From Squalus acanthias (Eukaryota), in assembly GCA_030390025.1 (NCBI GenBank), contig JASTWF010000104.1, forward strand, positions 310,001 to 374,000: a DNA stretch of 64,000 bases, given 5' to 3'. Of the stretch, positions 1-64,000 are shown in pieces. Numbering within the stretch: position 1 is the first letter of the stretch; every line of letters starts with the position of its first letter. Made by a program: the position numbers and the translations under genes. The notes under the pieces are model-generated. The model was given only the letters and a program-made list of their open reading frames with translations, had not been told where the DNA came from and searched no databases.

Positions 1-264
1 CCGGTGCTGTCAGTGAGTCAGGGACAGACCGCGACCATCACCTGTACCGCCAGCTCATCCATTAGCTACTACCTTGCTTGGTACCAGCAGAAAGCCGGCC
101 AGAAACCCTCTCTCCTGATCTATGATGCAACAACTCGTTTCACAGGAACCTCGGAGCGTTTCACCGGCAGTCAACAGTCCAACACGTTCACCCTGACCAT
201 CAGCAATGTGCAGAGTGAGGATGTGGCAGACTATTACTGTCAGCAAGATAACAGCTTCCCTCTA
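1..264 (+). CDS. IGKV: Immunoglobulin kappa-type light-chain V segment (germline, unrearranged; leader and start of FR1 lie upstream of the window)
   Basis: Frame 1 is open: [88 protein letters not shown]. Both Ig cysteines, WYQQ and DYYC are present. It resembles shark NS4/type III (kappa) V regions and is followed directly by a 12-RSS, the kappa configuration. Confidence 0.95.
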
Positions 265-292
265 CACAGTGAGACAGAGCCTTACAAAAACC
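265..292 (+). promoter_or_regulatory. V(D)J recombination signal, 12-bp spacer (12-RSS)
   Basis: CACAGTG (265-271) + 12 nt AGACAGAGCCTT + ACAAAAACC (284-292): perfect heptamer and nonamer. Confidence 0.98.
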
Positions 293-3132
293 TCAATACA
301 CACAGCACCACCTCCTGTACTGACTCACCCCACAGTTATATATAATATATAATGATGGACACACAGCACCGCCTCCTGTACTGACTCACCCCACAGTTAT
401 ATATAATATATAATAATGGACACACAGCACCGCCTCCTGTACTGACTCACCACACAGTTATATATAATATATAATAATGGACACACAGCACCGCCTCCTG
501 TACTGACTCACCCCACAGTTATATATAATAATGGACACACAGCACCGCCTCCTGTACTGACTCACCCCACAGTTATACATAATATATAATAATGGACACA
601 CAGCACCGCCTCCTGTACCGACTCACCCCACAGTTATATATAATATATAATAATGGACACACACACCGCCTCCTGTACTGACTCACCCCACAGTTATATA
701 TAATATATAATAATGGACACACAGCACCGCCTCCTGTACTGACTCACCCCACAGTTATATATAATATATAATAATGGACACACAGCACCGCCTCCTGTAC
801 TTACACACCCCACAGTTATATATAATATATAATAATGGACACACAGCACCGCCTCCTGTACTGACTCACCCCACAGTTATATATAATATATAATAATGGA
901 CACACAGCACCGCCTCCTGTACTGACTCACCCCACAGTTATATATAATATATAATAATGGACACACAGCACCGCCTCCTGTACTGACTCACCCCACAGTT
1001 ATATATAATATATAATAATGGACACACAGCACCGCCTCCTGTACTGACTCACCCCACAGTTATATATATTATATAATAATGGACACACAGCACCGCCTCC
1101 TGTACTGACTCACCCCACAGTTATATATAATATATAATAATGGACACACAGCACCGCCTCCTGTACTGACTCACCCCACAGTTATATATAATATATAATA
1201 ATGGACACACAGCACCGCCTCCTGTACTGACTCACCCCACAGTTATATATAATATATAATAATGGACACACAGCACCGCCTCCTGTACTGACTCACCCCA
1301 CAGTTATATATAATATATAATAATGGACACACAGCACCGCCTCCTGTACTGACTCACCCCACAGTTATATATAATATATAATAATGGACACACAGCACCG
1401 CCTCCTGTACTGACTCACCCCACAGTTATATATAATATATAATAATGGACACACAGCACCGCCTCCTGTACTGACTCACCCCACAGTTATATATAATATA
1501 TAATAATGGACACACAGCACCGCCTCCTGTACTGACTCACCCCACAGTTATATATAATATATAATAATGGACACACAGCACCGCCTCCTGTACTGACTCA
1601 CCCCACAGTTATATATATAATAATGGACACACAGCACCGCCTCCTGTACTGACTCACCCCACAGTTATATATAATATATAATAATGGACACACAGCACCG
1701 CCTCCTGTACTGACTCACCCCACAGTTATATATAATATATAATAATGGACACACAGCACCGCCTCCTGTACTGACTCACCCCACAGTTATATATAATATA
1801 TAATAATGGACACACAGCACCGCCTCCTGTACTGACTCACCCCACAGTTATATATAATATATAATAATGGACACACAGCACCGCCTCCTGTACTGACACA
1901 CCCCACAGTTATATATAATATATAATAATGGACACACAGCACCGCCTCCTGTACTGACTCACCCCACAGTTATATATAATATATAATAATGGACACACAG
2001 CACCGCCTCCTGTACTGACTCACCCCACAGTTATATATAATATATAATAATGGACACACAGCACCGCCTCCTGTACTGACTCACCCCACAGTTATATATA
2101 TTATATAATAATGGACACACAGCACCGCCTCCTGTACTGACTCACCCCACAGTTATATATATTATATAATAATGGACACACAGCACCGCCTCCTGTACTG
2201 ACTCACCCCACAGTTATATATAATATATAATAATGGACACACAGCACCGCCTCCTCTACTGACTCACCCCACAGTTATATATAATATATAATAATGGACA
2301 CACAGCACCGCCTCCTGTACTGACACACCCCACAGTTATATATAATATATAATAATGGACACACAGCACCGCCTCCTGTACTGACTCACCCCACAGTTAT
2401 ATATAATATATAATAATGGACACACATCACCGCCTCCTGTACTGACTCACCCCACAGTTATATATAATATATAATAATGGACACACAGCACCGCCTCCTG
2501 TACTGACTCACCCCACAGTTATATATAATATATAATAATGGACACACAGCACCGCCTCCTGTACTGACTCACCCCACAGTTATATATAATATATAATAAT
2601 GGACACACAGCACCGCCTCCTGTACTGACTCACCCCACAGTTATATATAATATATAATAATGGACACACAGCACCGCCTCCTGTACTGACTCACCCCACA
2701 GTTATATATAATATATAATAATGGACACACAGCACCGCCTCCTGTACTGACTCATCCCACAGTTATATATAATATATAATAATGGACACACAGCACCGCC
2801 TCCTGTACTGACTCACCCCACAGTTATATATAATATATAATAATGGACACACAGCACCGCCTCCTGTACTGACTCAACCCACAGTTATATATAATATATA
2901 ATAATGGACACACAGCACCGCCTCCTGTACTGACTCACCCCACAGTTATATATAATATATAATAATGGACACACAGCACCACCTCCTGTACTGACTCACC
3001 CCACAGTTATATATAATATATAAGAATGGACACACAGCACCACCTCCTGTACTGACTCACCCCACAGTTATATATAATAATGGACACACAGCACCGCCTC
3101 CTGTACTGACTCACCCCACAGTTATATATAAT

Positions 3133-3877
3133 GGCCCAGAAATTGATCTCGCTCTGTTCCCGCGGGGGTAAGCCTTCCCCGCGATGTCTCACCTCGCTTA
3201 TGCTTTTTCAGATCCAGCTCGCACGAACTTGATGTTCCAGACATCAGCTGTGCTGGGCTTGCGTATCCCAGCGGCGTAGTGAATTCGTGCGAGCTGTGGG
3301 ATCACGTGACTCAGTTAGAGCCAATGGCAGCACACCATCTTCCATTCATAAGTCTCACAGCATGGCTGTGAAATCTATGAATCTTACACCCCCCCAAAAT
3401 AACAGCTAAACCTCAATTAAATTTAAAAAAAAAACCATCACATTAATAAAATAAGTAAAGTTAATTAAATTAACCATTTTAAATAAAAAATTAAATTTTT
3501 GAAAAAGTTTAAAATCTTTTAAAAAGTTATAAAAATAAACTTACCTGTCTTTAAAGTCTATAAAAAAGATATAGCTGTAAAAAAAAAAATCAAAAAAATA
3601 CTTAATTCACTACTTACCTTCTTAAAAGCGGGTCTTACTCCTCCTTTTTACATTTCCAAAATCTTCCCTACTTACCTGCGCGTCCAAAGCATGAAGTGCA
3701 CAGCGTGCGCGCAGCCTGTAGCGCGCACGCGATGCACCCAGGCCCCGCCCCCTTTTCAGAAGAGCAATTGCCGGTTTTCAGCGCATGCGCAGGGCATGCA
3801 GAAAACCGGCAATTGGAGTGGGAATACGCGAGAGTACGCACTGCGTACTCTCGCGTCCCGGGATCAATTTTCGGCCC
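3133..3877. mobile_element. 745-bp non-autonomous DNA transposon (MITE, PIF/Harbinger-like), copy 1
   Basis: Imperfect TIRs GGCCCAGAAATTGATCTCG versus revcomp of the right end GGGCCGAAAATTGATCCCG (15/19). It sits in a satellite unit with 3 extra bases (AAT left, ATT right), fitting a 3-bp TSD with one mismatch. Subterminal hairpins and an AT-rich core; no coding capacity. Confidence 0.8.
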
Positions 3878-6314
3878 ATTATATAATAATGGACACACAG
3901 CACCGCCTCCTGTACTGACACTCCCCACAGTTATATATAATATATAATAATGGACACACAGCACCGCCTCCTGTACTGACTCACCCCACAGTTAAAAATA
4001 ATATATAATAATGGACACACAGCACCGCCTCCTGTACTGACTCACCCCACAGTTATATATAATATATAATAATGGACACACAGCACCGCCTCCTGTACTG
4101 ACTCACCCCACAGTTATATATAATATATAATAATAGACACACAGCACCGCCTCCTGTACTGACTCACCCCACAGTTATATATAATATGTAATAATGGACA
4201 CACAGCACCGCCTCCTGTACTGACTCACCCCACAGTTATATATAATATATAATAATGGACACACAGCACCGCCTCCTGTACTGACTCACCCCACAGTTAT
4301 ATATAATATATAATAATGGACACACAGCACCGCCTCCTGTACTGACTCACCCCACAGTTATATATAATATATAATAATGGACACACAGCACCGCCTCCTG
4401 TACTGACTCACCCCACAGTTATATATAATATATAATAATGGACACACAGCACCGCCTCCTGTACTGACTCACCCCACAGTTATATATAATATATAATAAT
4501 GGACACACAGCACCGCCTCCTGTACTGACTCACCCCACAGTTATATATAATATATAATAATGGACACACAGCACCGCCTCCTGTACTGACTCACCCCACA
4601 GTTATATATAATATATAATAATGGACACACAGCACCGCCTCCTGTACTGACTCACCCCACAGTTATATATAATATATAATAATGGACACACAGCACCGCC
4701 TCCTGTACTGACTCTACCCCACAGTTATATATAATATATAATAATGGACACACAGCACCGCCTCCTGTACTGACTCACCCCACAGTTATATATAATATAT
4801 AATAATGGACACACAGCACCGCCTCCTCTACTGACTCACCCCACAGTTATATATAATATATAATTATGGACACACAGCACCGCCTCCTGTACTGACACTC
4901 CCCACAGTTATATATAATATATAATAATGGACACACAGCACCGCCTCCTCTACTGACTCACCCCACAGTTATATATAATATATAATAATGGACACACAGC
5001 ACCGCCTCCTGTACTGACTCACCCCACAGTTATATATAATATATAATAATGGACACACAGCACCGCCTCCTCTACTGACTCACCCCACAGTTATATATAA
5101 TATATAATTATGGACACACAGCACCGCCTCCTGTACTGACTCACCCCACAGTTATATATAATATATAATAATGGACACACAGCACCGCCTCCTCTACTGA
5201 CTCACCCCACAGTTATATATAATATATAATTATGGACACACAGCACCGCCTCCTGTACTGACACTCCCCACAGTTATATATAATATATAATAATGGACAC
5301 ACAGCACCGCCTCCTGCACTGACTCACCCCACAGTTATATATAATATATAATAATGGACACACAGCACCGCCTCCTCTACTGACTCACCCCACAGTTATA
5401 TATAATATATAATTATGGACACACAGCACCGCCTCCTGTACTGACACTCCCCACAGTTATATATAATATATAATAATGGACACACAGCACCGCCTCCTGT
5501 ACTGACTCACCCCACAGTTATATATAATATATAATAATGGACACACATCACCGCCTCCTGTACTGACTCACCCCACAGTTATATATAATATATAATAATG
5601 GACACACAGCACCGCCTCCTGAACTGACTCACCCCACAGTTATATATAATATATAATAATGGACACACATCACCGCCTCCTGTACTGACTCACCCCACAG
5701 TTATATATAATATATAATAATGGACACACAGCACCGCCTCCTGTACTGACTCACCCCACAGTTATATATAATATATAATAATGGACACACAGCACCGCCT
5801 CCTGTACTGACTCACCCCACAGTTATATATAATATATAATAATGGACACACAGCACCGCCTCCTGTACTGACTCACCCCACAGTTATATATAATATATAA
5901 TAATGGACACACAGCACCGCCTCCTGTACTGACTCACCCCACAGTTATATATAATATATAATAATGGACACACAGCACCGCCTCCTGTACTGACTCACCC
6001 CACAGTTATATATAATATATAATAATGGACACACAGCACCGCCTCCTGTACTGACTCACCCCACAGTTATATATAATATATAATAATGGACACACAGCAC
6101 CGCCTCCTGTACTGACTCACCCCACAGTTATATATAATATATAATAATGGACACACAGCACCACCTCCTGTACTGACTCACCCCACAGTTATATATAATA
6201 TATAAGAATGGACACACAGCACCACCTCCTGTACTGACTCACCCCACAGTTATATATAATAATGGACACACAGCACCGCCTCCTGTACTGACTCACCCCA
6301 CAGTTATATATAAT

Positions 6315-7059
6315 GGCCCAGAAATTGATCTCGCTCTGTTCCCGCGGGGGTAAGCCTTCCCCGCGATGTCTCACCTCGCTTATGCTTTTTCAGATCCAGC
6401 TCGCACGAACTTGATGTTCCAGACATCAGCTGTGCTGGGCTTGCGTATCCCAGCGGCGTAGTGAATTCGTGCGAGCTGTGGGATCACGTGACTCAGTTAG
6501 AGCCAATGGCAGCACACCATCTTCCATTCATAAGTCTCACAGCATGGCTGTGAAATCTATGAATCTTACACCCCCCCAAAATAACAGCTAAACCTCAATT
6601 AAATTTTAAAAAAAAACCATCACATTAATAAAATAAGTATAGTTAATTAAATTAACCATTTTAAATAAAAAATTAAATTTTTGAAAAAATTTAAAATCTT
6701 TTAAAAAGTTATAAAAATAAACTTACCTGTCTTTAAAGTCTATAAAAAAGATATAGCTGTAAAAAAAAAATTCAAAAAAATACTTAATTCACTACTTACC
6801 TTCTTAAAAGCGGGTCTTACTCCTCCTTTTTACATTTCCAAAATCTTCCCTACTTACCTGCGCGTCCAAAGCATGAAGTGCACAGCGTGCGCGCAGCCTG
6901 TAGCGCGCACGCGATGCACCCAGGCCCCGCCCCCTTTTCAGAAGAGCAATTGCCGGTTTTCAGCGCATGCGCAGGGCATGCAGAAAACCGGCAATTGGAG
7001 TGGGAATACGCGAGAGTACGCACTGCGTACTCTCGCGTCCCGGGATCAATTTTCGGCCC
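6315..7059. mobile_element. MITE copy 2 (near-identical to 3133-3877)
   Basis: Same sequence and same flanking variant satellite units; offset +3182. Confidence 0.8.
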
Positions 7060-9008
7060 ATTATATAATAATGGACACACAGCACCGCCTCCTGTACTGA
7101 CACTCCCCACAGTTATATATAATATATAATAATGGACACACAGCACCGCCTCCTGTACTGACTCACCCCACAGTTAAAAATAATATATAATAATGGACAC
7201 ACAGCACCGCCTCCTGTACTGACTCACCCCACAGTTATATATAATATATAATAATGCACACACAGCACCGCCTCCTGTACTGACTCACCCCACAGTTATA
7301 TATAATATATAATAATAGACACACAGCACCGCCTCCTGTACTGACTCACCCCACAGTTATATATAATATGTAATAATGGACACACAGCACCGCCTCCTGT
7401 ACTGACTCACCCCACAGTTATATATAATATATAATAATGGACACACAGCACCGCCTCCTGTACTGACTCACCCCACAGTTATATATAATATATAATAATG
7501 GACACACAGCACCGCCTCCTGTACTGACTCACCCCACAGTTATATATAATATATAATAATGGACACACAGCACCGCCTCCTGTACTGACTCACCCCACAG
7601 TTATATATAATATATAATAATGGACACACAGCACCGCCTCCTGTACTGACTCACCCCACAGTTATATATAATATATAATAATGGACACACAGCACCGCCT
7701 CCTGTACTGACTCACCCCACAGTTATATATAATATATAATAATGGACACACAGCACCGCCTCCTGTACTGACTCACCCCACAGTTATATATAATATATAA
7801 TAATGGACACACAGCACCGCCTCCTCTACTGACTCACCCCACAGTTATATATAATATATAATAATGGACACACAGCACCGCCTCCTCTACTGACTCACCC
7901 CACAGTTATATATAATATATAATTATGGACACACAGCACCGCCTCCTGTACTGACACTCCCCACAGTTATATATAATATATAATAATGGACACACAGCAC
8001 CGCCTCCTGTACTGACTCACCCCACAGTTATATATAATATATAATAATGGACACACATCACCGCCTCCTGTACTGACTCACCCCACAGTTATATATAATA
8101 TATAATAATGGACACACAGCACCGCCTCCTGTACTGACTCACCCCACAGTTATATATAATATATAATAATGGACACACAGCACCGCCTCCTGTCCTGACT
8201 CACCCCACAGTTATATATAATATATAATAATGGACACACAGCACCGCCTCCTGTACTGACTCACCCCACAGTTATATATAATATATAATAATGGACACAC
8301 AGCACCGCCTCCTGTACTGACTCACCCCACAGTTATATATAATATATAATAATGGACACACAGCACCGCCTCCTGTACTGACTCACCCCACAGTTATATA
8401 TAATATATAATAATGGACACACAGCACCGCCTCCTGTACTGACTCACCCCACAGTTATATATAATATATAATAATGGACACACAGCACCGCCTCCTGTAC
8501 TGACTCACCCCACAGTTATATATAATATATAATAATGGACACACAGCACCGCCTCCTGTACTGACTCACCCCACAGTTATATATAATATATAATAATGGA
8601 CACACAGCACCGCCTCCTGTACTGACTCACCCCACAGTTATATATAATATATAATAATGGACACACAGCACCGCCTCCTGTACTGACTCTACCCCACAGT
8701 TATATATAATATATAATAATGTACACACAGCACCGCCTCCTGTACTGACTCACCCCACAGTTATATATAATATATAATAATGGACACACAGCACCGCCTC
8801 CTGTACTGACTCACCCCACAGTTATATATAATATATAATAATGGACACACAGCACCACCTCCTGTACTGACTCACCCCACAGTTATATATAATATATAAG
8901 AATGGACACACAGCACCACCTCCTGTACTGACTCACCCCACAGTTATATATAATAATGGACACACAGCACCGCCTCCTGTACTGACTCACCCCACAGTTA
9001 TATATAAT

Positions 9009-9753
9009 GGCCCAGAAATTGATCTCGCTCTGTTCCCGCGGGGGTAAGCCTTCCCCGCGATGTCTCACCTCGCTTATGCTTTTTCAGATCCAGCTCGCAC
9101 GAACTTGATGTTCCAGACATCAGCTGTGCTGGGCTTGCGTATCCCAGCGGCGTAGTGAATTCGTGCGAGCTGTGGGATCACGTGACTCAGTTAGAGCCAA
9201 TGGCAGCACACCATCTTCCATTCATAAGTCTCACAGCATGGCTGTGAAATCTATGAATCTTACACCCCCCCAAAATAACAGCTAAACCTCAATTAAATTT
9301 TAAAAAAAAACCATCACATTAATAAAATAAGTATAGTTAATTAAATTAACCATTTTAAATAAAAAATTAAATTTTTGAAAAAATTTAAAATCTTTTAAAA
9401 AGTTATAAAAATAAACTTACCTGTCTTTAAAGTCTATAAAAAAGATATAGCTGTAAAAAAAAAATTCAAAAAAATACTTAATTCACTACTTACCTTCTTA
9501 AAAGCGGGTCTTACTCCTCCTTTTTACATTTCCAAAATCTTCCCTACTTACCTGCGCGTCCAAAGCATGAAGTGCACAGCGTGCGCGCAGCCTGTAGCGC
9601 GCACGCGATGCACCCAGGCCCCGCCCCCTTTTCAGAAGAGCAATTGCCGGTTTTCAGCGCATGCGCAGGGCATGCAGAAAACCGGCAATTGGAGTGGGAA
9701 TACGCGAGAGTACGCACTGCGTACTCTCGCGTCCCGGGATCAATTTTCGGCCC
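9009..9753. mobile_element. MITE copy 3
   Basis: Same sequence and flanks; offset +5876 from copy 1. Confidence 0.8.
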
Positions 9754-10543
9754 ATTATATAATAATGGACACACAGCACCGCCTCCTGTACTGACACTCC
9801 CCACAGTTATATATAATATATAATAATGGACACACAGCACCGCCTCCTGTACTGACTCACCCCACAGTTAAAAATAATATATAATAATGGACACACAGCA
9901 CCGCCTCCTGTACTGACTCACCCCACAGTTATATATAATATATAATAATGGACACACAGCACCGCCTCCTGTACTGACTCACCCCACAGTTATATATAAT
10001 ATATAATAATAGACACACAGCACCGCCTCCTGTACTGACTCACCCCACAGTTATATATAATATATAATAATGCACACACAGCACCGCCTCCTGTACTGAC
10101 ACACCCCACAGTTATATATATTATATAATAATGGACACACAGCACCGCCTCCTGTACTGACTCACCCCACAGTTATATATAATATATAATAATGGACACA
10201 CAGCACCGCCTCCTGTACTGACTCTACCCCACAGTTATATATAATATATAATAATGTACACACAGCACCGCCTCCTGTACTGACTCACCCCACAGTTATA
10301 TATAATATATAATAATGGACACACAGCACCGCCTCCTGTACTGACTCACCCCACAGTTATATATAATATATAATAATGGACACACAGCACCACCTCCTGT
10401 ACTGACTCACCCCACAGTTATATATAATATATAAGAATGGACACACAGCACCACCTCCTGTACTGACTCACCCCACAGTTATATATAATAATGGACACAC
10501 AGCACCGCCTCCTGTACTGACTCACCCCACAGTTATATATAAT

Positions 10544-11288
10544 GGCCCAGAAATTGATCTCGCTCTGTTCCCGCGGGGGTAAGCCTTCCCCGCGATGTCT
10601 CACCTCGCTTATGCTTTTTCAGATCCAGCTCGCACGAACTTGATGTTCCAGACATCAGCTGTGCTGGGCTTGCGTATCCCAGCGGCGTAGTGAATTCGTG
10701 CGAGCTGTGGGATCACGTGACTCAGTTAGAGCCAATGGCAGCACACCATCTTCCATTCATAAGTCTCACAGCATGGCTGTGAAATCTATGAATCTTACAC
10801 CCCCCCAAAATAACAGCTAAACCTCAATTAAATTTTAAAAAAAAACCATCACATTAATAAAATAAGTATAGTTAATTAAATTAACCATTTTAAATAAAAA
10901 ATTAAATTTTTGAAAAAATTTAAAATCTTTTAAAAAGTTATAAAAATAAACTTACCTGTCTTTAAAGTCTATAAAAAAGATATAGCTGTAAAAAAAAAAT
11001 TCAAAAAAATACTTAATTCACTACTTACCTTCTTAAAAGCGGGTCTTACTCCTCCTTTTTACATTTCCAAAATCTTCCCTACTTACCTGCGCGTCCAAAG
11101 CATGAAGTGCACAGCGTGCGCGCAGCCTGTAGCGCGCACGCGATGCACCCAGGCCCCGCCCCCTTTTCAGAAGAGCAATTGCCGGTTTTCAGCGCATGCG
11201 CAGGGCATGCAGAAAACCGGCAATTGGAGTGGGAATACGCGAGAGTACGCACTGCGTACTCTCGCGTCCCGGGATCAATTTTCGGCCC
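10544..11288. mobile_element. MITE copy 4
   Basis: Same sequence and flanks; offset +7411 from copy 1. Confidence 0.8.
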
Positions 11289-14139
11289 ATTATATAATAA
11301 TGGACACACAGCACCGCCTCCTGTACTGACACTCCCCACAGTTATATATAATATATAATAATGGACACACAGCACCGCCTCCTGTACTGACTCACCCCAC
11401 AGTTAAAAATAATATATAATAATGGACACACAGCACCGCCTCCTGTACTGACTCACCCCACAGTTATATATAATATATAATAATGGACACACAGCACCGC
11501 CTCCTGTACTGACTCACCCCACAGTTATATATAATATATAATAATAGACACACAGCACCGCCTCCTGTACTGACTCACCCCACAGTTATATATAATATGT
11601 AATAATGGACACACAGCACCGCCTCCTGTACTGACTCACCCCACAGTTATATATAATATATAATAATGGACACACAGCACCGCCTCCTGTACTGACTCAC
11701 CCCACAGTTATATATAATATATAATAATGGACACACAGCACCGCCTCCTGTACTGACTCACCCCACAGTTATATATAATATATAATAATGGACACACAGC
11801 ACCGCCTCCTGTACTGACTCACCCCACAGTTATATATAATATATAATAATGGACACACAGCACCGCCTCCTGTACTGACTCACCCCACAGTTATATATAA
11901 TATATAATAATGGACACACAGCACCGCCTCCTGTACTGACTCACCCCACAGTTATATATAATATATAATAATGGACACACAGCACCGCCTCCTGTACTGA
12001 CTCACCCCACAGTTATATATAATATATAATAATGGACACACAGCACCGCCTCCTGTACTGACTCACCCCACAGTTATATATAATATATAATAATGGACAC
12101 ACAGCACCGCCTCCTGTACTGACTCTACCCCACAGTTATATATAATATATAATAATGGACACACAGCACCGCCTCCTGTACTGACTCACCCCACAGTTAT
12201 ATATAATATATAATAATGGACACACAGCACCGCCTCCTGTACTGACTCACCCCACAGTTATATATAATATATAATAATGGACACACAGCACCGCCTCCTG
12301 TACTGACTCACCCCACAGTTATATATAATATATAATAATGGACACACAGCACCGCCTCCTGTACTGACACTCCCCACAGTTATATATAATATATAATAAT
12401 GGACACACAGCACCGCCTCCTGTACTGACTCACCCCACAGTTATATATAATATATAATAATGGACACACAGCACCGCCTCCTGTACTGACTCACCCCACA
12501 GTTATATATAATATATAATAATGGACACACAGCACCGCCTCCTGTACTGACTCACCCCACAGTTATATATAATAATAGACACACAGCACCGCCTCCTGTA
12601 CTGACTCACCCCACAGTTATATATAATATATAATAATGGACACACAGCACCGCCTCCTGTACTGACTCACCCCACAGTTATATATAATATATAATAATGG
12701 ACACACAGCACCGCCTCCTGTACTGACTCACCCCACAGTTATATATAATATATAATAATGGACACACAGCACCACCTCCTGTACTGACACACCCCACAGT
12801 TATATATAATATATAATAATGTACACACAGCACCGCCTCCTGTACTGACTCACCCCACAGTTATATATAATAATGGACACACAGCACCGCCTCCTGTACT
12901 GACTCACCCCACAGTTATATATAATATATAATAATGGACACACAGCACCGCCTCCTGTACTGACTCACCCCACAGTTATATATAATATATAATAATGGAC
13001 ACACAGCACCGCCTCCTGTACTGACTCACCCCACAGTTATATATAATATATAATAATGGACACACAGCACCACCTCCTGTACTGACTCACCCCACAGTTA
13101 TATATAATATATAATAATGGACACACAGCACCGCCTCCTGTACTGACTCACCCCACAGTTATATAAAATAATGGACACACAGCACCGCCTCCTGTACTGA
13201 CTCACCCCACAGTTATATATAATATATAATAATGGACACACAGCACCACCTCCTGTACTGACTCACCCCACAGTTATATATAATATATAATAATGGACAC
13301 ACAGCACCGCCTCCTGTACTGACACACCCCACAGTTATATATAATATATAATAATGGACACACAGCACCACCTCCTGTACTGACTCACCCCACAGTTATA
13401 TATAATAGATAATAATGGACACACAGCACCACCTCCTGTACTGACTCACCCCACAGTTATATATAATATATAATAATGGACACACAGCACCACCTCCTGT
13501 ACTGACTCACCCCACAGTTGTATATACATTGTAGACATGTTGCAAATAAGCTGCCTGGGTTAGAGAATCAGTGCATCTATACTGATCATTAAACTCGCTA
13601 GCTAGCGTATGAGAACTCTTAAGAAGCAATGTTAAACCTTTAAATGTTTTTATGCTAACAGATGACGTATTAGAAACAGATGCTTCGATCACCTACCTCA
13701 ACTGTGTTGGATAAATGAGCTGTTTAGTGCATTGCTGACACATGGCTCAATGAGAGTGACGGCAGAAATATTCACTGAAAGGTACAAGGAATTGAGAAAG
13801 GATGGAGCAGGTTAGAGCGGACCTGGGGCTGCTGTCTTCATCACTGAGAATCTCACAGCTCTACTCTTTTCATTGAAACAATAAGGAGACCCTGGATGGT
13901 CCCGGTGTCATCAATCAAAATCATCTAACAAAAGAGCCCACTATTGAGAGGGACACAAATTATAAAACCCAACTCATAAAAAATAAAGGAAACTGAACAA
14001 ATTAAATCATCAGGCTACTTCACTATCCACTACACACTCCAGTCCCTGCGGTGCCCACCGGTCACAGAAGGCCTAAAGCGCCCTGGCGGACTCCTTCTCC
14101 AGGGCCACCCTGGTGCAGACAAAGCCCCGGGAGAGAGGC

Positions 14140-17100
14140 AGGCAGCCCAGTTTGGGTTCCGCCAAGACCACTCAGCTGCCGACCTCATTACAGTCTTGGT
14201 CCAAACATGGACCAGGAGCTGGATTCCAGAGGAGAAGTGAGACTGACTGCCCTTGACATCAAGGCAGCATTTGACCGAGTGTGGCATCAAGGAGCCCCAG
14301 TAAAACTGAAGTCCATGGGAATCAGGGGGAAAACTCTCCACTGGCTGGAGTCATACCTAGCACAGAGGAAGATGGTTGTGGTGATTGAAGGTCAATCATC
14401 ACAGCCCCAGGACATCACTGCAGGAGTTCCTCAGGGCAGTATCCTAGGCCCAACCATCTTCAGCTGCTTCATCAATGACCTTCCCTCCAACATAAGGTCA
14501 GAAATGGGGATGTTCGCTGATAACTGCAGAGTGTTCAGTGCCATTCACAACTCCTCAGATAATGAAGCAGTCCATGCCCGCATGCAACAAGACCTGGACG
14601 ATGTTCAGGCTTGGGCTGATAAGTGGTAGGTAACATTCACGCCACAGAAGTGCCAGGCAATGACTGTCTCGAACAAGCGAGAGTCTAATCACCGCCCCTT
14701 GACATTCAATGGCATTACCATCGCCGAATCCCCCACCATCAACATCCTGGGGGTCACCATTGACCAGAAACTTAACTGGACCAGCCACATAAATACTGTG
14801 CTAACAAGAGCAGGTCAGAGGTTAGGTATTCTGTGGCGAGTGTCTCACCTCCTGACTCCCCAAAGCCTTTCTACCATCTACAAGGCACAAGCAAGGAGTG
14901 TGATGGAATACTCTCCACTTGCCTGGATGAGTGCAGCTCCAACAACACTCAAGAAGCTCGACACCATCCAGGACAAAGCAGCCCACTTGATTGGCACCCC
15001 ATCCACCACCTTAAACATTCACTCCCTCCACCACTGGTGTACCGTGGGTGCAGTGTGTACCATCTACAAGATGCACTGCAGCAACTCGCCAAGGCTTCTT
15101 CGGCAGCACCTCCCAAACCCGCGACCACTTCCACCTAGAGGACAAGGGCAGCAGGCGCATGGGAACACCACCACCTCCAAGTTCCCCTCCAAGTCACACA
15201 CCATCCTGACTTAGAATAATATCGCCGATCCTTCATTGTCACTGGTGTAAGGTTTCCAAAATTTGCAGATCCCCAAAACCTGAGGAAAAAGGACTTTGGA
15301 ACTACCTCAGAGTGATAATATTGTACTTGGGCCTAACCTAAGAGACTGTAAGACCAAAAACCAAGTTTTGGCATTTTAAAACTATGTCTGGGCCTGTAAA
15401 GGAACAAAAGGTGGGTCAACCTCTGTAAAAGCAGTTTTGGGTATTGCAGTTAATTGCACTGTCTGGGGAACCGGGATGACCTCACTCAAAGCCCCAGCAA
15501 GCATTAACATTTTGACAATAGACCCTAGGAGAAGACAGTCCCACCCAAAACAACAGGTCCCATCAAACCGATTACAGGACCCATCAGGAAACTTGCATAA
15601 TACAGAGCACCCAGGACTGGGCTATAGAAAAGTTGAGTCAAACTAGAAACCCAAAACACGAAACCAATCACCAGTAATCAGCCAAGGAGATCGACAGGAT
15701 GCAAACCATCCCAAAACCCATTTGACACTCACAGAGCAGTTACTGGTAACAGGCCCGCCAAATTCAGACAATGAACTGAGCAGATTTGGCGGGTAGATAA
15801 GGCCATGTTCAATGGGTGAGATTGAAGGCCTGTTAAAAACCCAGTTAACGTGCTAGTAAGTCGTTACCGATTTACGAGCCTGCCAAAACTAGACAATGAA
15901 CCGAGTAGATTTGGCGGGTAGATAAGGCCACTTCAATTCTGTATAACTGATGGCCCACCAAGCACACAGAGAGAGAGAGAAGAGCACAGTTTAAAGTTGT
16001 TGGGTCAAGCAGTCAGTCGCAACCACTGGTCATCAGAAGAAGAAGAGACCAAGAAGAAGACCCGAGTTGGAAGCGAGTCGGCATCACTCACCACTCAGAC
16101 TCACCTGAGTCCAGCTCGCGAAGACACCACCTCGACGGACCTCCAACAACGGCCCCAACACAGTCACCCAGAGCAACAAGCAGCAACAAGTCACCGACGG
16201 CTCCACAAGGTCGACTGACACACTAAACAAGGCCTAAAGCCATCGCGGAAACCGAACGCCTCACGAAACCAACAACCGCGCATTACCCCCAACTGACCGG
16301 GTAATAGCAGGCCACCGCGACCAACAAAGACCAACTCCAGGGAAGAAAACCCGAAGAATCGCAAAGTTTCCACACTACAAACTACTCCTGACTTACCCCT
16401 GAGTAAGATTTTCCCCAAAGACTCTAAGCCCTACTGCTCAACTAAAGAAATTGGGTACTCACCAGATAAATCCATAACGACATCCTACTGCATCAGCGGA
16501 CTCGCGAAGACTGACCAGAGACGCAGGTGAAGTCCTCTACCGCGTACGGGGTACGGCAGACACTAACCGCCATAAACAGCGAACCCCAAACTCGCGATTT
16601 AGCCCAACTGTCAAAGGATTGGTGAGCATTATCCCTGGTCCTTCAAAACCTAACTTAGCTGGTAAAGTGGGGTTGGGAGGGGTGAAGTATTGTTCTACTG
16701 TCATTTCCCTCGCTTGTACCGAAGTGTTCCCCACCTTTAGAGTGATAAGAGTGTTATTATTTGTGTCTTACCTTTTAATAAAGATTGAAGTTCTTTCATC
16801 AAACTCAGTTGTCTGCTGCACCTTTTGTATCACAACCCCCAAATAAGTCCAAGGTCTAGAACCAAGGGGGCGGGAGCGATTCAACCCGCTCAGAAGTCAG
16901 AGGTAAAGCTGACACACACCACCCCCTACACTGGGTCAAACCCTGGAACACCCTCCCTAACAGCACTGTGGGAGCACCTTCACCACATGGACTGCAGCGG
17001 TTCAAGAAGGCGGCTCACCACCACCTTCTCAAGGGCAACTAGGGATGGGCAATAAATGCTGTCCTTTCCAGCGACGCCAACATCCCATAAACAAATCAAA
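14140..17100 (+). mobile_element. 5'-truncated, degenerate non-LTR retrotransposon (CR1/L2-group RT to 3' tail), split by a solo LTR
   Basis: RT motifs QFGFR, LDIKAAFDRVWH, GVPQGSILGP..FINDL and FADN (degenerate YADD), with stops and frameshifts. The sequence resumes at 16931 after the LTR and ends with AATAAA and an A-rich tail near 17100. Confidence 0.88.
15246..16930 (+). mobile_element. Solo LTR, family A (1685 bp)
   Basis: Termini TGTAAGG...CCCTACA; 4-bp TSD CTGG on both sides; interrupts the LINE cleanly; AATAAA near 16777; ends homologous to 27005-28238. Confidence 0.88.
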
Positions 17101-17104
17101 AAAG

Positions 17105-17588
17105 CCAGTGTGATCACCCGTGTCCAACTCAGACCTGTGGATGGCCACCTTGGACAGGCCCAGGAGCAGACCCACGAGGAGGTCCTCCGACTTGCCCGCT
17201 CCCCTCCGCACTGGGTGGCCAATGACCAGGAGCCTGGGACTGAAGTGGAGCCAGAAGTTGAGGAACAGCCCCTTCAAATAATGGATGAGGGGCTGCAACC
17301 TCTCACTCTCCATGTACACATGATACACGGACTCAGGAAACAGGTTTCCAAAGCCTCTGAAACTCGCTATTTTAAAATGGTCCATGAGGAAGACCAGTGT
17401 CAGCAACAGAAACATCTCGTTTGCATATGGACCCTTTTTTAAGGGGCACAAAGAGGTGAGCTCTGTTTAACAGGAGACTTTCATTTTCCAGGAATTCTGT
17501 AGCACCAGGGTTTACCATCTGATGTGGTGGGTGTGCAGCTGAAAGATTTGTCGCATCAAGTAGGATTCCCAACTCTCCCGAGCACTGC
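17105..17588 (-). mobile_element. Degenerate L1/Tx1-clade LINE ORF2 C-terminal fragment
   Basis: Minus-strand peptide ESVYHVYMESERLQPLIHYLKGLFLNFWLHFSPRLLVIGHPVRRGAGKSEDLLVGLLLGLSKVAIHRS resembles the Tx1-type ORF2 tail (recognised from memory; boundaries approximate). Confidence 0.6.
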
Positions 17589-17834
17589 NNNNNNNNNNNN
17601 NNNNNNNNNNNNNNNNNNNNNNNNNNNNNNNNNNNNNNNNNNNNNNNNNNNNNNNNNNNNNNNNNNNNNNNNNNNNNNNNNNNNNNNNNNNNNNNNNNNN
17701 NNNNNNNNNNNNNNNNNNNNNNNNNNNNNNNNNNNNNNNNNNNNNNNNNNNNNNNNNNNNNNNNNNNNNNNNNNNNNNNNNNNNNNNNNNNNNNNNNNNN
17801 NNNNNNNNNNNNNNNNNNNNNNNNNNNNNNNNNN
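17589..17834. other. Assembly gap (246 N) between V and J
   Basis: Run of N. Confidence 1.
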
Positions 17835-18432
17835 AGAGGGAATGAAAGAGAGAGTGAGAGGGAGTGAGACAGTGAGTGAGAGAGAGAGGGAGAGAGAGAG
17901 TGAGTGAGCGAGAGAGTGAGTGAGAGAGGGATTGAGAGAGAGGGAGTGAGAGAGTGAGTGAGAGAGAGAGAGAGGGAGGGAGTGAGTGAGAGTGAGTGAG
18001 AGAGGGATTGAGAGAGAGAGAGGGAGTTAGAGAGAGAGAGGCAGTGAGAGAGAGAGGGAGGGTGAGAGCGAGTGAGAGAGTGAGAGAGTGAATGAGTGAG
18101 TGAGAGAGAGAGAGAGAGAGAGGGAGAGAGAGGTAGGGAGAGGGAGAGAGAGAGGGCGTGTAAGAGAGAGATAGACAGAATGAGAGAGGCACAGTGAGAG
18201 CGAAATATAATGAAAGAGTGAGAGAGACAGAGTGAGAAAGAGACCAAGAGACAGAGCAAGAGAGAGACATACAAACAGAGTGAGACACAGAGACACACAC
18301 ACTGAGAGAGACACAGAGAGAGAGACATAAACAAACATACAGAGACATACATACAGAGAGACAGAGACACACACACAGACACACACCGAGACGGCGAGAG
18401 ACAGAGCGAGGCTGAGAGTGACTGAGTGAGTG
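17835..18432. repeat. GA/GAGT-rich low-complexity purine tract just upstream of the J RSS
   Basis: Degenerate (GA)n/(GAGT)n/(CA)n sequence. Confidence 0.95.
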
Positions 18433-18446
18433 AACCAGGGAGCGGA

Positions 18447-18485
18447 GGATATTGTACTGCTCCTGCACTGGCAGCTGTCACTGTG
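18447..18485 (-). promoter_or_regulatory. 23-RSS of the J segment
   Basis: GGATATTGT (18447-18455; 7/9 to GGTTTTTGT) + exactly 23 nt + CACTGTG (18479-18485). Confidence 0.93.
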
Positions 18486-18520
18486 GCTTACGTTCGGTAA
18501 AGGAACCAAGCTCAGACTGA
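18486..18520 (+). CDS. IGKJ: Ig kappa-type J segment
   Basis: Reads LTFGKGTKLRL(S) with the FGxGT motif, followed by donor GTAAGT at 18521. Phase 1 matches the C exon acceptor (A+GC = Ser). Confidence 0.95.
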
Positions 18521-19084
18521 GTAAGTAAACCCCAATCCTCCGTTATTAACACTTTCAATACTGAAACTTTCTCAGACACAAATGCTGAATGTGCGAAGGT
18601 GTTAGTGGGGAGCAGCAGTGAATGAAATGGTTAATTGAAGAGTGCTGTGTGTGACAGGGTGCCCGGCTGTATTTCTTCAGTTACACTCCCCCTTCAAGCA
18701 GCAAACTATAAGTAACTAACTGTTACTGACCGTGTCGAGGAGAGCTGGAGGTTTGCAGACTGGTCACATCCCTGCACCATCCACCGAAATCACTGACTGG
18801 CCTCCTGCCAGTCTGAGTGTGAGAGACACGGGCAGAGTGTGGTGTGAGCTCTGGGCAGTCTGTGCCCCTGTCACAGTCTCTGATTATAACTGAGCTCAGC
18901 TTCAGTGCAGTGAGACACCGAGGTCCCGCCTCCCCCAGCTTTAACTCGGATCTGTCCAGTCCCCGGTTATCTCCTGTCCAAGTTCTGATCACAAACAGGT
19001 ACAGCAGGGCTCGCAATCCAGTGGCTTCAGTGTTCCAGGGCTTTGGGGAGACTCTCAGTCGCTTTTTCTGTGGGTCGAGTTCAG

Positions 19085-19290
19085 GCCGATATTTATCCCT
19101 CAACCAACATCGCTAAAAATGATCATTTATCTCATTGCTGTTTGTGGGAGCTTGCTGTGCGCAAATTGGTTGCCATGTTTCCCTACATTACAACAGTGAC
19201 TGCACTTTAAAAAAGTACTTCATTGGCTGTGAAGCGCTTTGGGATGTCCTGAGGTTGTGAAAGGCGCTATATAAATGCAAGTCTTTCTTT
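19085..19290 (+). mobile_element. Deu-domain SINE (SacSINE1/AmnSINE-like), 3' half
   Basis: TGCTGTTTGTGGGAGCTTGCTGTGCGCAAATTGG core and GGCGCTATATAAATGCAAGTCTTTCTTT tail, shared with three other copies in the window. Confidence 0.8.
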
Positions 19291-19730
19291 ACTTTCTCTT
19301 TTCCTTTTATTAACTGGGGCTCACACCACTCCCCTGTTGATTAGACCCGAGCCCAGCACAACATCCCCAGAAAACTGACTAATCTTCGTCTGATTTGTCT
19401 GCGTGTTTATTACACGGGACTGAGCAGACAGCAAGAGTTTCAGCAGCAACAAAGGGCGTTCCGTTAGTGCACCTCCCACTTTCCCCATCGACTTACGAGG
19501 TTCTTACGGGTAAACGGGCTCAGCCCCTTCCATCGACTGGTTAAATGTCAGCCCTCTAGACCACAGGCTTCCCCTCATCTGCTCCCCATCTCTCTCCTCA
19601 AGGCACTAGCTCTGGCTGGGGCACATCTCCCCTCCCCAAGTGGGGTCATTCCTCCGAGTGTGAGCGTGGCAGGCTATTCGACCGTGAGGTGTCAGCCCTG
19701 TCTCAGTGGGTCGCACGCTCGCCTCTGAGA

Positions 19731-20200
19731 AAAGAAAGACTTGCATTTATATAGCGCCTTTCACGACCACCAGACATCCCAAAGTGCTGTACAGCCAATG
19801 AAGTGCTTTTTGAAGTGTAGTCACTGTTGTAATGTAGGAAACGCAGCAGCCAATTTACACACAGCAAGCTCCCACAAACAGCAATGTGATAATGACCAGA
19901 TAATCTGTTTTTTAGTGATGTTGGTCGAGGGATAAATATTGGCCAGGACACCGGGGATAACTCCACTTCTCTTCTTCGAAATAGTGCTGGGGAATCATTT
20001 ATGTCCACCTTAGAGAGCAGACGGGGCCTCGGTTTAACATCTCATCTGAAAGATGGCACCTCCGACAGTGCAGCACTCCCTCAGCAACACACTGGAGTGT
20101 CAGCCTAGATATGTTCGTGCTCAAGTCTCTGGAGTGGGATTTGAACCCACAACCTCTGACTCAGGGGCGAGGGTGCTACCAACTGAGCCACAGCTGACAC
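19731..20200 (-). mobile_element. Full-length tRNA-headed Deu-domain SINE
   Basis: Minus strand has a Pol III A box TGGCTCAGTTGG (20179-20190), B box GGTTCAAATCC (20137-20147), the Deu core and an L2-like tail. Confidence 0.85.
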
Positions 20201-22680
20201 CATTCGGCCCATCGTGTCTGTGCCGGCTGAAAAAGAGCTATCCAGCCTAATCCCACTTTCCAGCTCTTGGTCCGTAGCCCTGTAGGTTACGGCACTTCAA
20301 GTGCATATCCAAGTGCTACTTAAATTAGATGAGGGTTTCTGCCTCTACCACCCTTTCAGGCAGTGAGTTCCAGACCCCCAGCACCCTCTGGATGAAAAAA
20401 GTTCTCCTCAACTCCCCTCTAATCCTTCTACCAATTACTTTAAATCTGTGCCCCCTGTTTATTGACCTCCTCTGCTAAGAGAAATAGGTCCTTCCTATCC
20501 ACTCTATCTGGGCCCCTGATAATTTTATACACATCAATTAAATCTCCCCTCAGCCTCCTCCGCTCAAAAAAAACCAAACACAGACTATCCAATCTTTCCT
20601 CATCGCTAAAATTGTCCAGCCCAGGCAACATCCTCGTAAATCTCCTCTGTACCCTCTCTAGCGCAATCACATCTTTCATGTAATGTGGTGACCAGAACTG
20701 CACGCAGTACTCTAGCTGTGGCCCAGCTAGTATTTTATACATTTCAAGCATAACCTCCCTGCTCTTACATTCTCTGCCGCGACTAATAAAGGAAAGTATC
20801 CCGTATGCCTTCTTAACCATCTTATCTACCTGTCCCACTACCTTCAGGGATCTGTGGACATGTGCTCCAAGGTCCCTCTGTTTCTCTACACTTCTCAGTG
20901 TCCTGCCATTTATTGTTTATTCCCTTGCTTTGTTAGCCCTCCCAAATGCATTACCTCACACTCCTCCGGATTGAATTCCATTTGCCACTTTTCTGCCCAC
21001 CTGACCAGTCCATTGATATCTTCCTGCAGTCTACTGCTTTCTTCCTCACTATCAACCACACAGGCAATTTTTGTATCATCTGCAATCATGCCCCTACGTT
21101 GAAGTCTAAATCATTGATATATACACCACAAAAGGCAAGGGACTTAGTACTGAGCCCTGCGGAACCCCACTGGAAACAGCCTGCCAGTCACATAAACACC
21201 TGTCGACCATTACCCTTTGCTTCCTGCCATTGAGCTAATTTTGGATCCAACTTGCCACTTTCCCTTGGATCCCATGGGCTTTTATTTTTCTGCCATGTGG
21301 GACCTTGTCAAAAGCCTTGCTAAAATCCATGTAAACTACATCAAACGCACTACCCTCATCGACCCTCCTTGTTACGTCCTCAAAAAATTCAATCCAGTTA
21401 GTCAGACACGACCTTCCCTTAACAAACCCATGCTGACTGTCCTTGATTAATCCATCCCTTTCTGAATGACAATTAATACTGTCCCTCAGAATTTTTTCCA
21501 ATAATTTTCCCAGCTCGCGGTAGCCAGAGAAGATTGGAAAATGATGGTTAGAGCCATCACTATTTCCTCCCTTGCCTCCCTTAACAGCCTGGGATATATT
21601 TCATCCGGGCCTGGCGATTTATCTACTTTCAAAGATGCTAAACCCCTTAATACTTCCTCTCTCACTATGTTTATCTCATCTAATATTTCACACACCTCCT
21701 CCGAAACTACAATGTCTGCATCGTCCCTCTCTTTTGTGAAGACAGACACAAAGTATTTATTAAGAACAATACCCTTGTCTTCCGCCTCCACACACAGGTT
21801 ACCTTTTTGGTCTCTAATAGGCCCTACTCTTCCTTTAGTTATCCTCTTGCTCTTTATGTATTTATAAAACATTTTTGGGCTTTCCTTGATTTTACTTGCC
21901 AATATTTTTTCATGCCCTCTCTTTGCATTCCTAATTTCCTTTTTAATTTCACCCCTGCACTTTCTATACTCCTCTAGGCTTTCTGCAGTATTTAGCTCTC
22001 GGTGTCTGACATAAGCTTCCTTTTTTTGCCTTATTCTACCCTGTATCCCCTTGACATCCAGGGTGCTCTAGATTCGGGAGTCCCATCCTTTTCCTTTCTG
22101 GGAATATATTTGCTCTGAACCCTCACTGTCTCCTCCTTGAATGCCTCCCACTGCTCTGACACTGATTTATCTTCAAGTAGCTGTTTCCAGCCCACTTTTG
22201 CTAAATCACATCTCAGCTTAGTAAAATTGGCCTTTCCCCCATCGAGAACTTTTACTCCTGGTCTATCTTTGTCCTTTTCCATAACTACGCTAAATCTAAC
22301 TGAATTATGCTCTCCCACTGTTACCCCTTGGTATCTGCCCAGCTTCATTCCCTAAAACCAAGTCCAGAACCGCCCCTCTCTTGTTGGGCATGCTACGTAC
22401 TGGCTAAAATTGTTCTCCTGAATGCATTTTAAGAATTCTGCGCCCTCTATACCTTTTACACTGATTCTTTCCCTGTTAATGTCAGGGTTGTTGAAAGCCC
22501 CTACTATTACTGCCCGATTGTTTTTGCACTTCTCAGAAATTTGCCAATATATTTGCTCTTCTATCTCCCTCTGACTATTTGGGGGTCGATAGTACACTCC
22601 CAGCAGTGTGATTGCCCTTTTTTGTTCTTCAATTCCACCCGTATGGACTCATTTGATGATCCTTCTAACATATCATCCCT
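20201..22680 (-). mobile_element. Degenerate CR1 LINE (endonuclease-RT-3' end) in the J-C intron
   Basis: Minus-strand fragments YYRPPNSQREIEEQI, DKSPGPDEIYPRLLREA, SQHGFVKGRSCLTN, DVVYMDFSKAFDKVPH, LEYCVQFWSPH..LERVQRRFTRM; frameshifted and internally deleted. Confidence 0.93.
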
Positions 22681-22960
22681 CTGTCGGAGGTGCCGTCTTT
22701 CAGATGAGACGTTAAACCGAGGCCCCGTCTGCCCTCTCAGCTGGACATGAAAGATCTCATGGTCACTATTTGAAGAAGAGCAAGGAGGGTCTTCCCAGTG
22801 TCCTGGCCAATATTTATCCCTCAACCAACATCGTTAACACAGATGATCTGGTCATTATCTCATTGCTGTCTGAGAGCTCGCTCTGTGCAATTGGCTGTAA
22901 AGCACCTTGGGACGTCCTGAGGTTGTAAAAGGGCGCTATATAAATGCAAGTCTTTCTTTG
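22681..22960 (+). mobile_element. Partial Deu-domain SINE
   Basis: Homologous to 19731-20200 and 57249-57700, with the same tail. Confidence 0.75.
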
Positions 22961-23666
22961 AAGTGGGAGGGTCCTGATCCTCGCCCATTGTCCGCACACT
23001 CTCACCTTCCAGGAGGTCACGGGTTAATAGGGAGCAGTGACCCTGCCTGACCCCGGTACACTGAGGCCACTTGTAGCCTCACCCTTGACCTCACCCTAGT
23101 GCTGGGCGACAAGGTTTTAAATGAAATCTAGAACCTTCTACACCGACACCCAACATGAAGCCTTTCTAAAGTGTGGTGATACAAGTCTGCTCCAGTGTTC
23201 TCGGGTAAAGTTCTCCCGATCTGTGTGTGATCTGAGGTTTCTTAATGCTGAGCCTGTTTCCTTCGCATCGACTGATCTACAGTTGGAGCTTCCTGCCAGG
23301 TTAACAACATCTTAAAGGGACCCTGAGTCTTTAAGTACTCGGACTATTAACCATTTCATCGCTGAATTTGTGGCAACCCTTCACTGCAGATGTTTATAGA
23401 ACACTCCAATATGATTTAACCACCTTAACATCAAACGCATTTATATTTAGATTAATCTTAAGTGAGACAAAAAAGAAGCAAATTAAGAATTAGTGATGCT
23501 CGTGTCTAATGGTTCATCACCAACCAGGAGTTCATCGACCCAGCTCTCCGTTATCAGATGTGAATTATCCACACACGGAAACACCCACAGAGACACACAC
23601 ACACACAAATATACGCACAGAATGCTCAAATATACACCGATTAACAGCCCTTCTCCTCTCTTTCAG

Positions 23667-23995
23667 GCCGAGGGAAGAGTCAACCCACGCTGACCCTGCT
23701 GCCCCCCTCCCCGGAGGAGGTCACGACCAAGGGCACTGCCACCCTGGTGTGCCTCGCCGATCACTTCTACCCCGATGCCGTGGGGGTGGAGTGGAAGAAG
23801 GACGGGGCGACCATTTCGGCCGGGGTTCAGACCAGCGACTACCTGCGAGCTTCGGACAACACCTACAGCGTCAGCAGCCTGCTGACCCTCTCTGGCTCCG
23901 ACTGGGAGTCCAACGCCAGCTTCTCCTGCGCCCTCACGCACGAGACCCTCTCCTCGCCCCTCAGCAAGAGCGTCAGCAGAGCAGAATGTGCGTAG
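23667..23995 (+). CDS. IGKC: Ig kappa-type light-chain constant exon
   Basis: Polypyrimidine tract plus TTTCAG acceptor. Reads (S)RGKSQPTLTLLPPSPEEVTTKGTATLVCLADHFYPDAVGVEWKKDG...YSVSSLLTLSGSDWESNASFSCALTHETLSSPLSKSVSRAECA*, an intact C1-set domain with the penultimate interchain Cys. Confidence 0.96.
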
Positions 23996-24156
23996 AGTGT
24001 TCGAGACAGTCCACAGAGGAGACACAACTTTAAATATAACAGGGGTGAGCCGGGAGGACAAAGGTCATTGTCAGCACTGCATTTCTACTCGCTTCCTTCT
24101 GATGACTGGGTCTGGGAAAGCTTCTGAGGGTCAGGGGTTAAGGCACACTATTGGGG

Positions 24157-24766
24157 CAGTGTAGAGGGAGCTTTACTCTGTATCTAACCCGTGCTGTACC
24201 TGCCCTGGGAGTGTTTGATGGGACAGTGTAGAGGGAGCTTTACTCTGTATCTAACCCGTGCTGTACCTGCCCTGGGAGTGTTTGATGGGACAGTGTAGAG
24301 GGAGCTTTACTCTGTATCTAACCCGTGCTGTACCTGCCCTGGGAGTGTTTGATGGGACAGTGTAGAGGGAGCTTTACTCTGTATCTAACCCGTGCTGTAC
24401 CTGCCCTGGGAGTGTTTCATGAGGCAGTGTAGAGGGAGCTTTACTCTGTATCTAACCCGTGCTGTACCTGCCCTGGGAGTGTTTGATGGGACAGTGTAGA
24501 GGGAGGCTTTACTCTGTATCTAACCCGTGCTGTACCTGCCCTGGGAGTGTTTGATGGGACAGTGTAGAGGGAGCTTTACTCTGTATCTAACCCGTGCTGT
24601 ACCTGCCCTGGGAGTGTTTGATGGGACAGTGTAGAGGGAGGTTTACTCTGTATCTAACCCGTGCTGTACCTGCCCTGGGAGTGTTTGATGGGACAGTGTA
24701 GAGGGAGCTTTACTCTGTATCTAACCCGTGCTGTACCTGCCCTGGGAGTGTTTGATGGGACAGTGT
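24157..24766. repeat. 67-bp tandem repeat (about 9 copies) in the presumptive light-chain 3' UTR
   Basis: Unit CAGTGTAGAGGGAGCTTTACTCTGTATCTAACCCGTGCTGTACCTGCCCTGGGAGTGTTTGATGGGA. Confidence 0.95.
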
Positions 24767-24962
24767 TGACTCGTGATGCCCAGTAAAATCTCTCTAAGAT
24801 ACTGAAGTCCGTCAGCTGAGTGAAATTAATGTGAAACTCCAAAGTCCCCGCTTCAGTAACCAGACCTCCCTCCTGCTCACCCTGCTGTTACAATTTAAGG
24901 TTTTGTCCACGTTTAAAGGGACAGGATTCTCATGGTGTTGAGAAAATCTCCACAACCATTTT

Positions 24963-25063
24963 AATAAACCTCCATTCTCCCTGTGAATGTCTCCAGCTTC
25001 CTCTCGCTGGGCTGTTTATTCCAGTCTTTGTTCTGTAAATGTCAATCTGTAAAAGGTAATAAA
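24963..25063 (+). terminator. Candidate polyadenylation signals of the light-chain gene
   Basis: AATAAA at 24963-24968 and 25058-25063, the first ones I could find after the stop codon. Confidence 0.55.
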
Positions 25064-25565
25064 CGTTAAGAATATTCAGTATATGTCTCGCAAGTGCTTT
25101 GGAAATGTCCCACCCCCCAGCAACTGGATTGGCTGCATTTCAGCAAGTGGCTCTCCTGATTGGCTGGTTGGGCTGTCAATCAATGGCACGTCAGCAGAAG
25201 ATTTGAATCGAAGCCAATTATCAATCACTTTGAAATGATCAGTTTTACCCTCGAATCCCTGGAGTGTACAAGATTGAAAACAAAGAAACTGAAAGCTGCT
25301 GAGATTAAATCCTCACAGTCCGAGCGTTCGCTCTCACTCTGCACACTGGAGGTGTTGGTGCAGCCCCAGCTGGTGGGATCGCCCTCTGCTATCTGTGCTG
25401 ACTGCTGGGTAATACCTGAAATGAGCTTGGGGCAATCTCGGGGCAGGAGGCCACAGTCACAATGTTGCTTTCTCTCTCCTTAACGTGTGGTTTGTGGCAA
25501 CAGCACAAAACTGCACCGACTGAGGCCTCAACTTAGAGAGGAGCGGTCAGGGTATCAACTGTGTA

Positions 25566-28500
25566 CATGTCCCTGAGTGTCAGTGTGACTGTTACCCAGT
25601 ACTGCCTGTAGGTGAATGTCCCTGAGTGTCAGTGTGACTGTTACCCAGTACTGCCTGTAGGTGTGTGTCCCTGAGTGTGGGTGTGACTGTTACCCAGTAC
25701 TGCCTGTAGGTGAATGTCCCTGAGTGTCAGTGTGACTGTTACCCAGTACTGCCTGTAGGTGAATGTCCCTGAGTGTGGGTGTGACTGTTACCCAGTACTG
25801 CCTGTAGGTGAATGTCCCTGAGTGTGGGTGTGACTGTTACCCAGTACTGCCTGTAGGTGAATGTCCCTGAGTGTCAGTGTGACTGTTACCCAGTACTGCC
25901 TGTAGGTGTGTGTCCCTGAGTGTGGGTGTGACTGTTACCCAGTACTGCCTGTAGGTGAATGTCCCTGAGTGTCAGTGTGACTGTTACCCAGTACTGCCTG
26001 TAGGTGAATGTCCCTGAGTGTCAGTGTGACTGTTACCCAGTACAGCCTGTAGGTGAATGTCTCTGAGTGTCAGTGTGACTGTTACCCAGTACAGCCTGTA
26101 GGTGAATGTCCCTGAGTGTTAGTGTGACTGTTACCCAGTACTGCCTGTTGGTGAATGTCCCTGAGTGTCAGTGTGACTGTTACCCAGTACTGCCTGTTGG
26201 TGAATGTCCCTGAGTGTGGGTGTGACTGTTACCCAGTACTGCCTGTAGGTGAATGTCCCCGAGTGTGGGTGTGACTGTTACCCAGTACTTCCTGTAGGTG
26301 AATGTCCCCGAGTGTGGTTGTGACTGTTACCCAGTACTGCCTGTAGGTGCGTGTCCCTGAGTATGGGCGTGACTGTTACCCAGTAATGCCTGTAGGTGCG
26401 TGTCCCTGAGTGTCAGTGTGACTGTTACCCAGTACTGCCTGTAGGTGCGTGTCCCTGAGTTTCAGTGTGACTGTTACCCAGTACTGCCTGTAGGTGCGTT
26501 TCCCTGAGTGTGGTTTTGACCGTTATCCAGTACTGCCTTAGGTGCGTTTCTTTGGTGGGTGTGACTGTTTTCCAGTACTACCTGTAGGTGCGTCTGAGTG
26601 TGGGTGTGACTGTTACCAAGTATCGCCTGTAGGTGCCTGTCTCTGGTGGGTGTGACTGTTAAACAGTGCTGTCTGTAGGTGCGTGTCTCTGGTGGTTGTG
26701 ACTGTTACCCAGTACTGCCTGTAGGTGCGTGTCTCTGGTGAGTGCGACTGTTATCCAGTACTGCCTGTAGGTGCGTGTCTCTGGTGAGTGCGACTGTTAT
26801 CCAGTAGTGCCTGTAGGTGCGTGTCTCTGGCGAGTGCGACTGTTATCCAGTACTGCCTGTAGGTGCGTGTCTCTGGTGAGTGCGACTGTTATCCAGTAGT
26901 GCCTGTAGGTGCGTGTCTCTGGTGAGTGCGACTGTTACCCAGTACTGCCTGTAGGTGCGTGTCTCTGGCGAGTGCGACTGTTACCCAGTACTGCCTGTAG
27001 GTGCTGTAAGGTTTCCAAAATTTGCAGATCCCCAAAACCTAAGGAAATAGAACTTTGGAACTTCCTCAGAGTGATAAAAATGCATTTGGGCCTAACTTAA
27101 GGAATTTAAGACCAAAAAACAAGTTTTGGCATTTTAAAAACATGTCTGGGCCTGTGAATGGACAAGAAGGTGGGTTCAACCTCTGTAAAAGCAGTTTGGC
27201 TATTGCAGTTAATTACACTGTCTGGGGAACCGTCATGACCTCACTCAAAACACCAGCAGATATTAACATTTTGACAATAGACCCTGGGCGAAGGCAGTCT
27301 CACCCAAAACACAGGCCCCATCAAAACCTATCACAGGACCCATCAAAACTATGCATAATACAAATCACTCAGACCCATTCCATAGAAAACCCGGGCCCAG
27401 TCAAGAAAACCAAACACAAAAACAATCACCTGTAATCAACCGAGGAGATCAACGGGATGGAGCCATCCCGAAACCACTTCACACATTTACAAACCAGTTA
27501 CTGTTAACGAGCCCTCCAAGATCTGACAATGATAAGGAAGCTTCAATGGGTATAATTAAAGGCCCGTTATCAACAGTTCAAGTTCGAGTTCTCCAGTAGA
27601 GTTACACGGCAGTTCAAGGAGACAAGCAGTTCAACAGTTACACAGCAGCAAGGAATTCAGCAAGCAGTCCGGCAGAAGGCAGTTCCGCAGTTCTGCAAGA
27701 AGGCAGTTCCACAGCTCTGAAGAAGACAGTTCAACAAGGCGAGGGGGCAACAGAAAGAAGTTCAACAAAGAAGGCCAGCAGCTCCAGAAGTCAGGCCGAC
27801 ACGCAAGAAGAGACCAGAGCGACCGCCTCAGTGACCATCGGACACCTCGCGGCAACAAGGGCCTTACGAAACCCTTTACTCAAAAGACTCTAAACCCTAA
27901 CTCTCAACTGTCAAGGATTCGTTTGGTGAGCATTATCCCTGGTTCTCCAGAGTCCAACCTAGCTAGTGAAGTGGGATTGGGAGGGGTGAAGTATTCTTCT
28001 AATGTTATTTCCCTCGCGTGTACCGAAGTGTTCCCCACTTTTAGAGTGTTAAGAGTGTTTGTGTTGTGTTTTTACTTTCTTGAATAAAGATCAAGGTTCT
28101 TGCATCAAAACCAGTTGTCTGCTGCACTTTTTGTCACAACCCCCAAATAAGTCCAAGGTCTAGAATCAAGGGTGTGGGAGCGATTCGAACCGCTCAGATG
28201 TCAGAGGTGAAGCTGACACAAAAACATCACCCCCTACAGTGCGTGTCTCTGGTGGGTGTGACTATTACCCAGTAGCGCCTGTAGATGCGTGCCTGAGTGA
28301 GGGTGTGACTGTTATCCAGTGCTGTTTGTAGGTGTTTTTGAGTGTGACTGTTAACCAGTACTTCTTGTAGGTGTGTGTTGTAGTGTGGGTGTGACTGTTT
28401 CCCATTACTGGCTGTAGGTGTGTGTCTCTGGTGGGTGTGACTGTTACCCAGTAATGCCTGGAGCTTTGTGTGAGTGTGGGTGTGACTTTTACCCAGTACT

Positions 28501-29401
28501 GCCTGTAGGTGTGTGTGAATGTTGGTGTGACTGTTACCCAGTGCTGCCTGTAGGTGTGTGGGTGTGACTGTTGCCCAGTACTGCCCGTAGGTGTGTGTGA
28601 GTGTGGGTGTGACTGTTACCCAGTACTGCCTGTTGGTGTGTGTGAGTGTGGGTGTGACTGTTACCCAGTACTGCCTGTAGGTGTGTGTGAGTGGGTGTGT
28701 GACTGTTACCCAGTACTGCCTGTAGGTGAGTGTGGGTGTGACTGTTACCCAGTGCTGCCTGTAGGTGTGTGGGTGTGACTGTTACCCAGTACTGCCTGTA
28801 TGTGTGTGTGTGTGACTGTTACCCAGTACTGCCTGTAGGTGTGTGGGTGTGCGTGTGTGACTGTTACCCAGTACTGCCTGTATGTTTGTGGGTGTGACTG
28901 TTACCCAGTACTGCCTGTATGTGTGTGTGTGTGACTGTTACCTAGTACTGCCTGTAGGTGTGTGGGTGTGTGTGTGTGACTGTTACCCAGTACTGCCTGT
29001 ATGTGTGTGGGTGTGACTGTTACCCAGTACTGCCTGTATGTGTGTGTGTGTGTGACTGTTCCCCAGTACTGCCTGTAGGTGTGTGGGTGTGTGTGTGTGA
29101 CTGTTACACAGTACTGCCTGTATGTGTGTGGGTGTGACTGTTACCCAGTACTGCCTGTATGTGTGTGTGTGTGAGACTGTTACCCAGTACTGCCTGTAGG
29201 TGTGTGGGTGTGTGGGTGTGACTGTTACCCAGTACTGGATGTATATGTGTGTGTGTGACTGTTACCCAGTGCTGCCTGTAGGTGTGTGGGTGTGTGTGTG
29301 TGACTGTTACCCAGTACTGCCTGTATGTGTGTGTGTGTGACTGTTACCCAGTGCTGCCTGTAGGTGTGTGTGTGTGTGACTGTTACCCAGTGCTGCCTGT
29401 A
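25566..29401. repeat. Minisatellite (49-bp units grading to about 38-46 bp), interrupted by a solo LTR
   Basis: Core GTGTGACTGTTACCCAGTACTGCCTGTAGGTG with a variable linker. Confidence 0.95.
27005..28238 (+). mobile_element. Solo LTR, family A short variant (1234 bp)
   Basis: Termini TGTAAGG...CCCTACA; 4-bp TSD GTGC; AATAAA near 28083; ends homologous to 15246-16930. Confidence 0.9.
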
Positions 29402-29768
29402 GTTCCCACTCCGTGTTTGCCTTCTGTCTCATTCCCTCACCTCGTCTCCTTTCCCTGTTTGAAGTTTGATTTTCGTCGTGTGGAGCCCAGTTGGTCAGTT
29501 TACTGGGTGAAAGACGCTGTATCAGTGACGGGTGTTATTATAAAGTTCCAGTGGCTTATTTCCCCCTATTTCAGTTAAAGTCAGTTTATTGGATGTCTGC
29601 AGTGGTGGTGTGTCTGTAATAACTGCTGTCAGTCAGTTAAGATGCTGCACATACAGGAGCCCGGTCAGTCAGGCAAGTGACCCTGGTTCCAGAGGCCAAT
29701 GGGCCGAAGTCTTTCAGTTTCTAAGTTGTGTGTGGAGTCTTACGACTGACGCCAATCGAACGATCTGT

Positions 29769-30826
29769 TGAAGTGAACGAGCAGTGAATGGGATCTTCCT
29801 GTGCAGGAGTCTGAAGGGCCGAAAGTGTGGACGGTTAACAGTGAGTTAGTTTATTCTTGAAAATACAATTGTTCCAAATACCCCGAGAGGTAACTCAGAG
29901 ACACTATGCCCTCACATCAATAAAGCACAGTCCCAACCGAAACTGGTGGAAGGCAGGAGATGGCCAGGCCATTGTCTTCCAGGAGATAAGCCAGTTAAGC
30001 AAGTTCGGTTTGAGATTGAAACCCATTACCTGCTAATGGGGGCCATCAACTCAGGAAACGACAGACATCCAGTAATCAGCACTCATTGTCTCTCCAGGTG
30101 CCAGGCCTGGGAGCGGGGAAACAAAATATCATTTTTCACAAAGATTTCAAAGGTCATGAGTCACTCCAGGCCACAGGGGGGTCCAGACAGATCACCTGAG
30201 TCAATGCATCGATCAGTATTGGCGGGAGGAAAAGGCGATGGGTTTTGGGAATATCAGGAGCCGTTCGGGGGCTGCTCTCTCTTCTCCTCGACATCAATCT
30301 ACAGCGAGTCTCCCGAGTGGGGCTCGGCTCGACGGAACACCGCCAGAAGCTGAGCGCTGCTCTTCATCCCTCATCAACGGACCTCGACTCAATCTGGAAC
30401 TTGGATACCACGTCGGCGGTACGGAACCAGGAGCGAGACGGACAGGAAGAAGCTGCAAGCAAGACAACGGGCAATCGGGGGGAGCATATTGCCTGCGCCT
30501 ACACAGCCACAAGACCACTTAGCTGTGTGAGGGGGTGATTGTAAGTCCCAACCAAACCTTAGAGGGGTTTAGTGCTGGGGTCCTGTGTTAGTTTATTTCA
30601 CGGGAGGGTTCTTTATTAGACCGTGGTAATTTAGCACTGTATGGCTTGTTGGACAAGCCAGGGTTGTATGGTTTTTTACTGTTACGAGTGTTATTGTTAA
30701 TCCTATTAAACACAATACGGTTGAGCTCAAACGGGTGTCCGAGTCTGATCTGATCCATATAATCCCTATCGCCCAGAACTTGTAGTAAGAGGTGTGTTTT
30801 CGGTGTGCCCGAGAAAACCACTTACA
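29769..30826 (+). mobile_element. Probable solo LTR, family B (about 1058 bp)
   Basis: Termini TGAAGTG...CACTTACA (near-inverted) flanked by CTGT on both sides; ATTAAA near 30705; no coding homology seen. Confidence 0.6.
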
Positions 30827-33804
30827 CTGTTCAACAGGGCAACAGGCTGCCAGTTAAGCATCAAATCTCTCCTATTTTTAACTATTTTAATATCTAACCT
30901 GTCTGAAAATTAAAGAAACCAGATCGATCATTTGTTCTTTCTACATTGTGCAAATTGAGTCCTTGACCAGTTACTCTGTCGAGTCCACACACATCAGGTT
31001 GTGAAGACTGAAAGGGAAGAAGGTTGGAATAGTCCTGTTGAAAGATCCAGGCAGAATGTTTAGCGTGTTCGCAATATGTCCAGTGAGTGCCGGTGAGGCT
31101 TGGGGACCAACCTGAGCAAAACATCTCGATCAATGTGGGCGAACGGATGGGAGAGAGAGAGAACATTCTCAGTCAGTCTGTACAGAGAGAGAGAGAACAT
31201 TCTCAGTCAGTCTGTACAGAGAGAGAGAACATTCTCAGTCAGTCTGTACAGAGAGAGAGAACATTCTCAGTCAGTCTGTACAGAGAGAGAGAGAACATTC
31301 TCAGTCAGTCTGTACAGAGAGAGAGAGAACATTCTCAGTCAGTCTGTACAGAGAGAGAGAGAACATTCTCAGTCAGTCTGTACAGAGAGAGAGAGAGACA
31401 TTCTCAGTCAGTCTGTACAGAGAGAGAGAGAGAACATTCTCAGTCAGTCTGTACAGAGCGAGAGAGAGAGAGAGAGAACATTCTCAGTCAGTCTGTACAG
31501 AGAGAGAGAGAGAGGACATTCTCAGTCAGTCTGTACAGAGAGAGAGAGAGAACATTCTCAGTCAGTCTGTACAGAGCGAGAGAGAGAGAGAGAGAACATT
31601 CTCAGTCAGTCTGTACAGAGAGAGAGAGAGAAAGAACATTCTCAGTCAGTCTGTACAGAGAGAGAGAGACAGAACATTCTCAGTCAGTCTGTACAGAGAG
31701 AGAGAGAGAGAACATTCTCAGTCAGTCTGTACAGAGAGAGAGAGAGAGAACATTTTCAGTCAGTCTGCACAGAGAGAGAGAGAACATTCTCAGTCAGTCT
31801 GTACAGAGAGAGAGAGCATTCTCAGTCAGTCTGTACAGAGAGAGAGAACATTCTCAGTCAGTCTCTACAGAGAGAGAGAACATTCTCAGTCAGTCTGCAC
31901 AGAGAGAGAGAGAACATTCTCAGTCAGTCTGCACAGAGAGAGAGAACATTCTCAGTCAGACTGTACAGAGAGAGAACATTCTCAGTCAGACTGTACAGAG
32001 AGAGAGCGAGAACATTCTCAGTCAGTCTAAACAGAGAGCGAGAGAACATTCTCAGGCAGTCTGTACAGAGAGAGCGAGAACATTCTCAGTCAGTCTGTAC
32101 AGAGAGAGAACATTCTCAGTCAGTCTGTACAGAGAGAGAGAGAACATTCTCAGTCAGTCTGCACAGAGAGAGAGAGAGAGAACATTCTCAGTCAGTCTGT
32201 ACAGAGAGAGAGAGAACATTCTCAGTCAGTCTGTACAGAGAGAGAGAGAACATTCTCAGTCAGTCTGTACAGAGAGCGAGAGAACATTCTCAGGCAGTCT
32301 GTACAGAGAGAGCGAGAACATTCTCAGTCAGTCTGTACAGAGAGAGAACATTCTCAGTCAGTCTGTACAGAGAGAGAGAGAACATTCTCAGTCAGTCTGC
32401 ACAGAGAGAGAGAGAGAAACATTCTCAGTCAGTCTGTACAGAGAGAGAGAGAACATTCTCAGTCAGTCTGTACAGAGAGAGAGAGAACATTCTCAGTCAG
32501 TCTGTACAGAGAGAGAGAGAACATTCTCAGTCAGTCTGTACAGAGAGAGAGAGAGAACATTCTCAGTCAGTCTGTACAGAGAGAGAGAGAACATTCTCAG
32601 TCAGTCTGTACAGAGAGAGAGAGAACATTCTCAGTCAGTCTGTACAGAGAGAGAGAGAACATTCTCAGTCAGTCTGTACAGAGAGAGAGAGAACATTCTC
32701 AGTCAGTCTGTACAGAGAGAGAGAACATTCTCAGTCAGTCTGTACAGAGAGAGAGAACATTCTCAGTCAGTCTGTACAGAGAGAGAGAGAGAACATTCTC
32801 AGTCAGTCTGTACAGAGAGAGAGAACATTCTCAGTCAGTCTGTACAGAGAGAGAGAGAACATTCTCAGTCAGTCTGTGCAGAGAGAGAGAGAACATTCTC
32901 AGTCAGTCTGTACAGAGAGAGAGAGAACATTCTCAGTCAGTCTGTACAGAGGGAGAGATAACATTCTCAGTCAGTCTGTACAGAGAGAGAGAACATTCTC
33001 AGTCAGTCTGTACAGAGAGAGAGAGAGAACATTCTCAGTCAGTCTGTACAGAGAGAGACAGAACATTCTCAGTCAGTCTGTACAGAGAGAGAGAGAGAGA
33101 ACATTCTCAGTCAGTCTGTGCAGAGAGAGAGAGAACATTTTCAGTCAGTCTGTACAGAGAGAGAGAGAGAACATTCTCAGTCAGTCTGTACAGAGAGAGA
33201 GAGAACATTTTCAGTCAGTCTGTACAGAGAGAGAGAGAACATTCTCAGTCAGTCTGTACAGAGAGAGAGAGAACATTCTCAGTCAGTCTGTACAGAGAGA
33301 GAGAGAACATTCTCAGTCAGTCTGTACAGAGAGAGAGAGACAGAACATTCTCAGTCAGTCTGTACAGAGAGAGAGAGAACATTTTCAGTCAGTCTGTGCA
33401 GAGAGAGAGAGAACATTCTCAGTCAGTCTGTACAGAGAGAGAGAGAACATTCTCAGTCATTCTGTGCAGAGAGAGAGAAAACATTCTCAGTCAGTCTGTA
33501 CAGAGAGAGAGAGAACATTCTCAGTCATTCTGTGCAGAGAGAGAGAACATTCTCAGTCAGTCTGTACAGAGAGAGAGAGAGAGAACATTCTCAGTCAGTC
33601 TGTACAGAGAGAGAGAGAACATTCTCAGTCAGTCTGTACAGAGAGAGAGAGAACATTCTCAGTCAGTCTGTACAGAGAGAGAGAGAGAACATTCTCAGTC
33701 AGTCTGTACAGAGAGAGAGAGAACATTCTCAGTCAGTCTGTACAGAGAGAGAGAGAACATTCTCAGTCATTCTGTGCAGAGAGAGAGAGAACATTCTCAG
33801 TCAG

Positions 33805-33998
33805 TGTCGTAAGAATGAGCCTTACGCGTGGTGAACTTAAAGTAAGCTTTAATCAACTAAAAAGGTGCTACATACAAAAGAGGTCTTACTCTATGCCTCT
33901 CCAGGATCCAACTGATCAGTCCAGTATTTATCCTGGACTAATCACAGGAAGTGATGCAATAAAGTTCGAGTCACAGGAAGCTGTATTGTGTTACCACA
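33805..33998 (-). repeat. 3' LTR of the Gypsy element
   Basis: Direct repeat of 38052-38245, differing only at TGTCGT versus TGTCCT. Confidence 0.97.
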
Positions 33999-34010
33999 TT
34001 CTCCCCCCCC
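33999..34010 (-). promoter_or_regulatory. Polypurine tract
   Basis: GGGGGGGGAGAA on the - strand, abutting the 3' LTR. Confidence 0.9.
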
Positions 34011-34016
34011 AAAAGA

Positions 34017-37000
34017 TTAGGAGGCCGGGATGCTCCCTCCATTTCGTAGCCACCGGACGAGGGAGAGCCGCACCCGTTTGGGTTCTCGTAGCGGTAGAGG
34101 GCCCCTAGCCCGTTTACCCGCCGCGGGCCATGGACCAGAGTCCGAGTGATCCAGCCCACTCTGTGAGGGGTCAGGACGATCCTGACTGTGTACTGGTGCC
34201 CGAACGGGTGTCGGGCAGGGCTGTGGCAGATCCATTTCCGAGCGTACGGTACGGGGTGGATCGTGGCTGCGCGTGCGAGCCCTGACGGGCTCATAGTCAG
34301 TCTGCCCCAGGTCGGCACGCTGGAGTGAGGTACCAGCCGGCGTCAGATCCAGATAGTGATGAGAGGCACCTGGCGAGCCCAGAGATGTGCCTGGTACAAT
34401 ATCATCCCCTGGTGTCCCTCTATGTTTCGGCGGGCAGGGAGCCAGATCCCGCAATGACACGGTAGATTCCCGACCGTCAGGATACCGAATATAGGCGTAG
34501 GTAGGGTTGACGTCAGTGAGCTCAACCTCATCTACCAGGGGGTCATTCTTAGACGCCCGAACATATCTTCGGAGTAGCACTGGTCCCGGTGCAGTCAGCC
34601 ACGACGGGAGAGATATCCCATAGGATGAGCAACGCTGAAATCGGAAGAACCGTTCATGAGGCGTTGTATTTGTGGCGGTCGAAAGGAGGGACCGTGTGGA
34701 GTGTAATGCGTCTGGAAGTACTGCTTCCCATTGCTGGTTAGGTAGGCCCCGAGATCTCAATGCCAGACGTACCGCATTCCAGATGATAGCGTTAAAACGC
34801 TCGACTTGCCCATTCCCGACCGGATGATAAGGCGTCGTTCTGCTGGCAGCAATACCCCGTTCCGAGAGATAGGCCTTGAGTTCTCCTGACATAAAAGAAG
34901 GGCCCCGATCCGAATGAACATAGGATGCCATGCCACAGAAAGCAAACACCTGCTCAAGGCAGCTGATAACCGTGGTCGTCAGCATATTGGGGCAGGGAAA
35001 GGCAAACGGAAAACGGGAATACTCATCGACCATGGTCAATAGATAAGTGTTGCGAGTTGAAGAGGGCAACGGCCCCTTAAAATCGATGCTAAGCCGTTGC
35101 ATTGGCTGGGTCGCATGTATGAGTATACCACCCGAGGGGCGGAAAAACTGACGTTTCAATTCCACACAGACTCTGCAGTCCGAGCACATCTTCTTTACAT
35201 CCCCGGTAGAGAATGGGAGATTTCGGGACCGCACGAAGTGTAGCATGCGAGTAACGACCGGATGACACAAGCCATCATGGATGTCTACGAGCGTAGAGTG
35301 TGCCATGGCGGAGCAGAATGCTCGTGTGAGGGTATCCGGAGCCACATTCTCCTTGCCAGGTCGATAGTGGATGGTGTAACCAAAAGAGGCCAATTCCAGC
35401 CGCCAAAGCTGGATTTTATTATTTTTAATTTTGGTCCATTTTCGATTATCGAGCATGAAGGCGACCGATCGCTGGTCCGTGATTAAGGTAAAGTGCTGGC
35501 GAGCTAGGAGATGACTCCACTTCCGTACTGCCTCTATGATGGCTGTAGCTTCTTTCTCGACTGGAGGATAATGTAGCTCAGCTCCTTGAAAAGTCCTGGA
35601 CAAAAATGCCACCGGACGACCTTCCTGATTCAGAGTGGCCGAGATCGCCACCTCCGAGGCATCACACTCAACAACAAAAGGAAGACTCTCATCGATGGAG
35701 TGAAGAGCCGCTTTCTCCAACTGTTTTTTCAGGAGGTTAAAGGCTGCAACAGCCGCTGTGTCTAGTGGGAATGTGCTGGCCTTCAGTAGAGGTTGGATTC
35801 GGTCCGAGAAGTTAGGAATCCATTTAGCATAGTATGCAAACAGGCCGAGGGCCCGGCGCAAGGAGGCCGGATTCTTAGGTGGCGGGAGTTCTTGGAGTGG
35901 GCGAAGCCTTTCAGGGTCAGGTTTAATTATGCCATTTCCCACACAATAGCCAAGGATGTTGATGGTTGGTTGTGACTCAATGGATTTAGCCGCATTTAAT
36001 GTCAAATTACGGTGCTGGAGTGCATCCCAAAATCGTTGGAGATTGGCGTCATGTTCCCGCTGATTGCGACCTGCGACAGTAATATTGTCCAGATAAGGAA
36101 ACGTATCCTTCAAGTCTTCCTGTTTGACCAGGTCATCCATTGCTCGCTGGAAGACAGCCACTCCATTAGTGACCCCAAAGGGGAGGCGACGAAATTGATA
36201 CAGCCGTCCATTGGCTTCAAAGGCCGTATACTGCTTGTCTGAGACCTTCAAGGGTACCTGATGATAGGCACTTTTCAGATCATATGTTGAGAACACCGTG
36301 TACTCAGCCAGTTTATTAACCATATCATCGATGCGCGGCAATGGGTATGCGTCCAAGTCCGTATATTGATTGATGGTCTGTGAATAGTCAATGCACAGCC
36401 GTTTCTTGTGAGGTTGTAGAGGGTTCTTAACAATAACGACCTGGGCGCGCCATGGCGATGAACAAGACTCGATGATATCCTCTGCTAAAAGCCGAGAAAT
36501 CTCAGCCGCAATAAAAGACTGGTCTTCCTGACTGAAACGTCATGACTTTGTTATAATCGGTTTGCATCGAGGAGGGATACTGGTAAACAGTGAGGGTTCA
36601 TCCAGTGAAGCTGCTGACAATGCACAGAACGGTAATCGAGGTCGTATATTAGAAATAGTGAGTTCAGGTTTGGATCCGCCGAACTCAATGGTGAGCTTCT
36701 TATGCTGCTTTTGAAAATCCAGCCCTAAGATAAGATCACTACATAAGTCCTTGAGCACTGAAAGCCGGGTGGAGGGATACCTGTGACCATTAAGTGTTAT
36801 TTCAACCATACAAAAGCCAGAAATTCTGGTATTAAGTGATGACTGAGCCATCGCAATTGCCTGGTCCGATGGGAAAACATGTAGCTTTAACTCTGCAACA
36901 ATCTGTTCCTTAATGAAACTATCAGTGCTACCTGAGTCAATTAAGGCATCTAAAGTATGTCCATTAATTGATGCTTTTGTAGCTGCATGGAATAGGTTCT

Positions 37001-37973
37001 GAGGACAAGCAGCTGTAATTGGTGTCGTTGCACAAAGAGTGGCTGAAACTCTAGGTGTGTTTCTTCGAGAGAAAACCCGAGAGGAAGCACGATAGATTTT
37101 AGCCGGAACATCTTGATAGGCCCTTACCGGGGCAGTTCGGTAGGACTTAGCTTGATAAGCCCTCGTAGAGGCTCTTGATAGGCAAACCTTTGCAAAATGA
37201 CCCTTTTTGTTGCAATGACTGCAAAACGCATTGCGAGCAGGGCAGAATTTCCGAGGGTGAAACTCATCACCACAAAAGAAGCATTTCTTAGATTGCCAAG
37301 AGGCTGCCACAGTGGGGTCATCATCCTCTTCATCAGTGAAGTCATCAGATTGATCGTCAGGGATAAAGTCCTCCCTAATAGAGTTCACCTGTGGCCTCTT
37401 AAATTGCCTGACTGTAGTTAAGGCAGCAGACCGAGGTCTGGGCACTGTATAAAGGTCTGCATTTCTTTTTGCCAGATCTAGAGAGCAAGCCATGTCATAA
37501 GCTCTCTGAAGCCCAAGTGTCTTACTTTCCAGTAGACGCTGGCGTATAAATGGGGAGGCAAGCCCGCAGATGAAAGCATCACGGATCATTTCTTCACGGT
37601 ACAGCTCAGCTGAGGCCGCCTGAAAGTTACAGTCCATACTAAGTCTGCGAAGCTCTTGGAGGAATTTATCAATGGATTCCTCCGGCCCTTGTTGGGCTGT
37701 AGCTAGTAGATGTCTGGCATAGACCTCATTCGGTGTCTTAGTAGAAAGTCTTTTAAGCGTCCGAATTGCCTCCTCGTAACTGCCCCATTCCTCCACATAC
37801 TGAAATACATTCGGGGTGACACAGTTGATGAGTATCCGCAACTTTGAGTCATCATCAGCTTTGCAATATTCGAGAAAATTGTCAAACGTGCGATACCAGT
37901 GTTTCCACACCTTACCGGCTGCTGGGGTGTTTGGGTCCAAGTCAAGACGCGATGGTTTAAGGATGTTTTCCAT
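34017..37973 (-). pseudogene. Single-frame gag-pol polyprotein with one premature TGA (36540-36542)
   Basis: ORFs 36540-37973 and 34017-36356 are in the same frame. Motifs: two CCHC knuckles (CFFCGDEFHPRKFC, CSHCNKKGHFAKVC), protease LIDSGS, RT YDLKSAYHQ and YLDNI (YxDD altered), RNase H ECDAS..EKEA..TDQ, integrase HHCC plus DFKGP..SDRG..NGQVER. Confidence 0.93.
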
Positions 37974-38039
37974 GATGGGTGATTCCCTGGATCCTCAGTT
38001 CCGAGTTCGTCCAAAAAGTTTGAGTGCGAAGTTTTTCAA

Positions 38040-38050
38040 AGTTGATTAAA
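38040..38050 (-). promoter_or_regulatory. Non-tRNA primer-binding site complementary to the element's own LTR (putative self-priming)
   Basis: Sense strand TTTAATCAACT lies 1 nt after the 5' LTR and is the exact reverse complement of sense AGTTGATTAAA inside the LTR (38095-38105). There is no TGG start. Confidence 0.8.
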
Positions 38051-38051
38051 T

Positions 38052-38245
38052 TGTCCTAAGAATGAGCCTTACGCGTGGTGAACTTAAAGTAAGCTTTAAT
38101 CAACTAAAAAGGTGCTACATACAAAAGAGGTCTTACTCTATGCCTCTCCAGGATCCAACTGATCAGTCCAGTATTTATCCTGGACTAATCACAGGAAGTG
38201 ATGCAATAAAGTTCGAGTCACAGGAAGCTGTATTGTGTTACCACA
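38052..38245 (-). repeat. 5' LTR of the Gypsy element
   Basis: Direct repeat of 33805-33998. Confidence 0.97.
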
Positions 38246-41200
38246 GTCAGTCTGTACAGAGAGAGAGAGAACATTCTCAGTCAGTCTGTACAGAGAGAGA
38301 GAGAGAACATTCTCAGTCAGTCTGTACAGAGAGAGAGAGAGAGAGAACATTCTCAGTCAGTCTGTACAGAGAGAGAGAGAACATTCGCAGTCAGTCTGTA
38401 CAGAGAGAGAGAGAATATTCTCAGTCAGTCTGTACAGAGAGAGAGAACATTCGCAGTCAGTCTGTACAGAGAGAGAGAGAATATTCTCAGTCAGTCTGTA
38501 CAGAGAGAGAGAGAACATTCTCAGTCAGTCTGTACAGAGAGAGAGAGAGAGAACATTCTCAGTCAGTCTGTACAGAGAGAGAGAGAGAGAACATTCTCAG
38601 TCAGTCTGTACAGAGAGAGAGAGAGAGAGAACATTCTCAGTCAGTCTGTACAGAGAGAGAGAGAACATTCTCAGTCAGTCTGTACAGAGAGAGAGAGAGA
38701 GAGAGAACATTCTCAGTCAGTCTGTACAGAGAGAGCGACAACATTCTCAGTCAGTCTGTACAGAGAGAGAGAGAACATTCTCAGTCAGTCTGTGCAGAGA
38801 GAGAAAGAGAACATTCTCAGTCAGTCTGTACAGAGGAAGCGACAACATTCTCAGTCAGTCTGTACAGAGAGAGAGAACATTCTCAGTCAGTCTGTACAGA
38901 GAGAGCGAGAGAACATTCTCAGTCAGTCTGTACAGAGAGAGAGAGAGAGAACATTCTCAGTCAGTCGGTACAGAGAGAGAGAGAACATTCTCAGTCAGTC
39001 TGTACAGAGAGAGAGAACATTCTCAGTCAGTCTGTACAGAGAGAGAGAGAACATTCTCAGTCAGTCTGTACAGAGAGAGAGAGAGAGAGAGAGAGAACAT
39101 TCTCAGTCAGTCTGTACAGAGAGAGAGAGAACATTCTCAGTCAGTCTGTACAGAGAGAGAGAGAGAGAACATTCTCAGTCAGTCTGTACAGAGAGAGAGA
39201 GAGAACATTCTCAGTCAGTCTGTACAGAGAGAGAGAGAGAACATTCTCAGTCAGTCTGTACAGAGAGAGAGAGAACATTCTCAGTCAGTCTGTACAGAGA
39301 GAGAGAGAACATTCTCAGTCAGTCTGTACAGAGAGATAGAGAGAGAGAACATTCTCAGTCAGTCTGTACAGAGAGAGAGAGAACATTCTCAGTCAGTCTG
39401 TACAGAGAGAGAGAGAGAGAACATTCTCAGTCAGTCTGTACAGAGAGAGAGAGAACATTCTCAGTCAGTCTGTACAGAGAGAGAGAGAACATTCTCAGTC
39501 AGTCTGTACAGAGAGAGAGAGAACATTCTCAGTCAGTCTGTACAGAGAGAGAGAGAACATTCTCAGTCAGTCTGTACAGAGAGAGAGAGAACATTCTCAG
39601 TCAGTCTGTACAGAGAGAGAGAACATTCTCAGTCAGTCTGTACAGAGAGAGAGAGAACATTCTCAGTCAGTCTGTACAGAGAGAGAGAGAACATTCTCAG
39701 TCAGTCTGTACAGAGAGAGAGAGAACATTCTCAGTCAGTCTGTACAGAGAGAGAGAGAACATTCTCAGTCAGTCTGTACAGAGAGAGAGAGAACATTCTC
39801 AGTCAGTCTGTACAGAGAGAGAGAACATTCTCAGTCAGTCTGTACAGAGAGAGAGAGAACATTCTCAGTCAGTCTGTACAGAGAGAGAGAACATTCTCAG
39901 TCAGTCTGTACAGAGAGAGAGAGAACATTCTCAGTCAGTCTGTACGAGAGAGAGAGAACATTCTCAGTCAGTCTGTACAGAGAGAGAGAACATTCTCAGT
40001 CAGTCTGTACAGAGAGAGAGAGAGAACATTCTCAGTCAGTCTGTACAGAGAGAGAGAGAACATTCTCAGTCAGTCTGTACAGAGAGAGAGAGAACATTCT
40101 CAGTCAGTCTGTACAGAGAGAGAGAGAACATTCTCAGTCAGTCTGTACAGAGAGAGAGAGAACATTCTCAGTCAGTCTGTACAGAGAGAGAGAGAGAGAA
40201 CATTCTCAGTCAGTCTGTACAGAGAGAGAGAACATTCTCAGTCAGTCTGTACAGAGAGAGAGAACATTCTCAGTCAGTCTGTACAGAGAGAGAGAGAACA
40301 TTCTCAGTCAGTCTGTACAGAGGAGAGAGAGACATTCTCAGTCAGTCTGTACAGAGAGAGAGAGAGAACATTCTCAGTCAGTCTGTACAGAGAGAGAGAA
40401 CATTCTCAGTCAGTCTGTACAGAGAGAGAGAGAACATTCTCAGTCAGTCTGTACAGAGAGAGAGAGAACATTCTCAGTCAGTCTGTACAGAGAGAGAGAG
40501 AACATTCTCAGTCAGTCTGTACAGAGAGAGAGAACATTCTCAGTCAGTCTGTACAGAGAGAGAGAGAACATTCTCAGTCAGTCTGTACAGAGAGAGAGAG
40601 AGAACATTCTCAGTCAGTCTGTACAGAGAGAGAGAGAACATTCTCAGTCAGTCTGTACAGAGAGAGAGAGAACATTCTCAGCCAGTCTGTACAGAGAGAG
40701 AGAGAACATTCTCAGTCAGTCTGTACAGAGAGAGCGAGAACATTCTCAGTCAGTCTGTACAGAGAGAGAGAGAGAGAACATTCTCAGTCAGTCTGTACAG
40801 AGAGAGAGAGAACATTCTCAGTCAGTCTGTACAGAGAGAGAGAGAACATTCTCAGTCAGTCTGTACAGAGAGAGAGAACATTCTCAGTCAGTCTGTACAG
40901 AGAGAGAGAGAACATTCTCAGTCAGTCTGTACAGAGAGAGAGAACATTCTCAGTCAGTCTGTACAGAGAGAGAGAACATTCTCAGTCAGTCTGTACAGAG
41001 AGAGAGAGAGAGAACATTCTCAGTCAGTCTGTACAGAGAGAGAGAGAACATTCTCAGTCAGTCGGTACAGAGAGAGAGAGAACATTCTCAGTCAGTCTGT
41101 ACAGAGAGAGAGAGAACATTCTCAGTCAGTCTGTACAGAGAGAGAGCGAGAACATTCTCAGTCAGTCTGTAAGAGAGAGAGATAGAGAGAACATTCTCAG

Positions 41201-42147
41201 TCAGTCGGTACAGAGAGAGAGAGAGAACATTCTCAGTCAGTCTGTACAGAGAGAGAGAGAACATTCTCAGTCAGTCTGTACAGAGAGAGAGAGAGAGAAC
41301 ATTCTCAGTCAGTCTGTACAGAGAGAGAGAGAGAGAACATTCTCAGTCAGTCTGTACAGAGAGAGAGAGAACATTCTCAGTCAGTCTGTACAGAGAGAGA
41401 GAACATTCTCAGGCAGTCTGTACAGAGAGAGAACATTCTCAGTCAGTCTGTACAGAGAGAGAGAGAGAACATTCTCAGTCAGTCTGTACAGAGAGAGAGA
41501 GAGAGAACATTCTCAGTCAGTCTGTACAGAGAGAGAGAGAACATTCTCAGTCAGTCTGTACAGAGAGAGAGAGAGAGAGAACATTCTCAGTCAGTCTGTA
41601 CAGAGAGAGCGACAACATTCTCAGTCAGTCTGTACAGAGAGAGAGAGAACATTCTCAGTCAGTCTGCAGAGAGAGAGCGAGAACATTCTCAGTCAGTCTG
41701 CAGAGAGAGAGCGAGAACATTCTCAGTCAGTCTGTACAGAGAGAGAGAGAGAGAACATTCTCAGTCAGTCTGTACAGAGAGAGAGAGAACATTCTCAGTC
41801 AGTCTGTACAGAGAGAGAGAGAGAACATTCTCAGTCAGTCTGTACAGAGAGAGAGAGAACATTCTCAGTCAGTCTGTACAGAGAGAGAAAGAGAACATTC
41901 TCAGTCAGTCTGTACAGAGAGAGAGAGAGAGAACATTCTCAGTCAGTCTGTACAGAGAGAGAGAGAGAACATTCTCAGTCAGTCTGTACAGAGAGAGAAA
42001 GAGAACATTCTCAGTCAGTCTGTACAGAGAGAGAGAGAACATTCTCAGTCAGTCTGTACAGAGAGAGAGAGAACATTCTCAGTCAGTCTGTGCAGAAATG
42101 AGAAGTCGCACAACACCAGGTTATAGTCCAACAGATTTATTTAATTT

Positions 42148-42185
42148 TACAAGCTTTCGGAGCAGTTCGCTCCTTCGTCAGGTAA
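42148..42185 (-). ncRNA. Minimal hammerhead-ribozyme motif in the Penelope 3' terminal region
   Basis: Sense strand CCTGACGA-A-GGAGC-GAACT-GCTCC-GAAA-GCTTGT: CUGANGA box, 5-bp stem II, GAAA box and a palindromic AAGCTT stem III region. Confidence 0.75.
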
Positions 42186-42208
42186 GTTAGCAGTGAGAGA
42201 ATCTCCTA

Positions 42209-42914
42209 GGGGGAAAAATTCAGCTGCTTGCGCCTCCCGTTAGCGCCTTAAGAGGGCGCTAATGGGGCGTAAAGCAGCTAACGCCCGGGCGCAGCGCCGC
42301 CCACGCCTCCCGAAAAATTTAGTGGGAGGTTAGCGGCGGCGGCAGCCGGTAGCGCCCTGTGACGCTGCGCCGCCGGCGATGACGTCATCGCTGTGCGCAG
42401 CACCCCGCTCGCGCCCCGGCCGTGATCTTCAGTCGCGCCCCCTGATTTACCGCCAGACGCTATGTCCGACGGGTTCAGGGAGGCGTACGTGCGGCCGGGG
42501 CGGCGATATTTAAAGCGGAGGTGGCAGGCGGCCATTTTTGTTGCTGGCCGCCTGCCAGCACCTGCCCCCGGCCCCCGTGAAGCCCCCCCACCGTGAAGTG
42601 CCGGCTGCGCTCCAAGAGCCCGGCACTTCTCTTGAGTGCCGGGCTCTTTTGCCGGCACTCCCGATCCCTGGGGGCCCAGCTGGGCCCCGGTTCGTGCTGC
42701 GCAGGGTCCCTCCCCTTTAAGAAGGGGAGGAAGGCCTGCAATACCGCGGCACAACGTGCCGCAGCGCGTGGCGCTGCGGCACGTAGCGCCAGGATATTCA
42801 CTCGCAGCGCCCCAAGAGGGATGCGGGCTGCTTCCAGTCGCGCCCCATTTGGGGCGCTAACCTCGCCCCGGCGAGGTTAGCGCCCCAAATGGGGCGCGAC
42901 TCAATTTTTACCCC
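42209..42914. mobile_element. GC-rich MITE (PIF/Harbinger-like), family 2
   Basis: TIRs GGGGGAAAAATT / AATTTTTACCCC; 3-bp TSD CTA; many GCGC-rich palindromes; ends shared with 47263-48155. Confidence 0.85.
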
Positions 42915-45742
42915 CTAGAATTCACAATTTAAACACAGACAAAATATATTCAAATCTTTCCCTACATCAAAGAGCACAGCCAAGACAATGAGATGTGTCC
43001 CAGGGGGTCCAACGTGTCAAACCACCTGCTGGCTGCATCTCCTGTCAATCTGTGTAGGTTCTTGTGTTAGTCTTTTTAAAAAAAAACACCTGGGAAGACC
43101 GGCCATGATGTCAAGTCACGTTCTGTATCGTGACATGAACCCGATATCGCGATTGAGGCCATCCTCATGAGTGCGGAACTTGGCTATCAGTTTCTGCTCT
43201 ATGATTTTGCGCTGTCGTGTATCTCGAAGGCCGCCTTGGAGAACGCTTACCCGCATATCCGAGGCTGAATGCCCCTGGCTGCTGAAGTGTTCCCCGACTG
43301 GGAGGCAACCCTCCTGCCTGGCGATTGTTGCGCGGTGTCCGTTCATACGTTGTCTCAGTGTCTGCATGGTCTCGCCGATGTACCATGCTCTGGAGCATCC
43401 TTTACTGCAACGTATCAGGTAGACAACGTTGGCCGAGTCACATGAGTATGTACCATGTACCTGGTGGGTAGTGTCCTCACGTGTGATGATGGTATCTGTG
43501 TCCATGATTTGGCATGTCTTGCAGCGGTTGCCGTGGCAGGGTTGTGTGGTGTCTTGGTTGCTGTTCTCCTGAAAGATGGGTAATCTGCTGCGAACGATGG
43601 TACTTTTGAGGTTAGGCGGCTGCTTGAAGGCGAGTAGTGGAGGCGTGGGGATGGCCTTAGCAAGGTGTTCGTCGTCATCGATGACATGTTGAAGGCTGCG
43701 AAGAATATGGCGTAGTTTTTCCGCTCCGGGGAAGTACTGGACGACGTAGGGTACTCTGTTGGTTGTGTCCCGTGTTCGTCTTCTGAGGAGGTCTATGCGG
43801 TTTTTCGCTGTGGCCCGTCGGAACTGTCGATCGACGAGTCGAGCGTCATATCCCGTTCTTACGAGGGCGTCTTTCAGTGTCCATAGCGTTCCTCCTCGTC
43901 TGAGCAGATCCTGTGTATTCACAGGGCTTGTCCATAGGGGATGGCTTCTTTAACGTGGTTAGGGTGGAAGCTGGAGAAGTGGAGCATCGTGAGGTTGTCC
44001 GTGGGCTTGCGGTAGAGTGAAGTGCTGAGGCGTCCGTCTTTGATGGAGATTCGTGTGTCCAAGAATGAAACCGATTCTGAGGAGTAGTCCATGGTGAGTT
44101 TGATGGTGGGATGGAACCTGTTGATGCTATCATGTAGTCCTTTCAGTGATCCTTCGCCGTGGGTCCAAAGGAAGAAGATGTCGTCGATGTATCTGGTGTA
44201 CAGCGTTGGTTCGAGGTCCTGTGCAGCGAAGAAGTCTTGCTCGAACTTGTGCATGAAGATGTTGGCATATTGGGGTGCGAATTTGGTCCCCATGGCTGTT
44301 CCGTGTGTTTGGGTAAAAAAATGGTTGTCGAAGGTGAAGACATTGTGGTCAAGGATGAAGCGGATGAGTTGTAGGATGGCGTCCGGAGATTGGCTGTTGT
44401 TGGTGTTGAGTACTGAGGCTGTCGCAGCGATGCCGTCATTGTGGGGGATATTGGTGTAGAGTGCCGATACGTCCATTGTGACGAGGAGTGTTCCTGGTTC
44501 AACTGGTCCATGGGTGCTGAGTTTCTGCAAGAAGTCTGTAGTGTCGCGACAGAAGCTGGGGGTTCCCTGTACGATGGGTTTCTGTACAGAGAGAGAGAGA
44601 GAGGGAACATTCTCAGTCAGTCGGTACAGAGAGAGAGAGAGAGAGAACATTCTCAGTCAGTCTGTACAGAGAGAGAGAGAGAGGGAACATTCTCAGTCAG
44701 TCGGTACAGAGAGAGAGAGAGAGAGAACATTCTCAGTCAGTCTGTACAGAGAGAGAGAGAGAGAACATTCTCAGTCAGTCTGTACAGAGAGAGAGAGAGA
44801 GAGGGAACATTCTCAGTCAGTCTGTACAGAGAGAGAGAGAACATTCTCAGTCAGTCTGTACAGAGAGAGAGAGAGAGAGAACATTCTCAGTCAGTCTGTA
44901 AGAGAGAGAGAGAACATTCTCAGTCAGTCTGTACAGAGAGAGAGAACATTCTCAGTCAGTCCGTGCAGAGAGAGAGAGAGAACATTCTCAGTCAGTCTGT
45001 GCAGAGAGAGAGAGAGAACATTCTCAGTCAGTCTGTACAGAGAGAGAGAGAACATTCTCAGTCAGTCTGTAAGAGAGAGAGAGAGAGAACATTCTCAGTC
45101 AGTCTGTACAGAGAGAGAGAACATTCTCAGTCAGTCCGTGCAGAGAGAGAGAGAGAACATTCTCAGTCAGTCTGTGCAGAGAGAGAGAGAGAACATTCTC
45201 AGTCAGTCTGTACAGAGAGAGAGAGAACATTCTCAGTCAGTCCGTGCAGAGAGAGAGAGAGAACATTCTCAGTCAGTCCGTGCAGAGAGAGAGAGAGAAC
45301 ATTCTCAGTCAGTCTGTACAGAGAGAGAGAGAACATTCTCAGTCAGTCCGTGCAGAGAGAGAGAGAGAACATTCTCAGTCAGTCCGTGCAGAGAGAGAGA
45401 GAGAACATTCTCAGTCAGTCTGTACAGAGAGAGAGAGAACATTCTCAGTCAGTCTGTACAGGGTGAGTGTAAACAGTAAACACATGGATTGCAGATAGCC
45501 CCTCACCCCTCAGGCAGACTGTGGAATTGATCCTCTCACTATGTTAACCTGCGACGATATCAATCAACAACTGATGGCAATGAAAGTGACGACAAGATCT
45601 GGTAATAAAATACAACATTTCTGGCGATACAATCAACAAACCAACAATTGTTAACATTGGATTAAATAATGAAGAAGTATTTGAATGTACAAAAAGGCCT
45701 AAGGTGGGCAGCCCGTCCCAAGCTGGAGATCAGGGCGGTCGG

Positions 45743-46397
45743 AGGGGGGGCAGTGTGGGGTTGGGGGGGTGAGCGGGGCAGTGTGGGGGTGGTGGGGTGA
45801 GCGGGGCAGTGTGGGGGTGGGGGGGTGAGCGGGGCAGTGTGGGGGAGGGGGGGCAGTGTGGGGGTGGGGGGGTGAGCGGGGCAGTGTGGGGGTGGGGGGG
45901 TGAGCGGGTCAGTGTGGGGGTGGGGGGGTGAGCGGGTCAGTGTGGGGGTGGGGAGGGGGAGACCGGGGTAGTGTGGGGGTGGGGGGGCAGTGTGGGGGTG
46001 GGGGGGTGAGCGGGGCAGTGTGGGGGTGGGGGGTTGAGCGGGGCAGTGTGGAGGTGGGGGGGTGAGCGGGGCAGTGTGGGGGTGGGGGGGGCGAGACCGG
46101 GGCAGTGTGGGGGTGGGGGGGCAGTGTGGGGGTGGGGGTGTGAGCGGGGCAGTGTGGGGNNNNNNNNNNNNNNNNNNNNNNNNNNNNNNNNNNNNNNNNN
46201 NNNNNNNNNNNNNNNNNNNNNNNNNNNNNNNNNNNNNNNNNNNNNNNNNNNNNNNNNNNNNNNNNNNNNNNNNNNNNNNNNNNNNNNNNNNNNNNNNNNN
46301 NNNNNNNNNNNNNNNNNNNNNNNNNNNNNNNNNNNNNNNNNNNNNNNNNNNNNNNNNNNGCAGTGTGGGGGTGGGGGGGGACCGGGGCAGTGTGGGG
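45743..46397. repeat. G-run-rich minisatellite (GAGCGGGGCAGTGTGGGGGTGGGGGGGT-like) containing a 200-N gap (46160-46359)
   Basis: Tandem units of about 28 bp with runs of G4-G7. Confidence 0.93.
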
Positions 46398-46522
46398 TTG
46401 ACCAGGCAGTCAGTTCTCTGCAGGACCCTCTCCTCCCTCTGTGTCTCAGTCCAGTCTTGCTGTGGGAGTTCAGGAGTTGATGCTCAGGCTGGTTCTCCCG
46501 CACCATCAGGGGCCTGCGGAGA

Positions 46523-47170
<648 letters not shown>

Positions 47171-47262
47171 GAGACAGTCATCACAACCAGGGGACTACTG
47201 TACACACACTCAGAGCCAGACCGGGAGAGGCACCGAGCGTGGGAATAACGGGGAGACAGATA

Positions 47263-48155
47263 GGGGTAAAAATTCACTTGGTTGCGCCACCCGTTAGCGC
47301 CTTAAGAGGGCGCTAATGGGGCGCAAAGCCGCTAACGCCCGGGCGCAGCGATGTTTGCGCCGCTCGAGAACTTAACTTGAGATTGTGCGGCGGCGCTAAA
47401 ACTTACCGCTGCGATCACCTGCGCGCGCAGATTGTGACGTCATTCCATGGTGCAACGCCCTTGGGGCGCCCTGTAGCGGAAATTGAGTGGCGCCCCCTGC
47501 CTTACCGCCTGGCGCTTCCAACGACCAGAAGACTGGAACGCTATCAATCGCTGTGGGGCTGGGGGGGGCGCTATTTAAAGGGGGCCTCTTCCTGTCTTTT
47601 ATTGTTGGTGGCATTTTTGAACTACGCATTCTGAGAGAGAGAGGGAGAGACTTCTGGAGAGATTCAACGTTGTGTGAAGGAGTTTTGGGTACTGAGCAGC
47701 ACTTTGCAGGTTCATTTTGATTTGCCATTCCTTGTATCGATTTAGCAGAGACCGTGGGAGCTGCACTCTGAGCTCTTTGCCTGGTGCTCTCCATTGTTCT
47801 TTCCAGCACATTTGATGTGCAAGTCTCTCCAGGCCGAGATTCAAGGCAGCAATGAACAGGATGTGGATGGAAAGCAAGATTAACCATCCCCTTTAAGAAC
47901 TGGCCCGTGCCATTGTGTGTGTGTTCCATTGCTGACTGACATTACATGAGCTTCGCCAGCGCTCCGAGTTAGCGCCTCACTGCTCGGCCTTTGCGCCTTA
48001 AGAGAGGTGTGCAGCGCCTGCTTTAGCGCTCCACTCACCTCCCGGGGCGGTAAAAGTGAAGTTTCCCGTCAGTGCCGATAATTAGCGCCAGGCGCTAATA
48101 TCTGCGTCCGGACGATATTTGCGCCCCAAATGGGGCGCGACCTAATTTCTACCCC
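47263..48155. mobile_element. MITE family 2, second member (893 bp)
   Basis: TIRs GGGGTAAAAATT / AATTTCTACCCC; 3-bp TSD ATA; subterminal TTAGCGCCTTAAGAGGGCGCTAATGGGGCG shared with 42209-42914. Confidence 0.87.
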
Positions 48156-48180
48156 ATAGTGTCTGGGCCGCTCTCGCCAC

Positions 48181-49338
48181 GCCCGAGACTCTCTCTCCCC
48201 GCCCGAGACTCTCTCTCCCCGCCCGAGACTCTCCCTCCCCGCCCGAGACTCTCCCTCCCCGCCCGAGACTCTCCTCTCCCCGCCCGAGACTCTCCCTCCC
48301 CGCCCGAGACACTCTCTCCCCGCCCGAGACTCTCTCTCTCCCCGCCCGAGACTCTCTCTCTCCCCGCCCGAGACTCTCTCTCTCCCCGCCCGAGACTCTC
48401 TCTCTCCCCGCCCGAGACTCTCTCTCTCCCCGCCCGAGACTCTCTCTCTCCCCGCCCGAGAATCTCTCTCCCCGCCCGAGACTCTCTCTCTCCCCGCCCG
48501 AGACTCTCTCTCTCTCCCCGCCCGAGACTCTCTCTCTCTCCCCGCCCGAGACTCTCTCTCTCTCCCCGCCCGAGACTCTCTCTCTCTCCCCGCCCGAGAC
48601 TCTCTCTCTCTCCCCGCCCGAGACTCTCTCTCTCTCCCCGCCCGAGACTCTCTCTCTCCCCGCCCGAGACTCTCTCTCTCCCCGCCCGAGACTCTCTCTC
48701 TCCCCGCCCGAGACTCTCTCGCTCCCCGCCCGAGACTCTCTCTCTCCCCGCCCGAGACTCTCTCTCTCCCCGCCCGAGACTCTCTCTCTCCCCGCCCGAG
48801 ACTCTCTCTCCCCCCGCCCGAGCCGCTCTCTCCCCGTCCGAGACTCTCTCTCCCCGCCCGAGACTCTCTCTCCCCGCCCGAGACTCTCTCTCCCCGCCCG
48901 AGACTCTCTCTCCCCGCCCGAGCCGCTCTCTCCCCGCCCGAGCCGCTCTCTCTCCGCCCGAGCCGCTCTCTCCCCGCCCGAGACTCTCTCTCCCCGCCCG
49001 AGCCGCTCTCTCTCCGCCCGAGACTCTCTCTCCCCGCCCGAGCTGCTCTCTCTCCGCCCGAGACTCTCTCTCCCCGCCCGAGACTCTCTCTCCCCGCCCG
49101 AGACTCTCTCTTCCGCCCGAGACTCTCTCTCCCCGCCCGAGACTCTCTCTCCCCGCCCGAGACTCTCTCTCCCGCCCGAGACGCTCTCTCCCCGCCCGAG
49201 ACGCTCTCTCCCCGCCCGAGACGCTCTCTCCCCGCCCGAGACATTCTCTCCCCGCCCGAGACTCTCTCTCCCCGCCCGAGACTCTCTCTCCCCGCCCGAG
49301 ACTCTCTCCCCGCCCGAGCCGCTCTCTCCGCCCGAGCC
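48181..49338. repeat. Intronic minisatellite CCCCGCCCGAGA(CT)n, about 20-24 bp
   Basis: Tandem units visible directly. Confidence 0.95.
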
Positions 49339-49371
49339 GGTGCAGGGATCCCCTCCCTCTCAGGCCTGTAC

Positions 49372-49569
49372 CTGTATTTTACACTTGGCCTCCACCAGCT
49401 GCAGTTTGGTCTGTGCCAGCTCCAGCTCCATCTCCCTCAGCTGCCTCTTCAGCAGCTCCTTCTCCTCGTCCACGTCCTGGTGCGAGTGGTCCTGGCCGGG
49501 GTCCGGGAGCTGCAGCTCGCCGTCCTTTCTGAAGAGCTCACAGCACCGCTCGCACGACAGCACTTTGCC
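49372..49569 (-). CDS. RABGAP1L: RABGAP1L-like coding exon (198 bp)
   Basis: AG/GT, phase 0; GKVLSCERCCELFRKDG...DEEKELLKRQLREMELELAQTKLQLVEAKCKIQ. Confidence 0.92.
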
Positions 49570-49689
49570 CTGGGGATTGGAGAGAGATCACCCGGTCACA
49601 AGGCATGGACACAGGCCCAGGGCTTCCAGTGGCACAGATTAACCAGCAGAACAAACACCTTTCAGCCCTTCCACTCTCTCAGGGAACAG

Positions 49690-49970
49690 ATGAGGCTCAG
49701 AACAAGGGGGCATAACCGTAAAATTGGAACTAAGCTGTTCAGGGGTGATGTCAGGAAGCACTTCTTCAAACACAGGGGACTGGAAATCTGGAACTCGTTC
49801 TCCAAAGACCTGTTGAGGCTGCGGGTCAGTTGAAAATGTCTAAACTGGGATTGAAAGGTTTTTGTTGGGTAAGAGTATTAAGGGTTACAGAACCAAGGCG
49901 GGTCGATGGAGTTAAGACACAGATCAGCCCTGTTCTAATTGAATGGGGGAACAGGCTCGAGGGGCTGATT
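49690..49970 (+). mobile_element. CR1 LINE 3' fragment
   Basis: RTRGHNRKI...FRGDVRKHFF..LEIWNS tail peptide plus a CR1-type 3' UTR. Confidence 0.75.
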
Positions 49971-50239
49971 CAGATTCACTGTAAACTCTCAGCGACTGGA
50001 AAGGCTGCTCTAACTGCAGCATCGTGCTGGTGGTGCAGACCATTTTAAAAGTCGCAGCATACATTTTATTTCAGCTATTTCCATCCCCGTTTTCCCCCCT
50101 CTGCTAATAATTGGACCAATTGGTGCTTTAGCGCCCCCTATGGTACATCTACATCGGAACATCCCAAGCCCCACCGAAAGCCCTGCTTTCAACCCTTGAA
50201 CCAGCATTGCCCACGATAGCTGGAGCACTCCTCCTTAAA

Positions 50240-51045
50240 CATAGCATCTTACAGCACAGAGGGAGGCCATTTGGACCATCATGACGGTGCTCTTTGAAAG
50301 AGCTCTCCAATTAATCTCACTCCCCTGCTCTTTCCCCACAGCCCTGCAAGTCTTTCCATTTCAAGTATTTATCCAATTCCCTTTTGAAAGTTATTATTGA
50401 ATCTGCTTCCACCGCCCTTTCAGACAGTGCGTTCTAGACCATCATAGGAACAGGAGGAGGCCATTTAGCCCCTCAAGCCTGTCCTGCTATTCAATTCGAT
50501 CCCTAAATACCCCTGCCTAACAAAAATCGACCGACCTCAGTCTTGAAAGCTCCAATTGACCCCCGGCATCTCCAGCCTTTTGTGGGAGAGACTTCCAGAT
50601 TTCCACTCCCCTTTGTGTGAAGAGCTGCTTCCTGACATCAGCCCTGAACGAACGGCCTGGCTCTCATTTTAAGATGAACTCCCTTGTTCTGGACTCCCCA
50701 CCCCCACCAGAGGAAATAGTTTCTCTCGATCGACATCATCAAATCCATTTAACATTTTAAACACCTCAATCAGATTGCCCCTCAATCGACTAAACTCAAG
50801 CCAATACAAATCGAGTCCATGCAACCTGTCCTCAGAATTTAACCCTTTGAGCCCCGGTATCATTCTGGTGAATCTGCGCTGCTCCCCCTCCAAGGCCAAT
50901 ATATCCTTCCTGAGGTGCGGGGCCCAGAACTGAACCCAGTGTTCAGATGGGGTGTGACCAGAGCTTTATATAACGGCAGCATAACTTCCAGCCCTTTATA
51001 CACCAGCCCCCAGAGAAAGGCCAACATTCCATTGGCCTTTTCCAG
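50240..51045 (-). mobile_element. CR1 LINE 3' fragments
   Basis: ALEGEQRRFTRMIPGLKGL..RLRGNLIEVFKML and LYKALVTPHL; two CR1-type 3' tails near 50240 and 50445. Confidence 0.8.
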
Positions 51046-51469
51046 CTGGTTGAGAAGCCCACACCTGCAGCTGCTCCACCAATGGGCTGTGGTTAGGAGG
51101 ATGATATCAAGGCACTGACACACCGTGTTCTGAGCTGTGCTCTTCACCTGGTGAGGGCTCAATCCCACACTGAGCAACCACTGACTGTCCTGCTTGGAGT
51201 GAAGGGAGGTGGGTCTCTTTGGGGTTGAGGTGACTCTAAGACGATGCTGTTTCAGACGGAAGACTAGACTCAGCCCTGGGAGACCGGCTCAATGACCCCG
51301 GTGTGTCGGCAGTCCTCACCAGCCAGCCCAGGTCACCATAGGAAGCTAAAGGGTCCACCCTGTCCCTGCACACTGGAATCTCTACCACAACTCTGTGCTA
51401 GTAGGCAGCGTGGCTTTGACAGGTTAAACTCCAGTGATACTGTCCTCAGCACACTCACTGATATTACAG

Positions 51470-52812
51470 AGTGAGAGACCGGGGCCCGTCGCCCAGTGTG
51501 AGACCGGGGCCCAGTGTGAGACCGGGGCCCGTCGCCCAGTGAGAGACTGGGGCCCGTCGCCCAGTGAGACCGGGGCCCGTCGCCCAGTGTGAGACCGGGG
51601 CCCGTCGCCCAGTGAGAGACCGGGGCCCGTCGCCCAGTGAGAGACCGGGGCCCGTCGCCCAGTGTGAGACCGGGGCCCGTCGCCCAGTGAGAGACCGGGG
51701 CCCGTCGCCCAGTGAGACCGGGGCCCGTCGCCCAGTGAGACCGGGGCCCGTCGCCCAGTGAGACCGGGGCCCGTCGCCCAGTGAGAGAGACCGGGGCCCA
51801 GTGTGAGACCGGGGCCTGTCGCCCAGTGAGAGACCGGGGCCCGTCGCCCAGTGTGAGACCGGGGCCCGTCGCCCAGTGTGAGACCGGGGCCCGTCGCCCA
51901 GTGTGAGACCGGGGCCCGTCGCCCAGTGTGAGACCGGGGCCCAGTGTGAGACCGGGGCCCAGTGTGAGACCGGGGCCCAGTGTGAGACCGGGGCCCGTCG
52001 CCCAGTGAGAGACCGGGGCCCGTCGCCCAGTGAGAGACCGGGGCCCGTCGCCCAGTGAGAGACCGGGGCCCGTCGCCCAGTGAGAGACCGGGGCCCGTCG
52101 CCCAGTGTGAGAGACCGGGGCCCGTCGCCCAGTGTGAGAGACCGGGGCCCGTCGCCCAGTGAGAGACCGGGGCCCGTCGCCCAGTGTGAGAGACCGGGGC
52201 CCAGTGTGAGACCGGGGCCCGTCGCCCAGTGTGAGAGACCGGGGCCCGTCGCCCAGTGTGAGACCGGGTCCCGTCGCCCAGTGTGAGAGACCGGGGCTCA
52301 GTGTGAGACCGGGGCCCAGTGTGAGACCAGGGCCTGTCGCCCAGTGAGACCGGGGCCCGTCGCCCAGTGTGAGACCGGGGCCCGTCGCCCAGTGTGAGAC
52401 CGGGGCCCCTCGCCCAGTGTGAGACCGGGGCCTGTCGCCCAGTGAGGCCGGGGCCCGTCGCCCAGTGTGAGACCGGGGCCCAGTGTGAGACTGGGGCCCG
52501 TCGCCCAGTGTGAGACCGGGGCCCAGTGTGAGACCGGGGCCCATCGCCCAGTGTGAGACCGGGGCCCGTCGCCCAGTGTGAGACCGGGGCCCGTCGCCCA
52601 GTGTGAGACCGGGGCCCAGTGTGAGACCGGGGCCCGTCGCCCAGTGAGAGACCGGGGCCCAGTGTGAGACCGGGGCCCAGTGTGAGACCGGGCCCGTCGC
52701 CCAGAGAGAGACCGGGGCCTGTCGCCCAGTGAGAGACCGGGGCCCAGTGTGAGACCGGGGCCTGTCGCCCAGTGTGAGACCGGGGCCCGTCGCCCAGTGT
52801 GAGACCGGGGCC
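51470..52812. repeat. Intronic minisatellite GAGACCGGGGCCCGTCGCCCAGTGT, about 18-27 bp
   Basis: Tandem units visible directly. Confidence 0.95.
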
Positions 52813-52884
52813 TATCTCTGAGTATTTAGTTGATAGTTAACAGTGTTTGCGTATTAGACCACACTCGATGTACAATGGATGTTA

Positions 52885-53088
<204 letters not shown>

Positions 53089-53189
53089 TTACACAGGAAC
53101 GGGGGAGGGGGGAATGGGAGGGGGAGGGGGGAAGATTCCTCAGACCATCCACTGTAAACAGAACCTAGGCACTTACTGCCCCACACGAT

Positions 53190-53562
53190 CTGCTCCGGGG
53201 AGACACCGGCTGGGAGGAGCCGTCTGCTCCGGGGAGACACCGGCTGGGAGGAGCCGTCTGCTCCAGGGAGACGCCGGCTGGGAGGAGCCGTCTGCTCCAG
53301 GGAGACGCCGGCTGGGAGGAGCCGTCTGCTCCAGGGAGACGCCGGCTGGGAGGAGCCGTCTGCTCCAGGGAGACGCCGGCTGGGAGGAGCCGTCTGCTCC
53401 AGGGAGACACCGGCTGGGAGGAGCCATCTGCTCCGGGGAGACACCGGCTGAGAGGAGCCGTCTGCTCCAGGGAGACACCGGCTGAGAGGAGCCGTCTGTT
53501 CGGGGGAGACACCGGCTGGGAGGAGCCGTCTGCTCCGGGGAGACACCGGCTGGGAGGAGCCG
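53190..53562. repeat. 33-bp intronic minisatellite (about 11 copies)
   Basis: Unit TCTGCTCCAGGGAGACGCCGGCTGGGAGGAGCC(G)-like. Confidence 0.93.
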
Positions 53563-53858
53563 TGCGACCTTGGCTTGGTTCCACTAGTTTTAACCCAGGT
53601 TTCTATGAGGCCTAACCCTGGGAGCTGGGTCCAGAACACCGACTGCCAGCAGGGTCTGGAGCCAACACTCGAAGGCTGGGCCAAGATTGCCATCCCCATT
53701 AAAATAAGGGAGGGAAGACACAGGCTCCAGACACTGGCCCTCACACACCCGCCCCATGCACCGACTCTCCAAACACAAGCTGCACTGAGCTCCAGTCTCT
53801 CAGCAGATGCAGCAGAGTATTTAAACCCAGCAGCCTGTGACGGCCTGTGTGTAAATAC

Positions 53859-53942
53859 CTGTTTGTATTCCGAAATGATAGCACTCGTCTTCCTGACTTC
53901 AGATTCAGCTTTCTCCAACTCCCTGCGGAAAACTTCCTTAAT
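53859..53942 (-). CDS. RABGAP1L: RABGAP1L-like coding exon (84 bp)
   Basis: AG/GT, phase 0; IKEVFRRELEKAESEVRKTSAIISEYKQ. Confidence 0.92.
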
Positions 53943-54044
53943 CTGTGATGGACAAAGACAAGCAGCAAATCAAATATCAGCCCACTTGGTGAGAGGCTCA
54001 GACATCATCAAGAAATGATCACAGGGCCTGGGCCCCATCCCCAG

Positions 54045-57041
<2,997 letters not shown>

Positions 57042-57248
57042 TCAGTGTCCCGAGTGGAGACATGCACCAAGCACTATGCCAGATCTGACATCGATACTCT
57101 ACCCAATGTCTGCTGTGAACACGCCTTGCTGCAACGGTAGATTTTCATTCAATCCCAGCCCTCTCACAGCCGTCACTGGCCATACCATGGATTATAACTT
57201 GAGCACGTGTCTTTCTGCTGATGTTGCAGCACTGCTCAGCTCAGCACC

Positions 57249-57700
57249 GTCAGCCGGGGCTCAGTGGGCAGCACTCTCTCTCGCCTCTGAGTCAGAAGGT
57301 CGTGGGTGCAAGGACCCATTCCAGAGACTTGAGCACATAATCCAGGCTGACATTCCCTGTGCTGTACTGAGGGAGAGCTGCACTGTCGGAGGTGCTGTCT
57401 TTCGTTAAACTGAGGCCCCCTCTATCCTCTCAGGTGGATGTAAAAGATCCCACGGCACTATTCGAAAAAGAGCAGGGGAGTTCCCCCCCCGGTGTCCTGG
57501 CCAATATTTATCCCTCAACCAACAACACGAAAACAGATTATCTGGTCATTATCACATTGCTGTTTGTGGGATCTTGCTGTGCGCAAATTGGCTGCTGCGT
57601 TTCCCACATTACAACAGTGACTACACTTCAAAAAGTACTTCATTGGCTGTAAAGTGCTTTGGTTGTGAAAGGCGCTATATAAATGCATGTCCTTCTTTCT
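57249..57700 (+). mobile_element. Full-length Deu-domain SINE
   Basis: Degenerate tRNA head, Deu core and GGCGCTATATAAATGCA tail. Confidence 0.82.
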
Positions 57701-57701
57701 A

Positions 57702-57905
<204 letters not shown>

Positions 57906-57954
57906 TCAACCAGAGGCAAAGGCTTCATCAGGAGGATGCTGCAGCACACCGGGT

Positions 57955-60900
57955 CAGAGGGCCTGGGCCCCACTCCCACTCACAGGCCCTGGGCATCACT
58001 CCCAGTCCCACTCCCGGTCACAGGGCCTGGGCCTCACTCTAACTCCCAGTCATAGGCCTGGGCCTCACTCTCAATCCCAGTCACAGGCCCTGGGCCTCAC
58101 TCCCACTCCCAGTCACAGACCCTGGGCCTCACTCCCACTCACAGACTCTGGGCCTCGCTCCCACTCCCAGTCACATGCTCTGGGCCGCAATCCCAGTCAC
58201 AGGGCCTGGGCCTCACTCCCACTCTCAGGGCCTGGGCCTCAATCCCACTCACAGGCCCTGGGCCTCACTCCCACTCCCAGGCTCTGGGCCTCACTCCCAC
58301 TCCCAGTCACAGGCCCTGGGCCTCACTCCCGCTCCCAGTCACAGGCCCTGGGCCTCACTCCCGCTCCCAGTCACAGGCCCTGGGCCTCACTCCCGCTCCC
58401 AGTCACAGGCCCTGGGCCTCACTCCCGCTCCCAGTCACAGGCCCTGGGCCCCACTCCCGCTCTCATTCACAGGCCCTGGGCCTCACTCTCAATCCCAGTC
58501 AAAGGCCCTGGGCCTCACAAACACTTCCAGTAACAGGCTCTGGGCCTCACTCCCGCTCCCAGTCACAGGCCCTGGGCCTCACTACCGCTCCCAGTCACAG
58601 GCCCTCGGCCTCACACTCACTCCCAGTAACAGGCTCTGGGCCTCACACTCACTCCCAGTCACAGGCCCTGTGCCTCACACTCACTCCCAGTCACAGGCTC
58701 TGCGCCTCACTCCCGCTCCCAGTCACAGGCCCTGGCCCTCACTCTTGCTCCCAGTCACAGGCCCTGGGCCTCACTCCCGATCCCAGTCACAGGGCCTGGG
58801 CCTCACTCCCGCTCCCAGTCACAGGGCCTGGGCCTCACTCCCGCTCCCAGTCACAGGCCCTGGGCCTCACTCCCGCTCCCAGTCACAGGCCCTGGGCCTC
58901 GCTCCCGCTCCCAGTCACAGGCCCTGGGCCTCGCTCCCGCTCCCAGTCACAGGCCCCGGGCCTCACTCCCACACCCACTCACAGGCCCTGGGCCTCACAC
59001 TCACTCCCAGTCACAGGCCCTGGGCCTCACTCCCGCTCCCAGTCACAGGCCCTGGGCCTCACTCCCGCTCCTAGTCACAGGCCCTGGGCCCCACTCTCAA
59101 TCCCAGTCACAGGCCCTGGGCCTCACTCTTAATCCCAGTCACAGGCCCTCGGCCTCACACTCACTCCCAGTCACAGGCCCTGGGCCTCACACTCACTCCT
59201 AGTCACAGGCTCTGGGCCTCACACTCACTCCTAGTCACAGGCTCTGGGCCTCACACTCACTCCCAGTCACAGGCTCTGTGCCTCATACTCACTCCCAGTC
59301 ACAGGCTCTAGGCCTCACTCCCGCTCCCAGTCACAGGCCCTGGGCCTCACTCCCGCTCCCAGTCACAGGGCCTGAGCATCATTCCCGCTCCCAGTCACAG
59401 GGCCTGGGCCTCGCTCCCGCTCCCAGTCACAGGGCCTGGGCCTCGCTCCCGCTCCCAGTCACAGGCCCTGGGCCTCGCTCCCGCTCCCAGTCACAGGCCC
59501 TGGGCCTCGCTACCACTCCCAGTCACAGGCCCTGGGCCTCGCTCCCGCTCCCAGTCACAGGCCCTGGGCCTCGCTCCCGCTCCCAGTCACAGGCCCTGGG
59601 CCTCGCTCCCGCTCCCAGTCACAGGCCCTGGGCCTCGCTCCCGCTCCCAGTCACAGGCCCTGGGCCTCGCTCCCGCTCCCAGTCACAGGCCCTGGGCCTC
59701 GCTCCCGCTCCCAGTCACAGGCCCTGGGCCTCCCTCCCGCTCCCAGTCACAGGCCCTGGGCCTCACTCCCGCTCCCAGTCACAGGCCCTGGGCCTCACAA
59801 CTACTCCCAGTCAAAGGCCATCGGCCTCACACTCACTCCCAGTCACAGGCCCTGGGCCTCACACTCACTCCCAGTCACAGGCTCTGGGCCTCACACTCAC
59901 TCCCAGTCACAGGCTCTGGGTCTCACACTTACTCCCAGTCACAGGCCCTGGGCCTCACTCCCACACCCACTCCTGGACCGCACTCCCACACCCAGTCACA
60001 GGCCCTGGGCCTTACTCCCACACCCAGTCACAGGCCCTGGGCCTCACACTCACTTCCAGTCACAGTCACTGGGCCTCGCTCTCAATCCCAGTCACAGGCC
60101 CTGGGCCTCACAACCGCACCCAGTCACAGGCCCTGGGCCTCACTCACGCTCCCAGTCACAGGCCCTGGGCCCGACTCCCGCTCCCAGTCACAGGCCCTGG
60201 GCCTCACTCCCGCTCCCAGTCACAGGCCCTGGGCCTCACTCTTAATCCCAGTCACAGGCCCTCGGCCTCACACTCACTCCCAGTCACAGGCCCTGGGCCT
60301 CACACTCACTCCTAGTCACAGGCTCTGGGCCTCACACTCACTCCTAGTCACAGGCTCTGGGCCTCACACTCACTCCCAGTCACAGGCTCTGTGCCTCATA
60401 CTCACTCCCAGTCACAGGCTCTAGGCCTCACTCCCGCTCCCAGTCACAGGCCCTGGGCCTCACTCCCGCTCCCAGTCACAGGGCCTGAGCATCATTCCCG
60501 CTCCCAGTCACAGGGCCTGGGCCTCGCTCCCGCTCCCAGTCACAGGGCCTGGGCCTCGCTCCCGCTCCCAGTCACAGGCCCTGGGCCTCACTCCCGCTCC
60601 CAGTCACAGGCCCTGGGCCTCGCTACCGCTCCCAGTCACAGGCCCTGGGCCTCGCTCCCGCTCCCAGTCACAGGCCCTGGGCCTCGCTCCCGCTCCCAGT
60701 CACAGGCACTGGGCCTTGCTCCCGCTCCCAGTCACAGGCCCTGGGCCTCGCTCCCGCTCCCAGTCACAGGCCCCGGGCCTCACTCCCACACCCACTCACA
60801 GGCCCTGGGCCTCACACTCACTCCCAGTCACAGGCCCTGGGCCTCACTCCCGCTCCCAGTCACAGGCCCTGGGCCTCACTCCCGCTCCTAGTCACAGGCC

Positions 60901-63900
60901 CTGGGCCTCACTCTCTATCCCAGTCACAGGCCCTGGCCCTCACAACCACTCCCAGTCACAGGCCCTGGGCCTCACTCTCAATCCCAGTCACATGCCCTGG
61001 GCCTCACAACCACTCCCAGTCACAGGCCCTGGGCCTCACTCCCGCTCCCAGTCACAGGCCCTGGGCACGACTCCCGCTCCCAGTCACAGGCCCTGGGCCG
61101 CGCTCCCAGTCTCAGGCCCTGGGCCTCACACTCACTCCCAGTCACAGGCCCTGGGCCTCACTCCCGCTCCCAGTCACAGGCCCTGGGCCTCACACTCACT
61201 CCCAGTCACAGGGCCTGGGCCTCGCTCCCGCTCCCAGTCACAGGCCCTGGGCCTCACTCTCTATCCCAGTCACAGGCCCTGGCCCTCACAACCACTCCCA
61301 GTCACAGGCCCTGGGCCTCACTCTCAATCCCAGTCACATGCCCTGGGCCTCACAACCACTCCCAGTCACAGGCCCTGGGCCTCACTCCCGCTCCCAGTCA
61401 CAGGCCCTGGGCACGACTCCCGCTCCCAGTCACAGGCCCTGGGCCGCGCTCCCAGTCTCAGGCCCTGGGCCTCACACTCACTCCCAGTCACAGGCCCTGG
61501 GCCTCACTCCCGCTCCTAGTCACAGGCCCTGGGCCTCACTCTCTATCCCAGTCACAGGCCCTGGCCCTCACAACCACTCCCAGTCACAGGCCCTGGGCCT
61601 CACTCTCAATCCCAGTCACATGCCCTGGGCCTCACAACCACTCCCAGTCACAGGCCCTGGGCCTCACTCCCGCTCCCAGTCACAGGCCCTGGGCACGACT
61701 CCCGCTCCCAGTCACAGGCCCTGGGCCGCGCTCCCAGTCTCAGGCCCTGGGCCTCACACTCACTCCCAGTCACAGGCCCTGGGCCTCACTCCCGCTCCCA
61801 GTCACAGGCCCTGGGCCTCACTCCCGCTCCTATTCACAGGCCCTGGGCCTCACTCTCAATCCCAGTCACAGGCCCTGGCCCTCACAACCACTCCCAGTCA
61901 CAGGCCCTGGGCCCCACTCCCGCCCAGTCACAGGCCCTGGGCCTCACTCTTAATCCCAGTCACAGGCCCTCGGCCTCACACTCACTCCCAGTCACAGGCC
62001 CTGGGCCTCACACTCACTCCTAGTCACAGGCTCTGGGCCTCACACTCACTCCCAGTCACAGGCTCTGTGCCTCATACTCACTCCCAGTCACAGGCTCTAG
62101 GCCTCACTCCCGCTCCCAGTCACAGGCCCTGGGCCTCACTCCCGCTCCCAGTCACAGGGCCTGAGCATCATTCCCGCTCCCAGTCACAGGGCCTGGGCCT
62201 CGCTCCCGCTCCCAGTCACAGGGCCTGGGCCTCGCTCCCGCTCCCAGTCACAGGCCCTGGGCCTCGCTCCCGCTCCCAGTCACAGGCCCTGGGCCTCGCT
62301 ACCGCTCCCAGTCACAGACCCTGGGCCTCGCTCCCGCTCCCAGTCACAGGCCCTGGGCCTCGCTCCCGCTCCCAGTCACAGGCCCTGGGCCTCGCTCCCG
62401 CTCCCAGTCACAGGCCCTGGGCCTCGCTCCCGCTCCCAGTCACAGGCCCTGGGCCTCGCTCCCGCTCCCAGTCACAGGCCCTGGGCCTCGCTCCCGCTCC
62501 CAGTCACAGGCCCTGGGCCTCCCTCCCGCTCCCAGTCACAGGCCCTGGGCCTCACTCCCGCTCCCAGTCACAGGCCCTGGGCCTCACAACTACTCCCAGT
62601 CAAAGGCCATCGGCCTCACACTCACTCCCAGTCACAGGCCCTGTGCCTGGGCCTCACACTCACTCCCAGTCACAGGCTCTGGGCCTCACACTCACTCCCA
62701 GTCACAGGCTCTGGGTCTCACACTTACTCCCAGTCACAGGCCCTGGGCCTCACTCCCACACCCACTCCTGGACCGCACTCCCACACCCAGTCACAGGCCC
62801 TGGGCCTTACTCCCACACCCAGTCACAGGCCCTGGGCCTCACACTCACTTCCAGTCACAGTCACTGGGCCTCGCTCTCAATCCCAGTCACAGGCCCTGGG
62901 CCTCACAACCGCACCCAGTCACAGGCCCTGGGCCTCACTCACGCTCCCAGTCACAGGCCCTGGGCCTCGCTCCCGCTCCCAGTCACAGGCCCTGGGCCTC
63001 GCTCCCGCTCCCAGTCACAGGCCCTGGGCCTCACTCTTAATCCCAGTCACAGGCCCTCGGCCTCACACTCACTCCCAGTCACAGGCCCTGGGCCTCACAC
63101 TCACTCCTAGTCACAGGCTCTGGGCCACACACTCACTCCTAGTCACAGGCTCTGGGCCTCACACTCACTCCCAGTCACAGGCTCTGTGCCTCATACTCAC
63201 TCCCAGTCACAGGCTCTAGGCCTCACTCCCGCTCCCAGTCACAGGCCCTGGGCCTCACTCCCGCTCCCAGTCACAGGGCCTGAGCATCATTCCCGCTCCC
63301 AGTCACAGGGCCTGGGCCTCGCTCCCGCTCCCAGTCACAGGGCCTGGGCCTCGCTCCCGCTCCCAGTCACAGGCCCTGGGCCTCACTCCCGCTCCCAGTC
63401 ACAGGCCCTGGGCCTCGCTACCGCTCCCAGTCACAGGCCCTGGGCCTCGCTCCCGCTCCCAGTCACAGGCCCTGGGCCTCGCTCCCGCTCCCAGTCACAG
63501 GCACTGGGCCTTGCTCCCGCTCCCAGTCACAGGCCCTGGGCCTCGCTCCCGCTCCCAGTCACAGGCCCCGGGCCTCACTCCCACACCCACTCACAGGCCC
63601 TGGGCCTCACACTCACTCCCAGTCACAGGCCCTGGGCCTCACTCCCGCTCCCAGTCACAGGCCCTGGGCCTCACTCCCGCTCCTAGTCACAGGCCCTGGG
63701 CCTCACTCTCTATCCCAGTCACAGGCCCTGGCCCTCACAACCACTCCCAGTCACAGGCCCTGGGCCTCACTCTCAATCCCAGTCACATGCCCTGGGCCTC
63801 ACAACCACTCCCAGTCACAGGCCCTGGGCCTCACTCCCGCTCCCAGTCACAGGCCCTGGGCCTCACTCTCTATCCCAGTCACAGGCCCTGGCCCTCACAA

Positions 63901-64000
63901 CCACTCCCAGTCACAGGCCCTGGGCCTCACTCTCAATCCCAGTCACATGCCCTGGGCCTCACAATCACTCCCAGTCACAGGCCCTGGGCCTCACTCTCAA
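57955..64000. repeat. 30-bp intronic minisatellite with higher-order duplications, running off the window
   Basis: Unit CACAGGCCCTGGGCCTCACTCCCGCTCCCAGT-like; identical variant blocks recur at offsets of 1113 and 2795 bp. Confidence 0.97.

What the first reader, a model, noticed from the sequence alone, without database searches (positions are those of the whole stretch)
1..23995. Intact unrearranged shark kappa V-J-C cluster with its V-J interval inflated to about 18 kb
Seen: open V with a perfect 12-RSS, J with a 23-RSS, and a C exon with matching splice phase. V and J are 18.2 kb apart: about 13.2 kb satellite/MITE, about 3.5 kb retroelements, a gap, and only about 1 kb other sequence. Established: cartilaginous-fish Ig genes are compact V-(D)-J-C miniloci with closely spaced segments. 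Inference: a compact cluster was stretched by repeat growth. It would then be a natural test of whether shark intra-cluster rearrangement needs proximity, and rearrangement would excise a circle of about 18 kb made mostly of satellite.
Basis: partly seen in the sequence, partly recalled or inferred. Interest (0 to 1): 0.7.

Follow-up and report, generated by a model that had tools for sequence, protein, structure and literature searches.

The report
Repeat-stretched shark antibody light-chain gene
In this assembly a shark antibody light-chain gene has its V and J pieces about 18,000 bases apart instead of the usual 500 or so, likely because a bit of its own spacer multiplied and mobile elements piled in; it likely still joins them, less often, and would let one test whether sharks need short distances to build antibodies.

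Summary
Observation confirmed, with limits. The window holds an open kappa (type III/NS4) V, a perfect 12-RSS, a J with 23-RSS and an in-phase C exon. V and J are 18,221 bp apart as assembled; nurse shark NS4 has 502-524 bp. On the V contig alone, 17,324 bp carry no J.

New here: the 61-bp satellite is the native spacer just behind the V nonamer. Kappa gene models of six other sharks read through the same sequence. It grew to ~168 copies plus four 747-bp MITEs, recently, likely by unequal exchange. An antisense L1/Tx1-like piece is split by a CR1-type LINE that holds a solo LTR. The pieces either side of the 246-N gap fit one spacer in order, but no reads could be checked.

Limits: leader and promoter lie outside the window; the J nonamer is non-consensus (7/9); GSQQSNT is shared with a paralog; tandem repeats fill 57% of the window both inside and outside the gene.

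Best reading: one cluster stretched in place that likely still rearranges by deletion, less often. New variant of a known kind; interest 0.42.

The parts
1..264 (+). Ig kappa (type III/NS4) V segment, FR1 (partial) to germline CDR3, open frame; 5' end outside the window
265..292 (+). V 12-RSS, consensus heptamer and nonamer
298..13526 (+). 61-bp tandem array (about 168 units, about 1% substitutions from the commonest unit) grown from the native V-proximal spacer; four MITE-bearing higher-order blocks
   Evidence: homology
629..667 (+). cryptic 23-spacer RSS-like site in one variant unit (3 mismatches), same orientation as the V RSS
   Evidence: 7 of 100 shuffles reach two such sites, so not significant alone
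3132..3878 (.). MITE copy 1 (747 bp, imperfect terminal inverted repeat), 4 differences from copies 2-4
6314..7060 (.). MITE copy 2
9008..9754 (.). MITE copy 3 (identical to copies 2 and 4)
10543..11289 (.). MITE copy 4
13527..13960 (.). unassigned single-copy spacer sequence (boundary approximate)
   Evidence: no self-match, no model match
13960..14146 (-). 3' end of an L1/Tx1-like LINE, antisense to the gene (left half; left boundary approximate)
14147..17103 (+). 5'-truncated LINE with RT domain (CR1-type label recalled), inserted into the L1/Tx1-like element; one in-frame stop
   Evidence: (RVT_1 E=2.4e-19)
15246..16930 (+). solo LTR (TG...CA, 4-bp target duplication) inside the LINE; 83% identical to a second solo LTR at 27005-28238
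17104..17588 (-). L1/Tx1-like ORF2 C-terminal piece (right half), with stops, running into the gap
17589..17834 (.). assembly gap, 246 N
17835..18430 (+). GA/CA-rich microsatellite tract; a GA-rich read-through also precedes J in the Stegostoma model P0027
   Evidence: low-complexity match
18447..18485 (-). J 23-RSS, perfect heptamer, nonamer 7/9
18486..18520 (+). J kappa segment (LTFGKGTKLRLS), GT donor at 18521; 18493-18510 matches the nurse shark NS4 J primer JL5 at 18 of 18 bases
   Evidence: primer from PMC2193156 methods, compared by eye
18521..23666 (+). J-C intron, 5,146 bp, with three SINE-like repeats and an antisense LINE fragment (about 20200-22660)
23667..23995 (+). C kappa exon, open, stop at the end; AATAAA at 24963 and 25058

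Best explanation
This is an unrearranged shark kappa V-J-C cluster whose V-J spacer is 18.2 kb as assembled, likely one cluster stretched in place, and it likely still joins V to J by RAG-mediated deletion, at a lower rate than its short-spacer paralogs. Shown: V, both RSS, J and C are open and in deletional orientation; the first 61 bp behind the V nonamer are native kappa spacer and now form about 168 tandem copies; a MITE sits in four blocks of the array; an antisense L1/Tx1-like piece is split by a LINE that holds a solo LTR. Inferred order: L1/Tx1-like piece first (spacer about 2 kb), then LINE and LTR (about 5 kb), then recent slippage and unequal exchange of the unit and of MITE-bearing blocks (18 kb). 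Inferred function: RAG bound at one RSS would capture the other by diffusion over 18 kb and would excise a circle that is 73% array.
For: Kappa identity: 23 of 30 hits to C are named kappa and all 29 named hits are sharks; V and C each group with Pristiophorus models and P0001 at starred support. Native origin of the unit: 9 of 14 non-V/J/C middles of gene models, from six shark species, match 265-349; 5 of the 14 reach position 334 or beyond; only 1 of 14 (low complexity) hits the 24-64 kb control. Recent unequal exchange: the same variant units flank all four MITEs, periods differ (3182, 2694, 1535 bp), blocks are mosaics, MITE copies differ at 0-4 of 753 bases. One split element: 5 of 61 relatives hit both L1/Tx1-like halves in order. 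Join plausible: antisense pieces of that element lie between V and J in Scyliorhinus P0024 (0 of 200 shuffles reach the score) and Hemiscyllium P0019 (1 of 200), and between V and C in Pristiophorus P0004 (0 of 200); the right contig starts with the GA-rich part seen before J in P0027; no spacer part is doubled. Continued function: V, RSS, J and C stayed open while the older retroelements gathered stops. The J nonamer variant also shows in Heterodontus P0003. [quoted passage not shown]
Against: No reads or transcripts could be examined, and both gap flanks are repeats. Repeat matches in gene models need not be orthologous: Cetorhinus P0012 matches the J-C LINE at 94%, and Tx1 elements can target (TC)n tracts repeatedly (PMC4494074, passages). 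The array is so young (about 1% divergence) that open frames say nothing about function since it grew. The J nonamer is consensus-compatible (EVFV) in 5 of 7 readable models and like this one in 1 of 7; two nonamer changes can alter efficiency about 1000-fold in mouse substrates (PMC2193808, passage), and diffusional joining needs strong RSS (PMC11153149). Shark IgH data show little long-range recombination (PMC2435157, passages). Leader and promoter are not in the window.
Confidence: 0.5

Rival explanations
1. One stretched cluster, but now silent: the 13-kb array, the distance or the weak J nonamer stops rearrangement, and the gene is a very young pseudogene in a family of dozens.
For: Array divergence about 1% leaves no time for decay to show; J nonamer 7/9; kappa families are large (about 50 NS4 genes, some pseudogenes; PMC2193156 results), so loss is cheap; 155 units carry a 5-mismatch 23-RSS-like site and one a 3-mismatch site that could act as decoys.
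Against: Coding parts and the V RSS stayed clean through the older insertions; the nonamer variant is shared with a Heterodontus model; RABGAP1L next door keeps open exons among similar minisatellites.
Confidence: 0.25
2. Misjoin or two clusters: an orphan V with a runaway array has been scaffolded to the J-C of another cluster whose own V is hidden in an undersized gap.
For: The right contig starts only 651 bp from the J coding end, about a normal spacer length; near-identical paralogs exist (P0001, 93% V, 98% C); both flanks are repeats.
Against: 246 N cannot hold promoter, leader, intron and V if the size is real; the gap size is not round, unlike the 200-N gap at 46160, which suggests an estimated distance (convention recalled); the two contigs carry complementary spacer parts. 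Even then the V has no J within 17,324 bp.
Confidence: 0.15
3. The array length is an assembly artefact and the true spacer is about 5-8 kb.
For: MITE copies 2-4 are identical; 87 of 165 short units equal the commonest unit.
Against: Blocks differ in length and are mosaics of shared variants; indel errors are nearly absent; copy 1 has four private differences.
Confidence: 0.07
4. Long spacers are the norm for kappa clusters in this species or in repeat-rich shark genomes, so this cluster is not an outlier (compatible with the best explanation).
For: 57% tandem repeat both inside and beyond the gene; LINE pieces appear between V and J or C in models of three other sharks.
Against: Published distances are 502-524 bp for NS4 (PMC2193156) and 250-500 bp generally (PMC5192425, passage); the array is very recent.
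Confidence: 0.3

Closest known systems
Nurse shark NS4 / horn shark type III (Ig kappa) split V-J-C clusters (Lee et al. 2000, PMC2193156)
   Same: One V, one J, one C in the same orientation; 12-RSS on V, 23-RSS on J; J matches primer JL5 at 18 of 18; C 82% identical to nurse shark P0007 and 85-90% to Heterodontus.
   Different: V-J interval 18,221 bp against 502-524 bp (about 36-fold), 73% of it an array grown from the spacer itself; J nonamer non-consensus.
Cartilaginous-fish Ig miniloci in general (PMC5192425, PMC2435157)
   Same: Single-cassette layout, deletional orientation, no second V or J within 64 kb.
   Different: Segments are described as 250-500 bp apart and clusters 82 to >200 kb apart; this spacer lies between those scales.
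Mouse Igk Vk-Jk joining across Cer-Sis (PMC11153149)
   Same: 12-RSS V captured by a 23-RSS J over ten or more kb; a working analogy for the distance.
   Different: Translocon with CTCF elements and strong RSS on both sides; nothing equivalent is shown here.
Record P0001 (name withheld by the tool)
   Same: 93% V and 98% C identity, same GSQQSNT motif.
   Different: V and J are joined; 7 V/J and 2 C differences. Whether it is a rearranged transcript or a germline-joined paralog is unknown.

Membership tests
Elasmobranch Ig kappa (type III/NS4) | C and V sequences group with known kappa | tested here: met
   the trees held kappa rows only, so they place it within kappa; other shark isotypes did not reach E<=1e-20
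Elasmobranch Ig kappa (type III/NS4) | 12-RSS on V and 23-RSS on J | tested here: met
Elasmobranch Ig kappa (type III/NS4) | single V, J, C in one orientation | tested here: met
   (one V-like and one J-like motif); sequence left of position 1 not visible
Canonical compact minilocus | V-J 250-500 bp apart | tested here: not met
   18,221 bp as assembled; at least 17,324 bp without a J on the V contig
Canonical compact minilocus | V and J physically on one molecule | tested here: inconclusive
   246-N gap; colinear spacer homology supports the join but no reads
Functional kappa cluster | open V, J, C with in-phase splice sites | tested here: met
Functional kappa cluster | octamer promoter and leader exon | not testable with these tools
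   upstream of window position 1
Functional kappa cluster | efficient J RSS | tested here: inconclusive
   nonamer 7/9; same variant inferred in 1 of 7 readable models; no efficiency assay
Functional kappa cluster | somatic rearrangement and expression | not testable with these tools
   no transcript or read data
Germline-joined kappa | V fused to J, RSS lost | tested here: not met
   both RSS present
L1/Tx1-type LINE (13960-14146, 17104-17588) | ORF2 with RT and zf-RVT | tested here: inconclusive
   62 relatives; 3 of 27 scanned have zf-RVT or RVT_1 below the curated cut-off; clade label partly recalled
MITE | non-coding, terminal inverted repeats, short target duplication | tested here: met
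   747 bp, 27-nt arms 85% complementary including flank; duplication ambiguous in AT-rich flank; superfamily not assigned

The most novel reading that the evidence does not exclude
This 18-kb kappa cluster rearranges in shark B cells about as often as its 0.5-kb paralogs and throws out an 18-kb circle made mostly of its own amplified spacer. Then shark rearrangement is kept inside a cluster by chromatin domain limits, not by short distance, and spacer growth by repeats is a direct path from minilocus toward translocon. In addition, the kappa spacer of four shark orders would carry one ancient antisense L1/Tx1-like relic.
Probability: 0.18. Interest if true: 0.72.

Novelty: new variant of a known kind. 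Interest (0 to 1): 0.42.

Why it matters
Shark Ig clusters are thought to rearrange without locus contraction because their segments are a few hundred bases apart (PMC2435157). A cluster with the same parts 36 times further apart, beside near-identical paralogs, gives a natural dose point between 0.5 kb (works) and about 120 kb (rarely works). The test is cheap: compare coding-joint frequency with short-spacer paralogs that have the same J nonamer. Such a cluster would also have been missed by the PCR and small-insert library screens that defined the 500-bp rule (inference from the methods of PMC2193156), so the rule may be biased. The value is capped: it is one member of a large family, in a region where every intron is swollen with minisatellites, with an unresolved gap and no expression data.

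Tried and rejected
1) The satellite as an invading repeat: rejected, its unit is native spacer. 2) GSQQSNT as a locus signature: rejected, shared with P0001. 3) The J nonamer as proof of inactivation, or as the shark norm: neither; 1 of 7 readable models is alike, 5 are consensus-compatible, 1 differs otherwise. 4) The array as a strong RSS decoy field: only 1 site has 4 or fewer mismatches (the cut-off in PMC11153149 methods); 155 have 5; two 23-RSS matches occur in 7 of 100 shuffles. 5) An L1 tail relic in Stegostoma P0027: not significant, 83 of 200 shuffles. 6) 13986-14084 as unique native spacer: it is the antisense 3' end of the LINE-like element. 7) Structured RNAs: 0 Rfam hits. 8) Octamer or kB motifs in 1-31,000: none. 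9) PDB search of C gave only generic antibody hits; the Atlas search of the LINE-like piece gave no usable hit. 10) Species: RABGAP1L exons differ from both Heptranchias and Pristiophorus, so only 'likely squalomorph shark' is claimed. 11) Accession numbers of the gene models, and so their genomic V-J distances, could not be obtained. 12) Two key papers (Iacoangeli et al. 2015; Criscitiello and Flajnik 2007) are not held. Searches listed no paper whose title or abstract reports a multi-kb shark V-J spacer; this covers open-licence papers only.
Full report
Observation. Window 1-264 is an open V segment that begins inside FR1 (V-set E=7.8e-18). A 12-RSS with consensus heptamer and nonamer follows at 265-292; about 6e-5 exact matches are expected in the window. 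A 23-RSS at 18447-18485 has a perfect heptamer and a 7/9 nonamer. J runs 18486-18520 with a GT donor, and C runs 23667-23995, open and in phase. These are the only V-like and J-like motifs in six frames. The interval is 18,221 bp, of which 17,324 bp lie on the V contig with no J, 246 are N and 651 lie on the J contig.

Identity. A search with C returned 30 proteins; all 29 named ones are from sharks and 23 are named kappa. V and C each group with Pristiophorus japonicus models and with P0001 at starred support (kappa rows only, 16 and 15 rows). J matches the NS4 primer JL5 of Lee et al. 2000 at 18 of 18 bases (by eye). So this is a type III/NS4 kappa cluster, likely from a squalomorph shark. 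In nurse shark the split NS4 genes have 502-524 bp between V and J (PMC2193156; parts 1-3 of 7 and passages read). A review gives 250-500 bp within clusters and 82 to >200 kb between them (PMC5192425; passages). The interval here is about 36 times the NS4 figure.

Where the satellite came from. Automated gene models of split clusters often read through spacer DNA, which lets protein records act as probes. Of 30 proteins, 14 had a non-V/J/C middle of 20 residues or more. Nine of the 14, from Heterodontus, Cetorhinus, Scyliorhinus, Chiloscyllium, Hemiscyllium and Stegostoma, match 265-349, that is the RSS and the first array unit; five reach position 334 or beyond. One of 14, a low-complexity match, hits the 24-64 kb control. 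The 61-bp unit is therefore likely the conserved V-proximal end of the kappa spacer, amplified in place. The first and last units share a variant that most interior units lack.

How the array grew. It spans 298-13526: about 168 units (10,241 bp) and four 747-bp MITEs. Of 165 short units, 87 equal the commonest one; 150 full-length units differ from it by 1.0%. The same three variant units precede, and the same two follow, every MITE; the periods are 3182, 2694 and 1535 bp; blocks are mosaics; MITE copies 2-4 are identical and copy 1 differs at 4 of 753 bases. One MITE insertion followed by recent unequal exchange is the simplest reading (inference). Differing block lengths and the near absence of indel noise argue against an assembler duplication, but reads are needed.

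Nested retroelements. 13960-14146 and 17104-17588 are two halves of one antisense element: 5 of 61 relatives hit both halves in order. Three of 27 relatives scanned carry zf-RVT or RVT_1 below cut-off, so the L1/Tx1 label is partly recalled. It is split by a LINE with an RT domain (14147-17103; CR1 label recalled), which holds a solo LTR at 15246-16930 with a 4-bp duplication. Removing these layers by length gives about 5.1 kb, 2.1 kb and 1.2 kb.

Is the join real? It cannot be shown here. For it: antisense pieces of the same L1/Tx1-like element lie between V and J in Scyliorhinus P0024 (0 of 200 shuffles) and Hemiscyllium P0019 (1 of 200) and between V and C in Pristiophorus P0004 (0 of 200); a GA-rich read-through precedes J in Stegostoma P0027 as it does here (low complexity); no spacer part is doubled across the gap; 246 is not a round filler like the 200-N gap at 46160 (convention recalled). 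Against it: both flanks are repeats; a fourth candidate match (P0027) failed the shuffle test (83 of 200); Cetorhinus P0012 matches the J-C LINE at 94%, so such matches can be independent insertions; Tx1 families can target (TC)n tracts (PMC4494074; passages); the 651 bp before J is about one normal spacer. I put the join at about 0.8. Either way this V has no J within 17.3 kb.

Does it work? No expression data were available. [quoted passage not shown] Against: the array is too young for decay to show; diffusional joining needs strong RSS (same paper); the J nonamer reads EDIV here and in 1 of 7 readable models (Heterodontus P0003), against EVFV in 5 and EVYV in 1; two nonamer changes can shift efficiency from 3.5% to under 0.004% (PMC2193808; passage); shark IgH shows little long-range joining (PMC2435157; passages). 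Each unit carries CAC motifs on the V-RSS strand; one site (629-667) has 3 mismatches and 155 have 5, weak decoys at most. My commitment: deletional joining persists at a reduced rate (0.5 overall); silent 0.25; misjoin 0.15; inflated array 0.07.

Context. Tandem repeats cover 36,522 of 64,000 bp, 57%, and also 57% beyond position 24,000 (rows merged by hand). Past the 200-N gap lie six 3' exons of RABGAP1L on the minus strand, with minisatellites in most introns. Kappa and RABGAP1L hits share contig lengths in 3 of 3 species where both were given (Scyliorhinus torazame, Stegostoma tigrinum, Chiloscyllium punctatum), which likely means conserved linkage. The stretch is thus one case of a regional tendency.

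'Intact' cannot be verified without leader and promoter. GSQQSNT is shared with P0001, which differs at seven V/J and two C residues. The proximity test must control for the J nonamer.

Novelty. Seven searches listed no title or abstract reporting a multi-kb V-J spacer in a shark cluster; the library holds open-licence papers only, and two key kappa papers were not held. Passages of PMC12227049 (with section 6 and a term search of its two supplements), PMC13320880 and PMC4279169 gave no spacer lengths; supplements of the bioRxiv-origin VGP paper were not examined and may list loci. Verdict: new variant of a known kind, interest 0.42.

Noticed in passing
window 46526-57896, minus strand: Six 3' exons of RABGAP1L (best hit Heptranchias, 98% over the last 46 residues), tail to tail with the kappa cluster across a 200-N gap. 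Contig lengths are shared by kappa and RABGAP1L hits in 3 of 3 species. RABGAP1L lies in an MHC-paralogous region in human (recalled), which bears on ideas about the origin of antigen-receptor loci.
   Followed up: partly
window 13960-14146 and 17104-17588: Antisense pieces of the same L1/Tx1-like element occur in kappa gene models of Scyliorhinus, Hemiscyllium and Pristiophorus: either an ancient relic in the kappa spacer or repeated targeting of its GA tract.
   Followed up: partly
window 18447-18455: Non-consensus J nonamer whose read-through (EDIV) matches a Heterodontus model, suggesting an old tolerated variant.
   Followed up: partly
window 629-667: One variant unit forms a 3-mismatch 23-RSS-like site 364 bp from the V heptamer, at about the normal V-J distance, oriented for inversional joining.
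   Followed up: partly
window 33805-38245, minus strand: Compact Gypsy-type LTR retrotransposon inside a 34-bp minisatellite; LTRs nearly identical, protease, RT, RNase H and integrase domains, one in-frame stop between the two ORFs; very young.
   Followed up: partly
window 15246-16930 and 27005-28238: Two solo LTRs of one family, 83% identical, each with a 4-bp target duplication.
   Followed up: partly
window 42207-42915 and 47261-48159: Two more GC-rich inverted-repeat elements of a second MITE-like family.
   Followed up: no
window 43100-44590, minus strand: RT-bearing retroelement fragment (RVT_1), cut by the 34-36-bp minisatellite.
   Followed up: no
window 24152-24766: A 67-bp minisatellite lies between the C stop codon and the first AATAAA (24963), so it likely sits in the 3' UTR.
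   Followed up: no
record P0001: Joined V-J-C near-identical to this gene, with two unusual C changes (Y to C, W to R); a transcript or a germline-joined paralog.
   Followed up: partly

Follow-up and report, generated by a model that had tools for sequence, protein, structure and literature searches.

Retrotransposons of one animal Ty3/Gypsy clade very probably prime reverse transcription with a stretch of their own RNA, a reading that rests on comparative sequence analysis: their primer-binding site (PBS) has its complement in their own LTR. Here, we describe a member of this clade in the window (the whole stretch of 64,000 nucleotides of Squalus acanthias DNA that was analysed), together with its relatives. 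The process most likely works as it does in Tf1, with a different RNA layout and in a Gypsy clade that lacks chromovirus markers. A wider picture is put forward tentatively. An animal Gypsy clade reaching from cnidarians to fish may have evolved self-priming, or kept it, apart from Tf1/sushi elements; a single cassette of 11-13 nt would combine three roles, its 5' end being the transcription initiator, its 3' end the poly(A) signal and its whole length the primer, a small hairpin would mark the cut, and a derived sub-clade would carry Asn for the last catalytic Asp of reverse transcriptase (RT).

The element in the window

The element occupies 33805-38245 on the minus strand and is a young Ty3/Gypsy LTR retrotransposon, identified by its LTRs, target-site duplication, polypurine tract, RT and domain order (PR-RT-RH-IN). 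The LTRs, 194 nt each and bounded by TG..CA, differ by 1 mismatch (193/194 identical), and among solved structures the RT is closest to that of Ty3 (4OL8, E 3.9e-51). The features are as follows.

38246..38250, minus strand: target-site duplication CTGAC, 5 bp, 5' side
38052..38245, minus strand: 5' LTR, 194 nt, TG..CA
38172..38179, minus strand: TATA-like GATAAATA, 74 nt upstream of the arm; position not conserved in relatives
38095..38105, minus strand: candidate self-primer arm AGTTGATTAAA, putative primer
38105, minus strand: arm 5' end, initiator-like A in TTAGTT context
38100-38095, minus strand: arm 3' end, ATTAAA, likely poly(A) signal
38082..38094, minus strand: small hairpin from the first base past the arm, RCCT..AGGY in most relatives
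38051, minus strand: single unpaired A at the junction of LTR end and PBS
38040..38050, minus strand: PBS TTTAATCAACT, exact complement of the arm, without TGG
36540..37973, minus strand: Gag (two CCHC-type knuckles) and protease, in-frame stop at end
34017..36539, minus strand: RT, RNase H and integrase, without chromodomain; catalytic residues of RNase H and integrase present
36084..36095, minus strand: RT catalytic box YLDN in place of YxDD, common to most close relatives
33999..34010, minus strand: polypurine tract
33805..33998, minus strand: 3' LTR
33848-33858, minus strand: second copy of the arm, in the 3' LTR, no PBS behind it
33800..33804, minus strand: target-site duplication CTGAC, 3' side

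An in-frame stop (36540-36542) lies between protease and RT, where relatives have one continuous ORF, and the window copy is probably dead although young.

Complementarity between LTR and primer-binding site

The final CA of the 5' LTR is followed by A (38051) and then by TTTAATCAACT (38050-38040), the exact complement of AGTTGATTAAA within the same LTR (38105-38095). An earlier note on this DNA had described the PBS in these terms, as an 11-mer exactly complementary to the element's own LTR and without TGG, and the description holds. Its two accompanying observations hold as well: the LTR half of the pairing contains ATTAAA, and the PBS stands behind the 5' LTR only, the arm copy in the 3' LTR having none behind it. 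When the LTR was shuffled with its dinucleotides preserved, a complement of at least 11 nt starting 0-3 nt from the LTR end arose in 6 of 20,000 shuffles.

For the 11-bp helix, pairing probability averages 0.83-0.94, according to where the 5' end is taken to lie, but total folding energy does not stand out (z -1.09 and -1.65). The same note had extended the pairing by five A-U pairs beyond a 3-nt bulge (38036-38032 with 38110-38106). These pairs are possible in the sequence; the minimum free energy fold forms three of them and the centroid none, so that this modelled extension is weak. An Rfam search of 37900-38260 gave no match.

Relatives and counting rules

Relatives were collected by a metagenome scan, from which the best 80 of 319 confirmed loci were taken; they share 32-53% identity in Gag-protease. 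Those homologues whose source is named belong to cnidarians, molluscs, crustaceans, an ant, a sea cucumber, a tunicate, hagfish and a catshark. No relatives were found among the viral contigs searched, and the ESM Atlas returned generic Gag clusters only. A motif-free scan for inverted repeats covered up to 300 nt before gag in the best 80 of 319 loci. For counting, the LTR end was set at the CA/AT junction nearest gag, a rule that keeps 66 of 81 sequences (the 80 loci and the window); of the 15 dropped, 12 lack the junction motif and 3 do not have enough DNA upstream. In the motif-free scan, four of these 15 still pair over 13-18 bp. The 66 kept loci form 33 families, and the first member of each family was counted.

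The placement of the LTR end was compared with the point at which the two LTRs of a locus diverge in 20 two-LTR loci, 9 more being excluded as truncated or with a repeat ending too far from gag. The LTR ends at CA/AT in 15 of the 20; among the rest, three copies from a single family have the end 3 nt earlier, and the other two gave no clear end. In family L045-L047 the LTR ends 4 nt, not 1 nt, before the paired site.

Covariation across families

The motif-free scan of the best 80 of 319 loci finds a perfect inverted repeat of at least 11 bp in 57 of the 80 (hand count), its right arm almost always directly after CA-A. Under the counting rule, at least 11 perfect pairs are formed in 27 of 33 families (first members), compared with 7 of 1,056 cross-family pairings, and in 50 of 66 loci, both counts being from the window and the best 80 of 319. 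The other 6 first members form fewer than 11 pairs; three are anchored at the wrong CA and pair over 12, 16 and 9 bp at the upstream CA, and one (L056) has no match. TGG stands at the PBS in 0 of 66 loci (the same sample from the best 80 of 319 and the window).

Two further comparisons examine pairing cell by cell. With motif-only anchoring on both sides, possible in 30 of 33 families and without removing the misses, Watson-Crick pairs fill 255 of the 300 cells at positions 4-13; 20,000 permutations average 146 and never exceed 182. In a MAFFT alignment blind to structure and restricted to 27 families (L030, L056 and L064 left out as mis-anchored or unpaired, and L009, L033 and L071 for want of a unique anchor), 98% of 351 cells pair, compared with 23-47% in slid controls. 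Twelve of the 13 pairs in this alignment have changed on both sides, and 0 of 500 shuffles reach the observed result; shuffle counts are not probabilities here, since the families are related. The slid and cross-family controls preserve this relatedness.

In most families the perfect pairing is 13-18 nt long, and pairing together with covariation reaches positions 12-13, often going beyond them. The PBS begins with TTTAW, which is conserved across families, and positions 5-13 differ and follow each family's own LTR. The earlier note had proposed that the element may self-prime and had pointed to covariation between PBS and LTR in relatives as a check. Complementarity proves to be both conserved and covarying, and this comparative evidence strongly supports the proposal that self-priming may occur.

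Several features of the region around the PBS were observed in passing. The leader is very short, the gag match usually starting about 10-60 nt past the LTR end (L001-L080, the best 80 of 319), and the paired site runs up to the ATG in several families, so the helix could also affect translation. At L080:131-254 there are two PBS-like copies, each behind CA-A and with the same arm partner, across loops of 31 and 87 nt; the doubled PBS is a local duplication of LTR end and PBS. A Gmr1-like Gypsy element (integrase before RT) directly adjoins the 5' LTR of L008 (L008:1-4788, minus strand); it proved unsuitable as a PBS control.

Signs of copying, predicted cut site and putative RNA start

The main helix is nearly free of G-U pairs. 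Its 627 cells, taken from the 57 locus anchors in which 8 or more of 11 positions pair, comprise 615 Watson-Crick pairs, 1 G-U pair and 11 mismatches; the adjacent hairpin has 17 G-U among 92 pairs. In L008, which is about 1.0-1.4% diverged from three siblings, the two LTR arms share one substitution, and the PBS carries its complement. Such a matched change is what one round of plus-strand copying of the primer into the PBS would be expected to leave, under the standard scheme of LTR replication; strong selection could be an alternative source. One-sided breaks of the helix occur in some copies (e.g. L003, L015 and L036) and look like decay after insertion; the 3' LTR of L036 keeps the matching base. 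In assembled RNA contigs the LTR varies close to the arm (one base more at its 5' edge, an altered hairpin loop), and none of the substitutions listed falls in the 11-mer or PBS; the contigs do not link LTR to PBS and are therefore not counted as evidence.

Both ends of the arm carry conserved marks. The 3' end is fixed at AAA^RCC, and a stem of at least 4 bp begins at the next base in 20 of 29 families, where 2.9 are expected. The predicted cut site in the window lies between 38095 and 38094 and is marked by the small hairpin. Of 120 homologues, 119-120 keep the catalytic residues of RNase H, which are present in the window too. At the other end, an initiator-like AG stands at positions 11/10 before the arm 3' end in 18 of 28 families, compared with a background of 5%. 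The initiator is given as TCAKTY in the available part of PMC3601003, and TTAGTT of the window matches 5 of its 6 bases. A TATA box at a fixed distance from the arm (25-30 nt before it) was looked for in the relatives and not found.

The earlier note had proposed checking whether the transcript starts at or near 38105. The AG lies exactly 11 nt before the arm 3' end in the 18 of 28 families, which gives some support to such a start, but pairing runs to 13-18 nt in most families. Because perfect pairing continues past the initiator-like A at position 11, a primer of exactly 11 nt is not established; mixed start sites could explain the pairing beyond 11 nt.

Proposed mechanism

The proposed mechanism can be set out as a series of steps. 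The RNA would start at the arm or a few bases before it, at the initiator-like YNAG, and the arm would fold forward across a loop of 24-87 nt to pair with the PBS. A cut at the junction of arm and small hairpin (AAA^RCC), probably made by the element's own RNase H as in Tf1, would free a 3'-OH, from which RT would copy the loop into a short strong-stop DNA. This DNA would transfer to the 3' end of the RNA, where a hexamer at the arm end would put the poly(A) site shortly inside the copied region. Plus-strand synthesis would finally copy the primer back into the PBS, and for this reason arm and PBS would stay matched.

Alternative explanations

The helix starts one base past the LTR end, which is where a primer must sit, and this argues for priming beyond structure only. 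One alternative concerns the poly(A) signal. In 19 of 29 families the last bases of the arm are AATAAA or ATTAAA, which means that in the 5' copy the signal would lie within the helix, and the PBS partner stands only behind the 5' LTR; the pairing might then serve mainly to mask the 5' LTR signal while another RNA primes. We regard this as most improbable, because 10 of the 29 pairing families have neither AATAAA nor ATTAAA at the arm end (one has TGAAGA), and in 3 of these 10 a member carries the hexamer outside the helix. A masking helix would also tolerate G-U pairs and need no fixed register, whereas only 1 of 627 cells is G-U and the register is fixed; moreover, the pairing covers the very site that a primer must occupy. 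The dual-purpose RNA switch of the earlier note, in which the same hairpin would hide the poly(A) signal in the 5' LTR, is for the same reasons at most secondary: masking is not the main purpose of the helix and may be a by-product. The placement of the hexamer may instead reflect the need for a poly(A) site shortly after the cut, giving strand transfer a matching region. As an observation on the arm itself, those of L025 and L048 end in TGAAGA, with no canonical hexamer in arm or loop, yet pair over 15 bp.

Two other readings keep an RNA primer and change its source. If the arm lay upstream of the start site, only the copy at the 3' end of the RNA, or a second RNA, could pair, and priming would be long-range or intermolecular. 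The pairing does pass the initiator-like A in most families and the arm is present in both LTRs, but a cut in the 3'-end copy would be expected to leave that RNA without an acceptor for first-strand transfer; every family has a short loop (24-87 nt) and the initiator-like motif lies at the arm 5' end, as for a local 5' fold. We consider this arrangement very unlikely. That a host half-tRNA or other small RNA primes, with the LTR match secondary, would suit the conserved TTTAW at the start of the PBS, and half-tRNA priming is known in Copia lineages according to the part of PMC6317226 available. PBS positions 5-13, however, track each family's own LTR, including the private change in L008, and one host RNA could not do this; priming by such an RNA seems extremely improbable. 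tRNA genes were searched for in 28 loci and none was found. The preferred reading is priming by the element's own arm.

Comparison with known self-priming elements

The closest parallel is Tf1, in which the element's own first 11 RNA bases are the primer and RNase H cuts between bases 11 and 12 (PMC7175516, in the part available). The PBS of the window clade is complementary to its own 5' LTR and not to a tRNA, as in Tf1 and Tf2 of S. pombe, Tj1 of S. japonicus and the Tf1/sushi chromoviruses, and the conserved AG 11 nt before its arm end recalls the 11-base primer described there for Tf1. Differences are found in the RNA layout and in the protein. The window clade has a local hairpin after the arm, and its arm usually ends in a poly(A) hexamer, unlike Tf1/sushi; it has two CCHC knuckles, no chromodomain was found, and its RT box is mostly YxDN, again unlike Tf1/sushi as far as these are described in the excerpts available. 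Tf1/sushi elements form a three-duplex 'pretzel' and carry a chromodomain (PMC10085805, as far as available). A pretzel of the Tf1 type was considered for the window clade and rejected: the flanking duplexes have the same length within a family as across families (4.4 against 4.7 and 5.6 against 5.6, in 29 families). The portion of supplement 3 of PMC2774666 available scores CCHC arrays as 0 in Tf1/Tf2 and 1 in sushi, with a chromodomain in sushi and none in Tf1. By three tests, the pretzel, the chromodomain and the number of CCHC arrays, the clade does not look like a member of the Tf1/sushi group.

Self-priming has been proposed more widely. The available text of PMC6317226 lists it for Tf1/sushi, for Tcn1 (moss chromoviruses) and for the Copia TAR lineage. 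In the plant Ty1/Copia elements TAR, Houba and Osr-1 and in Tcn1, as in the window clade, it is predicted from complementarity of LTR and PBS, and TAR indicates that self-priming has been proposed outside chromoviruses too; unlike the window clade, these elements belong to plant hosts and to Copia or chromovirus lineages, as far as these sources cover them. Skipper elements have neither TGG nor an LTR complement in the part of PMC5006619 available. Surveys of mollusc and annelid Gypsy clades (PMC6238403, PMC8556966) do not treat the PBS in the portions of their main text available.

Placement of the clade

A full-length single ORF is found in 62 of 120 Pol homologues, with a median of 1,213 aa, and two CCHC arrays in 48 of the 62. 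The earlier note had seen two CCHC knuckles in the Gag of the window and no evident chromodomain; the knuckles are there, and a chromodomain was found neither in the window (Pfam), nor in the 7 full-length relatives scanned, nor in the precomputed domains of the 120 homologues. Its view that the element does not look like a Tf1/sushi chromovirus is supported by these marker features and not by phylogeny, the tree being without named references. In this tree (FastTree, RT-RH, 116 rows) the window lies in a clade of 61 rows (SH 100) apart from 55 other Gypsy RTs. A scan of 24 long outgroup-type proteins detected no chromodomain, and the tree is thus also without a named chromovirus.

The marker tables in PMC2774666 (supplement 3, as far as available) fit Branch 2, either the Mag cluster or Cigr-1, better than Tf1/Tf2 or sushi. 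The window clade resembles the Cigr-1 clade and Mag cluster (GyDB Branch 2) in its two CCHC arrays, ILG protease motif, integrase after RNase H, and absence of chromodomain and env, and GPV in the window fits the GxV/I state of Mag, in the descriptions available. Unlike Cigr-1 as described there, it has a protease flap of MAQS, MASS or MALT rather than TANG, and the GPV motif is present, whereas GPY/F is scored 'lost' in Cigr-1. Because the flap is unlike that of Cigr-1 and the comparison with Cigr-1 and Mag covered marker descriptions only, the clade is left unnamed. The single ORF of the relatives is about 1,210 aa long, which presumably fits the length of the Cigr-1 ORF. The C-terminal tail of the window element (about 34017-34400, minus strand) is unlike that of its relatives, with 264 aa after the integrase E motif compared with a median of 199.

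The last catalytic position of the RT box is Asn in 102 and Asp in 15 of the 120 homologues, the window having YLDN. YxDN is found mainly in a nested sub-clade of the RT-RH tree and appears to be derived within the clade. A tie between YxDN and self-priming was considered and rejected, as pairing is seen in L054 and L057, which have YxDD. In Ty1, RT with this change retains polymerase activity in vitro but transposition is blocked (PMC2148107, in the part available), which makes a natural YxDN RT of separate interest.

Novelty and significance

Among Gypsy elements, self-priming is tied to Tf1/sushi chromoviruses in the parts of PMC6317226 and PMC10085805 available. In the literature searched, which did not extend to Repbase or to several key papers, neither self-priming nor YLDN is described for the window clade, and a search for 'YLDN' with 'reverse transcriptase' found no paper; the novelty of self-priming in this clade is provisional. 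PMC3601003, as far as available, suggests that self-priming is ancestral. Self-priming in another broad lineage of animals, with an RNA fold of its own, would bear on whether the trait is ancestral or has arisen repeatedly. The clade also offers a compact test system, since nature supplies dozens of compensatory variants and the cut site is predicted. Elements of this kind would be independent of host tRNA and would presumably lack the tRNA-complementary site through which tRNA fragments silence other LTR elements. Annotation software for which a tRNA PBS is obligatory would rate them incomplete.

Surroundings of the element

The element sits in a satellite of 34-36 bp with AG runs (31151-33805, 38244-42096 and 44592-45461), and a good part of the window consists of tandem repeats, with units of 61, 49, 27 and 32 bp, among others. 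Two more RT fragments (Pfam RVT_1), at 14006-14626 on the plus strand and 43922-44656 on the minus strand, do not match the Gypsy RT query and are probably non-LTR elements.
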